Origin: Endomicrobiales bacterium
Lineage (GTDB): Bacteria > Elusimicrobiota > Endomicrobiia > Endomicrobiales > JALOBY01
Length of the DNA: 64,000 nucleotides
Direction: 5' to 3'
Assembly: GCA_963796955.1 (NCBI GenBank)
Contig: CAWCNJ010000004.1
Location: 96,001-160,000 of the forward strand
The notes beneath the pieces were generated by a model. The model did no database searches. It was not told where the DNA came from and saw only the letters and a program-made list of their open reading frames with translations. The stretch's first letter is position 1. Each line of letters starts with the position of its first letter. Made by a program: the position numbers and the translations under genes. Below, one piece after another: positions 1 through 64,000 of this stretch.

Positions 1-1921
1 TACAAGACAGGATGGTCGAGTTGCTTGATAAACAAAATAGATGTGCATCACTGAAGCAAGAAAAGTCCAGTTTGCTTACAGAGAAGATCTATTTTGACGA
101 GCAATTTGTTAGACAGGGCTCTCCATGGCTTAGGAAGTTTTCTTTCTTTAAGTTAAATGCTGATCAAATTATTTCTCTGTTGATCCAACTTGAATTTGCG
201 GCTGAAAGGGAAATATTGTCTGGGCTTATGACGAGGTTTAAGGTCTTGTTTAAGTATGGAGCGTATGGGTTCCGTACGCTCATTTCTGATCTCAAAGCAA
301 CTGTGTTGTACTTAAAGAAAATGTATTATGACGAAAGATTAAATTCGCTTAATGCTGACATAGAAGCCATAGAAGCCGAGCTAAAAAATGAAAACTTTAA
401 CAAACTATTGTCAGAATGTAAAGATAGATCAATGGGATATTTTAAGGCAAAACTTTATGAACGATATTCAAACGCGATAACACGAGAAGTCTTCACCATA
501 GACAGTTACAGGAGTCGATTTGCCAGGTTTGTAAACGAGTATCCGGTTGTGTTAAGTACTAGTCATTCGCTGAGAAACTGTATAGAGAATAACTTTTTAT
601 TTGATTACGTTATTATTGATGAAGCTTCGCAAGTTGATATTGTGACTGGTGCTCTTGCAATTCTTGTGCGAGGAATGTTGTGATTGTGGGAGACTCAAAG
701 CAATTGCCGCAAATAATAACACGTAAACTGAAAGATGTTTGTACTGAAAGCTTCCGGCGATCGGGATTACCGAGTGCGTATGATTATGTCAACAATAGTT
801 TTCTGACCTCCTTTATCGAATTGTTTGGAGGTAGTATTCCAAAGACAATGTTAAAAGAACATTATCGTTGTCATCCGAAAATCATCGGGTTTTGTAACCA
901 AAAATATTATGATAATCAACTTATTATTCTTACCGAGCAAAACGAACGAGATGAGGTCTTTTCTATCCATAGAACGGTTCCAGGAAATCATGAAAGAAAG
1001 ATTGGCGGGAGCTTCTATAATGAACGCCAGATAGATGTAATATTTGACGAAGTCTTAAAGATATTAGTTGTAAAAGGAGAAGGAGGCAATATGGGAATTG
1101 TGTCGCCCTACCGTTTACAGGCTGAGAAGATAAAGAAGCGCTTAATCGATATGCCATTTATAGATTCCGATACAGTTCACAAATATCAGGGTCGTGAAAG
1201 AGATATAATGATCATGACGACAGTGGTCAGGAGAATGAATAATTTCAATGATGATCCTAATCTGATAAATGTTGCAGTTTCGAGGGCTATTTCGAAGTTC
1301 ATTGTAGTGATGGCAGACAAATTTGATTGTAAACATGGATCTAATGTGGGAGATTTGATTCGCTACATGAAATATAACTCTCGAGATGAGGATATAGTAG
1401 CAAGCAACATTGTTTCAGTGTTTGATCTTTTGTATAGCGACTATTCAAAAGCGCTGAGCGTAACAATGAGAAGCCTGAAACACGTGTCGGAGTATACATC
1501 AGAAAATCTGATGAACTCTGTGATTGAAGGAGTCTTGAGCATGCCTGAATTTAATTGTTTTAAATATGTCCTTCATGTTCCATTGAACTCTATTGTTAAA
1601 GATGCTGGCAATCTGACTGATGAAGAAAAGATATACGCGGGTAACATTCTGACGCATGTGGATTTCCTGATATTTAATAAGATGGATAAAAGTCCATCTT
1701 TAGTCATGGATAAAAGTCAGGCTTTAGTTGTTGAGGTTGATGGTGTTGCGTTTCATGAAAACAGTCAGGAGCAAACGGTAAGAGATGAAAAGAAGAATTG
1801 CATTTTGAATAAAAACAACATCCCTATATTGCGTTTTCGGACTAACGGAAATGGTGAGGAAGCTGAGTTGATTTCAAAGTTGAGGGAAATCAAGGAGGGG
1901 GTCAGGAAACTTGAAGTGTAA
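1..1921 (+). CDS. SF1 helicase (Upf1/DNA2-like, AAA_11/AAA_12) with C-terminal DUF2726/DUF559-like nuclease domain; 5' end outside window; frameshift at ~661 joins ORFs 12..683 and 680..1921
   Basis: Motifs FDYVIIDEASQ, IVGDSKQLP, LKEHYRCHPKII, GIVSPY, DTVHKYQGRERD, NVAVSRA; C-terminal HVDFLI...VEVDGVAFH...RD..KN..L..NIPILRF. Adding one T at ~661 gives the canonical ALAISCARNVVIVGD. Visibly AT-rich compared with the rest of the window. Confidence 0.85.
1682..1729 (+). repeat. 24-nt imperfect in-frame tandem duplication (MDKSPSLV / MDKSQALV)
   Basis: atggataaaagtccatctttagtc followed by atggataaaagtcaggctttagtt. Confidence 0.8.
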
Positions 1922-2033
1922 GACGTGATAAAATTGCCAACGTTTGCAAGTGTAGCAACTGACAAAACCGTGGATAAGACTATAAAAATACATTATAATT
2001 TCAAGTAATAATGAGTTCTTGGGATTTGTGATA

Positions 2034-3092
2034 ATGAAAAAAGTATTAGTTGCTATGTCGGGCGGGGTGGATTCTTCTGTTGCCGCGTACCTTCTAAAAT
2101 CTCAGGGGTATGAGGTGGTGGGGGTAACTATGCGCCTTTGGCATGGGAATGATGACAAGTATCTGCCGGGCGGGTGTTGCTCCTTGCAGGATGTTACGGA
2201 TGCACGGCGGGTTTGCGACAGCCTTGGTATAAAGCATTATGTGCTAAATATGGAGGAAGAGTTCAAAACCTGCGTTGTTGACCCTTTCGCCAAAGAATAT
2301 CTGCAAGGCCGCACACCTAATCCCTGTATAACCTGTAATGCAACAATGAAATTCGACCTGCTGCTGAAAAAGGCAAAAGGTATGGGCTTTGAGCTTATGG
2401 CCACCGGTCATTATGCCCGCATAGAGCAGGAGGATGGACAATATTTTTTAAAGCGCGGTATCGATCCCGGCAAAGACCAGTCATATGTGTTGTATTGCCT
2501 TACACAAAAAGAGCTTGCGCATGTTCTTTTGCCGCTTGGCGGCATGAATAAAACAGAGATCCGTGCCATCGCTGAACGGGAAAAACTGCCGGTTGCCCAT
2601 AAGCCCGATTCCCAGGAGATCTGTTTTGTGGAAGATGATTACGCCACATTTTTGCGCATGCATTACCCGGATGCCGAACAGATCCGGCAGGGTAATATAG
2701 TTGATGAAGCCGGAAAAATTCTTGGCAAACACAAGGGTCTGCCTTACTACACCATTGGCCAGCGCAAAGGTATGGAGATCTCGCACCCAACGCCGCTGTA
2801 TGTGCTTAAAATGGACATTCCTGCAAATGAATTGGTGGTAGGCCCCAAAGACCACGCTTATGGCACAGAATGCCTTGTAGAGCCTTGCACCTGGGTGAAT
2901 ACAGCGCCTACCGCAGCCATTGAATGCACCGTGAAGATCCGCTACCTTGCCACCCCAGCCCAGGCCACAATAACCCCATCGGGCAACACCATTTCTGTAC
3001 GCTTTGCAACCCCCCAATTTGCTATAACACCCGGTCAATCGGCCGTTTTTTATGATCAAGATACAGTAATCGGCGGCGGGATAATAATCTAA
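2034..3092 (+). CDS. mnmA: tRNA 2-thiouridine(34) synthase MnmA
   Basis: KKVLVAMSGGVDSSV PP-loop, GRTPNPCITCN, ATGHYAR, KDQSYVL, KPDSQEICF, YTIGQRKG, ITPGQSAVFY; ATG at 2034 preferred over TTG at 2019. Confidence 0.97.
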   Translation: MKKVLVAMSGGVDSSVAAYLLKSQGYEVVGVTMRLWHGNDDKYLPGGCCSLQDVTDARRVCDSLGIKHYVLNMEEEFKTCVVDPFAKEYLQGRTPNPCITCNATMKFDLLLKKAKGMGFELMATGHYARIEQEDGQYFLKRGIDPGKDQSYVLYCLTQKELAHVLLPLGGMNKTEIRAIAEREKLPVAHKPDSQEICFVEDDYATFLRMHYPDAEQIRQGNIVDEAGKILGKHKGLPYYTIGQRKGMEISHPTPLYVLKMDIPANELVVGPKDHAYGTECLVEPCTWVNTAPTAAIECTVKIRYLATPAQATITPSGNTISVRFATPQFAITPGQSAVFYDQDTVIGGGIII

Positions 3093-3113
3093 CCAAGTAG
3101 CTTATTCAAAATT

Positions 3114-3153
3114 AAAAAAAAACCGCACCCTGGGGGAAGGGATGCGGTTTTTT
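3114..3153. terminator. Bidirectional intrinsic terminator between convergent mnmA and porV-like genes
   Basis: A-tract + aaccgcaccc...gggatgcggtt stem-loop + T-tract. Confidence 0.85.
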
Positions 3154-3171
3154 ATTGTCTGATGGGTCTTG

Positions 3172-4104
3172 TTAAAACTTCGTTGAAATAGTAATTCTGT
3201 TAGTGTCGTTAAGTTCGCCCATGGGGACGAAGGCGTAGTCCAGCTGGATATCCCAGACGTGAACGCCAAAGCCGGTGCTGAGGCCCGCCATGCCGCCGAG
3301 TTTGTCTGAATCCATGCCCAGTGTGTAGCCCCCGCGGATGCTGACAATTTTTCCCATGTTGTATTCGGCGCCTACCTGGGTGTAGAGCCGTGTGTCAACT
3401 ATGTAATCATTAACGTCAGCGGCAACGACCAGGTTGTTATTGAAAAGGCGGTAGGCAAGGCCTGCCCGCACATCCATTGGCAGCGGGTCGCCCTCATCAA
3501 CGAATTTTACTTGCGTGCCAATGTTGTACACCCCAAGGCTTGCCGTAAGCTTGTCTATGGGAGTTTTGTAAAGGCCCGCCAGGTCCAGGGCGTACGATTG
3601 GGCGGATTTATCATCAAGGGTCTGACGGATGAATTTCAGATTTGCGCCAAGCGAGAGATTATCGCAAAACAATTTTTCCCGGCCGTAAGATAGGTACAGA
3701 GCCGAGTCGTTCGCGCCGAATGTACCGTCGTTAAGATCGGTATCCAGTGTCCTGCGCTCTATGTCCGTGACCGACAGATAGTTAAGGCCTATGCCCATTA
3801 CACCTTTGCACAGTTCCTGCGAGTACCCGATAAAACCATAATTTATGCCTTGAACGTACTGCGAATACGATGCTGTTGCCTGACGCGTTTTCTGCCCGCC
3901 AAGCCCCGCCGGGTTCCAGTAAATGGCGTCGGCGTTGTCCGCGATCGCAGAGAAGGCGCCGCCCATCGCGACCGCCCGAGCGCCCTGCCCGATCTTCAGG
4001 AACTGGGCGCCGGTGGTGCCCACGCCGCCTGCGTAACCTGCCGCTGTTACCGTTAACATCGCTGCCAGCACCGTCGAAAGAGTTTTCAAGTTGTTAGTGA
4101 ACAT
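3172..4104 (-). CDS. PorV/PorQ (FadL-like, UPF0164) family outer-membrane beta-barrel protein
   Basis: Signal peptide; GTTGAQFLKIGQGARAVAMGGAF...ADAIYWNPAGL; alternating beta-strands; DYAFVPMG; C-terminal Phe. AGGAGG at 4111-4116 (minus strand) supports the ATG at 4104. Confidence 0.88.
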   Translation of the reverse strand: MFTNNLKTLSTVLAAMLTVTAAGYAGGVGTTGAQFLKIGQGARAVAMGGAFSAIADNADAIYWNPAGLGGQKTRQATASYSQYVQGINYGFIGYSQELCKGVMGIGLNYLSVTDIERRTLDTDLNDGTFGANDSALYLSYGREKLFCDNLSLGANLKFIRQTLDDKSAQSYALDLAGLYKTPIDKLTASLGVYNIGTQVKFVDEGDPLPMDVRAGLAYRLFNNNLVVAADVNDYIVDTRLYTQVGAEYNMGKIVSIRGGYTLGMDSDKLGGMAGLSTGFGVHVWDIQLDYAFVPMGELNDTNRITISTKF

Positions 4105-4140
4105 CGTAATCCTCCTCGTGAATTTCATTTCGACGATACC

Positions 4141-7100
4141 TTATTTGATCAACGCCATTTTAATTACTTTCTTCTGGGTGCCTATTTCGGCGACGCACAG
4201 GTAGACGCCGCTGGCGCATTTGCTGCCGCTACCGTTACAGCCGTCCCAGTCGATATAGTAGTAATAGCCGCCGTCAACGCCGCCGGTCAAAATGTCGTTG
4301 GCGTTAAGCTCGCGCACCATTTCACCGGCAATGTTGTAGACCCGGAAGCGGGTTTTCACGCCCAGGCCCATGCTGGCGGGAACGGCAAACCGTATGACCG
4401 TGCCTTTGGTGGTTATCTGCCCCAGGCTGCCGCCGCGATTAAGTGCAACGGTCTTGCTCTGCAGGTTGAAGGGGTTCGGCACGTTAAAGACTTCGATGAT
4501 GTCGCCGGTAAATGCAAGGCGGGCCGGTGTTTTAGAGACCACGAATACGCCGGTTTGGTTGGACGCTGCGACCGCCTTTTGCGCGGGGTTCAGCTTGTAC
4601 TCGCTGCCGTTAAACCGCGCCATGGACGCTCTTTTAGGCGCCGGGTTTGAGCCGGTGGCATTCGCGATCGACGGTATTTCAATCGATACCGTGCCGCTTA
4701 TAGGGTCCACCATGGGGATAGCAAGTATCGGCTCCCATTGATGCGTGGTTTCGTTATATCTGCGCACGCTTAAAGAATCTGTACCGTCGCCTACCAGGCT
4801 CGGGTCGTAGCCCAGCGTCAGGGTCATGGTCTTGTCTTCGTTTTGCTGCGAACCGTTCAGGTCCATATCCACGTGGTAAATATCTCCGCCCAGTGCGTCT
4901 GCGTCCATGCCCGCGGCAAAGGAAGAACCGACGTGATTTTCCTTATTTATCGTTAATTGCGGTACAGAGCCGTCGGCGAGCGTAACGGAACCAGGGCTGA
5001 TATAGATCCCGGAAGTATCGTTGCCCTGGCTGTCCAGCACAACATCGCCGCTGGCAACCGCTTGCTGGTCTATGCTTGCTATCGATTGCGCCAGGTTCCT
5101 GGGGTCATACGCCACATCCGCCGTGTTCGTTGCGCCGCCGTCGTTGATAGTGAAACGGACCGCGTATGCCTTCGTTTTGTCCGCCAGGGTAACAGAATAC
5201 GTTTTATCGCCTATCTGGGATACGGTAAGGTCGGCTGCAGCTGTTTCACTGTAAGCCGTGCCTTCGTTGAATCTGGCTGTCAGCGAAACCAGTTTTTTCG
5301 GGCTGCTGCCTTGCAGTGTTACCGAGCCGTCCGTATTGGGGCGGGCGATAATGTCAACCTTGGGCGCTTTTGATTTGTAGGTAAAATCTATCCCGGTTGC
5401 CGTTGAACCGGCTGAGGCGGGCACCGCCGGCGAGGGCGCGTAAACCTGCACCGCTTTCCCAGGCACCACCAGCGCTACTTTATAGGTATGGCCTTCAATG
5501 ACGGGTGAGATAGTGTATATACCGTTATTATCGGTGGACACTTCGTAAATAGGCAGTTCCTTCGCAGGGTCCAGGCCGTTGGCGGTATCGTCGTATGCCA
5601 CAACGTTCGCGCCCGATACTATCAGCGGATAGGGGAATTGCTGCGAATACACCGTGCCGGTTATAGAGCCCGCGCAGGGAATAAGGGTGAAATTAGAGAT
5701 CTTACCCTCATTGGATATAACCACTTTGTCCGCGGCCAACGCGTAGCCTGCGGCTGTTACCGTCAGGCGGTATACGCCCATCGCAAGGCCCGGTATCAGG
5801 AATGTTCCGTCCGTCTGGGATTTTACCGTGCGGTCCAGAAGCCTGCCGCGTATGCGGATAATGGCGTCGGCGACCGGTTGTCCGCCGGAATTGCGCAGAG
5901 CGCCTGTTATCTGTTGTCCGGCCCCCGCATCATTGTCCATATCTACATTTACGGAGCCGGGTATAGCAACGGTGCGCAACAACGGCGGATAATTCGGTGT
6001 GGTAAAGATAAGTTTTACCTTGTCTTTTGCCGGCAGGTAATTGATGCCGTACGACATCTTGTTCATATAGCCCTGGATGCGTTTTATGGCAACAGGGTCG
6101 GCGGTGCTGCCGCCGCCGTCAAGGCCCGTCTGGCGGATTATCTCAGGCGTCGGTGTGACCATGCCGGTTGCCATTATGTTGCCGTCCATATCCATCACCG
6201 TAACGCGCGGCACGTATGATATGAAGTTGTTGAAGTTCGATGCTATCACCTGCATATCGGCATCGCGGATGGTATTAACGCCGGCATACGTGCCGGACAA
6301 CCTGTTTGCGCCAATGCTGACCGTTACAGGGATGAACTGGCAGCTGACCATGTTCATGGTCGACCCATTTTGCGCATATTGATCGGTTTGCTTAGAAAGG
6401 TCTATAACGACGTTCTTTGCCCTGCCGATAATGACCTTGGCGTAATTGGTATCAAATTGCGGGAATTGTTTTTCGTAAACCAGGTAGAAGTTGTAGGCGC
6501 CCGGCTCTAACGATACGTCCTGGAAGTTGCCGCCCCAGTAGTTTATGGTGTTGTCCTGGCTGCCGCCCTTGCCCATCTGAAATATGGTGTCCATGTTTTT
6601 TGCGTTCAGCGATATGCTGGCAGGGGTAAACACGATGCTCAGGTTGCCGCTCTGCATGCCGGTCGCGGGATCCTGGGTAAGAGAGGCTTTTATGTCGGCC
6701 GGCAGATCGGCTGAGAGGGTCGGGTGCACTTTAACGCCTTTATGGAGCGGTATTTCAACGGTGGTCGTAGATCCGGCCACGACGACAACATTTTTCATGT
6801 AGGCGGTGGCATAGATATACGAATTGCCCCAGCCGTTGGTTTGCAGATCGTAGTTGCCGGGCAGAAGCCCCTCTATTCTGAAAGAGCCGTCTTTATCCAC
6901 CTGGGCGGAACCCCAGGTATTGCTGTCGTTGTTATTGGCATTGATGTTTACGTTCATCATGTTCATACCGTCCAGCGTGGGTGTCAGTATGGTGCCGTTA
7001 GGCAGGCGGCAAACACCCGTGATGATACCTGCCGGCGCCATGGTAAGATTTGCCGTTACCGTCGGAACAGTTGCGGAAAGGCGGATATTCTCGTTGGTTC

Positions 7101-8867
7101 TTGGCCCGTTCGTATTCGGTTTCAAGCCAAAACCGGGGCGCTTACCGACAAGTTATAGACGGTGTTTGCAAGGCCTGTGATACTGTAGTTGTACACATTG
7201 GCCGAAACTCTGTCTGTGGTTTTCAATACCGTAAAACCTGATTTCGGCTGGGTCATGCCGCCGCCGCTGGTGTTTTCGTTCGCGACGATAAGCACGCTGG
7301 CAGGGTCAATTTCCGTAGAGGAACCCGTAAACGTTATCTGACCGGCGATCGAATTCGTTCCGTCCGGTGTTTTGGTGATGGTTATGATCAGGTCTTTCGT
7401 GGTATCATTATAAACGGTGGAAGCAGCAAGGCTGTTTGTGGATGCCGCCTGAAAAACCCTTGCGTACGCGTATTCGTTCGGCGTCGGGTTTGTGGTATCT
7501 ATCTGCACGATCAAATCGTTTCCCCATCCATTGCTCGATATGTTCCATTGATTAGATTCAACGGCTGCCACGCCATCAGCACCATTGTTGAAGATCACCG
7601 GCTGGTTGCTAAACTGGCTCCAGAGATTCAATGTATACCTGCCTGAGCTTAAACCCTCCAGCACGAACGACCCCTTGTTTATCTGGGTCCCTGCGTTTCC
7701 CATTCCCTGGTTCCTATCATAGCCGGGGCCAGGGTTATTTGAGGTGCCGTAATTATGTCCATCGCCCCATGCGTTGATCCATGCCTGCGGTATTGGGATA
7801 AGAGTGTCACCGAATTTAATGTTAACTATCCCTTTTATTCTGCCATGTGCGGCTGCCATAGGTACTATCAGTGTCCTGGTGCCGCCGGGATTAGTTGTGG
7901 TTGAGATCCAGGTCCCGCTATAGCCGTTTTTATTGAAATTTACTCCGTATTGTACGCCGTTGGCGAAGTATTTATTTGTGGCATCAGCATTTTCGTAGAA
8001 GGCAAAATAGCCGTTTTGGTCAGTTTGCGTGTTGAAATTAATAGCTGTCGCCGCCCCCATACTGTTTATGTTTACATTCACTCCTTCAATTCCGTCACTT
8101 CCCGGACTTTTTAAAGGGTCGATCACACGGCCTTCTATGGCGACAGGACCCAATTTCTCATCAGAAACTATCTGTCGGGTAGGTGGAGCCATTCCTCCGC
8201 CTGTGGATGAAATGTTCAGGGCAGCCGGTGTTGTATTGGTGCCGGCGCCGGGTTTGTTTTCAACGTCCTCTCTGCCGCCGCGCGGGTTTGCCGGATCCGG
8301 CTTAAAGACGTCCAGCTGAAAAGGCATATCTTCGCTGCTTACCGGGGCGCTATAGATAAAAGCTGTCTGGGATGCCCCATTGCATTTCAGGTACCCCATG
8401 CCGGATTGTTCCATAGTCCCTTTATTGGTAAGATTAAGGAATATAAGTTTACCGTTATCAATGTCGTGAACCACGGTTACCTGAATATCGCGGACGCTTT
8501 CTGTAGTAACCTGGTGCACTTGAATAGTTTTTGCCGCATCCGCTGAACCCATGTACACGGATGATGTCCAGTTCATCATTTGATCCCTGGCTGAGGGAAG
8601 GTAGCCTTGGCCAACGGCCATTATCTGGTAATTTCTGTTCGTCTCAGAAGAAGCGAATACGAACGAAGCCTGCCCGCTTCCATTGACAGGTTGCAGCTGC
8701 GCCCCCACCGGCCCCATGGAACTGAAGCTGACGGCCACTACGTCAATGCCGGTGGTAATGGCGGCGCCGGTCTGGTTGGTTACGGTGACGGTAAGGGTTG
8801 CGCTCCAGGCCGCGCAAGGCAACAGGGCGGCTACAATTAAACTACGCAAAAGAGTACACATTTTCAT
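4141..8867 (-). CDS. ~1575-aa exported protein with carboxypeptidase-regulatory-like (SSF49464-type) Ig folds and a C-terminal T9SS-CTD/FlgD-Ig-like domain; frameshift at ~7135 joins ORFs 7122..8867 and 4141..7125
   Basis: Signal peptide MKMCTLLRSLIVAALLPCAAWSA and GGGAGG RBS. Repeated ITG.V...G.F.I.GL..G.Y.L motifs. C-terminus VFNVPNPFN...RVYNIAGEMVREL...WDG...ASGVYLCV...KMALIK. One extra base in the G4 run at 7135-7138 gives SAPGFGLKP read-through. Confidence 0.8.
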
Positions 8868-9026
8868 GGCATCCTCCCGAGGATTTGCTGCGTGGCCTTA
8901 GTTGGGTCGCGGGGAATTATTTGCGATATTAGCATAATATGAAATATTGGAAACGTCAATAGTTTATTTTTCGGTCAGGAAATGGTATGATTACGCGCTA
9001 GTAAACACTATATCAGGAGAGTAAAA

Positions 9027-10328
9027 ATGGCAAAGATCAAGAAAGTTGTCGGCCGTGAAATTATCGATTCGCGCGGTAACCCTACAGTTGAGGTTGATAT
9101 TATATTGGACAATGGTACGCTTGGCCGTGCGGCGGTGCCTTCCGGTGCCTCTACCGGCGAGCGCGAAGCGCTTGAGCTGCGTGACGGCGACAAGAAACGC
9201 TACATGGGCAAAGGCGTTCTTAAAGCAGTGGAGAACGTTAACAAGATACTCGGACCGGCGATAGTCGGCATGGAAGTTACCGAGCAGCAGAAAATAGACG
9301 GAGTTATGCTTCAGCTTGACGGTACGGACTTTAAGAGCAAACTCGGCGCCAATGCGATCCTGGGTACCTCAATGGCCATTGCGCGTGCCGCCGCCGCCGA
9401 CCTTAAAATGCCGCTGTACGAATATATCCGCAAAGCCTTCAGCATCCAATCCAATGAATATATCCTTCCCGTGCCTCTTATGAACATCATCAACGGCGGG
9501 GAACATGCCGATAACAACGTTGACCTGCAGGAGTTCATGATAGCCCCGGTAGGCGCCACCTCTTTCCGTGAAGCTTTCCGTATGGGAGCCGAGGTTTTCC
9601 ACAACCTTAAAAAAGTGCTTAACAGCAAAAAATACGCTACCGGCGTCGGCGATGAAGGCGGTTTTGCCCCGAACCTTGGTTCCAACGAAGAAGCCCTTTC
9701 CGTTATAGCCGAAGCCGTAAAAGCTGCTGGCTACGAGCTTGGCAAAGACATTTTGCTTGCCCTTGACGTCGCGGCCTCCGAGCTTTACGACGGTAAAGTC
9801 TATACCCTTGAAGGCGAGCAGAAGGATAAGGTTAAGACCTCCGAGCAGATGGTGGCCTTCTACGCTGATCTTATGAAAAAATATCCGATCATCTCCATTG
9901 AAGACGGCCTCAGCGAAAAAGACTGGGACGGCTGGAAGAAGATGACTGACAGCCTTGGCAAAAAAGTGCAGCTGGTCGGCGACGATATTTTTGTTACCAA
10001 CACCAAAATATTCGCCGAAGGCATTACAAAAGGCATAGCCAATTCCATCCTTATAAAAGTTAACCAGATCGGTTCGCTTACCGAGACCGTCGCCGCTATT
10101 CAGATGGCTTATAAGGCCGGCTATACCGCCATATCTTCTCACCGCTCCGGTGAGACGGAAGACTCTTTCATCGCCGACCTTGCCGTCGCCCTTAACACCG
10201 GCCAGATAAAGACCGGCTCGGCCAGCCGTACCGACCGTATCTGCAAATACAATCAGTTGCTGAGAATAGAAGAAGAATTGGGCTCAAAAGCCTCGTATCT
10301 TGGAAAGAAGGCCTTTAAACAAGCCTAA
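9027..10328 (+). CDS. eno: Enolase (phosphopyruvate hydratase)
   Basis: [75 protein letters not shown]. Confidence 0.99.
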
Positions 10329-10337
10329 AACCGTTAC

Positions 10338-10610
10338 ATGAAATTCAAGCCAGGAAAATGGTTCATAGTTATCGCTGCGGGTGTCATTGTTGTGTTACTT
10401 GCCAACAATGGCGCCCGCAAGATATACCAGCGCTATTGGGAGCTGAACACACTCGGCGACCAGCTGCGCCAGGCACAGAAGGAAAACGTACTTTTGCGTA
10501 AAGAGATATATTTTCTGGAGAACGACCCTTCCTACATAGAAAAAATGGCACGACGCGAGCTGGGTCTCGTTTCAAAGGGCGAGATAGAGTACCGGTTCAA
10601 AAAGCAGTAG
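10338..10610 (+). CDS. ftsB: Septum formation initiator FtsB/DivIC family protein
   Basis: Single TM, coiled coil, YIEKMARRELGLVSKGE; conserved position after eno. Confidence 0.9.
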   Translation: MKFKPGKWFIVIAAGVIVVLLANNGARKIYQRYWELNTLGDQLRQAQKENVLLRKEIYFLENDPSYIEKMARRELGLVSKGEIEYRFKKQ

Positions 10611-10625
10611 TAAGCCGGAGGATAC

Positions 10626-11945
10626 ATGAGAGTTATACTTGTTCTTTTACTGTTACTGGCCCCCGCGTATTCTTACGCCAATGACCCTGTAACCGCGCCC
10701 TTGACGCCTCCCGCCGATCAACAGCAATCTACCCAATGCAATTCCCTTCAGACGGTAAAAGAAGCGGAAATACTGTACCGCAAGGCACTGGCAAGCTTCG
10801 GGAAAGGTAACCAGCAAAAGGCCCGCGAGTATTTCGGGCAGGCCCTTCAACGCCTTGCCTCGATGGACGCCGACCCCGCCATTTGTAACGGTGCCCACGA
10901 TGAATTCGATAAACTTTTCGCCAAATTGAACGATACTCTATATAAGCAGTCGTGCGCTGTCGGCCCCGTGCACCACTTCGCGATGTTCGACCCGAAAGAC
11001 AATGATGTCGTGCAAAAATATTTAAGGATCTACAGCGACGAAGCCAAACCCAGGGTGCAGAAGGCGCTTGAAGCCTCTATGAAATACCGCGGCATGATCA
11101 TGGAAACCCTGCGGGAAAATGATATGCCCGAAGAACTGGTTTTCCTGCCGGTCGTGGAAAGCCTGTACAATAACGACGATGTTTCTTCCGCGGGCGCCGT
11201 TGGTTTGTGGCAGTTCATGCCGAAACAGGCGCGCGCCCAGGGCCTGAAAGTCGATTATTTCATCGACGAACGCAAAGACCCGGTGAAGGCTACCCGCGCG
11301 GCGTGTAACTATCTGCGGGACCTCTACGCGATGTTCGGCAACTGGCCGCTTGCCCTTGCGGCCTATAACAGGGGGGAGAACGGACTTGGACGCGACATGC
11401 TTTTTTCGCAGGCGGCAGGCCTTGACGAGATGGTAGCGCGCAGGTCGGTGCCCAGAGAAACAGAAAATTACGTGCCGCAGTTCGTGGCCGCTTCCCTGAT
11501 AGGAACGGAGCCCGAAAAATACGGCTTTAGACTTAATTATGAGCCTGCGTTAACGTACGATGAAGTGCAGATAAACAGCGTTATAGGCCTGGAAGTGATA
11601 GCAAAAGCCGCCGGTTGCGAGGTGGACGACCTGCGGGATCTTAACCCGCAGTTACGTGCCTGGTGCACGCCGCCGGATTACCCCGATTTTGCCCTGCGCC
11701 TTCCCGCCGGCACCAAGGCCGCTTTTACCACGAATATCGCCCTGGTAAAAGACCTGAATCCATCCAGAGGCTTTGTGAAATATAAGGTCCACAAGGGTGA
11801 TGTGCTGGGCAAGATAGCAAAAAAATACGGCGTTTCTGTCGCCTCTATCCGGGAACTGAACAAAATGAAAAAAGACCGCGTGCTTTCAATAAATCAAGTG
11901 CTTCTGATACGGCCGGGCCGGAAAGCCCTTGCTAAAAAATCGTGA
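10626..11945 (+). CDS. MltD-like lytic transglycosylase (SLT domain + LysM)
   Basis: Signal peptide; LPVVES catalytic Glu, SSAGAVGLWQFMP, DERKDP, LALAAYNRG, PRETENYV; C-terminal LysM YKVHKGDVLGKIAKKYGVS. Confidence 0.92.
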   Translation: MRVILVLLLLLAPAYSYANDPVTAPLTPPADQQQSTQCNSLQTVKEAEILYRKALASFGKGNQQKAREYFGQALQRLASMDADPAICNGAHDEFDKLFAKLNDTLYKQSCAVGPVHHFAMFDPKDNDVVQKYLRIYSDEAKPRVQKALEASMKYRGMIMETLRENDMPEELVFLPVVESLYNNDDVSSAGAVGLWQFMPKQARAQGLKVDYFIDERKDPVKATRAACNYLRDLYAMFGNWPLALAAYNRGENGLGRDMLFSQAAGLDEMVARRSVPRETENYVPQFVAASLIGTEPEKYGFRLNYEPALTYDEVQINSVIGLEVIAKAAGCEVDDLRDLNPQLRAWCTPPDYPDFALRLPAGTKAAFTTNIALVKDLNPSRGFVKYKVHKGDVLGKIAKKYGVSVASIRELNKMKKDRVLSINQVLLIRPGRKALAKKS

Positions 11946-13684
11946 CCATGACCACCATAACCGAACCCGTCATTTTAAAAGGCGAATCACTTTCTGAAGG
12001 CGTGGCCTACAGCGGCACCTGCCTGTATAAGGAAGACCTTTTTGACGTGTTGCCGCGCCGTTCCATCGCCCGGGAAGAAGAACCCGTGGAACAGGAGCGG
12101 TACGACCGCGCCATCGCCGTGACCCGTGCGGATCTCGCCAAAGACCGCGACACCGTTGCCTCAACGATCAGTAAGCTGGAAGCCGATATTTTTACCGCCC
12201 ACATACTGATCCTGGAAGACCCTTCTTTTTCCGACGAGATACGGAAACTTATCGCCTCCGAACACATCAACGCCGAATACGCGATCCTGAAGATCGCCCA
12301 GGCCTATGAAGAAAAATTCAAACTGATGCCGAACGAATATTTTAAGGAACGAATCCAGGACATCAACGATATCGCCAAACGGCTGGTGCGCAACCTGGGC
12401 GTAAAGCATACGGCTCCGCTGTGCGCCGTTTGTCTTTCCGGAAAACCGGGCATCATTGCCACGCAGCTGTTGAGCGCCTCATTCATCGCTGGCCTCTACG
12501 ACCGCCCGATAGCCGCCATCGCCGCAGAGACCGGTTCAGCGCTGTCTCATGGGGCGATACTGGCTAAGGCCATGGGCGTGCCGGTGGTCATAAACGTGCC
12601 GGGCCTGCTGCAGCACCTTGCCTGCGGCGCCTCCATGCTGATAGACGGCAACAAAGGCCTGGTGATCATCGATCCCGACGAAGAAATACTAAAACGATAT
12701 AAACCGCAGCTGCAGCAGGTGGAAGAAAAAAAATATGCGGCCGGGTTCCTGCAAACCAGAGACGGCTACCGGGTCAACATCCTTGCCAACGCCGGTTCTC
12801 TGACGGGCGTTAAAATAGCCGCCGGTAACAATATTAAGGACATCGGTCTTTTTCGCACGGAATTCGCCTTCCTTGAACAATCGGCGGAGCCCAGTATAGA
12901 ATCCCAGATAGAAAGTTACCGCGCGGTGATGCATGCCTGCCCGGGGGTGGTCACGTTCCGTCTGCTGGACATCGGCGGCGATAAAATAGTGGATTTCCTG
13001 CAATTTCCGCAGCAGGACAATCCGAACCTTGGGCTGCGCGGCGCGCGGGTATACGAGCAATATCCTGCGCTTATCTCAAACCAGATAGAGGCGCTGCTGC
13101 GCGCAAAAGGCCGCCGGCCCATGAAGCTGCTGGTGCCCATGGTCTCGACGCTGAAAGAATTCCGCCTTGCCCGCACGCTGATCGGCAGAAAACTGAAAGA
13201 ACTGAAAGGTAAACATGATATAGATGCCGCAAACCTGCAGGTAGGCTGCATGATAGAGGTGCCCTCAGCCGTCTACACCCTGCCCGCCCTGCTTGAAGAC
13301 GCCGATTTCATAAGCATAGGCACTAACGACCTTATTCAATACATCATGGGTGTAGACCGCAATAACACACACCTGGGCGACCTTTCAAGCCCCTTTCAGC
13401 CCGCCGTGCTGAAAGTGCTCTCAGAGATCAGCCGGGCCGCTATACACCACAACGGTACCACCGCCAAAGAGGTAGTGGTCTGCGGCGAAGTAGCTTCCGA
13501 CCCGCTTATGGCCCAGATACTGGTGGGCCTTGGTTACGAAAACCTGAGTATAAACATACACCGCCTCACCGCCGTCGGCGACGCCCTCGCCGCCTACACC
13601 CGCCACGAACTGATAGACCACGCCCGCAACCTTTTGTCCCTGCCCACCCTGGAACACGTGCTGGACCTTTTTGCCAACCGATAA
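11942..13684 (+). CDS. ptsI: Phosphoenolpyruvate-protein phosphotransferase (PTS enzyme I)
   Basis: IFTAHILILEDP, SHGAILAKAMGVP (phospho-His), IGLFRTEF, RLLDIGGDK, NPNLGLRG, MIEVPSA, SIGTNDLIQY, VCGEVASDP. Start is GTG 11942 or ATG 11948. Confidence 0.92.
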   Translation: MTMTTITEPVILKGESLSEGVAYSGTCLYKEDLFDVLPRRSIAREEEPVEQERYDRAIAVTRADLAKDRDTVASTISKLEADIFTAHILILEDPSFSDEIRKLIASEHINAEYAILKIAQAYEEKFKLMPNEYFKERIQDINDIAKRLVRNLGVKHTAPLCAVCLSGKPGIIATQLLSASFIAGLYDRPIAAIAAETGSALSHGAILAKAMGVPVVINVPGLLQHLACGASMLIDGNKGLVIIDPDEEILKRYKPQLQQVEEKKYAAGFLQTRDGYRVNILANAGSLTGVKIAAGNNIKDIGLFRTEFAFLEQSAEPSIESQIESYRAVMHACPGVVTFRLLDIGGDKIVDFLQFPQQDNPNLGLRGARVYEQYPALISNQIEALLRAKGRRPMKLLVPMVSTLKEFRLARTLIGRKLKELKGKHDIDAANLQVGCMIEVPSAVYTLPALLEDADFISIGTNDLIQYIMGVDRNNTHLGDLSSPFQPAVLKVLSEISRAAIHHNGTTAKEVVVCGEVASDPLMAQILVGLGYENLSINIHRLTAVGDALAAYTRHELIDHARNLLSLPTLEHVLDLFANR

Positions 13685-13691
13685 ATTGTTC

Positions 13692-13720
13692 TTGACAACA
13701 ACGATAATGGATAATATAAT
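13692..13720 (+). promoter_or_regulatory. Consensus sigma70 promoter of hipBA
   Basis: TTGACA (13692-13697) - 17 nt - TATAAT (13715-13720). Confidence 0.85.
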
Positions 13721-13764
13721 ATCTATAGAATACAAATTTTTAATTATAGGATAATATATTGTCT
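13709..13764 (+). promoter_or_regulatory. Two putative HipB-type operator boxes, GGATAATATAwTrTCT
   Basis: ggataatataatatct (13709-13724) and ggataatatattgtct (13749-13764): 14/16 identical, 40 bp apart, imperfect palindromes overlapping the -10 element and the start codon. Confidence 0.55.
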
Positions 13765-14079
13765 TCTATTCCTGATCTAGATGATTTCAGTGTGGGTAAA
13801 CTTTCTGCGGGAATCAGCGCAAGGGTAAAGGCCCGTCGTCTGGAACTGAACCTGACTCAATCTGCCCTTTCAAAAAGATCCGGTGTAAGCCTTGGGACGC
13901 TTAAACATTTTGAAAGATACGCAAAAATATCGTTGCAACACCTGCTTATGCTCGCCATCGCAATGCAGGCCGCCCAGGAATTCAAGAAGCTTTTTTCAAC
14001 CAAACTTTATCTGAGTATCGACGATGTGATCAAAAACAACAAACCAACCAAGCGGCAAAGGGGAAGGCTTAATGTTTAA
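13759..14079 (+). CDS. HipB-like XRE-family HTH antitoxin
   Basis: RVKARRLELNLTQSALSKRSGVSLGTLKHFE; overlaps the hipA start. Confidence 0.88.
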   Translation: MSSIPDLDDFSVGKLSAGISARVKARRLELNLTQSALSKRSGVSLGTLKHFERYAKISLQHLLMLAIAMQAAQEFKKLFSTKLYLSIDDVIKNNKPTKRQRGRLNV

Positions 14080-15175
14080 ACCCGTTAAAGTCCTTACGGT
14101 AACCATGCAAGGGCGCACGGTGGGCAAGCTGGCGCTTACCCCGGAAAACATCTGTGTTTTTGAATATGATAAAAAATTTCTCGTGTCAGGTTTTTCAATC
14201 TCACCGTTATATCTTCCGTTAAAGACAGGTGTGTTCGTCGCCAAGCAGGAGCCGTTCAACGGCCTGTTCGGTGTGTTCAGCGACAGCCTGCCTGATGGCT
14301 GGGGCAAATTGCTGATAGATAGATTACTTCAAAAGCACAAGATCGACCCGCACGGTCTTACCGCTCTCGACAGGCTTACGATCGTCGGTAAAAACGGCAT
14401 GGGCGCCCTTGAATACCAGCCCGCTAATACCTTTTTCAAAGGTGAAAATTCTAACGATATCGCTTACATCGCAAAAGAAGTGCAGAAAGTACTGAACGAA
14501 AATTACTCCGGCCATTTAGAGCTTCTGGCTGAAAAAGAGGGCAGTTCCGGTGGCGCGCGCCCGAAGGTTTCCTTAAAGATAAACGGGGAAGAGTGGCTGA
14601 TAAAATTCCCCGGTTCAATGGACCCCGGCGACATAGGAACGATAGAATATAAATATTCCATCGCCGCTAAAGCCTGTGGTATAGAAATGCACGAAACAAA
14701 ATTATTTGACGGTAAATATTTCGGTGTTAAACGGTTCGACCGCGACGGAAAAAGAAAAGTGCACATGCATTCGGCTGCCGGCCTGCTGCATGCCGATTTT
14801 CGCCTTCCATCCCTTGATTATCTCGACCTGTTCAAGGCAACGCTTGCCATTACCAACGATATGGGCGAAGTAGTAAAACTCTACCGGCAAATGGTATTCA
14901 ACGTAATAACCGGCAATAAAGATGACCATGCCAAAAATTTCTCATACTTGTGCATACATAATAAGTGGCGGCTTTCACCCGCCTACGACCTGGTTCCCTG
15001 CCCTGGTTTTAACGGCCAGCATACTACCACAATAAACGGCAACGGCCTGCCGGATACAACTGACATCCTCACAGTAGCAACCGAGATCGGCATAAACAAA
15101 ACTCTGGCCTTAAGCATTCTCGAAGAAGCAAAAGTAAAAACAAGAACACTCCCTAAATTAAGTGCGATCGCTTGA
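14072..15175 (+). CDS. hipA: HipA-family Ser/Thr kinase toxin (HipA_N + HipA_C)
   Basis: FSDSLPDGWG, SSGGARPK, KRFDR, NKDDHAKNFS, LSPAYD. Confidence 0.92.
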   Translation: MFKPVKVLTVTMQGRTVGKLALTPENICVFEYDKKFLVSGFSISPLYLPLKTGVFVAKQEPFNGLFGVFSDSLPDGWGKLLIDRLLQKHKIDPHGLTALDRLTIVGKNGMGALEYQPANTFFKGENSNDIAYIAKEVQKVLNENYSGHLELLAEKEGSSGGARPKVSLKINGEEWLIKFPGSMDPGDIGTIEYKYSIAAKACGIEMHETKLFDGKYFGVKRFDRDGKRKVHMHSAAGLLHADFRLPSLDYLDLFKATLAITNDMGEVVKLYRQMVFNVITGNKDDHAKNFSYLCIHNKWRLSPAYDLVPCPGFNGQHTTTINGNGLPDTTDILTVATEIGINKTLALSILEEAKVKTRTLPKLSAIA

Positions 15176-15181
15176 TCAGTA

Positions 15182-15210
15182 TTGACAAATTTATGCGGAT
15201 ATGTTAAAAA
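15182..15210 (+). promoter_or_regulatory. Possible sigma70 promoter for the AAA ATPase gene
   Basis: TTGACA - 17 nt - TAAAAA with TG extension; the -10 lacks the final T. Confidence 0.4.
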
Positions 15211-15254
15211 GTTGTGACTAAATTATGTAGATGTATAAAAAAGACAGGAGGGTT

Positions 15255-16502
15255 ATGTTTCATCGGTTCTTGGAGAAAATTGCTTTTTCTGATATATTTT
15301 CGCGCCAGATGCGATTTATTGCGGGCCCGCGTCAATCTGGTAAAACAACACTTGCCAAAACTAAATTGAAACAGATGGACTGCGCAAAATATTATTATAA
15401 TTGGGACACATCGGAGTTGCGCGACAGGCAGCGGAAGGAGCTGGATTTCCTGAGGCCCGATATGTCGGCTTTGGATTCTCGTAAAGGCAAAACATGGGTT
15501 TGTTTCGACGAAATACATAAATATCCGAAGTGGAAGAATATTTTAAAGTCTTACTTTGATACCTACGAGGACAAAGTGAATTTTATTGTAACAGGCAGCG
15601 CCATGCTTGACCTGATGCGAAAATCCGGCGACAGTCTTGCCGGGCGCTATTTTATTTTCAGGCTTAACCCGCTTATGCTTGCTGAGGTCGCAGGGGCGCA
15701 TGGAGAGGAAATATTGATTCCCGGCGAAAACAGCGTTGGATACATTGAGTCAGTATTGCAGGGGTCACGTGAAGAAAAAGATTCGTTTGCGCACCTGCTG
15801 AGATATGGGGCCTTCCCGGAGCCATTGTTGAACGAAAACGATATTTTTGCCAAAAAGTGGCACCGTGATTATGTAGAGAGGATAGTAAAAGAGGATTTGC
15901 GAGATCTTTCGACGATAAGCCACTTGGAAAAAGTAATGGAACTAACGCTTATGCTTCCGGATAAAGTAGGGGCGCCGCTTTCAATTAACTCACTGAGAGA
16001 AGATCTGGAGATGAATTTTAGCTCTGTAAAAAACTACATTAACTATCTTCAGCTTTCTTACATTTTATTCCTAATTCCACCCTATAGCAGAAAAAATTCC
16101 AGGCTGGTGAGAAAGGAAAAAAAGTTATATTTTTACGACTGGGCCCTTATTGAGAATGAGGGTAAAAGGTTTGAGAATTTTGTAGCCCTTGAGCTGAAAT
16201 CCCGCATTGAACTATGGAACGAGTCCTCAAAGGATAGCTTTGACCTGTTCTTTGTGCGCGGGCGCGAAGGGTATGAGACGGATTTCCTGCTTACGAGGAA
16301 TAATACCCCCTATATTCTTATAGAGGCAAAACTCTCGGAAAATAACATAGAGCCGCACCACTACAGGCATTCTTCGATGTTTGACGGCATCCCGTTTATA
16401 CAACTGGTAAGACAGAACGGTGTGCTGGAAAGAAAAAGCAAGGGATGTTATGTACTATCCGCCTCAAGGTTCCTGAGCGGTTTTTTTAAACAAGCCAGTT
16501 AG
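15255..16502 (+). CDS. AAA_14 ATPase with DUF4143 and C-terminal PD-(D/E)xK-like domain
   Basis: Walker A GPRQSGKT, Walker B CFDEIH, IVTGS, SLAGR, YGAFPE, KKLYFYD, FENFV, ETDF...IEAK; AGGAGG before ATG 15255. Confidence 0.88.
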   Translation: MFHRFLEKIAFSDIFSRQMRFIAGPRQSGKTTLAKTKLKQMDCAKYYYNWDTSELRDRQRKELDFLRPDMSALDSRKGKTWVCFDEIHKYPKWKNILKSYFDTYEDKVNFIVTGSAMLDLMRKSGDSLAGRYFIFRLNPLMLAEVAGAHGEEILIPGENSVGYIESVLQGSREEKDSFAHLLRYGAFPEPLLNENDIFAKKWHRDYVERIVKEDLRDLSTISHLEKVMELTLMLPDKVGAPLSINSLREDLEMNFSSVKNYINYLQLSYILFLIPPYSRKNSRLVRKEKKLYFYDWALIENEGKRFENFVALELKSRIELWNESSKDSFDLFFVRGREGYETDFLLTRNNTPYILIEAKLSENNIEPHHYRHSSMFDGIPFIQLVRQNGVLERKSKGCYVLSASRFLSGFFKQAS

Positions 16503-16526
16503 AGACAAGAAGCTTAATAAAATTTC

Positions 16527-16628
16527 TTGACAGGCAATTACGAGGGTTTCGGAGTTGGTTTCGGTATAAACCTGTGCAATATCAAAATAGATTATGCCTT
16601 CGTCCCTTACGGCGTGAAAACCCATTGA
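16527..16628 (+). pseudogene. Remnant of the C-terminal strands of a PorV-family barrel gene
   Basis: Reads LTGNYEGFGVGFGINLCNIKIDYAFVPYGVKTH*; 12/23 ungapped identities to GLSTGFGVHVWDIQLDYAFVPMG of the 3172..4104 gene. Confidence 0.7.
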
Positions 16629-16661
16629 AAAATAAGGCAAAATTTTTATAACACAAAATTG

Positions 16662-16690
16662 TTGACAAAATTGGGATTGTCTGTTATATT
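16662..16690 (+). promoter_or_regulatory. Sigma70 promoter of the riboswitch/giant-gene operon
   Basis: TTGACA (16662-16667) - 17 nt - TATATT (16685-16690) with TGn extended -10. Confidence 0.8.
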
Positions 16691-16732
16691 TCTAGTGCAC
16701 CAGAAAAACTTGTTTTAGAAAAAAGCCATACC

Positions 16733-16900
16733 ATACCCGAAAAAGGCAAACCCGGTGAAAGCCGGGGACGCAAAGCCGCCCGGAAAACTTACCGGGCATC
16801 ACGCGACGGGTCGCGTGGTACGGGCCTTCAACGACGTATCTTCGGACTCCGGTCTCCGGACTCCGGACTGTCGTAAAGGTGGCCGGGTTGCCGAAGGTAA
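16733..16900 (+). promoter_or_regulatory. c-di-GMP-I (GEMM) riboswitch, atypical with internal hairpin insertions
   Basis: AAAGGCAAA-CCCGGT-GAAA-GCCGGG-GACGCAAAGCC...ACGGGCCT...AAGGTGGCCGGGTTGCCGAAGG matches GEMM-I hallmarks; closing stem TACC/GGTA; lies between the promoter and the first ATG. Confidence 0.85.
16843..16870 (+). repeat. Heptamer tandem repeat (CGGACTC)x4 in the riboswitch distal loop
   Basis: cggactc cggtctc cggactc cggactg. Confidence 0.8.
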
Positions 16901-16904
16901 CCTA

Positions 16905-17405
16905 ATGAAGCTAAAACTATTATTCCCATGTTTTATCACCGTTATGCTAAGCTGTACGGCATGGTGCGCGGCGGCAGGGGGAACTGCCCGCCAGACCGGC
17001 GTTTTTTTGCCATCAATTGATATCCAGTCGTCGCAAGAAGATCTGGACGTTCGCGATAGCAATAATAATATTATAGCCTCAATACAGGCGCAACAAGACC
17101 TGAGAGACATATTCCTCTCCGGTCTTTTTTCTTTATTAAGTCAACCTGAGTTATATACTTACGCGCGCGCCTGCGAAGTTTTGGCTAAAAGGCTGGGATT
17201 TGGGGCGCATGCCCTTGCGGCCGCGGCTGCCGGAGCTGTAACCCGCTCGGTTGATGCACTTCTTTCAGGCCGCACCGAAAAAAATATCGTTGCCTGCTTC
17301 TTGGTCGTATTTCTCGCGATAGTGGTCGTTTCTGCTTTCCGCATTCCTGCCCCAATGCTTTCGCTGCCGCTGGTGGCGATGGCACCCGTTTCATTGCGCT
17401 GTTAA
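16905..17405 (+). CDS. Hypothetical exported/membrane protein (166 aa), first gene after the riboswitch
   Basis: ATG 16905 follows AAGGT; signal peptide MKLKLLFPCFITVMLSCTAWCA; C-terminal TM IVACFLVVFLAIVVVSAF; ends VSLRC. The ORF-track start at 16755 lies inside the riboswitch. Confidence 0.65.
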   Translation: MKLKLLFPCFITVMLSCTAWCAAAGGTARQTGVFLPSIDIQSSQEDLDVRDSNNNIIASIQAQQDLRDIFLSGLFSLLSQPELYTYARACEVLAKRLGFGAHALAAAAAGAVTRSVDALLSGRTEKNIVACFLVVFLAIVVVSAFRIPAPMLSLPLVAMAPVSLRC

Positions 17406-17461
17406 CCAATGGCCCAGGCCGTCCATAGAGGGCGGCCCCCGATGCGATCCTTGCAGTTTCG

Positions 17462-18235
17462 ATGTATGGGCTTACGGGGACATGTGCAATGACAAACCCA
17501 ATTGTTGTTGAAAAATCAATCAAAAGATTTATGAGCGCTTGCCGCTCTTTGTGGGCTGTTGTTACCCGCCAAGCAGGGCTGGTTTTTTTTCACGCGCGCG
17601 AGAACCTTAATAAGGGCGCAATTATTGCCTGCCTTGGGGTAGTTGTGTTGTTTGGCCAGTGCTATGCAGCCGATAGCGTTGACCAAACGGCACAAAAACT
17701 TGCAAGCGCAGACCGCAAAGTTATGTTCGCGGCGATAAATTCGCTTGCGGCTCTTAACCAGGCCGATGCCGATCTGCAGCTGAAGAATTTTTATTCCACA
17801 GTCAGTGAAAACTACGTGAAAATGCAGGTTTTGCAGGCGGTGGCGGCAAATAACAGCCCTTCCGCAAGGGCGATAATCCGCCTTGGTTTGAAGGATGCCA
17901 ACGAGTATGTGCGCAAGGCCGCCGTGCAGGCATTATCCTTTGCTCCCGATGAGAAAGAGGCTGTTAAAGCCCTGACGGACACCCTGAACACCGAAAAGAA
18001 CGATTCGGTGAGAGGCCACGCGCTTACGGCCCTTTCAAATTTTAGTTCCACGTCGGCAGTAGCCGCGATAAGCACCGAATTAGGCGACAAAACAAGAGGC
18101 AAAGAACACCGCCTGCGCGCCGCGCAGTCCCTGCGCCGCATCGGCGGCAAACAGGCAAAAGCCGCTCTGGATAAAGCTAAGAACGACCCGCAGATATCGA
18201 AAGAAATTGACGCCATGAACAAGGCCGGCAAATGA
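17462..18235 (+). CDS. Exported HEAT/PBS-lyase-like repeat protein (start uncertain)
   Basis: Hydrophobic segment ending QCYA-A; repeats LKDANEYVRKAAVQAL, EKNDSVRGHALTAL, RLRAAQSLRRIGG; stop overlaps the giant-gene ATG (ATGA). Confidence 0.8.
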   Translation: MYGLTGTCAMTNPIVVEKSIKRFMSACRSLWAVVTRQAGLVFFHARENLNKGAIIACLGVVVLFGQCYAADSVDQTAQKLASADRKVMFAAINSLAALNQADADLQLKNFYSTVSENYVKMQVLQAVAANNSPSARAIIRLGLKDANEYVRKAAVQALSFAPDEKEAVKALTDTLNTEKNDSVRGHALTALSNFSSTSAVAAISTELGDKTRGKEHRLRAAQSLRRIGGKQAKAALDKAKNDPQISKEIDAMNKAGK

Positions 18236-21200
18236 ACTTATTGGGCCGCAATAAACCATTTTCCATAATAGTTTCGTTAAGCGCCTTGATGGGTGTGGTG
18301 CTTTGTCTCGCTTTTGACGTTAAAACAGCTAATGCTGCGGCCACATACAACACGGAAGGCACACTTTTATACGGCGGCGGTGATGTGCGCCCTTCATATC
18401 GCAATTGGAACGGCTCTGGCTGGGACGTAGAGCAAAAAGCACCGGCTTACGCCGACAGCACTGTCAACGAAAAAGGTGTGGTGACCTTTACGGTGGTCAA
18501 GGATGCCCCTGCGTGGATGGCAAATATAGATCCGACGCGTGTCGGTGAAAAAGTGATGATCACTGAAGACTCTATGTGCCGTCTGGTTGCACAGGTCTGG
18601 GATCCAGTTGCTCTTAAGTGGGGCGACAGTAAGGTGTTGTTGGGCCAGGGAGTTACCAACCCAGGCATGGACAATACAGGCCGCAACAACCTCGCTGCCG
18701 GCCAATATAGGTTCTTCGATGTGGCATATTCATCTGGCATCGTTGTGGTGGTTGCTGCCCACCCGCAGAACACTTCAAATACCAATAATCTATTGTACTG
18801 GACCTACGATGGGAATACGTGGGACACAACTGGGACTTCTTTGGGGTCTGCGGCTTCTAATACCATCCGTTGGGTACGCATGGAGACCAACCCTCTATTC
18901 AGCAATTGTACGAACATGGCCCTGGTTACCTTGGATGCCGGAAGGAACTATACGGGTCGTGTAGGGTACGACTCCAAAGCAGATGTTTGGGCGGCTACTG
19001 ACAACTTTGGCGCTGCAGTGTGCACGAACAACTGGTCAAACTACTTCAGCGTGTATGATATCGCTTTTGATTCATCCGGCGTAATGCGCGCGTTCTTTAA
19101 CAATAATGCCACTGGAGTTGTGCAGCGCTATTGGAACCCAGTCAATCGCACGTGGAATGCCGGTACTGGCTGGGCAATAGCCAATACACCCTATTCTATC
19201 CAGGCAGTACCACAGCCCAATGGCATGAAAATGGGCATAATGGTTTGGCAAAATGCCACAAACATGTCTTATTCGATATGGAATGGCGTTTCTTATTTAA
19301 ATCCTGCTGACCCATATGATGCAACAGCAAATAACGTTTCCAACCAGGTTTGGACCAACCATGGATGTTCCGGCGACTGGACGTGTAACGCAAGTTCGTT
19401 TACCATTGCCTATCTTGGCCGCCCTGCTATTAATATGCAGCCGTTGCGTGTGGTAACATGGAACGGCGCCGGCTGGGATCCTGCTGCAGCCGGTAATCAG
19501 GTATCAACCGCAATTGACAACGACAGCACTGGATTTGATAACATAGTTGTGCGTTCGACGGATTCTGCCTGTAAGGGTTCCGCCGTGCAGATATTGCTTA
19601 CTTCGCGCGATCAGTTCCTCGGAAATGGCACGTCCAATAACCGCCGCGAAGCGCGGCTGTACAGCATGACGTATGATGCTAAAACGGCATCGTTCAGCAA
19701 CCAGCAGATACTTACGAGGGCCATAACCGCAGACAACTACCAGCCATTTACAGTTTCCCGCAGCAATGGAGCCCCTTCGATGCTGGTATATAATGAGTAT
19801 ACTTCACGCCCCAATGCGCGTAAATATAACGGTACCACCATTCTTACAGAGTCTAACCTGACCGAGCTTAACACCGGAGCTATTAAACATGTTGTAATAC
19901 GCTCTTCGCCAAAGCGCGATGAGAAAGTTGCAGCAATGATGGACATTGATGGTGTATTAACATTGCATGTATGGAATGGGAGCAGTTGGGGCAATGCGTA
20001 CAAGGTGCCATACGACTATAGCGGTGAAAACAGCAGTGACTATAATCATTTCAGGAACTTTGATGTCTCTTATGAAAGGTCAAGCGGCCGCGCTATAGTG
20101 GTATTTTCCGTTCCCGGAAGCAATAACCCGCGCTACATGATCTGGACTCCTAATGGTTCGGGCAGCGGATCGTGGAGCGATCCGACGGCTGATGTGCCGG
20201 GATCCAGCGGCGATGTGGGTTTTGGATTTGCCACGCCGGCTATCTGGGTGCGTAGTGACAGTAATCCCAATCCGAATTCTAGTGAATCAGTTTTCATTTT
20301 TGTCGATAAAAATAACGGTCCCGATCTATGGGCTGTGAACTGGAGCGGCGCTAACTTTGGCACTCCTATGAAATTGCAGACCACTATAGATCGTCTGAAT
20401 GGTACCTGGCCCAGTTGGCAGAATTTCGAGGTTAAATATGAAGCGCAATACCCATATCGTGCACTCGTCGCTTGGACGCGTAACGCCGCAAACCGCGACC
20501 AGATAAACTATGCATTATGGGAATCAACTCCGACAACGCCTATCTGGATATCGCCGAATTCTCCTACGGGCGGAACCCTGGGGCGCGATTGCGGCAGCGC
20601 CACTACCGACCGCATAGCAGGTATTCGCCTTGCCGCTGACCCCAGTTCAAACCGTATCGCCATCGGTGTCGCTGATTACACCAATCAGCGTCTCTATGTT
20701 GACTATTGGAATGGCAATACCAGCTCCTGGAACAACGCCGAAAATACAGATCTGTTCAGCTCCCTTGGCATTACGGCGTTATTGTACGATACACAGAGCA
20801 ATGCCGGTACCACTAAAACGCCATTTGATATCGCTTGGGAATCGGGCGGCAATCGTATTGTGGTATTGGCGGGTAATAGTGGTACCGGTGTTACTGTCAA
20901 TAACAACCTCATGTGGGCACATTGGGTTTCAGGTACCGGCTGGACGGTAGGCGCTCTCGCAAATTCCTGCGACCCTAAAGGCCAGGCGCACAATGTTCAC
21001 GCCTACCCGGATCCCTACTCTGATGATATTACGTGGGTCGTTGCCAACACCCGCGGCTACCTGTTGCATTATGACTGGGCTGGCACGCCTTTTGGTGGGG
21101 TAACTTTACCGGATTATTGGGCCAGCTCGATCAGTAATGCATATATGGATCCTACAGTTGCTACCCAGAATCAATTGTATAACGCTCGTTTTGAACCATT

Positions 21201-24200
21201 CAGTTTTGCGTATACACGCGACTTTCGCCCGCCTGTTTCGGCCTGTGTGCGCCCGGCTAACGGTCAGTATTACAACAATTCAAGTAATTCGCTTGCCACG
21301 ATATCCGGCACTGTTTCTGATGCCGCTGTATCTGCCTATAATACCAGCGGCATAAAAGCCGTGCAACTGCGCATTTTGCGCACTAACGATAATTATTACT
21401 GGAACGGTTCGACTTGGACGCAGACCGGCGCGCCGAATGTATGGTTCAATGCAACAACTTTTACCCAGAGCTCTTGGACATACACAGTGACTTACCCGAC
21501 GGCGACGTGGGCAGATTATAAAACGTATCAGATGAATTCCCAGGCGATGGATAAAGAATCTAACTGGGAAACGAATTATTCGACTGTTACTTTCTATTAC
21601 GACGTAATTAATCCGACCTCGACGGTATTGTCTCCGGGTAATAATTCGTATATTAATACAGCGCCGGTTATAACTGGTTCCGCTTCGGATAACTGGACGT
21701 CTCCAACAAGCATAGCCAAAGTTGAGATCGAACTTATCCAAAGCCCCTCTACTCCTTTGTACTGGAATCCGACTAAACTTGGCGGAGCAGGCTGGGACGG
21801 CGGGGTTAGCTCATTTTGGATATTGTGTTCATCAACCAATGGCGGGGTTAACCCGGACAGGGCTTGGGATACCTGGGCGTACGATACCGTAGCTGCCGGT
21901 GTTACCTGGCCCATAGCCGCTTACCAATTTGTATCCAAAGTTACCGATAAAGCGGGCAATGTTCAGGTGGTTTATTCGACGGCGAACGTTACTTATGACA
22001 CTACAAAGCCTTCTGTGGCGATAACGGCGCCGAGCCCGGCGGCCGAGACCTGGCTTACGACGCCTCCGACGATACAGGGCACGGCGACCGATAATTACAT
22101 GGTCAACGCGACGTCCGGCGTGGATATCAGCGTTATAGATATCACCGACCAATACTACCCCGTTGCTCTGACAACGGGCTCGGCGGTGGACGGTTACTAC
22201 TGGACGCAGCTGTCCGGCGGAAGCGCTTCGGTGAACTGGTCTTACGCGCTGCCGGTAAGCAGCTGGACCGCAAACCATATTTATCAGATAGTAGCGCGCA
22301 GCCGCGATGGCGCCGGCAATGTTTCAACGTCATATTCAACGGCTACGTATGTGTATGATACCTATGCCGGATTGCCGAATGAGAAGCCTGATTCTACAGT
22401 TACTTTCCCTTCAAGCGGAAGCTATATATGTAATATAACGAACATAACGGGAACAGCGGTTGATAATTCCAATGGTATTGTCCAGACGGTGAAGTATTTT
22501 ATCAAGGATATGACGTCCAATAACTGGTACAGCAACTCTTCGCATGCCTTTGATCAGAGCGCTGAGACACCCAACAGCACCGCGCTGACACCGCCGCAGG
22601 CCTACAGCGCCGGTTGGACTTCAAATTTCACCGATTCGAATATACTGCAGGCCGGTCGCACGTACCGGGTTTATGCCCGGGCTACCGACAAAGCGGGCAA
22701 TGTGGAGGTTGTTTATTCTACGAATCCCTTCGTCTGGGATAATACGCTGCCTACCTCTTCCATAAGTTCTCCAAAGAACGGCGGTGTTGTAGGCACGGGT
22801 GTTGTGGTCGCCACCGGCACGTATAGTGACACGGGTTCCGGTATCTGGGTTTCCAGCGGTGCAGTGAAAATATTCCTCTACGATAAGGGCGGGCAGCAAT
22901 GGTACTACAACGGACAATGGAGGGGTGTTGCGCCTGCAAGTTACGACGCGCTGGATAATGCCCAGATATGGCCTTCGTCGTGGACATATACTTTGCCGGT
23001 GCTTACGAACTATACTAACAACAATTATATAATCGCTTCCATCGCGGGCGACTCCGCCCTGGATCAATCGCGCCCGGGAATGCCGGGTAACTATCAAAAT
23101 GGTACTGTTGTCGGCACATCTTCTAATACTTTTACCTGCGATAATACTGCTCCATCATCTAATATAGTTGTCCCTGGTACGGCGTTCCGCGATCAGCTGA
23201 CCACCATTACCGGCACTGCGCAAGATAATCCCATTGCAGCAAATGTCGCACGGGTTGACCTGGAAATTTGCTATCCCAGCGCCGGGCCTACGCAGGTTTG
23301 GAACGGCACCGCATGGACGGCATACTCGACATCATTTAGCACGTATGTCAGCGTAGCGGGCGGCAACCCAAACTGGACATATAATGTGCCGGCAAATATT
23401 AACTGGCTGGAAGGCGTGCAGTACCGTATTCGCAGCCGCGCGTTAGACACGGTCGGCAATCAGGAAGACCCGACGCTGAATACCACGCGCAATGTAATTT
23501 ATGACGTGTCTTTCCCTTCTTCAACAATTACGCTGATAAACAATGTTTCTACTGTAACTTACTACAACTCATTAACCACGTTGAGCGGTACTGCCGTGGA
23601 TCCACTGTCACCAACCTACGGCGGAATAAATGCGATAACTCTTTCAATTAAAAAAATTGATGCGCCCTTTCAAAATTATTGCTGGGACCCGGGTCTTACG
23701 GATTGGCGCACGGGGTATACCGACTACGGCGGCAACGGCCTTGCTATCAGCGCCGACCTTACGGCCGGCGGGTTTACCTGGAACAATGTTTCTAACGTTA
23801 CCTTCGCAACCGGCGGCGGAAAGTGGTCCGGCGGTGGTATGTTCGAGATCCGTACAGAAGCGGCCGACAGCGCTTTGCCTGGCAATAACGTGCCTCCAAA
23901 CGGCAACCGCGAAAAAGCCGGCGTCTACGCTAATTTGAACACAACAACGATCATTTACGACCCGGTTAACCCTGCCTCTCAGATAACCAACGCGCCGTTA
24001 AGCGGTTTTACCAGCAGTTATGCAAGTATCATCGGAACGGCATCGGATAACCGTGTTGTTGCGGGCGTAGGTGTTAGTATTTACGATGTAACAAACCAGA
24101 ATATCTGGAAGAATGGTACAGGCTGGGTTTCTCTTTTGCCAAATGCGCCGGTGCCGGCAGGCGCGCAATACTGGCAGGATGGAGGCTTTGCTGGTTATAG

Positions 24201-27200
24201 TTCCGGCACATTCTCTTATTCCTTCGCCTGGGCTAACACAATTCAGTACCGTATAATCAGCCGGGCTTATGACAAGGCAGGCAATTATGAGGCCGCGTTT
24301 ACAACTTACACCTTTACATACCAGCAATACATTGGCTCGCCGGAGTCGCCGGATTCGCTTGTAACTTCGCCAACTCCTAACCAAAATACGAACGGAATGC
24401 TGGCTTCCATCGCGGGTACTGCTACCGCCAGCGTCCGCAACCAGTTGGCCGGGGTATCGTTGATAATTACCAAACTGCCTAACACCTCGCTTGGCGAAAA
24501 TACTACATATTACTGGGATAAGACAGCTCAAAACTGGTCAATAACCTTCCCTGCCTCAAATAACTGGACGATCGCATCGGCAAACGATGGAACCTTTAAT
24601 TCCAATAGCGAGCCATGGAACTGGACACCGCCGCAATCGGGCCTTGCGGCTACAAACTTCTGGAACAGCGGGCATACTTACCTGGTGTTCTCGCAAGCTC
24701 AGGACGCAGCGCTGAACTATGAAGTGAACTGCACCACAGTTTCGTTCGTATATGAATTAGACCTGCCAACGGCGACTATAACGAGCCCGGCAAATAACGG
24801 CTACATCACCCAAACCGGAAAGGTTTCCGGTACATGCGCGGATATGGTTCCCGGCACTGTCGCAGATGTGCAAGTACGTATCAAAAACTTTGCCGGCCAA
24901 TACTGGAATACGTCGGGCCCAGGCTGGGGCGCTTCAACATGGAATTCCGTTGTTTCAAGCGGCACTCTCTCTGCCAATGCCACCTGGTGGCAGTTCGGCG
25001 CGACACCGTGGGCTTCGGCTGATGTTTATACTATAGAGGCGCGGGCTGTTGACAAAGCCGGCAACTATCAGGTGTTGTATTCAACTATGAGCAACGTAAA
25101 AGCAGATTTTGTGCCGCCAGCCTGCGTTATCACACAGCCGACGGACGGCCAATCTTATACCGACCTGCCGGTTATTTCTGGTACTGTTTACGATGCCTTC
25201 CCCGGCCAGCCAAACCACGTATACCTTCAGTTCCGCGCCCACGATATAGGGACTAACAATGATTCAAACCAGACAATAGGCGGCGGAGGCGGTGTGCCTC
25301 TTTCTGCCACATGGGATGCAGTTTCTAATACCTGGAAACCATATACCGTCCCCGGTACGGATTATTGGATACCCGTTTCGTCTATCACCATTATGCCCGG
25401 GTTCACTGGTTTTGCGACATGGTACTTTGATAATTCCATCGCCGTAAACGGCTGTAACGCTATATGGGGCGCGGCAGGTAACCAGAAGTGGATAGATGTT
25501 GTTGCCTACGCTGATGATGCTGCGGGCAATACGCCTGCGATCCCCGGTGTGCTTACAGATGGCACCGACTTTAAATATGGCGTTCCGGCGCCAGTAACAG
25601 CTATCGTTACCCCTGGTTATAACAACCCGTACCTGGAAACTAATATAGCATATGCCTCTATCAACGGTACTAAAACGCAGTACGCTACATCGGTGCTGGT
25701 ATCTATTAAGAACGAGCACACCGGTTATTACTGGTTAGGCTCTTCCTTCTCGGCTTCAGGTGTCACTCCCTTCTGGCTCAGCGCGGTTACCCCAACCCAG
25801 ACGAGTTGGAACTACCCGATCAGCGGCGCCGCCTGGGTGGATGGTTCTTCCTACACCGTTACTTCACGCGGTGTCGGCACTGGCGGCGATGTTATAAATC
25901 CGCAATCGAATACGTTCCTGTTCGATACCACTAACCCGAACTCCGCGGTAGTGTTGCCCGCCACTAACCTGTACTACAACAGCATGACAAATATAAACGG
26001 CACGGCCGTGGACGGCAACCCCGCCTCGGGCATGAAAGGCGATATTAATACTGTTCAGGTAGCCATCCGTACTTACAACAGCCCATATTATTTCTGGAAT
26101 GTTGTACAGTCTTCCTGGCAATATAACATTAATCCTACTCCTGACCCCGTAAATTATGATACTACCACGTTCAACAGCGGTACCGGCATCTGGAGCATAA
26201 ATATATCTTCTCAAATATGGATCGACGGCAAGCGCTATCGCGTATTTGTGCAATCGCAAGACATGGCAGGCAATAACCAGACCGTCCCGGCATTCAACGA
26301 TTTCTATTTTGATGCTTCAAGCCCCGCCGCCACTATCTCAACTCTTTCAAGTAACGGCGTCTATTCTTCGCTCGCCTCTATAACAGGTACGGCAACAGAT
26401 CCCGCGGGCGTGGGCGGCAACGCTGGTATTTTAGGAACGGTTGACCTGCAAATAATCTGGAACGGTACGATCCCTCAGTATTGGAATGGTGCGACAAATT
26501 CATGGAGCGGCAGCAATACCACCTGGTCTACGGCAACTGTTTCGGTCGCTAATATCGCTTCCTCTTCATGGACATTAACTAACCTTCCTATAGCCGCGCA
26601 GTGGACCCACAACGCTACTTATACCGTAATCTCGCGCGCTAAAGACCAGTCGTTGCCTTCACCGAACGCCCAGGGTAACTTTGGCGTGCCTACATCATCT
26701 ATGAACTTTGTCTGGGACAACCTGCCGCCTGTAACGTCTATAACCAGCCCGTCGGAAGGCGCTAAACTGAACCTGCCGGGCGGCACGCTGGTAATGCAGG
26801 GGCTTGCCTCGGATACCCCGGCCGGGTTATCTATTGGCAGCATTAAGCTGCAGCTGGCGTATCTACAGGGTTCCGATACTTATTATTGGGATGGTACGTC
26901 TGCCTGGTTCAAAAATGATCCCAGTAAGGAATTCTCGCCGAGCCTGTACGGCTATCCCAACTGGCAGTACAGCATGGCCGCGGCAATCTTATCTACGGAT
27001 CACGCGTACTTTGTGCGCATACGCGCCTCTGACAACGCGGTGCCGCCTAATCCGACGGCGTATCCTTCGTCCGCGAACACGAGCTACGTTAATTTCATTT
27101 ATGATAATACTCCGCCAAGCTCTCAGGTGGGTTTCCCGGTTGACGGGAATTATTACCGCAGCGCCTCGCTCGCGTCTCTGACCGGTACCGCCAACGGCGA

Positions 27201-28839
27201 CTTGTCGGGTATATCCCAGGTCCTTGTAGAGCTGCGCCACAGCGGCTCTGTTATAAGGGCGTTCGGTCCGGCGACAAAGAGCGGCGTGAACGGTACTATA
27301 ACATGGTCAACCTCAACGGTAGGCGTGCCATGGGCAAGCGGCGACCAATATACCCTGACAAGCGAAGCTGTTGACCTTGCAGGTTCAACCCAAACGGTTC
27401 CAAACGCCGTAACCTTCACGATAGACGATCAGCCGCCTGTTGTAACGCTGGTGCAGCCTACCACCGGATATTCCTACTGGAATACATTGGCATTTATTTC
27501 AGGCACCGTAGATGACTCTATATCCGGCCAGATATCCTCGGTTACGATCTCAGTGCAAAACCTTGATACCAGTTTATACTGGGATCCCGTGGCCCGCCTC
27601 TTTAATGGCGGTTCAGCGGTATATTCCACTACTACCATATCAGGCGGCTGGTGGATCTATAATGATTGTGTCAGTAAGTTCGCCGATAATAACCGCTACC
27701 GCGCTACTATCGTTGCTTATGACGGCCCCGGTAATTCCGCAACAACAACCGCGGATTTCATTTACATTGATACAACACCGCCCGTGTCCCAACTCTCTTT
27801 CCCGGGCCCTGCGTCCGGCAATTTCTATCAGGGTGTTAACACTATAACAGGAACCGCCACCGACTTTGGCGCCAGCGCCTCGCGTGTTGATCTTGTCCGC
27901 GTGGAGATAACCGATTCTGACGGAGCGTATTGGAACCCTGACGGGAATTTCTGGGATAACTCATCAGGCGAAGTGCCGATCGATATTCCCATAAATCCGA
28001 CCGCCCTCTCGCGCCCTTTCACCTGGGATTCTTCACAGGTAAGCTGGCTGGACGGCAGCGATTATGTTGTAACCGTCAAGGCCGCCGACCGGGCCCTTAA
28101 GTCCACTAATGACTCTTACCAGCAGTTCCAGGTTATTGCTACGACCGTTGGGTTCACTATTGACACAACCTCTCCCACCGCTGTGATCTTATTGCCTGAG
28201 CTTGGCCGCGCCTACACGGTGTTAAGCTCTCTATCCGGTACGGCAAACGATGATACCGGCGGCGTGAAAACAGTTCATGTTATATTGAAAAACGTTACGC
28301 TGGGCCAATATTGGAAGGGGGGCTCAACCTGGGTAACCGATGTTAATGACCCGGGCATTCGGGTCGCGGCTGGCGGCACCACTTCATGGTCCATCGCCCC
28401 GCCTACGCTTACCAACAGGCATAGTTACATGGTCTGGGTAGAGGCTGATGATCACGCGGGCAACGAACTTCAGGTCTCTAACACGGACATTGGCGCCAAT
28501 GCCGGAGGCTCAGGTTTTACGTATGATAACCAGGCGCCGGACTCGGTAGTGAATGCGCCCGTTAGCGGCGCGAACCTTAACGCCCCAATTTCAGCGATCG
28601 CTGGAACGGTGATCGACTATACGAACGGCTCGGGTGTTTATGAAACACGCCTGAATATCCGCCGCACCAGCAATAACGGCGTTACCTGGCAGTATTGGAA
28701 CGGCGCCGACTGGCAGGGCGGCGATCCCAATTACCCTATGAGCATTGTGCCAACGGTCAATGACGGGGCTAACCAGCTTTACGACTGGACAAAAGCTTTT
28801 GGCGCCTGGAACGATAATTACCTTACCAGTTCTATGTGA
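18232..28839 (+). CDS. Giant protein segment 1: signal peptide, double beta-propeller-like head, class A Ig-like repeats
   Basis: 3535-aa ORF; WNGxxW and FDVxY head motifs to ~21220, then D.T.P.S...ISGTA.D...YWNG..W...RA.DxAGN repeats. Confidence 0.85.
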   Translation: MNLLGRNKPFSIIVSLSALMGVVLCLAFDVKTANAAATYNTEGTLLYGGGDVRPSYRNWNGSGWDVEQKAPAYADSTVNEKGVVTFTVVKDAPAWMANIDPTRVGEKVMITEDSMCRLVAQVWDPVALKWGDSKVLLGQGVTNPGMDNTGRNNLAAGQYRFFDVAYSSGIVVVVAAHPQNTSNTNNLLYWTYDGNTWDTTGTSLGSAASNTIRWVRMETNPLFSNCTNMALVTLDAGRNYTGRVGYDSKADVWAATDNFGAAVCTNNWSNYFSVYDIAFDSSGVMRAFFNNNATGVVQRYWNPVNRTWNAGTGWAIANTPYSIQAVPQPNGMKMGIMVWQNATNMSYSIWNGVSYLNPADPYDATANNVSNQVWTNHGCSGDWTCNASSFTIAYLGRPAINMQPLRVVTWNGAGWDPAAAGNQVSTAIDNDSTGFDNIVVRSTDSACKGSAVQILLTSRDQFLGNGTSNNRREARLYSMTYDAKTASFSNQQILTRAITADNYQPFTVSRSNGAPSMLVYNEYTSRPNARKYNGTTILTESNLTELNTGAIKHVVIRSSPKRDEKVAAMMDIDGVLTLHVWNGSSWGNAYKVPYDYSGENSSDYNHFRNFDVSYERSSGRAIVVFSVPGSNNPRYMIWTPNGSGSGSWSDPTADVPGSSGDVGFGFATPAIWVRSDSNPNPNSSESVFIFVDKNNGPDLWAVNWSGANFGTPMKLQTTIDRLNGTWPSWQNFEVKYEAQYPYRALVAWTRNAANRDQINYALWESTPTTPIWISPNSPTGGTLGRDCGSATTDRIAGIRLAADPSSNRIAIGVADYTNQRLYVDYWNGNTSSWNNAENTDLFSSLGITALLYDTQSNAGTTKTPFDIAWESGGNRIVVLAGNSGTGVTVNNNLMWAHWVSGTGWTVGALANSCDPKGQAHNVHAYPDPYSDDITWVVANTRGYLLHYDWAGTPFGGVTLPDYWASSISNAYMDPTVATQNQLYNARFEPFSFAYTRDFRPPVSACVRPANGQYYNNSSNSLATISGTVSDAAVSAYNTSGIKAVQLRILRTNDNYYWNGSTWTQTGAPNVWFNATTFTQSSWTYTVTYPTATWADYKTYQMNSQAMDKESNWETNYSTVTFYYDVINPTSTVLSPGNNSYINTAPVITGSASDNWTSPTSIAKVEIELIQSPSTPLYWNPTKLGGAGWDGGVSSFWILCSSTNGGVNPDRAWDTWAYDTVAAGVTWPIAAYQFVSKVTDKAGNVQVVYSTANVTYDTTKPSVAITAPSPAAETWLTTPPTIQGTATDNYMVNATSGVDISVIDITDQYYPVALTTGSAVDGYYWTQLSGGSASVNWSYALPVSSWTANHIYQIVARSRDGAGNVSTSYSTATYVYDTYAGLPNEKPDSTVTFPSSGSYICNITNITGTAVDNSNGIVQTVKYFIKDMTSNNWYSNSSHAFDQSAETPNSTALTPPQAYSAGWTSNFTDSNILQAGRTYRVYARATDKAGNVEVVYSTNPFVWDNTLPTSSISSPKNGGVVGTGVVVATGTYSDTGSGIWVSSGAVKIFLYDKGGQQWYYNGQWRGVAPASYDALDNAQIWPSSWTYTLPVLTNYTNNNYIIASIAGDSALDQSRPGMPGNYQNGTVVGTSSNTFTCDNTAPSSNIVVPGTAFRDQLTTITGTAQDNPIAANVARVDLEICYPSAGPTQVWNGTAWTAYSTSFSTYVSVAGGNPNWTYNVPANINWLEGVQYRIRSRALDTVGNQEDPTLNTTRNVIYDVSFPSSTITLINNVSTVTYYNSLTTLSGTAVDPLSPTYGGINAITLSIKKIDAPFQNYCWDPGLTDWRTGYTDYGGNGLAISADLTAGGFTWNNVSNVTFATGGGKWSGGGMFEIRTEAADSALPGNNVPPNGNREKAGVYANLNTTTIIYDPVNPASQITNAPLSGFTSSYASIIGTASDNRVVAGVGVSIYDVTNQNIWKNGTGWVSLLPNAPVPAGAQYWQDGGFAGYSSGTFSYSFAWANTIQYRIISRAYDKAGNYEAAFTTYTFTYQQYIGSPESPDSLVTSPTPNQNTNGMLASIAGTATASVRNQLAGVSLIITKLPNTSLGENTTYYWDKTAQNWSITFPASNNWTIASANDGTFNSNSEPWNWTPPQSGLAATNFWNSGHTYLVFSQAQDAALNYEVNCTTVSFVYELDLPTATITSPANNGYITQTGKVSGTCADMVPGTVADVQVRIKNFAGQYWNTSGPGWGASTWNSVVSSGTLSANATWWQFGATPWASADVYTIEARAVDKAGNYQVLYSTMSNVKADFVPPACVITQPTDGQSYTDLPVISGTVYDAFPGQPNHVYLQFRAHDIGTNNDSNQTIGGGGGVPLSATWDAVSNTWKPYTVPGTDYWIPVSSITIMPGFTGFATWYFDNSIAVNGCNAIWGAAGNQKWIDVVAYADDAAGNTPAIPGVLTDGTDFKYGVPAPVTAIVTPGYNNPYLETNIAYASINGTKTQYATSVLVSIKNEHTGYYWLGSSFSASGVTPFWLSAVTPTQTSWNYPISGAAWVDGSSYTVTSRGVGTGGDVINPQSNTFLFDTTNPNSAVVLPATNLYYNSMTNINGTAVDGNPASGMKGDINTVQVAIRTYNSPYYFWNVVQSSWQYNINPTPDPVNYDTTTFNSGTGIWSINISSQIWIDGKRYRVFVQSQDMAGNNQTVPAFNDFYFDASSPAATISTLSSNGVYSSLASITGTATDPAGVGGNAGILGTVDLQIIWNGTIPQYWNGATNSWSGSNTTWSTATVSVANIASSSWTLTNLPIAAQWTHNATYTVISRAKDQSLPSPNAQGNFGVPTSSMNFVWDNLPPVTSITSPSEGAKLNLPGGTLVMQGLASDTPAGLSIGSIKLQLAYLQGSDTYYWDGTSAWFKNDPSKEFSPSLYGYPNWQYSMAAAILSTDHAYFVRIRASDNAVPPNPTAYPSSANTSYVNFIYDNTPPSSQVGFPVDGNYYRSASLASLTGTANGDLSGISQVLVELRHSGSVIRAFGPATKSGVNGTITWSTSTVGVPWASGDQYTLTSEAVDLAGSTQTVPNAVTFTIDDQPPVVTLVQPTTGYSYWNTLAFISGTVDDSISGQISSVTISVQNLDTSLYWDPVARLFNGGSAVYSTTTISGGWWIYNDCVSKFADNNRYRATIVAYDGPGNSATTTADFIYIDTTPPVSQLSFPGPASGNFYQGVNTITGTATDFGASASRVDLVRVEITDSDGAYWNPDGNFWDNSSGEVPIDIPINPTALSRPFTWDSSQVSWLDGSDYVVTVKAADRALKSTNDSYQQFQVIATTVGFTIDTTSPTAVILLPELGRAYTVLSSLSGTANDDTGGVKTVHVILKNVTLGQYWKGGSTWVTDVNDPGIRVAAGGTTSWSIAPPTLTNRHSYMVWVEADDHAGNELQVSNTDIGANAGGSGFTYDNQAPDSVVNAPVSGANLNAPISAIAGTVIDYTNGSGVYETRLNIRRTSNNGVTWQYWNGADWQGGDPNYPMSIVPTVNDGANQLYDWTKAFGAWNDNYLTSSM

Positions 28840-31800
28840 AGTCTCGTGACGCGGCTTATAGCGACCATGCTCGCAACTCCGAACTGGGGCGCGCCAATAA
28901 TGTCGTCTGCAACCTATGATACAACGCGCCCGACATCCTTGGTTACCTTCCCGCCGCTGGCCGGTTCCACGTATGCCGGCGCTATTACAACTATTTCGGG
29001 TACCGCCAATGACGCTAACGCTATGGCCAGCAAACTTAACAAAGTTGATGTGGCCATAATGCGGGTAAGCGACGGGCAGTGGTGGGGCGGCTGGTCAAAT
29101 ATGAACTGGACCGTTTCCGCGGCTCCCGTGTTCTCTACAGCTACGATCTATGCTTCATACGTCTCATCGGCACAATGGAGTTACAGTACCAATCCTTCCA
29201 TGTGGAACGATACTACCAGCTACTGGATAATATCGCGCGCCAAAGATAACGCCGCTAATTTTGAGACAGGCTGGAGCACGGCTGTATTTACCTGCGACAC
29301 AACGCCGCCAACTTCTGTCGTTGTTAACCCGCTTAACGACCCTTCCGGCCTTGCCCCGGTTGACACTCTTGCCCAGCTGTCCGGCACCGCGGCTGATGCT
29401 ACGCCCGGCAGCATTAAACGCGTCCGCATAATGGTTTTCTGTCCCGACCAGAACCCGGTGCCGGCAAATGCCAATAACAGGTATTGGACGCTTGCTTCCG
29501 GTGTGGTCGGCAACTCCACAAATTGGTCTACCACCCCTACGTGGCTGGATGTTTCTTATGCGGCCGGTAACTGGACTTTTGATTCAACCGGCATAGCCTG
29601 GGACGCCAAAGAAACGCCTGGTTACAAATACCAGGTATGGTCGTTGGCGGAAGATATGGCCGGCAACACGCAGGTTCTGGCCTCCACCCACACCTATTGG
29701 TACGCGGCCCCGCTGCCCCAGACAACGGTTACCAACCCGGCAAATAACGGCTATTACCGCATGGACGCGACAAACAATTTTTACGGAACCTCTAACCAAT
29801 ATACAAAGATCGCTCAGGGCGGCGTAAAGATACTTATCAGCTCTGCTCCCGGTTATTCAACCTCGTGGGATGAAGCCAGCAAGCAGTGGGTAGCAGGCGC
29901 GAACTGGATGAACACAGGCTTTAGCGAAGGCAACCCGGGTTCGTGGTCTTTGAACATTTCTTCCACCGCCTGGGTGGACGGCGGCCTTTACCGCGTGAAC
30001 TCAAAGGGATATGGTCCGGCCGGTGTTGAGGTCTCGCCAAAAGATGTGAACTTCACCATTGACCGCACCAATCCCTCTGCCGCGATAGTTCTCCCGGCCA
30101 ACAACGGCCATTTCCAGACGCTGGCTACCATCAGCGGAACATCAGCCGATACGGTGCCGGGCCTTATCTATAATGTGTTGATCCAAATCAAAAAAACTGT
30201 AAATTTTACTGATGATTATTACTTTAACGGCTCCAGCTGGCAGTTGGGTGTTTCTACATGGGTAGTTGCAACGCCTACAGACGGCCAGTTCAATTCCGCG
30301 GCCGAGAACTGGAAGTATGATATCGCCTACCCTACCGCCTGCTGGAAAGACGAACAGGCGTATGTTATTAAAGTGCAGGCATATGACAAATCTTATCCTG
30401 CCAACGTTTTTGCAACACCGGACACCAACATTGTTATAGACCGTACGCCGCCCGTCAGCGGGCTGACCTACCCCAATGCGCTGATCCATAATTCCATACC
30501 GACCATTTCCGGTACAGCTTCTGATACCGCGCCGGGCCAGGTATACAGTATCGGTATGAAGATAACCAACACCGACCTTACCAGATACTGGAGCGGCAGT
30601 TCCTGGGGTATTTCCAACAGCTTCAAGTCCTCTTCCCTGGACGGCAACTTTACCACGTATTTTGTTGTGAACCCCGGCACCTGGACCTATACGAACGTTA
30701 CCTGGGAATCGGGTTACCAATACAACATTCAAACGAGCGCGTTGGACCGGGCCGGCAACGGCGAAACGGCAGGCGCCGGCTGGACGTTCATATATGATAA
30801 CGAGCCTCCTGTTTCACGCGTGGTATTGCCAACGGAAGGTTCCAAGGCCCACTCTATCGCGGTCATCCAGGGTACTGCCGACGATCTGACCGTTAACACG
30901 CATGTTACCGGTGTTTCTACGACAACAGCCGTGGGAGACGGCGTTAACATCGGCTTACGTTCCGTATCCACCGGGAAATATTACTCCGGCGGTGGGGTAT
31001 GGAATGATACCAGTTTCAAGCCGTTCATCACCTATTATTCCTCAACCACCAAGATCTGGCAGGCGGACCCCGCTGAACTGCAAACATTCACCGCCGACAA
31101 TAACCCCGCGGACGGCGATTATCAAATAATCTCCCGGGCCCGCGATAATGCCGGGAACCTTGAAGTGGTCTACTCGACCCGTACCTTCACCTGGGACCGC
31201 ACCAAACCTGTGTCGTTCGTAACCTCGCCGGCATCGGGCACGTTCGTTAACACCATTACGCAGATAACGGGTACCGCCCAGGATGTTACCTCGGGCCTCA
31301 GCCGCGTCGCCCTTGAATTTACCTTTAATAACGGTGGCCTGGATTATTACTGGACGGGTTCCAGCTGGACACTGGATATAACAGACCTGATAGCGCCGAT
31401 GGCCGGTGAAGTAAGTGTCAGCACCTGGACGATCGCCATAACGACCGGCCTTGCCCACGGCGTCACTTATTCCGCGCATTCGGCGGCGGTTGACGCAGCA
31501 GGCAACGTTGAGTCGGCGGTGCGCACGATCAATTTCATCTGCGACCGCGTCGGGCCTACCCTTGCTATTTCATCTCCTTCGGCGAACGGCTATTACAGCC
31601 CAGCCAATCCTCTTACGTTCATTAAAGGCACGGCAGCCGACACGCCGGCGGGTCTGTTACGGACCGATATCAAACTGATAGATGTTACCGACAATCAGGT
31701 TTGGGACGGGGCGGGCTGGCAGGTTTATTACGATACCTGGATGCCGACGTCGGGCACCGGCTCGTGGCAGTTTGTGACGCCGGCCCTGGTGCCTAACCGC

Positions 31801-34800
31801 AACTATTCTGTGCAGGCGCGTTCATTTGATACCGCCGGAAACCAGACCCTTGGCTCTATCGTTTCATTTATGTATGATTCTACGGCGCCGGTTGCCGCGA
31901 TAACGCTGCCGAACATGCCGTTCATGAAGTCCCTTGCGACGATCTCCGGCACGGCCGCGGACATCGACCCTGTTGCCCCGGGTGTTAAATCGGGTCTTGC
32001 GAAAGTTCAGGTCGCTGTAGTGCAGGGCGCAAATTTCTGGGATCAGGATGCCAATGTTTTCTCAGCCGGCGCTAAATGGTACGATGCTGCCGGGACGAAC
32101 AACTGGACCTGGTCCGACCCGGACCTTGTCTGGGTAGACGGCACGGCCTACGAAGTCCGCGCACGCGCGATCGATAATGCGGCTAATATCCAGCCGGTAG
32201 TTGCGGCATACGATTTTACCTATGATTCCGTGCTGGCTTCAGCTACGATCACTGCCCCAATAGATGGGCATGCGTATAACGGTGTTGCCTCCATCGCTGG
32301 TACGGCAAGCGATTCGATCGCGGGCCTCAAGCGTGTTGAAGTTGTAATGCGTGACCTGGGAGCCTTCGGATCGGACGGTTTCTGGAACCCTGCCACCGGT
32401 AACTTTGACCAGACATATACGGCGGCTTCCTGGGGAGTTGCTGCGGGTCTGGCAAACTGGACCTTAAGCAGTTCTTCTTTCACCCTGGTTACGGGCCACA
32501 GCTACCGCGCGATAGCCCGCGCCATCGACAACGCCGATAATACGCCGGCGGATCCCATATGGACGGGTGTGTGGGGAACAACGTTCCGCTTCGACAACCA
32601 GCGGCCTGTTTCTCTTACCACATCACCGGTTGACGGCGGTTTCTATAACTACGATTTCACCGGCATTTATGGTACTGCCAACGATACGCCTTATGGCAAC
32701 AGCGGACTGGCATTTGTTAAATATGCCATTCAGGATTCCAACGGTAAATGGTACGATGGTACCACTAACTGGACAGCCAGTTCGTTCCCCGGATGGGACA
32801 ACACTTCGTTAGTTGACGGTAACCCCGGCACCTGGAGCAAGACACTGAACGCATCGCCCTGGAAGGATGGCTACAAGTACTCAATTACGGCCTATGCCCA
32901 GGACAACGCCTCTAACGCCGAAATTGCATTCTCTACCATTACCTTCATGTTCGATAAGACCGCCCCTGTTTCCCAGGTGAACCTGCCGGTAAACAACAAA
33001 CAGTATAATTCTCTTACCTATGTATGGGGCGCTTCTACCGATACTACCGTATCGGCGGGCGGTCAAACATCAGGCGTACAATCAGTAGGACTGCGCGTTA
33101 AACGCGAATCCGACGGGTGGTATTTAAACAACAGCGGTGTCTGGCAAAGCGGCGTGCCTGCTGCTCTACCGCAATGCACGCTTGGTGTATCTAGTTTTAC
33201 GTTCACGGCACTGGATTCTTACTGGACCGATAACACCAGCTATACGGTAACCGCCCTTGCAACTGACCGTGCCGGCAATGCGGCTTACGGCCAGTCATCC
33301 TATTTCGTTTTTGACGCGTCGGCGCCTGTGTCTGCGATCACCTTGCCTGCGACCGATGGTCAGGTCATGACAACCCTTGCATCCATAGCCGGCGGCTCGC
33401 AAGATCTTGTTGCCGGCGGCCTTGGACAGGTGGCAGCGGTCAGCATTCGCATTCAGCGCGTTACGGTAAACGACTCTAAAGTTATGGACGGTTCCTGGTG
33501 TAACGGCCCCGGCTGGGATAGTAACTCTAACAACTGGCTGCCTGCCGTATGGAACGGCGGCGCCGGAACCTGGAGCTATTCAACTTCCAATATAGCTTTT
33601 GACTACAACGGCGGCTACCGCGTGGACGTGCGCGCAATGGACGTTGCCGGTAACTACGAATCTGTTTTCCCGACCCGCACCTTTATTTTCCGTCCGCCGG
33701 CTTCCGTTACTACGGTAAGTACGCCGGTGCACGCGAGCTTCTATAAGACGGTGGGTTCCCTTACCGGCACCGGCAACGATCAAACCAGGACGCTGCTGAC
33801 AAGCATTCAAAGAATGTCGGACGGTGCTTTCTACGACGGTTCCAGCTCTTCATGGACGGTGGTTTACGCGACGGGCGTTTGGCTGAACATCGTGCCGTCG
33901 TCACCTTCATGGTCCATGACGCTGCCGGAGTCCTTGTGGGTCAGCGGTTCTTCTTACACGGTTCGCTCACGGGGTTTATCGGTCTGGAATATCTGGGAGA
34001 ACAGTTCGCTGATAACACCGCCGGCTGCCAATGCCGTTACTTTCACGGTCGATACCGTTGAGCCGCTATCAGCTGTTTCGCAGCCGGCCAACAACGGATA
34101 TTATAATTCGCTGACAACGCTCTCCGGCACGGGCACGGACGCGACCTCCGGCGTTAAGACCGTAGAAGTGCTGATCAAGTCCGGATTGCAGTATTTCAAT
34201 ATCAATACTTCCGCCTGGACCGGTGTTGAAACCTGGAACCCGGCCTCATATGCGAATGGCAATTGGCAGTCTATCCTCTTGTCCAGCTGCGCTGCCGCGG
34301 CCTGGGCGGACGGCACCACGTATCTGGTGAAGTCCCGCGCCAGCGACAACACCCTGCCGCTGCCGGGTAATCAGGAAAACAGCGGCTCGGGTAACGCCGG
34401 GGTAAGTTTTACCTACGATCTTTCACTCCCGACGGCAACGATCACAGCTCCGGCCAGCGGTCAGCCGGTTTATAAGACGCTGACGTTCTTATCCGGACAA
34501 ATGTTGGATAACGCTCCTCAGACGGTGCAGGTTATGGTGCAGCAGCTTAATCCTTCCAGCTACTGGACGGGATCCGGCTGGCAGGCAAGCCCTGCGGTTT
34601 GGATCTCTTCGGGCGCCGGCTCGCCGCTGGCGGTGTATCAGTCTTCCTGGGTGTTAACCTCTCCCGTATGGACGAGCGCCAAAAAGTACATTATTTCAGT
34701 CAAAGCGCGCGATAAAGCGGGCAACTGGCAGAGCGGTTTTGCCGTAGGCACGAGCTCGAATTCTTTCATTATCGACCAGGACGCGCCGGCGGCCGTTGTC

Positions 34801-37800
34801 GCATCTCCTGCCCCGAACGGTATCTATAATGCGTCTCTCACCGCGATCACCGGTACCGCGCTGGATCCGTTCGCGCCGAACAACATCGGCATGTCACTGG
34901 GCAACCGCGTGAAATTGGTCATTAAGGATACGGACGATAACACGTACTGGAACGGTTCAGCCTGGTCGGTGAGCGTTTCAACGGTATACGCTACCAATGA
35001 TTCCGGCGACTGGACCGCTTGGCATTACCCGATCGCCTCCTGGATAAGCGACCGCAACTACACTGTTCAAGCCTGGGCGATAGATGACCTGGATAACGAA
35101 CAAACGGTTCCCGCGGGCTTCAGTATGGTCGTTGATACAACGCCGCCGGTAAGCTCGATAGATTATCCTGCTAATAACCAGATATTCAATTCCCTGCCGA
35201 CCCTTTCGGGTTCGGCGAACGCACAGCTTTCGGGCCTGTCCGGGCTTGACGTGCGCATCAGCTCCTGGACGGGCGCCGGCTGGTCCGTGCTGCCGGCTTA
35301 CAATTTTGTTCCTGCGACTATCTATCAGACCAGCTGGACCTTTACTGGTATAGCGGGCCTGGTAAGCGGCGTTACGTATCAGGCCGTAGCCCGTGCAAAA
35401 GACAATGCCGGTAACTATGATGTTAAGTTGTCTACGGTCAGTTTTGTATTTTTCACCGGCGCACCCACGGTCGTTATCGGCCAGCCCCTGTCCGGCGCTT
35501 TCTATGGGCCGGCGTACACCGTGCCGCTCAGCTCCGGTACCGCGACAGATCCTTTCGGCGTCAACCGGGTTGAGATAAGCATTTCACGCAATGATGGTAA
35601 GTATTGGAACCGTCCCAACAGCTGGGTAGTCCAGAGCAGCTGGCAGGTAACATCCGGCACGCTGCTGTGGTCTATCGCCAATCCCGCGTTCGAAGACGGC
35701 TACGTATACACCTTGTCAGCGCAGGCCACCAACACCGCGGGCAATACCTCGATCCCGGTCACTAAAACATTTACCTATGATAGTAATGTGCCAACGGTCT
35801 CCCTGCAAACACCTTCAACCTCGTACTATCATTCATTACCGAATATTTCAGGGACGGCTGCAGACCCTGCGGGCACCATTGGTACGAACCGTTCCGGACT
35901 TGGGCATGTGGATGTCGCGATACAGAACGACCCCGACTTCAACGGTAAATTCTGGAACCCGATCACGCATAGCTGGAACCTGGATACGCTGGGAACAGCC
36001 TGGTTCAATGCTACCGGCGATCTTGCGGGTCTTCCTTCATCTTCATGGAGCGTGCCTGCCGCTTCCACCCCGACCTGGGTAAGCAACCAGAAGTATAACG
36101 TGTCCATACGCTCAGTCGACCAAAGCGGCAACGCTTCCACCGTTATCAGCCAGGCTTTTGTGTATGATACTGATGCCCCGCTGGTTGCCATCTCGCTGCC
36201 AAGCCTGAGCTACTATAATAATCTGCCGACCATTACCGGTTCGGCCTCCGATGCCAATGATAAGGGCGGCGTCACCAATGTCCAGGTACGCATAAAGAAC
36301 TACACATTCACAAAATACTGGAACAATGTAAGCCAGGCTTTCGACATAGATGATACTGATGTCGCGCGTGAATCTTCGTGGTATACGCCGACAAACCAAT
36401 CGGGTACCTGGTCGGTATGGACGGCAACGTTCACCTGGGCCAGCGGATTTAAATATCAAATAGAGGCGCGAGCGCAGGATAATTCCGGCAATTACAGTGT
36501 GGTGTATGCCACGGCGAACTTCCGCTACGATACGCAGGCGCCAACGGCGGCGTTGGGCTTCTCCGGCTCAGGGTAGTTTTGTTCTCTCAATACCGGGCAA
36601 CGCCTTTACGGGAACCGCGCAGGACGTTCCCGCAGTCGCTGTCGGCAACAGCTACGGCGGCGCAGGGGTCTCTCAGATCGAATTCGCGATGCAGAATAAG
36701 TTAACGGGCAAGTGGTGGAACGGCGTTGATTTCAGCGCTTCCGGGGCACAGGCGTTCACCCGGCGCCATTCCCGGCGAGCCGATAGCCTGGAACTTTGCG
36801 GCCATGTCACTGACCAGCGGTGCCAGCTACTATATCACTCTGCGAACTCATGATAATGCCACCAATGTTCAGGACTTTATGGTAAATGGCGGCACGTTCA
36901 CTTTTGACACACGCCGCGGTATCAACTATTACGCTTGTTGGTGCTTCGTTCAGTTCACTTAACACTATTTCCGGAACGGCGGTAGATTATCCTGGTAATG
37001 CGGGCGGCCAGGCCGCCGGTGTAGGCTCGGTCGGGCTCTCGGTTTTGCGAGTAAGCGACGGCTACTACTGGACGGGCACCGCTGATCTGTGGGCATCTGC
37101 CACGTACTACGCCACCATGTCCGGCACCAATAACTGGCAAAGCGTAACGCTGCCGCCCTGGGCCAGCGGTGAGAAATACCGACTCCAGAGCAAGAGCTGG
37201 GATAACGCCCTGCCTGCGCCCGGTAACGACGAACAGATACTGTGCACCCGCTATTTTGTGTTCGATTCCAGCGCGCCGAGCATTGCGGTAAGCGGCCCGG
37301 TGAACGGGAAGATCTACAGCACACTGAGCACCATAACCGGCTCGGCGCAGGAATATCCGCTGGCTAACAATTCGGGGCTTAACAGAATAGACCTGAACCT
37401 GGCGGATAATACGAACGGTATGTGCTGGACAGGTTCAAGCTGGACGGTAACAGCGCAGTGGAACAGCATACCTCTCAGCGGCTCGGCGGCAAATTGGCAA
37501 TACAACTCTCTCGGCAGCGCCTTTACCAGCGGCCATACGTATACCGCCACCCTGCGCGCCTATGACACGCTCGGCAATACCCTGGCCCAGCCGACGGTAG
37601 TGAATTTTACCTTCGACAATACGCCGCCGGTTTCATTCGTGACCATCCCGGCCGAGAACATAGGCTACAATTCAACTACGCAGGTGCTCTCCACTGTATC
37701 GGGAACCGCGATGGATGTTACCGCGGGTGTAACATCGGTGAATGTATCCATCAAGGTCAATGATTACCCATCATTCGGCAATTATCGCTGGTGGAATGCA

Positions 37801-40800
37801 TCCCTTTCTACCTTCTCAGCCACCAGTGAAATGTGGAACCCGGCCCAGATATATGCGGTTAACGGTGCGACCTCTTCGTGGCGCCTAATTATCTCATCTA
37901 TGTCTTGGTTGTCTCCCTACACCTACGTTATCAGAACACAGGCGGCCGACCTTACCGATTTCACATCGAATGTCGAATCGTCTCTGCCGCAGCGCAATTT
38001 CAGCGTCGATTCAACGCTGCCGAACTCAACGGTCGGTTATCCGGTAAACGGCGCAAGCTATGTGACACTTGCCTCTATCACAGGAACAGCGGAAGCGATA
38101 CCTTCCGGGATAGCTTCCATGCAGATACGTATATCTGCAGAAGCGGCCGGCAGCGCTCCGTCCAATAAAGACTGGGGCGGCGTGGCGGCGGGCTGGGTGG
38201 CGCAGCCTAACTGGGTATCCTGCAGTGTGACAGCCTTTGCTACTTCAGCGACCTGGACATACAGCGATATACCCGCGAATTGGCCTACCAGCGCACATTA
38301 TTATCAGATACAATCAAGGGCTACTTCCCGAGCCCAGAACATTGAAGTACCCACTGTCGTTACCCGTTTCTCGGCGGATAACCAGCCGCCCGCAGCGTAC
38401 ATAGGCGTGCCGGCGAACGGCACGGGTTACAATAATTCCACCAAGCCCATCACCTCTATCACCGGTACAGCTACGGATGATTTTTCCGGTATAAATAATA
38501 TTTATGTACGTGTGCAGGATATGTATACGGGCATGTATTTCGATGGCACGGACTTTGAACAGGCGAACGGCACTCTGCCCAGCGTCTGGCTCCTTGCCTA
38601 CAGCACGAATGTGGCGAATGTGCTGGGGCCGCAGACATGGAACTATAACGAAACCCTGAACTATAAGAGCGGGCGTGCGTATAACGTGGTCGTAAGGCCA
38701 GACGATAAAGCCGGCAACGTACTGACAAATTTTGTGGTTGGAACAGCAAGCAATACGTTCTCGTATGATATTGAACCGCCTACTTCGACGGTGCTTATGC
38801 CCTACGGTAACGGGTTGTATTTCAGCAGTATGACGGTGATCTCCGGCACCGCCCAGGACCTTACGGCGACCGGTGTGATAACCTCGGGCGTGGCAAAAGA
38901 TTATCTTACCGTTTCGTATCTTTCCGGCGGCGCGACCTACTATTGGACCGGTGACAACATAACGTATGGCGCCTGGTGGAGTTCTTCAACGTATCCAGCG
39001 AACGGCGTGCAGTGCGCGGGAACAACCAGCTGGAACTATACGCACGCCAAATTCGTAGACGGCTCCGCCTGGACCCCCGGCGTAACCTACACCGTTAACC
39101 TTAAGGCCGTTGACAACGCCGACAACATTCAAAACCCGGGTTACACCACCACCTTCATGTTCGATAATGTTAAGCCGCTGGCGACTATCGGTTCACCGCT
39201 GGGAGGCGCCTATAAGGATCTGGATGTTATTAACGGCACGGCCTATGACCAGCATAGTAAGATAAGTGCTGTGCAGCTGTGTGTTAACCTTAACGGTACC
39301 ACCTGGTATTGGGACGGCGGTGCCTGGATCACCAGCCTGACCGATGTGTACTTTACCGTCGGTTCCTACAACCAGCAGACGGTTGCCTGGTCGTACACCG
39401 TACCAACGCCGGTCACTACCTGGGCGGACGGTAAAATTTATATTCTGAAAGCCCGCTCCATTGACGCGGCAATGAACGTCGGCGATCAGTCCGATGCGGC
39501 TGCATTCACCAGCGACCGGAGCGCGCCGGTATCAGCCTTGCAATATCCCAAAGACGGATTGTTCTATAAGAACATTACTATAATCAGCGGCACCGCCCAG
39601 GACTTCCCTGCGTCACCGCTTAACCATGCCGACATCGGTGCTAATACCGCGAACGTAGTGGTTACCATACAGGATGCCTCCAGCGGCCAGTATTGGGTCG
39701 GCGGGCCTACCTGGAGCGTTAACTTCAGTTCTCACGCGGTCGATTCAATACTGTTCGGCGGCGGGGTGTTCAACTGGTCGTTGTCCGCGCTGCCGGTGTT
39801 TGCCAATAACTCTTCTTATCGCATCAATGTTATAGCGCGCGACCAGGTGCTGAATGTTCAGAACTGGGAAAACTTCGGCAGCAAGCCCGGCGTATTGATC
39901 GGCATAGATTCGCTGAACCCGCAGGTGCAGGTAAGCGTGCCGCAAAACGGTCAGGTTTACCAGTCCCTTGCGGCTATCACCGGGACGGCGGTAGACGTGG
40001 GGCCGGCCGGTGTTGCTCAGGTTCAGATCGGCGTCAAGGATGTCTCCGGCGAATATTGGAGCGATATTTCACACAGCTGGCAGAGCCCTGCGGGCATTCT
40101 GTGGAATGTGCTGTCAACAACTTCTCCCTGGACAGATTCGGATATTAATGATCATAATGGTTGGGTCAGCGGTAATTCCTATACGCTCTACGCGCGGGCG
40201 CTGGATAACGCCGGTAACCTTTGCGAATGGACGACAACCACCTTCCAGCTTGACTGGGTGCCGCCAATGTCCCAACCTCAAGTGCCAGCCGCTAATGACT
40301 GCCGCAACAGCGCGATCACCACGATAACCGGTACAGCCCAGGATACGGTGCCCGGCACCGGTGTCAGCGAAGTTCGTTTCCGCATCCAGCGTTCTGACGG
40401 CCAGTGGTTTACGGGACTCTCGTTCGGTTCCAGCGACCCGGTATGGGTCGGCGGCGTAACGCTTACACCCGGAACACCCTATACCTGGCAAAAAGATGTA
40501 TCAGGTATATTCCAGGCGGGTTACAGCTATAGCTTTAACAGCCGGGCACGCGACCTGGTGAACATGCCGGTAGACAATAACTGGGAAGTAGCGTTCACCA
40601 CACACACCTACATTTTTGATACTGCAGCGCCGGTCTCCGCTGTTACCATGCCGGGCAACAATACATGGCGCAATACCCTGCCGGTAATTTCAGGAACAAT
40701 GATAGACCCGGCGCAGGTGGGTTCGGGTGCCGCGCCCTCGGGCGTCGTCAGCGTGGAAGTCTCCATTCAAAGGATGAGCGATAACCTTTACTGGAATAAC

Positions 40801-43800
40801 AGCGGCTTTGCGACCGCGGTCTCAAGCTTTATGGCGGCAGCGGTATGGAATTCTTCCTGGACCTATAATTTCAGCGACAGTTACTGGACTACCAACACCT
40901 CTTACACCGTGATTTGTCGCGCTTCCGACCGCGCCGGTAATCTGGCATGGGGCACAACCAACTACTTTATTTTTGATACAACCGCCCCGGTCTCGGCTGT
41001 TGCCCTGCCGGCCGGCACCCCGGGCCAGTACCCGACCGTTACCCAGATGCCGACATTTACCGGTACGGCTTCCGATACACAGCCGGGCAGCATAAATCGC
41101 GTGCAGGTACAGATAAAACATCCGGGCTCGCCTGATACCTACTGGGACAACACCGTATGGGGCGGCGCGACCTGGCTTGATGGCGCCATCTATAATCCTA
41201 TTACGGGTGTGTGGACGTATAATACGGGTAGTGTCACCTGGTTCCCGGATCCGGGCAACGTCGGCCAGAATTACGAAGTGCGTTCACGCGCCATAGACCA
41301 GGCTGGCAATGTGCAAGGTGTTATTGCCTCTGAGGGCACGTTCATGCTTGTCCCGCCCAAGCCGCATTCTACTATAACAACTATCGTTAACGGCGCTTCC
41401 TACCAGACGCTGGGTTCTATCGGCGGCACCGCTTCACAGGCGAGCCTCGGCATAGCGGAAACCGCGAACGTTCAAATACTCATACAGCGGCTCTCAGATA
41501 ATAAGTATTACAATACGATCTCAACATCAACGGTCGGCTACTGGGTTTCGCAAACCAGCTGGATGGTAACTAACACAAGCCTTCCGACCTGGTCTTATTC
41601 CATTGAACCTTCAACGTTCTCGCACAATATACAATATAAAGTGTTGACAAGGGCGATAAGCATCGACGGAGTTCCGGAATGGAACCCGGCGCCCTACGGC
41701 AGCGACACCGTGCCGCCGGTCCCGAACTCATCCGTCAGTTTCTGGATAGACAGCCAGGCGCCTCTGCTTGCCATAGTCAAGCCGCAGTCTAATTTTGACA
41801 ATTCTACAACGGTAATTTCCGGCACCGCCCAGGATGTGCCGGCCGGGATAAACCATATTCAGATATCCGTGATGCGCAACAGTGATAACAAATTTTGGAA
41901 AACCTCCGATAACTCCTGGAACGTCGGCCAGGTGATGAACTCTACTTCTACCTGGGACGGCACGGTCTGGACCATGAACCTGCCGGTATCGCCCTGGATA
42001 GACGGCAACCAGTATCAGATAATTGCAAGCGCCTATGATAACGTGGTGCCGGTATCAAATCAAAGCAATGCGACTACCAATTTCGTTTACGATGTTTCAT
42101 ATCCGACGGCAACTATCACCTCTCCCGCGCACAAGAGCATTATTTCGGCGGTAGACACCATGAGCGGCGCCGCGATGGATACGGCCCCCGGGCAGCTGCA
42201 GCAGGTGGACGTGCTTATTCAGCGCGCCGACGGCCGTTACTGGAAAGATGATATAGCCGACCAGGGCTGGAAACTGACGCCCGCCTGGAATGCTACCACG
42301 CTCTATACCTCCAGCTGGACCTGGGTAAAACCCGCCGCCCTTTCCTGGAACGGGAATACCACTTATTACATTACGGCGCGCGCCCTTGACAAGGCCGGCA
42401 ACCAGCAGAATAATTTCATTCTGGGTTCCTCGTCGATAACGATCTACGACGACTTGATCGCTCCTACTATCACCATGACCTATCCGGCGAATAATACAGC
42501 CATAAACCCCGGCGCTTCCTTTAACTTTACCGGCAGTATTATTGATAACCTCGCCGGAGGTGCGACGGTGGAAATGTTGTTCAGCCGTTTCAATAGTAAT
42601 GGAACGACCGATTATTGGACGGGCGCCGCGTGGTCCGCTTCCAGCACCACCTTCCGGGCGGAAGAGCTCGGCTTGCCGGGCCTTACCCGTTCCTGGTCGG
42701 AACCCTTTGTGGCCGCCAATTGGCTTTCAGATATGCGCTACAATATTAAAGTGCGCGGTATCGACGATGCAAAACCCGTGGGCAATACCGGCGCCTGGCA
42801 TAATGGCGGGCTTGGCTATGATTTCGTGATTGACACGACTCCGCCCAACTCGCAGGTGAATATGCCGGTTGACGGGACAACCTACCGCTCCATGACGCAG
42901 ATATCCGGCACTGCCAACGCCGATATGGCCGGCGTCGCTTCGGTGGGAATAACCATTCAACGTATCGCCGGTATAAACAATGACGGGCACTATTGGAGCC
43001 ACTTTACAAACCAGTGGGTAGTTGGCTCTACGCTGTGCCCTGCGAACGTAGTGCAGGGAACGGGTACCAAATCCTGGACGTATAACATCGCCGACAGCAA
43101 CTGGACCAGCGGCACGCAGTACCGCATTGTCAGCCAGGTGATCGACCTTGCGGGCAAAGCCGATATCACGTTCAGCACTGCAACATTCGTATTTGATAAT
43201 ACCGTCCCGCAGGTTACGGTGCAAACCCCCTCATTACCGTTCTACGGACCAAGCCGCCTGCTGAATACTATTTCCGGAACCGCCCTGGATGATCCCGCAG
43301 CCGGTCTTACCGCCGGGATCGACAAGGTGTACGTACGCATTAAGCAGGGCGCCAACCAATACTGGTCCGGCAGCGGCTGGGTCGCTTCGTCAAGCTGGGT
43401 GGTGGTTGCCGGCGGCAACAGCTGGACGTATCCCGCGCCTGTCTGGACCGACGGCGTAAGCTATGTAGTGAATGCCCGCGCGGTAGACCTTGTCGGCAAC
43501 CTTTCAGGGTGGACGACTGCCAGCTTCCTGTGGGATGAAACCATACCTCAGGCAGTATTGCAGCAGCCGGACACGGATTTCGAGGCCGCCCCGCTTTCCA
43601 CACTCTCAGGCACCGCTTACGACCCGGGTGCGGCGAACCAGAAATCGTATTTGGATAAAGTTGAAATAGCCATACAGATCAATCCCTCAGCCAGCGGTAA
43701 CTACTGGAGCGGCAGCAGCTTCAACTCGTCGAGCATTCAGTGGCTGCCTACCAGCGCCAACGGTTTGGCGGATGGCATTGACACCGTTAATCCATGGACC

Positions 43801-46800
43801 TTTACCGGTTCCACGCCCACCTGGTCTGACGGTGTGGAATATAGCGTAAGCGTTCATTCAATTGATAAAGCCGGCAACACCTCGTCAGTCGCGTCAAAGA
43901 CGTTCCACTACGATGTGTCTTACCCGACGGCCAGCGTACAGAGCCCGCCCAACGGTTCCATAAATTCAGCGGTGGACAGCATAGGCGGCGCCGTAATGGA
44001 CAGCGCTCCGGGCCAGTTGCAGTCGGCCGCTGTTGCCATTCAGCGCTACGACGGAAAATATTGGAAGGACGATATAGCCGACCAGGGGTGGAAGGTTTCT
44101 TTGCCTATCTGGAACCCGGTAACGATGTTCGTTTCCAGCTGGACGTGGGTGAAACCGGGGACCCTTGACTGGGGCAACAACGCCACCTATTATATTACCG
44201 CGCGCGCCACGGACCAGGCCGGCAACGTGGAAAATAATTTTGTATTCGGCATTTCGTCGGTCACGTTCTACGCCGACAACCAGGCCCCGTCGGTGAGCAT
44301 GGATTATCCGGCTAATGGTTCAACCATCAGTCCTGTAAATTCATTTAACTTCTCGGGCAACATCCAGGATAACCTTGCCGGCGGCGACTACCGTTGAGCT
44401 GTTGTTCAGCCGTTTCAACAACGACAATACGACCAGCTACTGGAATGGCGGCGCCTGGATGCAGGGCAGTGCGGTAACATTCCGCGCAGACCAGCTGGGC
44501 CTGCCGGGATTGAACCGTTCGTGGGCTTATACCTTTAACGCGGCGAACTGGCAGTCCGATATGCGCTATAACGTAAAGGCGCGCGCCTACGATGATGCCA
44601 AACCCGTCGGGAACATGGGCGGCTGGCATAACGCGGGTCTTGGTTATGATTTCATAATAGATACGACGCCGCCCAACTCCCAGGTGAACATGCCGGTAGA
44701 CGGTTCAACGTATCGTACTATGACACAGATAAGCGGCACGGCTAACGCCGATATGGCCGGTGTCGCATCAGTGGGAATAACCATTCAGCGCATAGCAGGT
44801 ACGGCTCCTGACGGTAATTATTGGAGTAACTATTTAAACAACTGGGTCGGCTACTCCACGTCTTGCCCCGCGAACGTAACGCAAGGACCGGGAACAAAGT
44901 CGTGGACCTACGCTATCGCCGACAGCAACTGGACCAGCGGCACCCGCTATCGCATAGTCAGCCAGGTGCGCGACCTCGCGGGCAACGCCGAAATTTTGAT
45001 GAGCACCGCGACATTCGTGTTCGATAACAGCGCGCCGCAAGTAAGCGTGCAGGCGCCCGTCTCGCCGTTCTATGGGCCAAGCCGCCTGCTGGATACTATC
45101 ACGGGAACCGCCGCCGACAATCCTTCACCGGGCCTTACCGCCGGTGTTGATAAAGTATTTGTGCGTATTAAGCAGGGAGCCAACCAGTACTGGTCCGGTA
45201 CCGGCTGGGTCGCCTCCTCCAGCTGGGTCGTGGTCTCAGGCGGCATAAACTGGACGTATCCGTCACCTGCCTGGGCGGACGGCGCAAGCTATGTTATAAA
45301 TGCCCGGGCCGTAGACCTCGTCGGCAATTTGTCAGGCTGGACGACTTCGACCTTCCTGTGGGACCAGAGCCTGCCGCAGGTGGTCTTGCAACGCCCGGTC
45401 AATGATTTTGAGCCGGCTCCTCTGTCTCTGCTTTCGGGAACGGCATATGACCCCGGTTCAGCCGGTCAGAAATCGTACCTTGACCGGGTGGAAATAGCTA
45501 TTCAGGTGAACCCCGCTACCAACGGTAACTACTGGAGCGGTAGCAGCTTCAACACATCGGATATCCAGTGGCTGCCCACCAGCGCGAATGCGCTTGCGGA
45601 TGGTATCGATACCGTCAATCCCTGGACCTTCACGGGTTCCACGCCCACCTGGTTGTCCGGTACGTCGTATCAGGTAAGCGTTCACTCGGTGGATAAAGCG
45701 AACAACACCTCCACGGCAGCCGCGAAAACATTTATCTTTGATAATATAGCGCCGACCACCAAGCTGACGACGCCGCCGGGAGACGTGCTTACCACCAGGC
45801 AAAACACCATGACGTCCATTATCGGGACGGCGGCGGATACCGCGCCGGGTCTGCTGAACCGCGTTGAGATCCGCATCAAACATACCAGCTCCGGCTATTA
45901 TTGGAACCCCGCGACGCAGGCCTTCGAAGGTTTGGCAGCCGATAGCGCCTGGTTCATAGCGACGACCACGGTGACACCGGCGTACACCGTCTGGAATACC
46001 ACCCAATCGATCACCACTCTTTCCGATGGCACACAGTACCAGATCGTCGCGCGCGCGCTTGATATGGCCGGCAATTACCACGTGGCGTATACCACCGCAA
46101 ATTTTGTGTATGATATCTCTCCCGCCAGATCGTATGTTACGGTGCCCGGGGCCAACAGCACTATGTGCCAGCTGCCTTCGATGTCGGGGACCGCGGTAGA
46201 CGCAGCTGGGGGCTCGGTAACCCTGGTTAAAGTTGCCGTGCGCAACAACCGTAACGGAAAATGGTGGGGCGGTTCAGATTTTACGGAACCAACGCCGCTG
46301 TATCTGGATGCTCTTGGCACGAATCCATGGGGCTTTGACTGCACGGCCGCCGGAATGACCGCCATGCTTTCATCAGGTTCTTCTTATTATATTGTCACCC
46401 AGGCATGGGATAACGCCCTTAACACCGAAGCATATCCGGGGAATGGCCCTGTAACATTTATCTGGGACGTCACCAGCCCCACTTCAACCGTGGTTGTACC
46501 GGTCAATGGTTCCTCATATAATGCGCTGGCGACGATCACCGGCGCCGTCGCCGATGTGCTGCCGTTCGCCGGGGCAACACCGTCCGCGATCAACAAAGTA
46601 CAGGTCGCGGTGCAGGACCTTACCTACCCGACGACCTACTGGAGCTTCGCCACGGGCTGGCTTAATACGGCGCAGTGGAATGACGCCGTAACGTATCAAT
46701 CATCATGGACGTTTGCGAACATACCGCTATGGCAGTCGGGCCGCTTCTACGGTATTCGCTCAAGGGCCTTTGACAGCGCCTTGCCGCTCCCTGGCAATGA

Positions 46801-49800
46801 CCAGAATACCCAGTGGCCGCAGAGCAACTACGTTATATTGTTCGATTCCATACCGCCGCAGGCCGCAATGACCTCGCCGGTAAACAACGCGATCACCAAC
46901 ACGCTTCCGCTGCTTACCGGTACCGCTCAGGACCTTCCGTCGGTCAATTCCGGCATAGACAAGATACTGGTTGCGGTTCGCGAGATAGATCCCGTCGGTA
47001 ACTGGTATAATCCGGCTACCTCATCGTTCACGTATGCGGGCGCTACGCCTCCGTATTCCACCGCCACCTGGATCAGCGCCGGCGCCCCGCACTGGGAATT
47101 GACCTGCCCGGCGCTGCGCGACGGTTACCAATATTTTGTTCAAGTATACGGCCGCGATAATGCCGGCAACAACGGCGCGGTTTCATCTCCTTCAGTGTTC
47201 AGATATGACGTCACGCCGCCGGTGGCTGCGCTGACGTATCCGTATAAATCGTGGCACGTTTCGCTGCCTACCATAAGCGGTACCGCAGCCGATAACGGCT
47301 ACACCGGTTCTTCTGTCGCGAGTATTTTGGTTACATATCAGGATAACCCGCCGGGAGGCCTGTGGTACGACGGCGTAACCTTCTCCAAAGGTACCATGTT
47401 CACGGCCACCTGGGTAAGTACGGGTATCGTGGGTGCGCCGAATTGGACGGAATCACAAACGCCGGCGTTCTCTAATAACCGCTGGTATCAGGTAGCCGCG
47501 AAAGCTGTTGACCTTGCGGGGAACGAAAGTCTCGTTGCCTCGCAGAATTTCCGCCTGGATAACGTGCCGCCGCTTTCAGCGGTAACCCAGCCCGCAACCG
47601 GCAAGTATTACAACGCGGTCAGCGCCGTTACCGGTACCGCATTTGACGCCGACAGCGGTATTGATAAGCTCCAGGTGCGGATTTTCGACGTCACCAGCAA
47701 TCTTTCCTGGTTCGGCGCGTCTCAAGGATGGAAAGATAACGGTGTTTACGGCTCTTCCTGGGTGGCGGTAAGCAATGTGTACGCCTCCAGCTGGTCTTAT
47801 ACGGACAGCGTCGGCTACGCGACAGGCAAAACCTACCGCATAACTTCACAGGCGCAGGACGTTGCCGGTTCCAATGAAGCACCCGGCGATATCCCCGCGT
47901 ATGACACTGAATTCTATTATGATAATTCGACCCCCCAGTCTGTGATCACGCTGCCCAGCCAGCCCGGCTCCGTTAAATATTACCGTCAGCTGCCGGTGAT
48001 ATCTGGTACGTCCCTGGACCAGCCGGCTGTGGGCGCAAGCGGCATCAGCATGGTGGAAGTTGCGGTAGAGAACAAGTCCCGGTCCGGCGCGAACTGGTGG
48101 GGTGGGGCGGATTATAACCAGGCTACATCGGGTTGGGCGGTGGCGGCGGGAACGATGTCATGGACGTATAGCTTCAACAACTGGACCGACGGTAATGCGT
48201 ATCTGGTACTGTCCCGCGCATATGACAAAACATTGCCGGCCCCGGGTTTAATAGAGAATTCCTTCGCGGTCGCGGTGAACTCGGTAACCTTCGTGTGCGA
48301 TACTTCGTCGCCCACCAGCACTATATCGTGGCCTCCATCCAACAACTATATCACCAACACGCTCAGCAGCATCAGCGGCACCACGATCGATGCGCTCAGC
48401 GGTGTCAGTGTTACCAAGGTTGGCATAAAACTTAACAACGGCGGCTGGTGGAACGGCACGGATTTCACGGGCGCCGAAGCCTATTTCAATTCTTCTCCTT
48501 TGACATCCGGCAATACCTCGTGGGCATACGGCGGCTTTGCCGCGGGTCTGGTAGACCAAAGCACGTTCACGGTCTTCGCGGTGGGCTACGACAACGCCCT
48601 GCCTGCGCCGGGCAACTATGAAACCGTGCTTTCATCGGTAACGTTCATTTATGATATTACGCGCCCGACTTCCACGATCACCGTGCCGTCTAATCTTTTG
48701 AACACGAAGACATTGCCCACGATCTCCGGCACAGCGTTCGATACGTTCGGTGTAGCCTCCGTCAATGTGCTGGTACGCGACCTGCTTTACCCCGCTACCT
48801 ATTGGCAGAGCGGCGCCACCTGGGGCCCCGCGATAACCTGGCACCCCGCGGCATATGCCAATGGGTCCTGGACGATGGCCTCGCCTGCGTTCACGGACGG
48901 CCATTCATACGAGCTGAAATCCATGGCCACGGACACCGCCGGCAACCCGGAGATCCCGGGCCTTGCCCAGACAGCAACCTTCAGCTACGATACGACGCCT
49001 CCGGATTCTAACGTTGCCTATCCGGTTAACGGCCATTATTACCCCAACCCGACAATTATAAACGGTACGGCTTCCGATACGTTCACGGGGATCGCCTCTG
49101 TATCGGTCATTATCAAACAGGTCAACAACACTAACTACTGGAACGGCAGCAGCTGGGTACCCGGTGTAGAGCAGGAACTTCCTACGACGTGGAACAATGT
49201 GGCGGGCACCTGGAGCCGCAGCACCGGGTTGCCGGTATGGGCAGACGCCACGCTCTACCAGATACAAAGCAAAGCGTATGATAAAGCCGGCAATGTGCAG
49301 ATAACGCCGCTGCACCCCGGCTCAACCTGGTACTGTGAACAGTCCGGCCCGACGTCAGGTATCACCCTTCCGGTCATGCCGCAACGCGAATATAATTCTC
49401 TTCCCGTGGTATCGGGAACCGCGAACGATTCTTTCGGCATCAACATGGTAGAGCTGCGCGTATTCGATATATCGACGGGCGAGACCTGGGATGAGACCGT
49501 GCCCGGCTGGGTTGCCGGCGATCAGGATATATGGAACCTGGCGACGGGCGCAAGCACCAGCGGCGGGACTATCAGCTGGACGTATCCGAAAGGTTCTATT
49601 ACCTGGCTTGACAACCGCAATTACCGCCTTTCTTCCCGGGCGCAAAACGTAGCCGGCACCTTTGAAACGGGCTGGTCTTCGAATACGTTCAAGTGCGACA
49701 TTTCATCGCCGACCGCGTATGTAAGCGTCCCGGCGAATAACGCCATTATTTCATCGCTGCCGACGATATCGGGCAAGGTGTATGACGCTTCCAATACGAC

Positions 49801-52800
49801 GCTGGTCCGCATGGGTCTGCACCGCCTTTCGGACAACCATTACTGGACCTTCGATGGCTGGACCGGCTCGCAGAACTGGGAGAACGCGGCCGGCGGCGGG
49901 ACCGGACTTCAGGACTGGACCTACACCCATGCCAGTTTTGCCGACGGTTCGGCGTTCCAGACGGGCGTAACCTACGCCATTGACGTTGAAGCCCGCGATA
50001 ACACCTTACCGGCGAAGAATATCAGCACACTGCTATCCACGTGCACGTTCATATTCGACAATCAGGGCCCGCTTACCGGCATCAGCGCCCCGGCTGACGG
50101 CGGCTCTTACAATGCCAGCTCTATCGGCGCCATCTTCGGTACCAGCTACGATTCTCCGGCGGGGCCCAACCATGTACTGCTCTCAGTCCATGATCTCAGC
50201 GGCGCCGCGGGCAGGTACTTTAGCGATGACGGCGCCGGCGGCGCGACCTGGTTGTCGCCGGTCCCTGAATACTGGATAGCTATCGCTTCCGCGGCTGCCG
50301 GCGGTGTTACCGTGCAATGGTCTTACAACCAGCCGGCCCTCAGCTGGACCGACGGCCACTTCTATACCGTGCGTGCGCAGGGCGTCGACAATATCGGTAA
50401 CGCCGGCGCCGTTATTTCCAGCGCGACGTTCATTTACGATATGACCAAGCCGACCTCCACCATTACGGACGCACGTAAAGGCGACGGTTCAACGGTCTCG
50501 CCTCTCAATAACGCATATATAGAGGATATTCGTTATATTGAAGGCACAGCCCAGGACCCGATACCTCCCGCGCTCAACGCCTCTGGTGTTCCTTCCGGCG
50601 GCGTGCAGTACTGCATAATAATGGAGTCAAATACTCCGACGTACGAGAACGGCATACCCGACGCGAATTTCGATTATCAATGGAACGGCTCCACCTGGAC
50701 GTTGTTCACCGGCGCCTACAACTGGCGCACGGCGAACGGCGGCATCAGCTGGTTCAGCGAGGATATGACCGGCAAGTGGTATTCCGGCCGCTGGTACCTG
50801 GTAAAGGCGCGGGCCATTGACAGAGCCGGCAACGTGCAGGATGACACGATCATGCCTTGGACGCGGTTCGCGGTAACCTTGCCTGCAAAGACCTTTAATG
50901 TCACCGTAAATAATCTGAGCCCGGTGGCAGGCCAGCTTGTTTCAGCGACCGTAGAGGCGAAAGATGCCAACGGCGACCGCGCCCGCAATTATCAGGGCAG
51001 GATCCGCTTCAGCGTTGACGGCCTTATCGCCTCGCCCGGCGGACCTGAAATGCCTAATACCGGCGGTGTCTACCAGGCGGAAGAAGGCTGGCTGCCCTCG
51101 GATTATTACTACACCTCGCTCGGCCAGGGCATACACACATTCAATGTCCTGATCGCGACGGAATCTCTGAAGCTGGTGAAGGGCGGCGCGGGCAACCGTG
51201 TTCTGCACGCGACCGATATAGACGATAACAGCATAACCGGCCAGGTTTCATTTAACGTTGCACCCGCCGCGGCCGAGAAACTTCGTGTGCTGGTGCCCGG
51301 CACCGCCGAAGCGCCCGGTGTTGTCGGCGGTATCAGCGGCTCCGTTATCGCGCAAACGGCCGGAACGCCGTTCACCGTTACTGCGCAAGCAGTAGACAAA
51401 TACTGGAACATCAACCCGTCCGCCGTCACGACCGTCCGCCTGAGCGCGACCGACCCCTATGCTTCGCCGCTGACACAGGTTAATACTCTTACCAACGGGA
51501 CCACCACGTATGATATCGCCCTGATGCAGCGCGGTTATCAGAACCTTACGGTTACGGATACCGGCGCCAGCGCCTGGACGTCGCAGACAACACCGCTGCC
51601 GGTGCAGGTTAACGCGGCGCTGGTAAATAAACTTATGGTATTGCTGCCCAACCAGACCCCGGTTTGGGGCAAGCCGCCCTACGACCCGCCGTTCTCAGAC
51701 GGCGGCCGCTCTACCACCACCGTTATGGCTCAAACCGCGGGCGCGCCCTTTACAGTAACCGTATACGCCGTAGACCGTTTCTGGAATAAACGTGACGATA
51801 CCGCCGCCAGTGTTCTTGTTGAGACAACCGACCCTTATGACGTTGAGCCTTCAACACGTCCGCTCTCAAATGGTTCCACCACATTTACGGTAACGCTGAT
51901 AACTTCCGCCACGCAGTATGTAAGCTCCAAGATATTCAGCGGCCCCGTTGTTTCAAGCGGCACCTCCAACGGCGTCTATGTACAGCCTACCACTGCGGAG
52001 AATTTACAGGTGCTGGTGCCGGGTGAAACAGCCATACCCGGAAAAGCTAATCTCGCAGAGTCAAAATATTTCGGCCAAAGCGCGCCTTTCGGCAAGACCG
52101 GAACGCCTTCAAACCTGACGGCGGGAACGACCTATGCCGTTACCGTGAACCTCGTCGACCGCTATTTCAACGTCGTGCCGAACGCGTCGATGCCGGAAAT
52201 AACCATGAATATCGCGCCCTACGCCTTCGGCGGCGGCGACTTCCATAGAAGCTAATCCTTTAAGTGCGACGTTGTCACAGGGTACGCGCCAGTTCATCAT
52301 TCGTTATATGGTATCCACCGGCCAGACCAACGGTCCGGCCAGCCGCGTGATAACGGTCTCTCCCGACCTCAGCTATAATCCCGATACCAGCGCTTCTATC
52401 GCTGTCATGCCGGCTTCCATAGCGAAGCTGCAGCTGATAGTGCCCGGCGAAGTAGCGGCCCCGGGCGTGTCGGCGGGCAAGAACAATACTCCGACAAGCC
52501 GCATCGCGGGCAGTTCCTTTAACGTGACTGTCAGATCGGTAGACCAATACTGGAACCTTAATTCCGCCGGGGCTGCGAGCGTCAACATCGAATCAAGCGA
52601 TCCCTTTATGCAGCCGGCGGCGCCGACCAGCAATTTGAGCGGCGGTGTTAAAACTATCGCCATAACGCTCCGCAAGGCGCGCACGGATAACAGTGATATA
52701 AATCCCATAACACACACTATAGGCGTGTACTCGTCCGATACGCCCGCCTGGAGCAGCATGACGGTGACCGGTATACCGATCACACCCAACAACGCCCAGT

Positions 52801-55800
52801 CGCTGCTGCAAATAGTGCTGCCCGGTGAAACGGCCGCCCCCGGCCATCCTAACGGGAAAACCGGCTCGCCCGCGCCGCTGCAGGCAGGCGCTAACCTTGC
52901 GGTAACGGTGAATGCCACGGATAATCAATGGAACCGCATAGCCGGTGTTTCTCACAGTATGCTGTTGAGCTCTCCCGCTGATATATATTCCGTAATACCG
53001 CCGGCCGTCGCCATGACGGAAGGTCAATGTGTGTTCTCGGACGCCACCGCCTATAAGCCGTACCTGGCGACGGTGCAAACGCTGCATGTGGATGACCAGG
53101 ATATTACGCCGCCGATATATGCCAGCACCACGACCTTGCCCTTTACGGTCACCGCGGCGCCTGCCAACCGTTTCCAGGTGCTGCTGCCTAACCAGGCAAA
53201 CCAGCCGGGCCGCTGGTCCGGCGCATTTACCAATGCGGGATCAGCGCCGTATGGCAAGGTAAATTCGGTACAGGCGCGCACGGCCGGCTCCTCTTTCGTC
53301 GCGACAGTGAATGCCTGCGATACCTATTGGAATATCGCGTCGACTGATGTTATCGTGCAGGTGCTGCCGATGGTGAACGCGGGTACCCAGGATACGTTTG
53401 CCGCGGTAAGCCCGTCAACGGCTTCATTAGTTAACACATCTACGCATACGGTGACTTTCTTCAGCGGCGGCACATTCCGCTATGTGGAAGCCCTTCCCTA
53501 TACCGGCGGTCTGCTGATGCAGTTGAGCGAGGGCATGCAGATAAACGCCGATCTGGCCAGCCGCCTGCAATTGCTGGTAAACGGCGAAACTCCGGCCCCC
53601 GGGAAACCTCCATACTCCGATTCTACCGGCGGCAAGAACGGCGCGCCGCTTAAACAGACAGCCGGCACGGCTTTCAATATTACCGTTAGAGTGACCGACC
53701 CGTACCATAACACGGCTACGCCTGCCGGTAACCCGGACATAACCGTCCGTCTTACCTCGGATGATACTTTTGACAAGTCCTTTGACGATCAGCACCTTAA
53801 CACCGGCAACAGCTATAACCTGGCCTATACCTGGACGCTTATAACCGCTACCACCAACGGCTGGACCTTGTCAGGCGATGATATCGCCCCTAACACGTAC
53901 GACACAGCTTTCTCACTGCCTGTGAAAGTCAATCCGCACGGTGACGATGCCGGCAATGGTTTCCCGCGTAAATTACAGGTACTGTTGCCTGGTGAAACGG
54001 CCGTACCCGGCAAATATAACGACGGCATCAACAGCGCGCCCTACGGCAAGTCGGGCATTCCTCTGGTACAAACGGCCGGCACGGCTTACCCTGTTACAGT
54101 AAACGCCGTTGACTTCTACTGGAACAGAGTGGACGACGCCCTGTATGGTATATCGCCTCTTGAAGGCAATCCCGGCGTGCACATTGTAACTTCTGACCTT
54201 TACGATACCGACCCGGCTGATAACGCGCTCGTTAACGGCATCAGAGTTTTCTCAGCAATGGCTGTTACCGCCGGGACATTTACCGTTACAGCCAGTGATA
54301 TCTATGATTCGCAGTATCTGCCATACACCACCTCCGTAGCCACGGCTATCGCAGCAACACCTGCGACTCAGCTGCAGATAATCATGCCGGGTGAAACGGC
54401 GGTGCCGGGCAAGTGGAATAACGGGCTTAACAGCGCGCCGTACGGCAAATCGGGTCTGCCGCTGGTGCAGACAGCCGGCGCGGCATTCACCATCACCGTC
54501 AATGGCTGCGATCAATACTGGAACCGCTGCCAGTCGGGGGCGGCTAATGTGCATATCGCAGCGACCGATCCGTTCTATACGCCGCCGGCCGATAAGTCTC
54601 TGGTCAACGGCCAGACAACGATCTCCCTGACCCTGGTAAGCGTCGGAACCAACACGCTCACCGCCTCTGATTCCAACGCTGTGCTGAACCCCTATTCCGT
54701 TACCGGTGTTACCGTTACGCCGAACGTTCCTGTCCAACTGCAGGTGCTGGTGCCCGGCGAGACCAATGTGGGTGGTAAGCCTTCCGGCAAGCAGGGCAGC
54801 TCGGCCACGCAAATGGCGGGGGCGCCGTTCCTTGTTACGGTGAACGCCTGTGATACTTCCTGGAACAAGACTTCAACATTCACCGTGGTTTCACTTACGG
54901 CGTCAGACTCGCATAGCTCAAACCCGGCGCCGCTCTCTCTGGTGAACGGCAGCACCTACTTTATGGTAACGCTGGTCTGTGCCACCGATGCCGTTAACTG
55001 GAATAATGCCGGCTGGACACTGACCGCCAATGCGCCTGCCTCGACTATGTCAAACTATGTTTCCGCCGCGGTGCCTGTGGCGCCAATAATGATACGAACC
55101 CTGTGAAACGCCGCCTGCTGGCCCTTACGCCGGGTGAAACGCACGAGGGCGGTAAGCCGCCGTACACGGGCAATACCGGCGGTAAAAATGGTTCTCCCGC
55201 GGGCTGTACCGCCGGAACACCGTTTACCGTTACCGCGCTGGCCTGCGATTATTGGTGGAACATCAACACGTCCTTTAATCCTAACGTCAATCTGACGGAT
55301 AACGACCCTAACGCCGCTTATCCTGCGCCGCAGCCGCTGGTTAACGGAACGACCACGTTCACGCAGTTCTTTGTGACCCGCAATGATACCGGCTGGTCGG
55401 TCAGCGTCAACGGCCTTGGTTATGTAGGCTACGATACGCCGAATTTAGTGGTCGCGCCCAATATCGCCACGAAATTACTCGCCCTGCTGCCGGGCCAGTC
55501 GGAGGCCTGGGGCACATACGCCAGCACCCAGCCCGGCCGTTCCGGTATGCCCGCCGACATGGCAGCCGGCACACCCGTGCAGATAACGTTGAGATCCTGC
55601 GACGATTATTACAACTTCCAATCCGTTGATAATTCTCTTATCTCGATAGCGGCCACCGACCCGAACATGTCTATTCCGGCTAACCGGAACCTGTCTAACG
55701 GTGTTACGTTCTATACCATTATCCCGGTGACGGCCGGCACACAGACCATCACGGTCAGCGATATGCAGGCGCCCTTCATGGCTTCCAACCGCTCGGACGT

Positions 55801-58800
55801 CTACCATGTTAATACCGGACCCGTATCGCGCCTGCAGGTGCTGGTGCCCGGCGAGACAAGCCTGCCCGGCTCGGCTTCCGGCAAACAGGGCACGGTTGCC
55901 GTTCAGACAGCCGGTATTCCTTTCAATGTAACGGTTAATGCCACCGACCTGTTCTGGAATATCAAGCTTGACCATAACGATGCTGTCGGCGCGCGGCTGG
56001 ATACGACCGATCCCTGGGACATAAATCCCTCAACTCAGCCGCTGACGAACGGTACCACAATATTCGCCGTAACGCTGGTCACACGCGGCGCGGCCCATAA
56101 ACTGTATGCGGTGGACGCCGGCGCTTACGCCCTTGAAAAAGATACCTCGAGCATTATTACCGTTATCCCTAAGATAGATCAGCTGGCAGAACTGAAGCTG
56201 CAACTTGTCGTGCCGGGTGAGACGGCAGTTGAAGGCAAATGGAACAACGGCGTTAACCCCGTTCCTTACGGCAAGAGCGGTCTTCCCTCAGTTGAGACCG
56301 CTGGTGTTAACTTCACCGTGACCGTCAACATGGTCGATAAATTCTGGAACGTGATCAACAGCGGCGTAGCCATGCAGTATGTACAGTTGATGAACGTTAA
56401 CAAATGCGATCCTTTCGCCGTCTATCCGGGCAGCACGTCGCTGACCAACCGGTACCACCACGTTCATGGTGCAACTGCGGACCAGCGGTTATGGCGCTAA
56501 TCCTTCCAGCTGGACCATTACGGCCCGTGATGTTGACCCCTCTTTGCCGAACCTTACGGATTCCGTTTCGCCTGATGTCGTTGTTCAGCCGAACACCCCC
56601 AAAAACTGGTTCGTGGTCGTGCCCGGCGAAACCTGGGTTCCCGGAAAAACCTCCGGCCTTGCCGGTAAGACGGATATTTCCCTGCCGTCAAATCAGACTG
56701 CCGGCACATCCTTTAATACCACGGTTTACCTGGTTGACGATTATTTCAACGCCGCCAACCTCGGTCCGGCCATGGGTGCTGTTACCGACGATCCAAACGA
56801 TATAGACCCCGGCAGCCAGCTGCTGATCGGCGGTGTAGCCACGGTCCCCGCGACGTTGGTCACCGCATCCACCAGCGGCTGGACCATAACCGCTTCGGGC
56901 GGCGCGTACACCGGCTTTACCACTCCGAAGATCATTGTCGGCCCCGCCGGCCCAAGCCGTATACTTGCACTGCTGCCGGGCGAGCAGTACCTTGCAGGCT
57001 CCGTCACGGGTAAGACGGCAGCGTTGCCCTCGGCGCAGATCGCCGGCACGCCGTTCGTCGTTACCGCGATGATAACCGACAACCGCTGGAACCTGGTCTC
57101 CTCAACATCCTCGCGCCTGGGCTGTTGGACCGAGGACCCGTATGATGTGGAGCCCGCCAGCGCCTCTACAACGAACGGACAGCTGACATTCACGGTGGAG
57201 TTCCACCGCGGCGTGGGGGAAACCTACCGTATACGGGTCTCCACTGACGACGGGAACCTCTTAAGCGCCTACACCACGCCGGCTATCGCATCGAATTTGG
57301 CGCCGCGACAAAATTGCAGCTGCTGGTGCCGGGTGAAACCGCACTGGACGGCTCAAACCTTGGGAAGTCGGGCACGCCTTCATCCTGGACCGCCGATACC
57401 GCCTATACGCTTACCGTGCGCGTGGTGGACAAATACTGGAACCTGAACTCACTGGTGAACACCACGTTTGTAACGTCGTCCAACAATACATTCTATACAC
57501 CGGTCAACGATACCACCAGCAGCGGCAACAAGCTGTTCAATACGTCCTTGCCCACGATCTCACCGACGGGTTGGACCATAACGGTTTCAACAGCGGCCGG
57601 TTCTTCGAACAGTTATCTCACCGGCAACACATCGCCCAATATCCCGGTTACCGCCGGCGCACCGCGGCAGCTGCTGGTCGTGCTGCCGGGAGAATCCCCG
57701 CAGGCGGGCTCCGGCACCGGTAAGCGGCACGCCGGATCTTCAGACTGCCGGTGCGGGTTTTGCGGTCTCGGTCTATGCGACCGACAGTAAGTGGAACCAA
57801 TCAACATCAACTCAGACTATTCGTATTACGACCGATGACCCGTATGATATCGAACCTGTGAGCCAGCAGCTTTCGGGCGGCTACGCCGTGTTCGTTTCAA
57901 CGCTGGTCACGGGCAATGCCGGTTCCATGAACTCCGCGAACCGCGTTACGACCATAACAGCCTCGGACATTACCGGCAGCGGCTCAACGTTAACTGCCGG
58001 TCTCGCACAGGTTACGGTGCAGCCTGATAACGCTCATGCGTCTACACTGCAATTACTGTTGCCGGGTGAATTACATGTCCCCGGGAAACCTCCCTATCAA
58101 GTGCCGTTCGGAGGACGATCAGGTGTTCCACAACAATTAACAGCTGGAACGACATATTCCGTTACAGTAAACGCCTGCGATACGTATTGGAACATCAGTC
58201 CGATTCAGATGCCTTTGATAGAAATGGACAATACCGATGTATATAATGTGCCAGTCTACCGTACCCTTGCCAATGGAACTAATGTATTCCCTGTGTACAT
58301 GCGGCGCGCAACATTGTATCAGGAAGGGCTGATCAATTCAGCAACGATCACGATTGTTCATTCCGCGATCCCGCAGCTATATTCTGCAGCGATGAGCACA
58401 TTTTCCGTCGTTCCAGAAGCGTCTGGGAAGAACTTTATTATTTTGGTGCCTGGGCAGACGCACCTGCCGGGTACAATTACCGGCACAAACGGCGGCGCAA
58501 CTAATCAAACAGCGGGCATACCGTTCCGCGTAACGGTTGATTGTGTAGACAGTTTCAACAATATTGTGCCCACGGCTAACCCGCTTGTTACTATGACATC
58601 GAGCGATCCCAATGATGGCGTTGGCGCCGAAACCGGCATAGGCTGGGATCCTGTCTCTCAATCGCTCTTTGTGGGCTGTACATATTTCATGGTGAACCTT
58701 GTCACTGCTAACACAAGCCATATACTTACTGCCGCGCAAACAGATGGTAAAATACCGTACTACGGCATAACAAATTCTCTCCCGGTCTACGTAAATCCCG

Positions 58801-61800
58801 GCGCCCCAGCAAATTACAGGTGTTGTTGCCGGGAGAAAGTGGTCTGCCAAATACTACCGTTGGTAAGACCGGGACGCCGCTTGCACAGGTTGCCGGTACT
58901 CAGTTCTTCGTTACCGTCAACGTTACGGATATCCTCTGGAACGTGAACAATTCAGTCGGCCCCATGGTAAGTGTTCGCACCAGCGATCAGTATGATGTTG
59001 AACCCGGCACCGCATCCCTGACTGCCGGAACAGGACCATTCCTGGTAACATTGCCGACAGCTTCAACCTCACATTTGATATTTGCTTATGATACCAGCAA
59101 TACATACTCTACAGGTACTGCCACCATGTTCCAGGTCTCACCGGCGCCTGCAGCTAGGTTGCACATCGTGCTGCCCGGCGAAACCTATACGCCAGGCAAA
59201 CCTCCATATGACGGCACGGGTGGTAAGACAAATGCGCCTGTCACCCAGACTGCCGGCCAATCATTTACCCCCACAGTGTACTTAACCGATCTGTACTACA
59301 ATATCCGTTCAGGTGATGTAAGTAACACTGTATTTATTCATTCATCGGATCCTAATTTTAGCGCGCCTTCCGGACAGAGCATAAACAGCGGGCAGGTATC
59401 AATACCTGTAAGATTGGTTACTTATAATACGCAAACGGTCGGAGCAACTTATCAGGATTTATCTATAAGTTCGACGACGTCAACACCACTGTATGTGCAG
59501 CCAAATGCTCCTGCTAGAATGCAAATAGTAGCGCCCGGTGAAACTTCGCGTCCTGGCAAATGGAACAATGGTTCTAACATACAACCTTTTGGCAAGTCCG
59601 GGACGCCCAATCAGGTTACGGCGGGTAGTTCTTTCCAAGTAACAGTTACGGCCTGTGATAATTATTATAACCCTACAACCGCTCAACCAGATGCCACAGT
59701 TACTACCACAGATCCCTATGATGTAGAGCCGGCCACCCAGACCCTGCTGAACGGGTCAACGACTTTCACCATAACATTGGTAACGCAGCGCGTTACCATA
59801 GCTTCGGCGACCGCAAGCGGCTATACGCCTGACTATACGGGTAACATAACGGTTAACGCAGCCTCGGCCTCCGGATTGCAGATCATCCTGCCGGGCGAAA
59901 CGGCGGTACAGGGTAAGTGGAATGTTGAACCCGCGGGCAAGACCGGTGCCCCGGCTGCAGCGACGGCGGGCACTCCCTTTAGCGTGACGGTGCGGGCGAT
60001 AGACCCGCACTTCAATCTATGCAATATAAGCCAGACCATCGATCTGGAAAGCAACGACCCTAACGATGCCAACCATACCGGCGTCCCTCAGCAGAATAAT
60101 TTGTCCGGCGGATCGGCGACATACAACCGCATACTGCTGACGGCGAATACCAGCTGGATATTTACCGCCACAGACCGCGACCCGAGTTTGCCGTCCCTGA
60201 ACCCGGCGGTTTCCACACCGGTATGGGTGAATGCCGGCACGCCGTGGCGCATACTGGCACTGGTGCCGGGTGAAACGTATCTGCCGGGCAATACCGTAAG
60301 CCAGGGCGGCGGCAAGGGCGGCTCGCCGCTGCAGCAGACCGCGGGTGTGCCTTTTGTTACCACCGTTATCGCCTGCGATCTGAATTGGAATAATGTGCCC
60401 GGTGAAACGTCGGTCGTGGACCTTAGGTCGACGGATAATTTTGCGGATCTGCCGGCTGGCTATCAGGAACACGGTTTTGGCGCGGACGGCCGCACGACTT
60501 TCACGAACACTATCTACACCGCCAGCACGCAAACCTTCTACGCTTCAGGCGTCGGCGAGCCGGTGCTGAACCACGGCAACATACTTAACCCCTATACCAG
60601 CTCGGTCGTTACCGTGGTTTCTTCCGACGCCGTCAAGATGCAGGTGCTGCTGCCGGGTGAAACGTACGTGGCCGGCAAGCCGCCCTATAATCTCGGCGGA
60701 GGCGGCAAGGGCGGGGCGCCGACCCAGCGGGTAGCAGGCGTGCCGTTCAATGTCACTGCCAGAGAAGTGGACCCTTACTGGAATACCGTTACTTCTATTG
60801 TTTCACAGGTGCGTTGCGATACGGACGATCCCTACGATGTGCAACCCGCTATAGCGCCGTTGGCGGGCGGTCTGCGCATATTCCCTATCGATCTGGTCAC
60901 GGCATCAACCTGGACAATAACTGCCGTCGATACTGATGATGCCGCTATTGCCGTGAATGTTTCTTCGCCGGTCTACGTTGCGCCTAATAGTGCCGACCGC
61001 CTGCAGGTGCTGTTGCCGGGTGAAACCGCGGTAGCCGGAAAATTCGACGGCAAAACGGGATCGGCAACACCGCGTACCGCCGGAGTGCTTTTCGCGGCCC
61101 AGGTCAGACTGACAGATGCCTACTGGAACACTATTTACGCCGGCGCGATGCCCACAGTTTCCCTCGGTTCTACGGACGTCTATTGGAGTACCCCAACCGC
61201 GAAGACGCTGGTGGCGGGGGTGGTCAATTTCTCTGGTGTGTCCGGCCTGACGCTGGTCACTGCCACGACAACCACCATTTTTGCGGATGGCGGCGGTTAC
61301 ACCACCGGTGTTTCATCACCGGTACTGGTTATGCCTAATACCGCTACAAAAACGATCGTTGTCGTTCCCGGTGAAACACAGGTTAACGGAAAGAACGTGC
61401 CGCCTCTGGGCCGCAGCGGAACGCCCGCCACCGAGACGGCCGGGCAGATGTTCACCATAACGGTTTATGCGGTGGACGGTAATAATAACTTCGTCAATAC
61501 CGTGAATATAAATCCGGTGAACATCATAACATCCGATATTTACGACACCGATCCGGGTAATTTGAACATGGTTAACGGATTGATAACGACTAACGTAACC
61601 ATAAAGACGGCTAAAGCAACCGTTGTCTCGGCGCTTCCGGGCGGCGCACCTCTTGCTCAGGGCGATTCTTCCAGCATCCCGGTGGTAAGCGGTGTGGCCA
61701 GAAGGCTGCAAGTGTTGTTGCCCGGCGAAACCGCGGATCCCGGCTCAGTAAGCGGCAAGATCGGCTCTCCAGGCAACCAGGTTGCCGGTTACAGCTTCAA

Positions 61801-64000
61801 TGTAACCGTGCGCACCTGCGACGATTATTGGAACGCGGTGTCGACCAATCCGATGATCAGCGTTTACAGCGACGATATTAATTCACCCTTTAATCCTGCA
61901 TTCAGCGGCCAGATGGTGTCTAATGCCGTGGTAAGCGTTATGATGGTCACGGCATCTACCAACACCTACACGGTGCGGGCAGACGACATAGACGGGGTCT
62001 CGCCCGACCTTATCAGCGGTATTTCTTCGGGTGTTCGCATTGTCCCGGGCGCGCCAAACCAGTTATTGGCGATAGTACCGGGCGAAGAATTCAACGGCGG
62101 TACGCTTACCGGCAAGACCGGTTTGCCGAATGTTATTACCGCCGGTACCCTGTTCTCCGCGCGCGCTGCCGTTTGTGACCCCTGGTGGAACCGTGTGTCC
62201 AATATCGGCGTTACCATTATCGCTACCAGCCCGCTGGACCCTTACGACGTCGAACCGGCGCAGGGCGCTGTTGACCCGACGGATGGCACCGCCTCGTTCC
62301 TGTTCACCCTGCACCGCGCGGTAACGCAGTATATACTTGCAACGGACGCCAATACGGTCGGCCAGACGTTTACGGCCAACAAATCGTCGGTATTCAGTTG
62401 CGTGCCCGCCCTGCCCATACAGTTGCAGGTGCTGCTGCCGGGTACGACCGGCGTGCCGGGTTCCGTCAGCGGCCGCATCGGCATGCCAGCCGCGCAGACC
62501 GCGGGCGCCGGTTTTTACGGAACCGTCAATGTCGTTGACCAGTTCTTTAACGTCGCGACGCAGCTGGATCCGCAGCCGCTGGTGCATATCAATACGTCCG
62601 ACCAGTATGATGCGGAACCTTCTACTTCCATCCTGGTAAGCGGTACGAACCAGTTCTATATTAACCTGCGCACCGCGGCCACCAGCCATTTCGTGGTCGC
62701 CTCGGATGTGGACTGGTATCGCGCCGCTCTATAACCCTGACACGAGCGACGTCTTCACCGTTAACCCTTCCAGCGCCAACCAGATACATGTTATTTTGCC
62801 CGGCGAAACAATTCTTGGCGGATCGTTCACGGGTAAAGCCGGAACGCCCTCAGCATGGATCGCCGGACAGTCCTTTACAGCGACCACGTACCTGACCGAC
62901 CAGTTCTTTAACCGCATTCGCGGTGGTGTTACCATGCCGACGGTAGCGGTGCAGACCTGGGACCCGCAGGACCCGGAACCGCCCTCAAATCAATTGAGCC
63001 AGGGCTCTAACGTTTTCGCCCTGACACCGGAAACCGCCGCCTCTACCTGGACGGTAACCGGCATCGACACGGGCGGGCAATACGTGAGCGGAACTTCCAG
63101 CATGATCCGCGTATGGCCGGGCCCCGTGCACCATTATGTGATCTCAGGCCTGCCTGCCAGCGTTATCGCGGGCGCCGGATTTGATATACGCCTGAATGTT
63201 CAAGACCAGTACTTTAACATGGTCTCTACGGGCCCCAGCTGGGATGCTTATTCGAATGCCAAGGGTGTTTCGGGCGTGGACGCGCATTTTGACGCCGAAG
63301 TTTTCCCGCAGCCCCAGAATGCCACAATGCCCGTCGATTATAATTTTGTGCAGGAAGATTGGGGAACAAAGCTGTTCGCTTCAGGCGGCGTCTTCCGCCG
63401 TTCAGGCTCACGCTGGCTGAAGGCGAAGGATATCCTTGACGGCACGAATATAAATTCAGAACTGACGAAGAACGGGATCATTTATTCCACGCGGCCGTAT
63501 GTAACGGTATTGCCAGGTGACTTCTATAAGGTCATTATCTCTACCGACGCTCTGGCGCTCGGCACACCCGCAGGAGATATGGAAGTGCCTGCCGGTTCGC
63601 CCAACACCATGCTTTCTTTCGGCCATAAACAGATCTACGGACAGCTGGCCGACGCCTTTAACAATGCGATCTCAAGCGGCGGCGTTACCTTGTATTTCAA
63701 CGTGGTAAGCGTTACCGGTTCCACCGGCACTGTGAAGGATAACCTGGGCAACATAATAACCTCGGCTGTTACCGATGCCCAGGGCCGGGTCGGCTATTCA
63801 AGCGCCATCAGCTACTTTGTTTCCACCAAATCCGGCGAAAGCGCCCGCGTCTGGATAGCTACCTTCACCGCGCCATCCGATATAACCGGTTACCTGCCGG
63901 AGTCCAAGAATATTTCAGGGAACTTTACGACTACCGGCGGCGATCCCTACCGCGTCGGTTTTGCGAACTTCCCTGCCCAGATCATCGCCGGTCAGGAAAG
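18232..64000 (+). CDS. Giant repetitive surface protein/adhesin, at least ~15,250 aa, 3' end beyond window; reconstructed across ~13 frameshifts
   Basis: One N-terminal signal peptide. Repeat motifs continue in register across every ORF junction when a small indel is assumed. Downstream ORFs start mid-repeat with no signal peptide. The last frame is open from ~62718 to 64000. Confidence 0.8.
28846..36576 (+). CDS. Giant protein segment 2: class A Ig-like repeats
   Basis: 2576-aa ORF made of the same repeats; no signal peptide. Confidence 0.85.
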   Translation: MTRLIATMLATPNWGAPIMSSATYDTTRPTSLVTFPPLAGSTYAGAITTISGTANDANAMASKLNKVDVAIMRVSDGQWWGGWSNMNWTVSAAPVFSTATIYASYVSSAQWSYSTNPSMWNDTTSYWIISRAKDNAANFETGWSTAVFTCDTTPPTSVVVNPLNDPSGLAPVDTLAQLSGTAADATPGSIKRVRIMVFCPDQNPVPANANNRYWTLASGVVGNSTNWSTTPTWLDVSYAAGNWTFDSTGIAWDAKETPGYKYQVWSLAEDMAGNTQVLASTHTYWYAAPLPQTTVTNPANNGYYRMDATNNFYGTSNQYTKIAQGGVKILISSAPGYSTSWDEASKQWVAGANWMNTGFSEGNPGSWSLNISSTAWVDGGLYRVNSKGYGPAGVEVSPKDVNFTIDRTNPSAAIVLPANNGHFQTLATISGTSADTVPGLIYNVLIQIKKTVNFTDDYYFNGSSWQLGVSTWVVATPTDGQFNSAAENWKYDIAYPTACWKDEQAYVIKVQAYDKSYPANVFATPDTNIVIDRTPPVSGLTYPNALIHNSIPTISGTASDTAPGQVYSIGMKITNTDLTRYWSGSSWGISNSFKSSSLDGNFTTYFVVNPGTWTYTNVTWESGYQYNIQTSALDRAGNGETAGAGWTFIYDNEPPVSRVVLPTEGSKAHSIAVIQGTADDLTVNTHVTGVSTTTAVGDGVNIGLRSVSTGKYYSGGGVWNDTSFKPFITYYSSTTKIWQADPAELQTFTADNNPADGDYQIISRARDNAGNLEVVYSTRTFTWDRTKPVSFVTSPASGTFVNTITQITGTAQDVTSGLSRVALEFTFNNGGLDYYWTGSSWTLDITDLIAPMAGEVSVSTWTIAITTGLAHGVTYSAHSAAVDAAGNVESAVRTINFICDRVGPTLAISSPSANGYYSPANPLTFIKGTAADTPAGLLRTDIKLIDVTDNQVWDGAGWQVYYDTWMPTSGTGSWQFVTPALVPNRNYSVQARSFDTAGNQTLGSIVSFMYDSTAPVAAITLPNMPFMKSLATISGTAADIDPVAPGVKSGLAKVQVAVVQGANFWDQDANVFSAGAKWYDAAGTNNWTWSDPDLVWVDGTAYEVRARAIDNAANIQPVVAAYDFTYDSVLASATITAPIDGHAYNGVASIAGTASDSIAGLKRVEVVMRDLGAFGSDGFWNPATGNFDQTYTAASWGVAAGLANWTLSSSSFTLVTGHSYRAIARAIDNADNTPADPIWTGVWGTTFRFDNQRPVSLTTSPVDGGFYNYDFTGIYGTANDTPYGNSGLAFVKYAIQDSNGKWYDGTTNWTASSFPGWDNTSLVDGNPGTWSKTLNASPWKDGYKYSITAYAQDNASNAEIAFSTITFMFDKTAPVSQVNLPVNNKQYNSLTYVWGASTDTTVSAGGQTSGVQSVGLRVKRESDGWYLNNSGVWQSGVPAALPQCTLGVSSFTFTALDSYWTDNTSYTVTALATDRAGNAAYGQSSYFVFDASAPVSAITLPATDGQVMTTLASIAGGSQDLVAGGLGQVAAVSIRIQRVTVNDSKVMDGSWCNGPGWDSNSNNWLPAVWNGGAGTWSYSTSNIAFDYNGGYRVDVRAMDVAGNYESVFPTRTFIFRPPASVTTVSTPVHASFYKTVGSLTGTGNDQTRTLLTSIQRMSDGAFYDGSSSSWTVVYATGVWLNIVPSSPSWSMTLPESLWVSGSSYTVRSRGLSVWNIWENSSLITPPAANAVTFTVDTVEPLSAVSQPANNGYYNSLTTLSGTGTDATSGVKTVEVLIKSGLQYFNINTSAWTGVETWNPASYANGNWQSILLSSCAAAAWADGTTYLVKSRASDNTLPLPGNQENSGSGNAGVSFTYDLSLPTATITAPASGQPVYKTLTFLSGQMLDNAPQTVQVMVQQLNPSSYWTGSGWQASPAVWISSGAGSPLAVYQSSWVLTSPVWTSAKKYIISVKARDKAGNWQSGFAVGTSSNSFIIDQDAPAAVVASPAPNGIYNASLTAITGTALDPFAPNNIGMSLGNRVKLVIKDTDDNTYWNGSAWSVSVSTVYATNDSGDWTAWHYPIASWISDRNYTVQAWAIDDLDNEQTVPAGFSMVVDTTPPVSSIDYPANNQIFNSLPTLSGSANAQLSGLSGLDVRISSWTGAGWSVLPAYNFVPATIYQTSWTFTGIAGLVSGVTYQAVARAKDNAGNYDVKLSTVSFVFFTGAPTVVIGQPLSGAFYGPAYTVPLSSGTATDPFGVNRVEISISRNDGKYWNRPNSWVVQSSWQVTSGTLLWSIANPAFEDGYVYTLSAQATNTAGNTSIPVTKTFTYDSNVPTVSLQTPSTSYYHSLPNISGTAADPAGTIGTNRSGLGHVDVAIQNDPDFNGKFWNPITHSWNLDTLGTAWFNATGDLAGLPSSSWSVPAASTPTWVSNQKYNVSIRSVDQSGNASTVISQAFVYDTDAPLVAISLPSLSYYNNLPTITGSASDANDKGGVTNVQVRIKNYTFTKYWNNVSQAFDIDDTDVARESSWYTPTNQSGTWSVWTATFTWASGFKYQIEARAQDNSGNYSVVYATANFRYDTQAPTAALGFSGSG
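36558..36912 (+). CDS. Giant protein bridging repeat spread over two short frames (ORFs 36497..36853 and 36726..36962)
   Basis: SPAQGSFV...FTGTAQD...KWWNGVDF, then WNFAAMSLTSGASYYITLRTHDNATN: one class A repeat. Confidence 0.7.
36886..44397 (+). CDS. Giant protein segment 3: class A Ig-like repeats
   Basis: 2503-aa ORF made of the same repeats. Confidence 0.85.
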   Translation: MAARSLLTHAAVSTITLVGASFSSLNTISGTAVDYPGNAGGQAAGVGSVGLSVLRVSDGYYWTGTADLWASATYYATMSGTNNWQSVTLPPWASGEKYRLQSKSWDNALPAPGNDEQILCTRYFVFDSSAPSIAVSGPVNGKIYSTLSTITGSAQEYPLANNSGLNRIDLNLADNTNGMCWTGSSWTVTAQWNSIPLSGSAANWQYNSLGSAFTSGHTYTATLRAYDTLGNTLAQPTVVNFTFDNTPPVSFVTIPAENIGYNSTTQVLSTVSGTAMDVTAGVTSVNVSIKVNDYPSFGNYRWWNASLSTFSATSEMWNPAQIYAVNGATSSWRLIISSMSWLSPYTYVIRTQAADLTDFTSNVESSLPQRNFSVDSTLPNSTVGYPVNGASYVTLASITGTAEAIPSGIASMQIRISAEAAGSAPSNKDWGGVAAGWVAQPNWVSCSVTAFATSATWTYSDIPANWPTSAHYYQIQSRATSRAQNIEVPTVVTRFSADNQPPAAYIGVPANGTGYNNSTKPITSITGTATDDFSGINNIYVRVQDMYTGMYFDGTDFEQANGTLPSVWLLAYSTNVANVLGPQTWNYNETLNYKSGRAYNVVVRPDDKAGNVLTNFVVGTASNTFSYDIEPPTSTVLMPYGNGLYFSSMTVISGTAQDLTATGVITSGVAKDYLTVSYLSGGATYYWTGDNITYGAWWSSSTYPANGVQCAGTTSWNYTHAKFVDGSAWTPGVTYTVNLKAVDNADNIQNPGYTTTFMFDNVKPLATIGSPLGGAYKDLDVINGTAYDQHSKISAVQLCVNLNGTTWYWDGGAWITSLTDVYFTVGSYNQQTVAWSYTVPTPVTTWADGKIYILKARSIDAAMNVGDQSDAAAFTSDRSAPVSALQYPKDGLFYKNITIISGTAQDFPASPLNHADIGANTANVVVTIQDASSGQYWVGGPTWSVNFSSHAVDSILFGGGVFNWSLSALPVFANNSSYRINVIARDQVLNVQNWENFGSKPGVLIGIDSLNPQVQVSVPQNGQVYQSLAAITGTAVDVGPAGVAQVQIGVKDVSGEYWSDISHSWQSPAGILWNVLSTTSPWTDSDINDHNGWVSGNSYTLYARALDNAGNLCEWTTTTFQLDWVPPMSQPQVPAANDCRNSAITTITGTAQDTVPGTGVSEVRFRIQRSDGQWFTGLSFGSSDPVWVGGVTLTPGTPYTWQKDVSGIFQAGYSYSFNSRARDLVNMPVDNNWEVAFTTHTYIFDTAAPVSAVTMPGNNTWRNTLPVISGTMIDPAQVGSGAAPSGVVSVEVSIQRMSDNLYWNNSGFATAVSSFMAAAVWNSSWTYNFSDSYWTTNTSYTVICRASDRAGNLAWGTTNYFIFDTTAPVSAVALPAGTPGQYPTVTQMPTFTGTASDTQPGSINRVQVQIKHPGSPDTYWDNTVWGGATWLDGAIYNPITGVWTYNTGSVTWFPDPGNVGQNYEVRSRAIDQAGNVQGVIASEGTFMLVPPKPHSTITTIVNGASYQTLGSIGGTASQASLGIAETANVQILIQRLSDNKYYNTISTSTVGYWVSQTSWMVTNTSLPTWSYSIEPSTFSHNIQYKVLTRAISIDGVPEWNPAPYGSDTVPPVPNSSVSFWIDSQAPLLAIVKPQSNFDNSTTVISGTAQDVPAGINHIQISVMRNSDNKFWKTSDNSWNVGQVMNSTSTWDGTVWTMNLPVSPWIDGNQYQIIASAYDNVVPVSNQSNATTNFVYDVSYPTATITSPAHKSIISAVDTMSGAAMDTAPGQLQQVDVLIQRADGRYWKDDIADQGWKLTPAWNATTLYTSSWTWVKPAALSWNGNTTYYITARALDKAGNQQNNFILGSSSITIYDDLIAPTITMTYPANNTAINPGASFNFTGSIIDNLAGGATVEMLFSRFNSNGTTDYWTGAAWSASSTTFRAEELGLPGLTRSWSEPFVAANWLSDMRYNIKVRGIDDAKPVGNTGAWHNGGLGYDFVIDTTPPNSQVNMPVDGTTYRSMTQISGTANADMAGVASVGITIQRIAGINNDGHYWSHFTNQWVVGSTLCPANVVQGTGTKSWTYNIADSNWTSGTQYRIVSQVIDLAGKADITFSTATFVFDNTVPQVTVQTPSLPFYGPSRLLNTISGTALDDPAAGLTAGIDKVYVRIKQGANQYWSGSGWVASSSWVVVAGGNSWTYPAPVWTDGVSYVVNARAVDLVGNLSGWTTASFLWDETIPQAVLQQPDTDFEAAPLSTLSGTAYDPGAANQKSYLDKVEIAIQINPSASGNYWSGSSFNSSSIQWLPTSANGLADGIDTVNPWTFTGSTPTWSDGVEYSVSVHSIDKAGNTSSVASKTFHYDVSYPTASVQSPPNGSINSAVDSIGGAVMDSAPGQLQSAAVAIQRYDGKYWKDDIADQGWKVSLPIWNPVTMFVSSWTWVKPGTLDWGNNATYYITARATDQAGNVENNFVFGISSVTFYADNQAPSVSMDYPANGSTISPVNSFNFSGNIQDNLAGGDYR
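42088..45736 (+). repeat. Tandem duplication of a five-domain block (~1.82 kb; 42088-43908 and 43909-45736)
   Basis: YDVSYPTA...WKDDIADQGWK...GLGYDFxIDTTPPNSQVNMPVDG...KQGANQYWSG...ADGIDTVNPWTFTGSTPTW occurs twice, with many synonymous differences. Confidence 0.9.
44375..52255 (+). CDS. Giant protein segment 4: last class A repeats, transition domain (~50880-51260), first class B repeats
   Basis: 2626-aa ORF; switches to LRVLVPG/LQVLVPGE...QTAG repeats. Confidence 0.85.
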   Translation: MPAATTVELLFSRFNNDNTTSYWNGGAWMQGSAVTFRADQLGLPGLNRSWAYTFNAANWQSDMRYNVKARAYDDAKPVGNMGGWHNAGLGYDFIIDTTPPNSQVNMPVDGSTYRTMTQISGTANADMAGVASVGITIQRIAGTAPDGNYWSNYLNNWVGYSTSCPANVTQGPGTKSWTYAIADSNWTSGTRYRIVSQVRDLAGNAEILMSTATFVFDNSAPQVSVQAPVSPFYGPSRLLDTITGTAADNPSPGLTAGVDKVFVRIKQGANQYWSGTGWVASSSWVVVSGGINWTYPSPAWADGASYVINARAVDLVGNLSGWTTSTFLWDQSLPQVVLQRPVNDFEPAPLSLLSGTAYDPGSAGQKSYLDRVEIAIQVNPATNGNYWSGSSFNTSDIQWLPTSANALADGIDTVNPWTFTGSTPTWLSGTSYQVSVHSVDKANNTSTAAAKTFIFDNIAPTTKLTTPPGDVLTTRQNTMTSIIGTAADTAPGLLNRVEIRIKHTSSGYYWNPATQAFEGLAADSAWFIATTTVTPAYTVWNTTQSITTLSDGTQYQIVARALDMAGNYHVAYTTANFVYDISPARSYVTVPGANSTMCQLPSMSGTAVDAAGGSVTLVKVAVRNNRNGKWWGGSDFTEPTPLYLDALGTNPWGFDCTAAGMTAMLSSGSSYYIVTQAWDNALNTEAYPGNGPVTFIWDVTSPTSTVVVPVNGSSYNALATITGAVADVLPFAGATPSAINKVQVAVQDLTYPTTYWSFATGWLNTAQWNDAVTYQSSWTFANIPLWQSGRFYGIRSRAFDSALPLPGNDQNTQWPQSNYVILFDSIPPQAAMTSPVNNAITNTLPLLTGTAQDLPSVNSGIDKILVAVREIDPVGNWYNPATSSFTYAGATPPYSTATWISAGAPHWELTCPALRDGYQYFVQVYGRDNAGNNGAVSSPSVFRYDVTPPVAALTYPYKSWHVSLPTISGTAADNGYTGSSVASILVTYQDNPPGGLWYDGVTFSKGTMFTATWVSTGIVGAPNWTESQTPAFSNNRWYQVAAKAVDLAGNESLVASQNFRLDNVPPLSAVTQPATGKYYNAVSAVTGTAFDADSGIDKLQVRIFDVTSNLSWFGASQGWKDNGVYGSSWVAVSNVYASSWSYTDSVGYATGKTYRITSQAQDVAGSNEAPGDIPAYDTEFYYDNSTPQSVITLPSQPGSVKYYRQLPVISGTSLDQPAVGASGISMVEVAVENKSRSGANWWGGADYNQATSGWAVAAGTMSWTYSFNNWTDGNAYLVLSRAYDKTLPAPGLIENSFAVAVNSVTFVCDTSSPTSTISWPPSNNYITNTLSSISGTTIDALSGVSVTKVGIKLNNGGWWNGTDFTGAEAYFNSSPLTSGNTSWAYGGFAAGLVDQSTFTVFAVGYDNALPAPGNYETVLSSVTFIYDITRPTSTITVPSNLLNTKTLPTISGTAFDTFGVASVNVLVRDLLYPATYWQSGATWGPAITWHPAAYANGSWTMASPAFTDGHSYELKSMATDTAGNPEIPGLAQTATFSYDTTPPDSNVAYPVNGHYYPNPTIINGTASDTFTGIASVSVIIKQVNNTNYWNGSSWVPGVEQELPTTWNNVAGTWSRSTGLPVWADATLYQIQSKAYDKAGNVQITPLHPGSTWYCEQSGPTSGITLPVMPQREYNSLPVVSGTANDSFGINMVELRVFDISTGETWDETVPGWVAGDQDIWNLATGASTSGGTISWTYPKGSITWLDNRNYRLSSRAQNVAGTFETGWSSNTFKCDISSPTAYVSVPANNAIISSLPTISGKVYDASNTTLVRMGLHRLSDNHYWTFDGWTGSQNWENAAGGGTGLQDWTYTHASFADGSAFQTGVTYAIDVEARDNTLPAKNISTLLSTCTFIFDNQGPLTGISAPADGGSYNASSIGAIFGTSYDSPAGPNHVLLSVHDLSGAAGRYFSDDGAGGATWLSPVPEYWIAIASAAAGGVTVQWSYNQPALSWTDGHFYTVRAQGVDNIGNAGAVISSATFIYDMTKPTSTITDARKGDGSTVSPLNNAYIEDIRYIEGTAQDPIPPALNASGVPSGGVQYCIIMESNTPTYENGIPDANFDYQWNGSTWTLFTGAYNWRTANGGISWFSEDMTGKWYSGRWYLVKARAIDRAGNVQDDTIMPWTRFAVTLPAKTFNVTVNNLSPVAGQLVSATVEAKDANGDRARNYQGRIRFSVDGLIASPGGPEMPNTGGVYQAEEGWLPSDYYYTSLGQGIHTFNVLIATESLKLVKGGAGNRVLHATDIDDNSITGQVSFNVAPAAAEKLRVLVPGTAEAPGVVGGISGSVIAQTAGTPFTVTAQAVDKYWNINPSAVTTVRLSATDPYASPLTQVNTLTNGTTTYDIALMQRGYQNLTVTDTGASAWTSQTTPLPVQVNAALVNKLMVLLPNQTPVWGKPPYDPPFSDGGRSTTTVMAQTAGAPFTVTVYAVDRFWNKRDDTAASVLVETTDPYDVEPSTRPLSNGSTTFTVTLITSATQYVSSKIFSGPVVSSGTSNGVYVQPTTAENLQVLVPGETAIPGKANLAESKYFGQSAPFGKTGTPSNLTAGTTYAVTVNLVDRYFNVVPNASMPEITMNIAPYAFGGGDFHRS
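52272..55106 (+). CDS. Giant protein segment 5: class B repeats
   Basis: LQxxxPGE...GK.G.P..QTAG..F.VTV.A.D.YWN repeats. Confidence 0.8.
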   Translation: MSQGTRQFIIRYMVSTGQTNGPASRVITVSPDLSYNPDTSASIAVMPASIAKLQLIVPGEVAAPGVSAGKNNTPTSRIAGSSFNVTVRSVDQYWNLNSAGAASVNIESSDPFMQPAAPTSNLSGGVKTIAITLRKARTDNSDINPITHTIGVYSSDTPAWSSMTVTGIPITPNNAQSLLQIVLPGETAAPGHPNGKTGSPAPLQAGANLAVTVNATDNQWNRIAGVSHSMLLSSPADIYSVIPPAVAMTEGQCVFSDATAYKPYLATVQTLHVDDQDITPPIYASTTTLPFTVTAAPANRFQVLLPNQANQPGRWSGAFTNAGSAPYGKVNSVQARTAGSSFVATVNACDTYWNIASTDVIVQVLPMVNAGTQDTFAAVSPSTASLVNTSTHTVTFFSGGTFRYVEALPYTGGLLMQLSEGMQINADLASRLQLLVNGETPAPGKPPYSDSTGGKNGAPLKQTAGTAFNITVRVTDPYHNTATPAGNPDITVRLTSDDTFDKSFDDQHLNTGNSYNLAYTWTLITATTNGWTLSGDDIAPNTYDTAFSLPVKVNPHGDDAGNGFPRKLQVLLPGETAVPGKYNDGINSAPYGKSGIPLVQTAGTAYPVTVNAVDFYWNRVDDALYGISPLEGNPGVHIVTSDLYDTDPADNALVNGIRVFSAMAVTAGTFTVTASDIYDSQYLPYTTSVATAIAATPATQLQIIMPGETAVPGKWNNGLNSAPYGKSGLPLVQTAGAAFTITVNGCDQYWNRCQSGAANVHIAATDPFYTPPADKSLVNGQTTISLTLVSVGTNTLTASDSNAVLNPYSVTGVTVTPNVPVQLQVLVPGETNVGGKPSGKQGSSATQMAGAPFLVTVNACDTSWNKTSTFTVVSLTASDSHSSNPAPLSLVNGSTYFMVTLVCATDAVNWNNAGWTLTANAPASTMSNYVSAAVPVAPIMIRTL
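55103..56500 (+). CDS. Giant protein segment 6: class B repeats
   Basis: Same class B motif. Confidence 0.8.
   Translation: MKRRLLALTPGETHEGGKPPYTGNTGGKNGSPAGCTAGTPFTVTALACDYWWNINTSFNPNVNLTDNDPNAAYPAPQPLVNGTTTFTQFFVTRNDTGWSVSVNGLGYVGYDTPNLVVAPNIATKLLALLPGQSEAWGTYASTQPGRSGMPADMAAGTPVQITLRSCDDYYNFQSVDNSLISIAATDPNMSIPANRNLSNGVTFYTIIPVTAGTQTITVSDMQAPFMASNRSDVYHVNTGPVSRLQVLVPGETSLPGSASGKQGTVAVQTAGIPFNVTVNATDLFWNIKLDHNDAVGARLDTTDPWDINPSTQPLTNGTTIFAVTLVTRGAAHKLYAVDAGAYALEKDTSSIITVIPKIDQLAELKLQLVVPGETAVEGKWNNGVNPVPYGKSGLPSVETAGVNFTVTVNMVDKFWNVINSGVAMQYVQLMNVNKCDPFAVYPGSTSLTNRYHHVHGATADQRLWR
56466..57790 (+). CDS. Giant protein segments 7-8 (ORFs 56466..57446 and 57314..57790): class B repeats
   Basis: Same class B motif; frame changes at ~57300 and ~57724. 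Confidence 0.75.
57858..58946 (+). CDS. Giant protein segment 9: class B repeats
   Basis: Same class B motif; frame already open from ~57725. Confidence 0.78.
   Translation: MSQQLSGGYAVFVSTLVTGNAGSMNSANRVTTITASDITGSGSTLTAGLAQVTVQPDNAHASTLQLLLPGELHVPGKPPYQVPFGGRSGVPQQLTAGTTYSVTVNACDTYWNISPIQMPLIEMDNTDVYNVPVYRTLANGTNVFPVYMRRATLYQEGLINSATITIVHSAIPQLYSAAMSTFSVVPEASGKNFIILVPGQTHLPGTITGTNGGATNQTAGIPFRVTVDCVDSFNNIVPTANPLVTMTSSDPNDGVGAETGIGWDPVSQSLFVGCTYFMVNLVTANTSHILTAAQTDGKIPYYGITNSLPVYVNPGAPANYRCCCREKVVCQILPLVRPGRRLHRLPVLSSSLPSTLRISSGT
58820..62734 (+). CDS. Giant protein segment 10: class B repeats
   Basis: 1304-aa ORF, same motif. Confidence 0.82.
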   Translation: MLLPGESGLPNTTVGKTGTPLAQVAGTQFFVTVNVTDILWNVNNSVGPMVSVRTSDQYDVEPGTASLTAGTGPFLVTLPTASTSHLIFAYDTSNTYSTGTATMFQVSPAPAARLHIVLPGETYTPGKPPYDGTGGKTNAPVTQTAGQSFTPTVYLTDLYYNIRSGDVSNTVFIHSSDPNFSAPSGQSINSGQVSIPVRLVTYNTQTVGATYQDLSISSTTSTPLYVQPNAPARMQIVAPGETSRPGKWNNGSNIQPFGKSGTPNQVTAGSSFQVTVTACDNYYNPTTAQPDATVTTTDPYDVEPATQTLLNGSTTFTITLVTQRVTIASATASGYTPDYTGNITVNAASASGLQIILPGETAVQGKWNVEPAGKTGAPAAATAGTPFSVTVRAIDPHFNLCNISQTIDLESNDPNDANHTGVPQQNNLSGGSATYNRILLTANTSWIFTATDRDPSLPSLNPAVSTPVWVNAGTPWRILALVPGETYLPGNTVSQGGGKGGSPLQQTAGVPFVTTVIACDLNWNNVPGETSVVDLRSTDNFADLPAGYQEHGFGADGRTTFTNTIYTASTQTFYASGVGEPVLNHGNILNPYTSSVVTVVSSDAVKMQVLLPGETYVAGKPPYNLGGGGKGGAPTQRVAGVPFNVTAREVDPYWNTVTSIVSQVRCDTDDPYDVQPAIAPLAGGLRIFPIDLVTASTWTITAVDTDDAAIAVNVSSPVYVAPNSADRLQVLLPGETAVAGKFDGKTGSATPRTAGVLFAAQVRLTDAYWNTIYAGAMPTVSLGSTDVYWSTPTAKTLVAGVVNFSGVSGLTLVTATTTTIFADGGGYTTGVSSPVLVMPNTATKTIVVVPGETQVNGKNVPPLGRSGTPATETAGQMFTITVYAVDGNNNFVNTVNINPVNIITSDIYDTDPGNLNMVNGLITTNVTIKTAKATVVSALPGGAPLAQGDSSSIPVVSGVARRLQVLLPGETADPGSVSGKIGSPGNQVAGYSFNVTVRTCDDYWNAVSTNPMISVYSDDINSPFNPAFSGQMVSNAVVSVMMVTASTNTYTVRADDIDGVSPDLISGISSGVRIVPGAPNQLLAIVPGEEFNGGTLTGKTGLPNVITAGTLFSARAAVCDPWWNRVSNIGVTIIATSPLDPYDVEPAQGAVDPTDGTASFLFTLHRAVTQYILATDANTVGQTFTANKSSVFSCVPALPIQLQVLLPGTTGVPGSVSGRIGMPAAQTAGAGFYGTVNVVDQFFNVATQLDPQPLVHINTSDQYDAEPSTSILVSGTNQFYINLRTAATSHFVVASDVDWYRAAL
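62718..64000 (+). CDS. Giant protein segment 11, absent from the ORF track: last class B repeat then new Ig-like domains; runs off the window
   Basis: Manual translation IAPLYNPDTSDVFTVNPSSANQIHVILPGET...HHYVISGLPASVIAGAGFDIRLNVQDQYFN...FPAQIIAGQE with no stop. Confidence 0.85.
   Translation, partial: MAPLYNPDTSDVFTVNPSSANQIHVILPGETILGGSFTGKAGTPSAWIAGQSFTATTYLTDQFFNRIRGGVTMPTVAVQTWDPQDPEPPSNQLSQGSNVFALTPETAASTWTVTGIDTGGQYVSGTSSMIRVWPGPVHHYVISGLPASVIAGAGFDIRLNVQDQYFNMVSTGPSWDAYSNAKGVSGVDAHFDAEVFPQPQNATMPVDYNFVQEDWGTKLFASGGVFRRSGSRWLKAKDILDGTNINSELTKNGIIYSTRPYVTVLPGDFYKVIISTDALALGTPAGDMEVPAGSPNTMLSFGHKQIYGQLADAFNNAISSGGVTLYFNVVSVTGSTGTVKDNLGNIITSAVTDAQGRVGYSSAISYFVSTKSGESARVWIATFTAPSDITGYLPESKNISGNFTTTGGDPYRVGFANFPAQIIAGQE

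Follow-up and report, generated by a model that had tools for sequence, protein, structure and literature searches.

A candidate c-di-GMP riboswitch-controlled operon for a small conserved protein and a giant protein of ~17,900 codons in Elusimicrobiota

Introduction

In Clostridioides difficile, c-di-GMP riboswitches control adhesins, pili and flagella, in a monoderm cell whose sortase-anchored proteins are of ordinary size. In Bacteroidota, the type IX cargo, with its PorV/PorQ barrels, includes SprB, a giant adhesin used in gliding, together with its partner SprF. Giant adhesins are also found in the LapA/LapD/LapG system, where the control by c-di-GMP is post-translational and export proceeds by type I secretion. 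At the RNA level, the Vc2 riboswitch of Vibrio cholerae is located in the 5' leader of tfoY, belongs to the class RF01051 and represses translation through the formation of P1 in the ligand-bound state, as stated in passages of PMC11705072; a title within the reference list of that article calls the ribosome-binding site of Vc2 distant. Passages of bioRxiv 10.1101/2023.11.21.568195 and PMC11573180 report that proteins reaching 10,000 aa or more occur frequently in Elusimicrobiota and are poorly characterised; the word "riboswitch" has zero occurrences in the main texts of both and passages of the two make no mention of a conserved small upstream partner. The giant genes of Elusimicrobiota are common, yet annotated as hypothetical proteins only.

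Here, we describe a locus in a 64,000-nt stretch of DNA from this phylum (the window, i.e. the whole of the stretch analysed). The reading that we favour, with a probability of about 0.68, is that of an operon conserved in Elusimicrobiota and made of a promoter, a translational OFF riboswitch, a small protein, in this genome a HEAT-repeat protein as well, and one giant gene of ~17,900 codons whose frame breaks are mostly errors of the assembly. Behind a sigma-70-type promoter would come a c-di-GMP-I riboswitch and then the genes for a small exported protein, held in the membrane by its C terminus, for a periplasmic HEAT protein and, last, for the giant product, presumably a beta-rich repeat surface protein with a Sec signal peptide and a type-IX-like sorting domain.

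The locus has the class of the riboswitch and its position in a 5' leader in common with Vc2. It differs from it in that the ribosome-binding site touches the aptamer, with 9 nt to the ATG, that the P3 arm holds a 97-nt insert with a dispersed repeat, and that the regulated products would be a small protein of a new family alongside a surface protein of ~18,000 aa. As in C. difficile, a second-messenger riboswitch stands directly before putative cell-surface genes, but the system of that species is not known to have a small LRC-type partner, a HEAT protein or a type-IX-like sorting domain. The Sec signal, the predicted C-terminal Ig-like sorting domain, a PorV/PorQ barrel nearby and a very large repeat protein recall the type IX cargo of Bacteroidota; on the other hand, neither a PorU core nor GldM was found here in an 81%-complete genome, SprA_N is weak and TIGR04183 is missing from the giant tail, while riboswitch control and a small partner are not known as features of the Bacteroidota system. 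With LapA, whose display is tied to c-di-GMP, the locus shares a putative giant repeat adhesin, whereas no RTX or type-I signal family was matched here in Pfam. The trait shared with the very large genes of Elusimicrobiota and Omnitrophota is size.

Surface proteins under riboswitch control are of a kind already known, and so is type-IX-like cargo; what is new is an obligate small partner, a regulated gene of this size and a module found across the phylum. The preliminary description of this DNA did not recognise the combination of riboswitch, small protein, HEAT protein and giant protein as a described system, and no description of it was found in the literature searched, in which the search for Elusimicrobiota with c-di-GMP riboswitches or type IX secretion also returned nothing relevant. 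The locus gives one family of giant proteins a testable sensor, namely a c-di-GMP riboswitch touching the ribosome-binding site, a testable obligate small partner with 258 cluster representatives and no match in Pfam or NCBIfam, and a testable export tag like that of type IX cargo, the usual motor and sortase of which were not found in the 81%-complete genome.

Promoter, riboswitch and leader

The promoter and the GEMM-I riboswitch that the preliminary description placed at the head of the operon were both borne out (Table 1). The Rfam model c-di-GMP-I (RF01051) is matched in full (model positions 1-87) with 48.5 bits for a cut-off of 35 (E 2e-6), and the same aptamer was recovered in a whole-genome search with 42.7 bits. 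The 97-nt insert stands in place of 25 consensus positions of the P3 arm. In the Rfam alignment, the P2 hairpin bears a GNRA tetraloop (a GAAA loop), and consensus letters are present in the GGCAAAC, GACGCAAAG and UGCCGAA stretches. The ligand-contacting nucleotides of the parent class are G20, A47 and C92 (Vc2 numbering). The best-scoring model of the clan is the parent family for the window, the GGC variant for the leaders L030, L031, L079 and L053, and the UAU variant for L082.

A GAAGG Shine-Dalgarno sequence (16893-16897) straddles the 3' end of the aptamer. The proposed 5' strand of P1 is the UACC at the 5' edge of the aptamer and the proposed 3' strand is a GGUA that sits in ...CCGAAGGUA..., of which GAAGG is the Shine-Dalgarno sequence. 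These UACC and GGUA flanks surround the aptamer in the window and in most close relatives; the leader of one relative has AACC/GGUU flanks, and farther off the complementary flanks differ in sequence and form at most 8 pairs. Such flanks agree with the P1 helix that the ligand stabilises in this riboswitch class. The start codon lies at most 11 nt from the 3' end of the aptamer in 16 of the 20 leaders (3-11 nt), the window having 9 nt. Furthermore, the genome encodes 6 GGDEF domains, so that the c-di-GMP signal itself can be made.

Table 1. Coordinates of the features of the locus (window numbering unless otherwise stated)
Feature	Position	Strand	Basis
Sigma-70-like promoter, TTGACA-17-TATATT, TG before the -10 hexamer	16662..16690	+	11/12 positions; best site in 16300-19000
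c-di-GMP-I (GEMM-I) aptamer, 97-nt insert in the P3 arm	16735..16895	+	Rfam 48.5 bits
Copy of a dispersed hairpin repeat, ~35 nt, within the P3 insert	16839..16875	+	Query positions 62-98 match 16 other genome sites, 87-96% identity
Ribosome-binding region, ATG at 16905	16896..16907	+	Layout conserved among leaders
166-aa ORF, new family: signal peptide, DLDARD motif, amphipathic helices, C-terminal hydrophobic segment, LRC terminus	16905..17405	+	Profile search, reading
Predicted exported HEAT-repeat protein, alternative start 17489	17462..18235	+	Pfam HEAT_2 6e-17
Putative giant repeat surface-protein gene, beyond the window to C4:167995	18232..64000	+	13 open segments in this assembly
Extra base in the assembly, cause of the 56.45-kb frame change	56449	+	X1 contig 56374-56600, depth 5.1, without one base

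Linkage across the phylum

A profile search identified the small protein in 37 of 401 genomes of the phylum, once in each (21 of 301 genomes with a single-sequence search). The check proposed in the preliminary description, i.e. whether homologues of the 166-aa protein accompany giant genes and riboswitches, came out in favour of the linkage. Indeed, a giant frame is found just downstream of the small gene in 29 of the 32 loci of relatives, the other 3 being cut by contig ends, and no counter-example was encountered.

Ten of the first 12 loci have the giant frame downstream and the other two are cut by contig ends. These ten comprise 3 complete single ORFs, 6 frames that are open over at least 1,500 to 9,742 aa and run to a contig end, to the end of the fetched DNA or to masked bases, and 1 gene fragmented like the copy of the window. 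Among 20 further regions, 19 hold a frame that is open over at least 1,426 to 6,643 aa up to the end of the fetched DNA, and the 20th has only 732 nt before the contig end. This set of 20 regions includes five genomes outside the 17-locus riboswitch scan, two scanned short contigs not being part of it.

An aptamer of the c-di-GMP-I clan was detected directly upstream of the small gene, on the same strand and at the gathering score, in 19 of 29 loci (10/12 and 9/17); the other 10 are without a gathering-level aptamer at that place. In one relative (G232), the aptamer lies 1.1 kb upstream with weaker matches closer to the gene, and in another (G089) no aptamer was found.

Direction of the switch

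The layout of the leader suggests that the riboswitch is probably a translational OFF switch acting on the small ORF, a direction favoured because the 3' end of the aptamer and the P1 strand overlap the ribosome-binding site. Bound c-di-GMP would stabilise P1, whose GGUA 3' strand would hold the GG of the Shine-Dalgarno sequence and thereby mask the ribosome-binding site. Once translation of the small ORF is off, expression of the HEAT and giant genes would be lowered through coupling or polarity. In this respect we depart from the second-messenger-switched attachment of the preliminary description, taken as attachment turned on by c-di-GMP, since the overlap from which the direction is read favours the opposite, namely repression.

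An ON switch in the same operon, with c-di-GMP turning on the small protein and the giant adhesin, is a possible reading to which we give distinctly less weight. c-di-GMP generally promotes attachment, and in unconstrained folds a local hairpin formed by the P3 3' strand and the GGUAACC stretch sequesters the Shine-Dalgarno sequence in 6 of 11 leaders; ligand binding could dissolve this hairpin, which is, however, not kept in all leaders. Passages of PMC11705072 state that class I c-di-GMP aptamers of both directions exist, Vc1, a close relative of Vc2, being reported as an ON switch. Against an ON switch, the GG of the Shine-Dalgarno sequence would stay paired in P1 when the ligand is bound, and the compact aptamer ends merely 3-11 nt from the AUG in 16/20 leaders.

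In a permutation test of the duplex energies of the P1 flanks, 485 of 2000 sets of mismatched pairs were as good as the true pairs, which is not significant, and the compensatory changes seen in these flanks are individual cases only, noted by eye. In unconstrained ensembles, the GG of the Shine-Dalgarno sequence is paired in almost every leader, so that folding does not separate ON from OFF. If the OFF direction holds, the giant protein would belong to a low-c-di-GMP programme and would not be a biofilm adhesin.

Integrity of the giant gene

The preliminary description announced a single giant gene for more than 15,000 aa. In this assembly it is not one ORF, while the part of the claim that stands is a colinear gene of ~17,900 codons. 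The coding region runs from 18232 to C4:167995 (~53.8 kb) and, with translation table 11, is divided into 13 open segments by 12 junctions, 11 of which lie within the window. They consist of in-frame stops (TGA at 28837, and TAG at 36574, linked to a passage through another frame) and of frame changes near 36.87, 44.37, 52.23, 55.08, 56.45, 57.25, 57.71, 58.81 and 62.71 kb, with the 12th junction near the window-equivalent position 70.1 kb. Only the first segment bears a signal peptide (first 30-35 codons, by reading), and the junctions cut through repeat domains.

Intact orthologues with the same C-terminus as the window gene were found in three relatives, with 17,343 (G006), 17,969 and 17,278 aa. 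When the 17,343-aa ORF was compared with the region by tblastn, matches of 36-63% identity were obtained whose end points abut in G006 coordinates (10788/10787, 11736/11734, 12183/12184, 14267/14266 and 16715/16715). Since the segments are colinear and abutting in G006, we take them as pieces of one gene of ~17,900 codons. Fragmented giant genes in some assemblies can thus be read through their colinearity with intact orthologues.

Most of the 12 frame breaks are likely to be consensus errors of the assembly and not gene decay. At 56449, removal of one base gives a continuous reading of the repeat domain, and the contig that lacks this base (Table 1) comes from X1, the sole public DNA run with matches (6% of sampled words), whose short-read contigs correspond to the locus in 8 pieces with at least 99% identity and cover 1 junction. 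Among the public runs, none of RNA was listed with this sequence. The short-read evidence on the junctions amounts to one contig at depth 5.1, the other 11 junctions being without reads.

A true pseudogene, or phase variation of the giant gene, with no full-length protein made here, appears unlikely to us. The absence of the extra base from an independent contig at the one junction covered, the colinearity of all segments with G006 with no deletions at the junctions, and the intact ORFs of 17,000 to 18,000 aa in three other assemblies argue against decay; consensus errors would also fit the position of the junctions, which fall within short GC-rich repeats such as GGCGGCGGC. Decay or strain variation may still concern the 11 junctions without reads, and decay would account for the density of the breaks, with 12 in 53.8 kb against none in the 12 genes of the upstream 16.5 kb, and for the G003 orthologue, which is in more than 40 pieces with flanking genes that look intact. 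In the same direction, the giant gene is poorer in long homopolymers than the genome as a whole, so that simple homopolymer miscalls do not explain the excess of breaks.

Stop-codon reassignment was rejected as a cause of the breaks, since TGA, TAG and TAA all occur among the stops and frame changes make up 10 of the 12 junctions. An NRPS/PKS cluster was likewise rejected for the row of ORFs of 2,500-3,500 aa, in which only Ig-like domains were matched.

Proposed operon structure and the HEAT protein

The exported HEAT protein and the ATGA overlap mentioned in the preliminary description were both found. The HEAT_2 domain (PF13646) scores 62.1 bits for a cut-off of 27.7 (6e-17), the orthologues, which align over their full length, score 36-115 bits, and a signal peptide or a signal anchor is recognised by reading. 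The stop codon of the HEAT gene and the start codon of the giant gene overlap as ATGA at 18232-18235, and the gap between the small ORF and the HEAT ORF is 57-84 nt. As the preliminary description had it, the genes are co-directional without a U-tailed terminator between them: the search of the + strand over 16900-18300 gave no convincing terminator, but only weak candidates of 5-6 pairs, all in coding sequence. We infer co-transcription from the promoter to the giant gene.

An arrangement in which the riboswitch controls the small ORF only and the HEAT and giant genes are expressed from their own promoter is, in our judgement, decidedly unlikely. In its favour, the small ORF is followed by the 57-84-nt gap, two weak promoter-like sites (9/12 matches) occur at 17489 and 17850, and the small and giant genes of some relatives are as much as 9 kb apart, with other genes in between. 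However, all genes have the same direction with no convincing terminator in between, at least 7 of the 20 further regions have a giant frame that opens at most 200 nt from the small gene, and the linkage is kept across the phylum.

The same short distance leaves no room for a HEAT gene at these loci, and this gene lies between the small and giant genes in 8 of the first 12 loci of relatives. Of the two dedicated small partners initially proposed, the 166-aa protein is hence linked to the giant gene, whereas the HEAT protein is not a constant member. The HEAT gene being optional, the conserved core comprises the riboswitch with the small and giant proteins. Where both are present, the HEAT and small proteins may act as periplasmic assembly or tethering factors, the preliminary description having put them forward as chaperone, anchor or export helpers.

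Some relatives carry a cassette between the small and giant genes. It encodes two radical-SAM enzymes, of which at least one has a B12-binding domain, together with an LPG_synthase_TM membrane protein and a pair of PMT_2/TPR glycosyltransferases.

The small protein

The 166-aa protein with a signal peptide and a transmembrane segment, as initially described, corresponds to an ORF whose ATG lies 9 nt after the aptamer and in which a signal peptide at the N-terminus and a hydrophobic segment towards the C-terminus are both recognised by reading. It matched no family of Pfam or NCBIfam, and a search of the ESM Atlas gave no usable match. Using a profile of 16 homologues, 258 cluster representatives were retrieved at E<=0.001 from a library of 1.84 billion proteins. 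Among the best 149 of these 258, a D.RD motif is present in the mature N-terminus of 137, and 112 end in RC, mostly as (V/I/P/N)LRC. Conservation is highest in the last three residues, with the penultimate R165 invariant in 16/16 sequences. The AlphaFold model calculated from 16 sequences contains three helices and a C-terminal hydrophobic helix and is poor (pLDDT 58.7, pTM 0.24). The predicted complex between residues 26-126 of the small protein and residues 61-248 of the HEAT protein, with alignments, obtained a score of 0.00 for a mark of 0.32, which is informative neither way.

The single copy, the constant position before the giant gene and the invariant penultimate arginine suggest a role either in tethering or assembly or as a stalling leader. 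Judging from these sequence features, the small protein may be a dedicated inner-membrane assembly or tethering factor, a stalling leader in the manner of SecM or VemP being less likely. An ORF that is mainly a regulatory leader, whose C-terminal LRC before the stop codon would arrest terminating ribosomes and in this way control how the giant gene is transcribed or translated, is very unlikely: a length of ~166 aa, a signal peptide, a single copy per genome that in every case comes right before a giant exported protein, and the conserved extreme C-terminus (R165 and the RC end) would suit it, and the ORF presumably recalls the export-monitoring arrest peptides SecM, VemP and MifM, or TnaC, the likeness to SecM and VemP residing in size and position; however, conservation extends to the mature N-terminus with its D.RD motif and to the central amphipathic helices, pointing to a folded, functional protein, and a hydrophobic segment stands just before the C-terminal tail.

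The giant protein and its possible export route

The Pfam search of the window segments and of the intact G006 orthologue returned weak Ig-like matches only, with no match to RTX repeats or to a type-I secretion C-terminus, and PDB sequence searches with two segments of the giant gene gave nothing meaningful. Across five orthologues, identity over the last 130 residues is 57-83%. The profile built from this tail matches the C-terminal domain of PorU (6za2, residues 1055-1151) with an E value of 1.5e-6, and the AlphaFold model of the tail is a beta-sandwich (pLDDT 87) for which Foldseek retrieved PorU (TM 0.58), PorZ and FlgD Ig-like domains in addition to generic Ig-like domains. From the profile and the model, the giant protein is predicted to end in a type-IX-like C-terminal sorting domain. 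TIGR04183 (Por_Secre_tail) has no match in the giant C-terminus at E<=0.01; a 190-aa protein encoded downstream of the giant gene has a similar tail, which scores 22.2 against TIGR04183 for a cut-off of 23.

A barrel of the PorV/PorQ family is encoded nearby at C4:168879-169811 (NF033709, 151.6 bits for 90), and the genome has 29 PorV-family matches. SprA_N is matched weakly (21.8 bits, 29.4 summed) in a 1,828-aa ORF. In the 81%-complete genome, no PorU core was found, NF033707 matching C-terminal-domain regions only with at most 33.9 bits for 420, and the GldM_1st search returned no GldM; the export route is consequently not that of canonical type IX secretion. We infer from these matches that the giant protein would be exported by a PorV-linked route resembling type IX secretion.

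A bolder extension, which we consider doubtful, is that the giant protein is the working adhesin of a new envelope machine, in which the small protein would serve as dedicated inner-membrane tether or export-monitoring leader, PorV-like barrels would export and hold the adhesin and a neighbouring riboswitch-gated FliF-FliG/stator-like "rotor" operon would move or tension it, both operons being turned off by c-di-GMP. If this were true, the giant protein would be a functional analogue of the gliding adhesin SprB, and both operons would be shut off like motility genes elsewhere.

Regarding the region that follows the giant gene, a gene for a GT-C/TPR glycosyltransferase lies downstream and is related to the glycosyltransferases of the relatives' cassette. 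A strong promoter-like site (11/12 matches) is located after the giant stop and before the genes for the 190-aa protein and the barrel, so that the downstream genes may be transcribed separately. A riboswitch occurs 0.1-2.3 kb after the giant stop in 5 of 15 loci with this C-terminal domain, and the neighbourhood is therefore only partly conserved. In the genome studied here, two tandem c-di-GMP-I aptamers are located 6.3 kb past the giant stop.

Variation of the leader and of the gene content among relatives

Some orthologous leaders upstream of the small gene, which encodes a 166-residue protein, are best scored by the c-di-GMP-I-GGC or -UAU variant family versus the parent class, and because of this the specificity for the ligand may differ between orthologues. 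A hairpin repeat of approximately 30 to 37 nt is dispersed in the source genome, with 16 places besides the one in the window and identities of 87 to 96%, and one copy is contained in the insert of the P3 arm of the small gene's aptamer, while another directly follows the tandem riboswitch located downstream of the giant surface-protein gene.

The small and giant genes are separated by a cassette in three loci (L025, 9848-17117; L029; L032) of the relatives G009, G013, and G089. Its products are a pair of radical-SAM enzymes, at least one of which has a B12-binding domain, together with an LPG_synthase_TM protein and two PMT_2/TPR glycosyltransferases; modification of the giant protein, or of the envelope, is a possible function of the cassette. 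In L031 of G012, these genes are replaced by one for a UbiA-family protein and another for a DUF4350 protein. Furthermore, small extra ORFs separate the small gene from the HEAT gene in some relatives. That of G009 encodes a 23S_rRNA_IVP-family protein, and those of G007, G012, and G005 encode 96 to 114 residues; of these three, the G007 and G012 ORFs were scanned against Pfam and gave no match.

The giant gene and its surroundings

In G003, the orthologue of the giant gene (G003:C4, ~258,000-319,000; L026 and L050-L052) reads as more than 40 separate open frames, the same pattern as in the window but more severe, and the genes downstream look intact. In the source genome, a strong promoter-like site lies after the giant stop codon and before genes for a 190-residue sorting-domain protein and a PorV-like barrel. 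The C-terminal domain of the giant protein was also found, at 52 to 78% identity, on three short contigs of 2.8 to 9.2 kb (L107, L110, and L119) assigned to Omnitrophota, Ignavibacteria, and Sumerlaeota bins, an assignment that probably reflects mis-binning.

On the reverse strand, positions 3172-8867 of the window encode a second surface protein paired with a barrel. The HipB-like and HipA genes form a toxin-antitoxin-type pair. The first 2000 nt of the window have a GC content of 0.37 versus ~0.51 for the contig and may be foreign DNA.

Coordinates of features in the window, the source genome and relatives' loci
Feature	Location	Strand	Match
Leader, -GGC or -UAU variant best	L030 473-565		
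Same	L031 19356-19449		
Same	L079 1374-1459		
Same	L053 752-842		
Same	L082 2151-2229		
Hairpin repeat, P3 insert	window 16839-16875		
Hairpin repeat, further example	C4:174641-174675		
Same	C2:15554-15654		
Same	C7:3948-3984		
Extra ORF before HEAT gene	L025 18139-18579		
Same	L030 1131-1433		
Same	L031 18415-18759		
Same	L027 4372-4662		
Promoter-like site, source contig	L036 8282-8310 = C4:168282-168310		TTGACT-17-TATAAT, 11/12
PorV-family barrel	window 3172-4128	-	Pfam PorV 4.7e-10; NF033709 193.6 bits
994-aa protein adjoining barrel	window 4141-7125	-	CarboxypepD_reg/fn3
581-aa protein	window 7122-8867	-	no Pfam match
HipB-like HTH and HipA kinase genes	window 13759-15175	+	HTH_3, Couple_hipA, HipA_C
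AAA_12/DUF2726 gene	within low-GC stretch, window 1-2000
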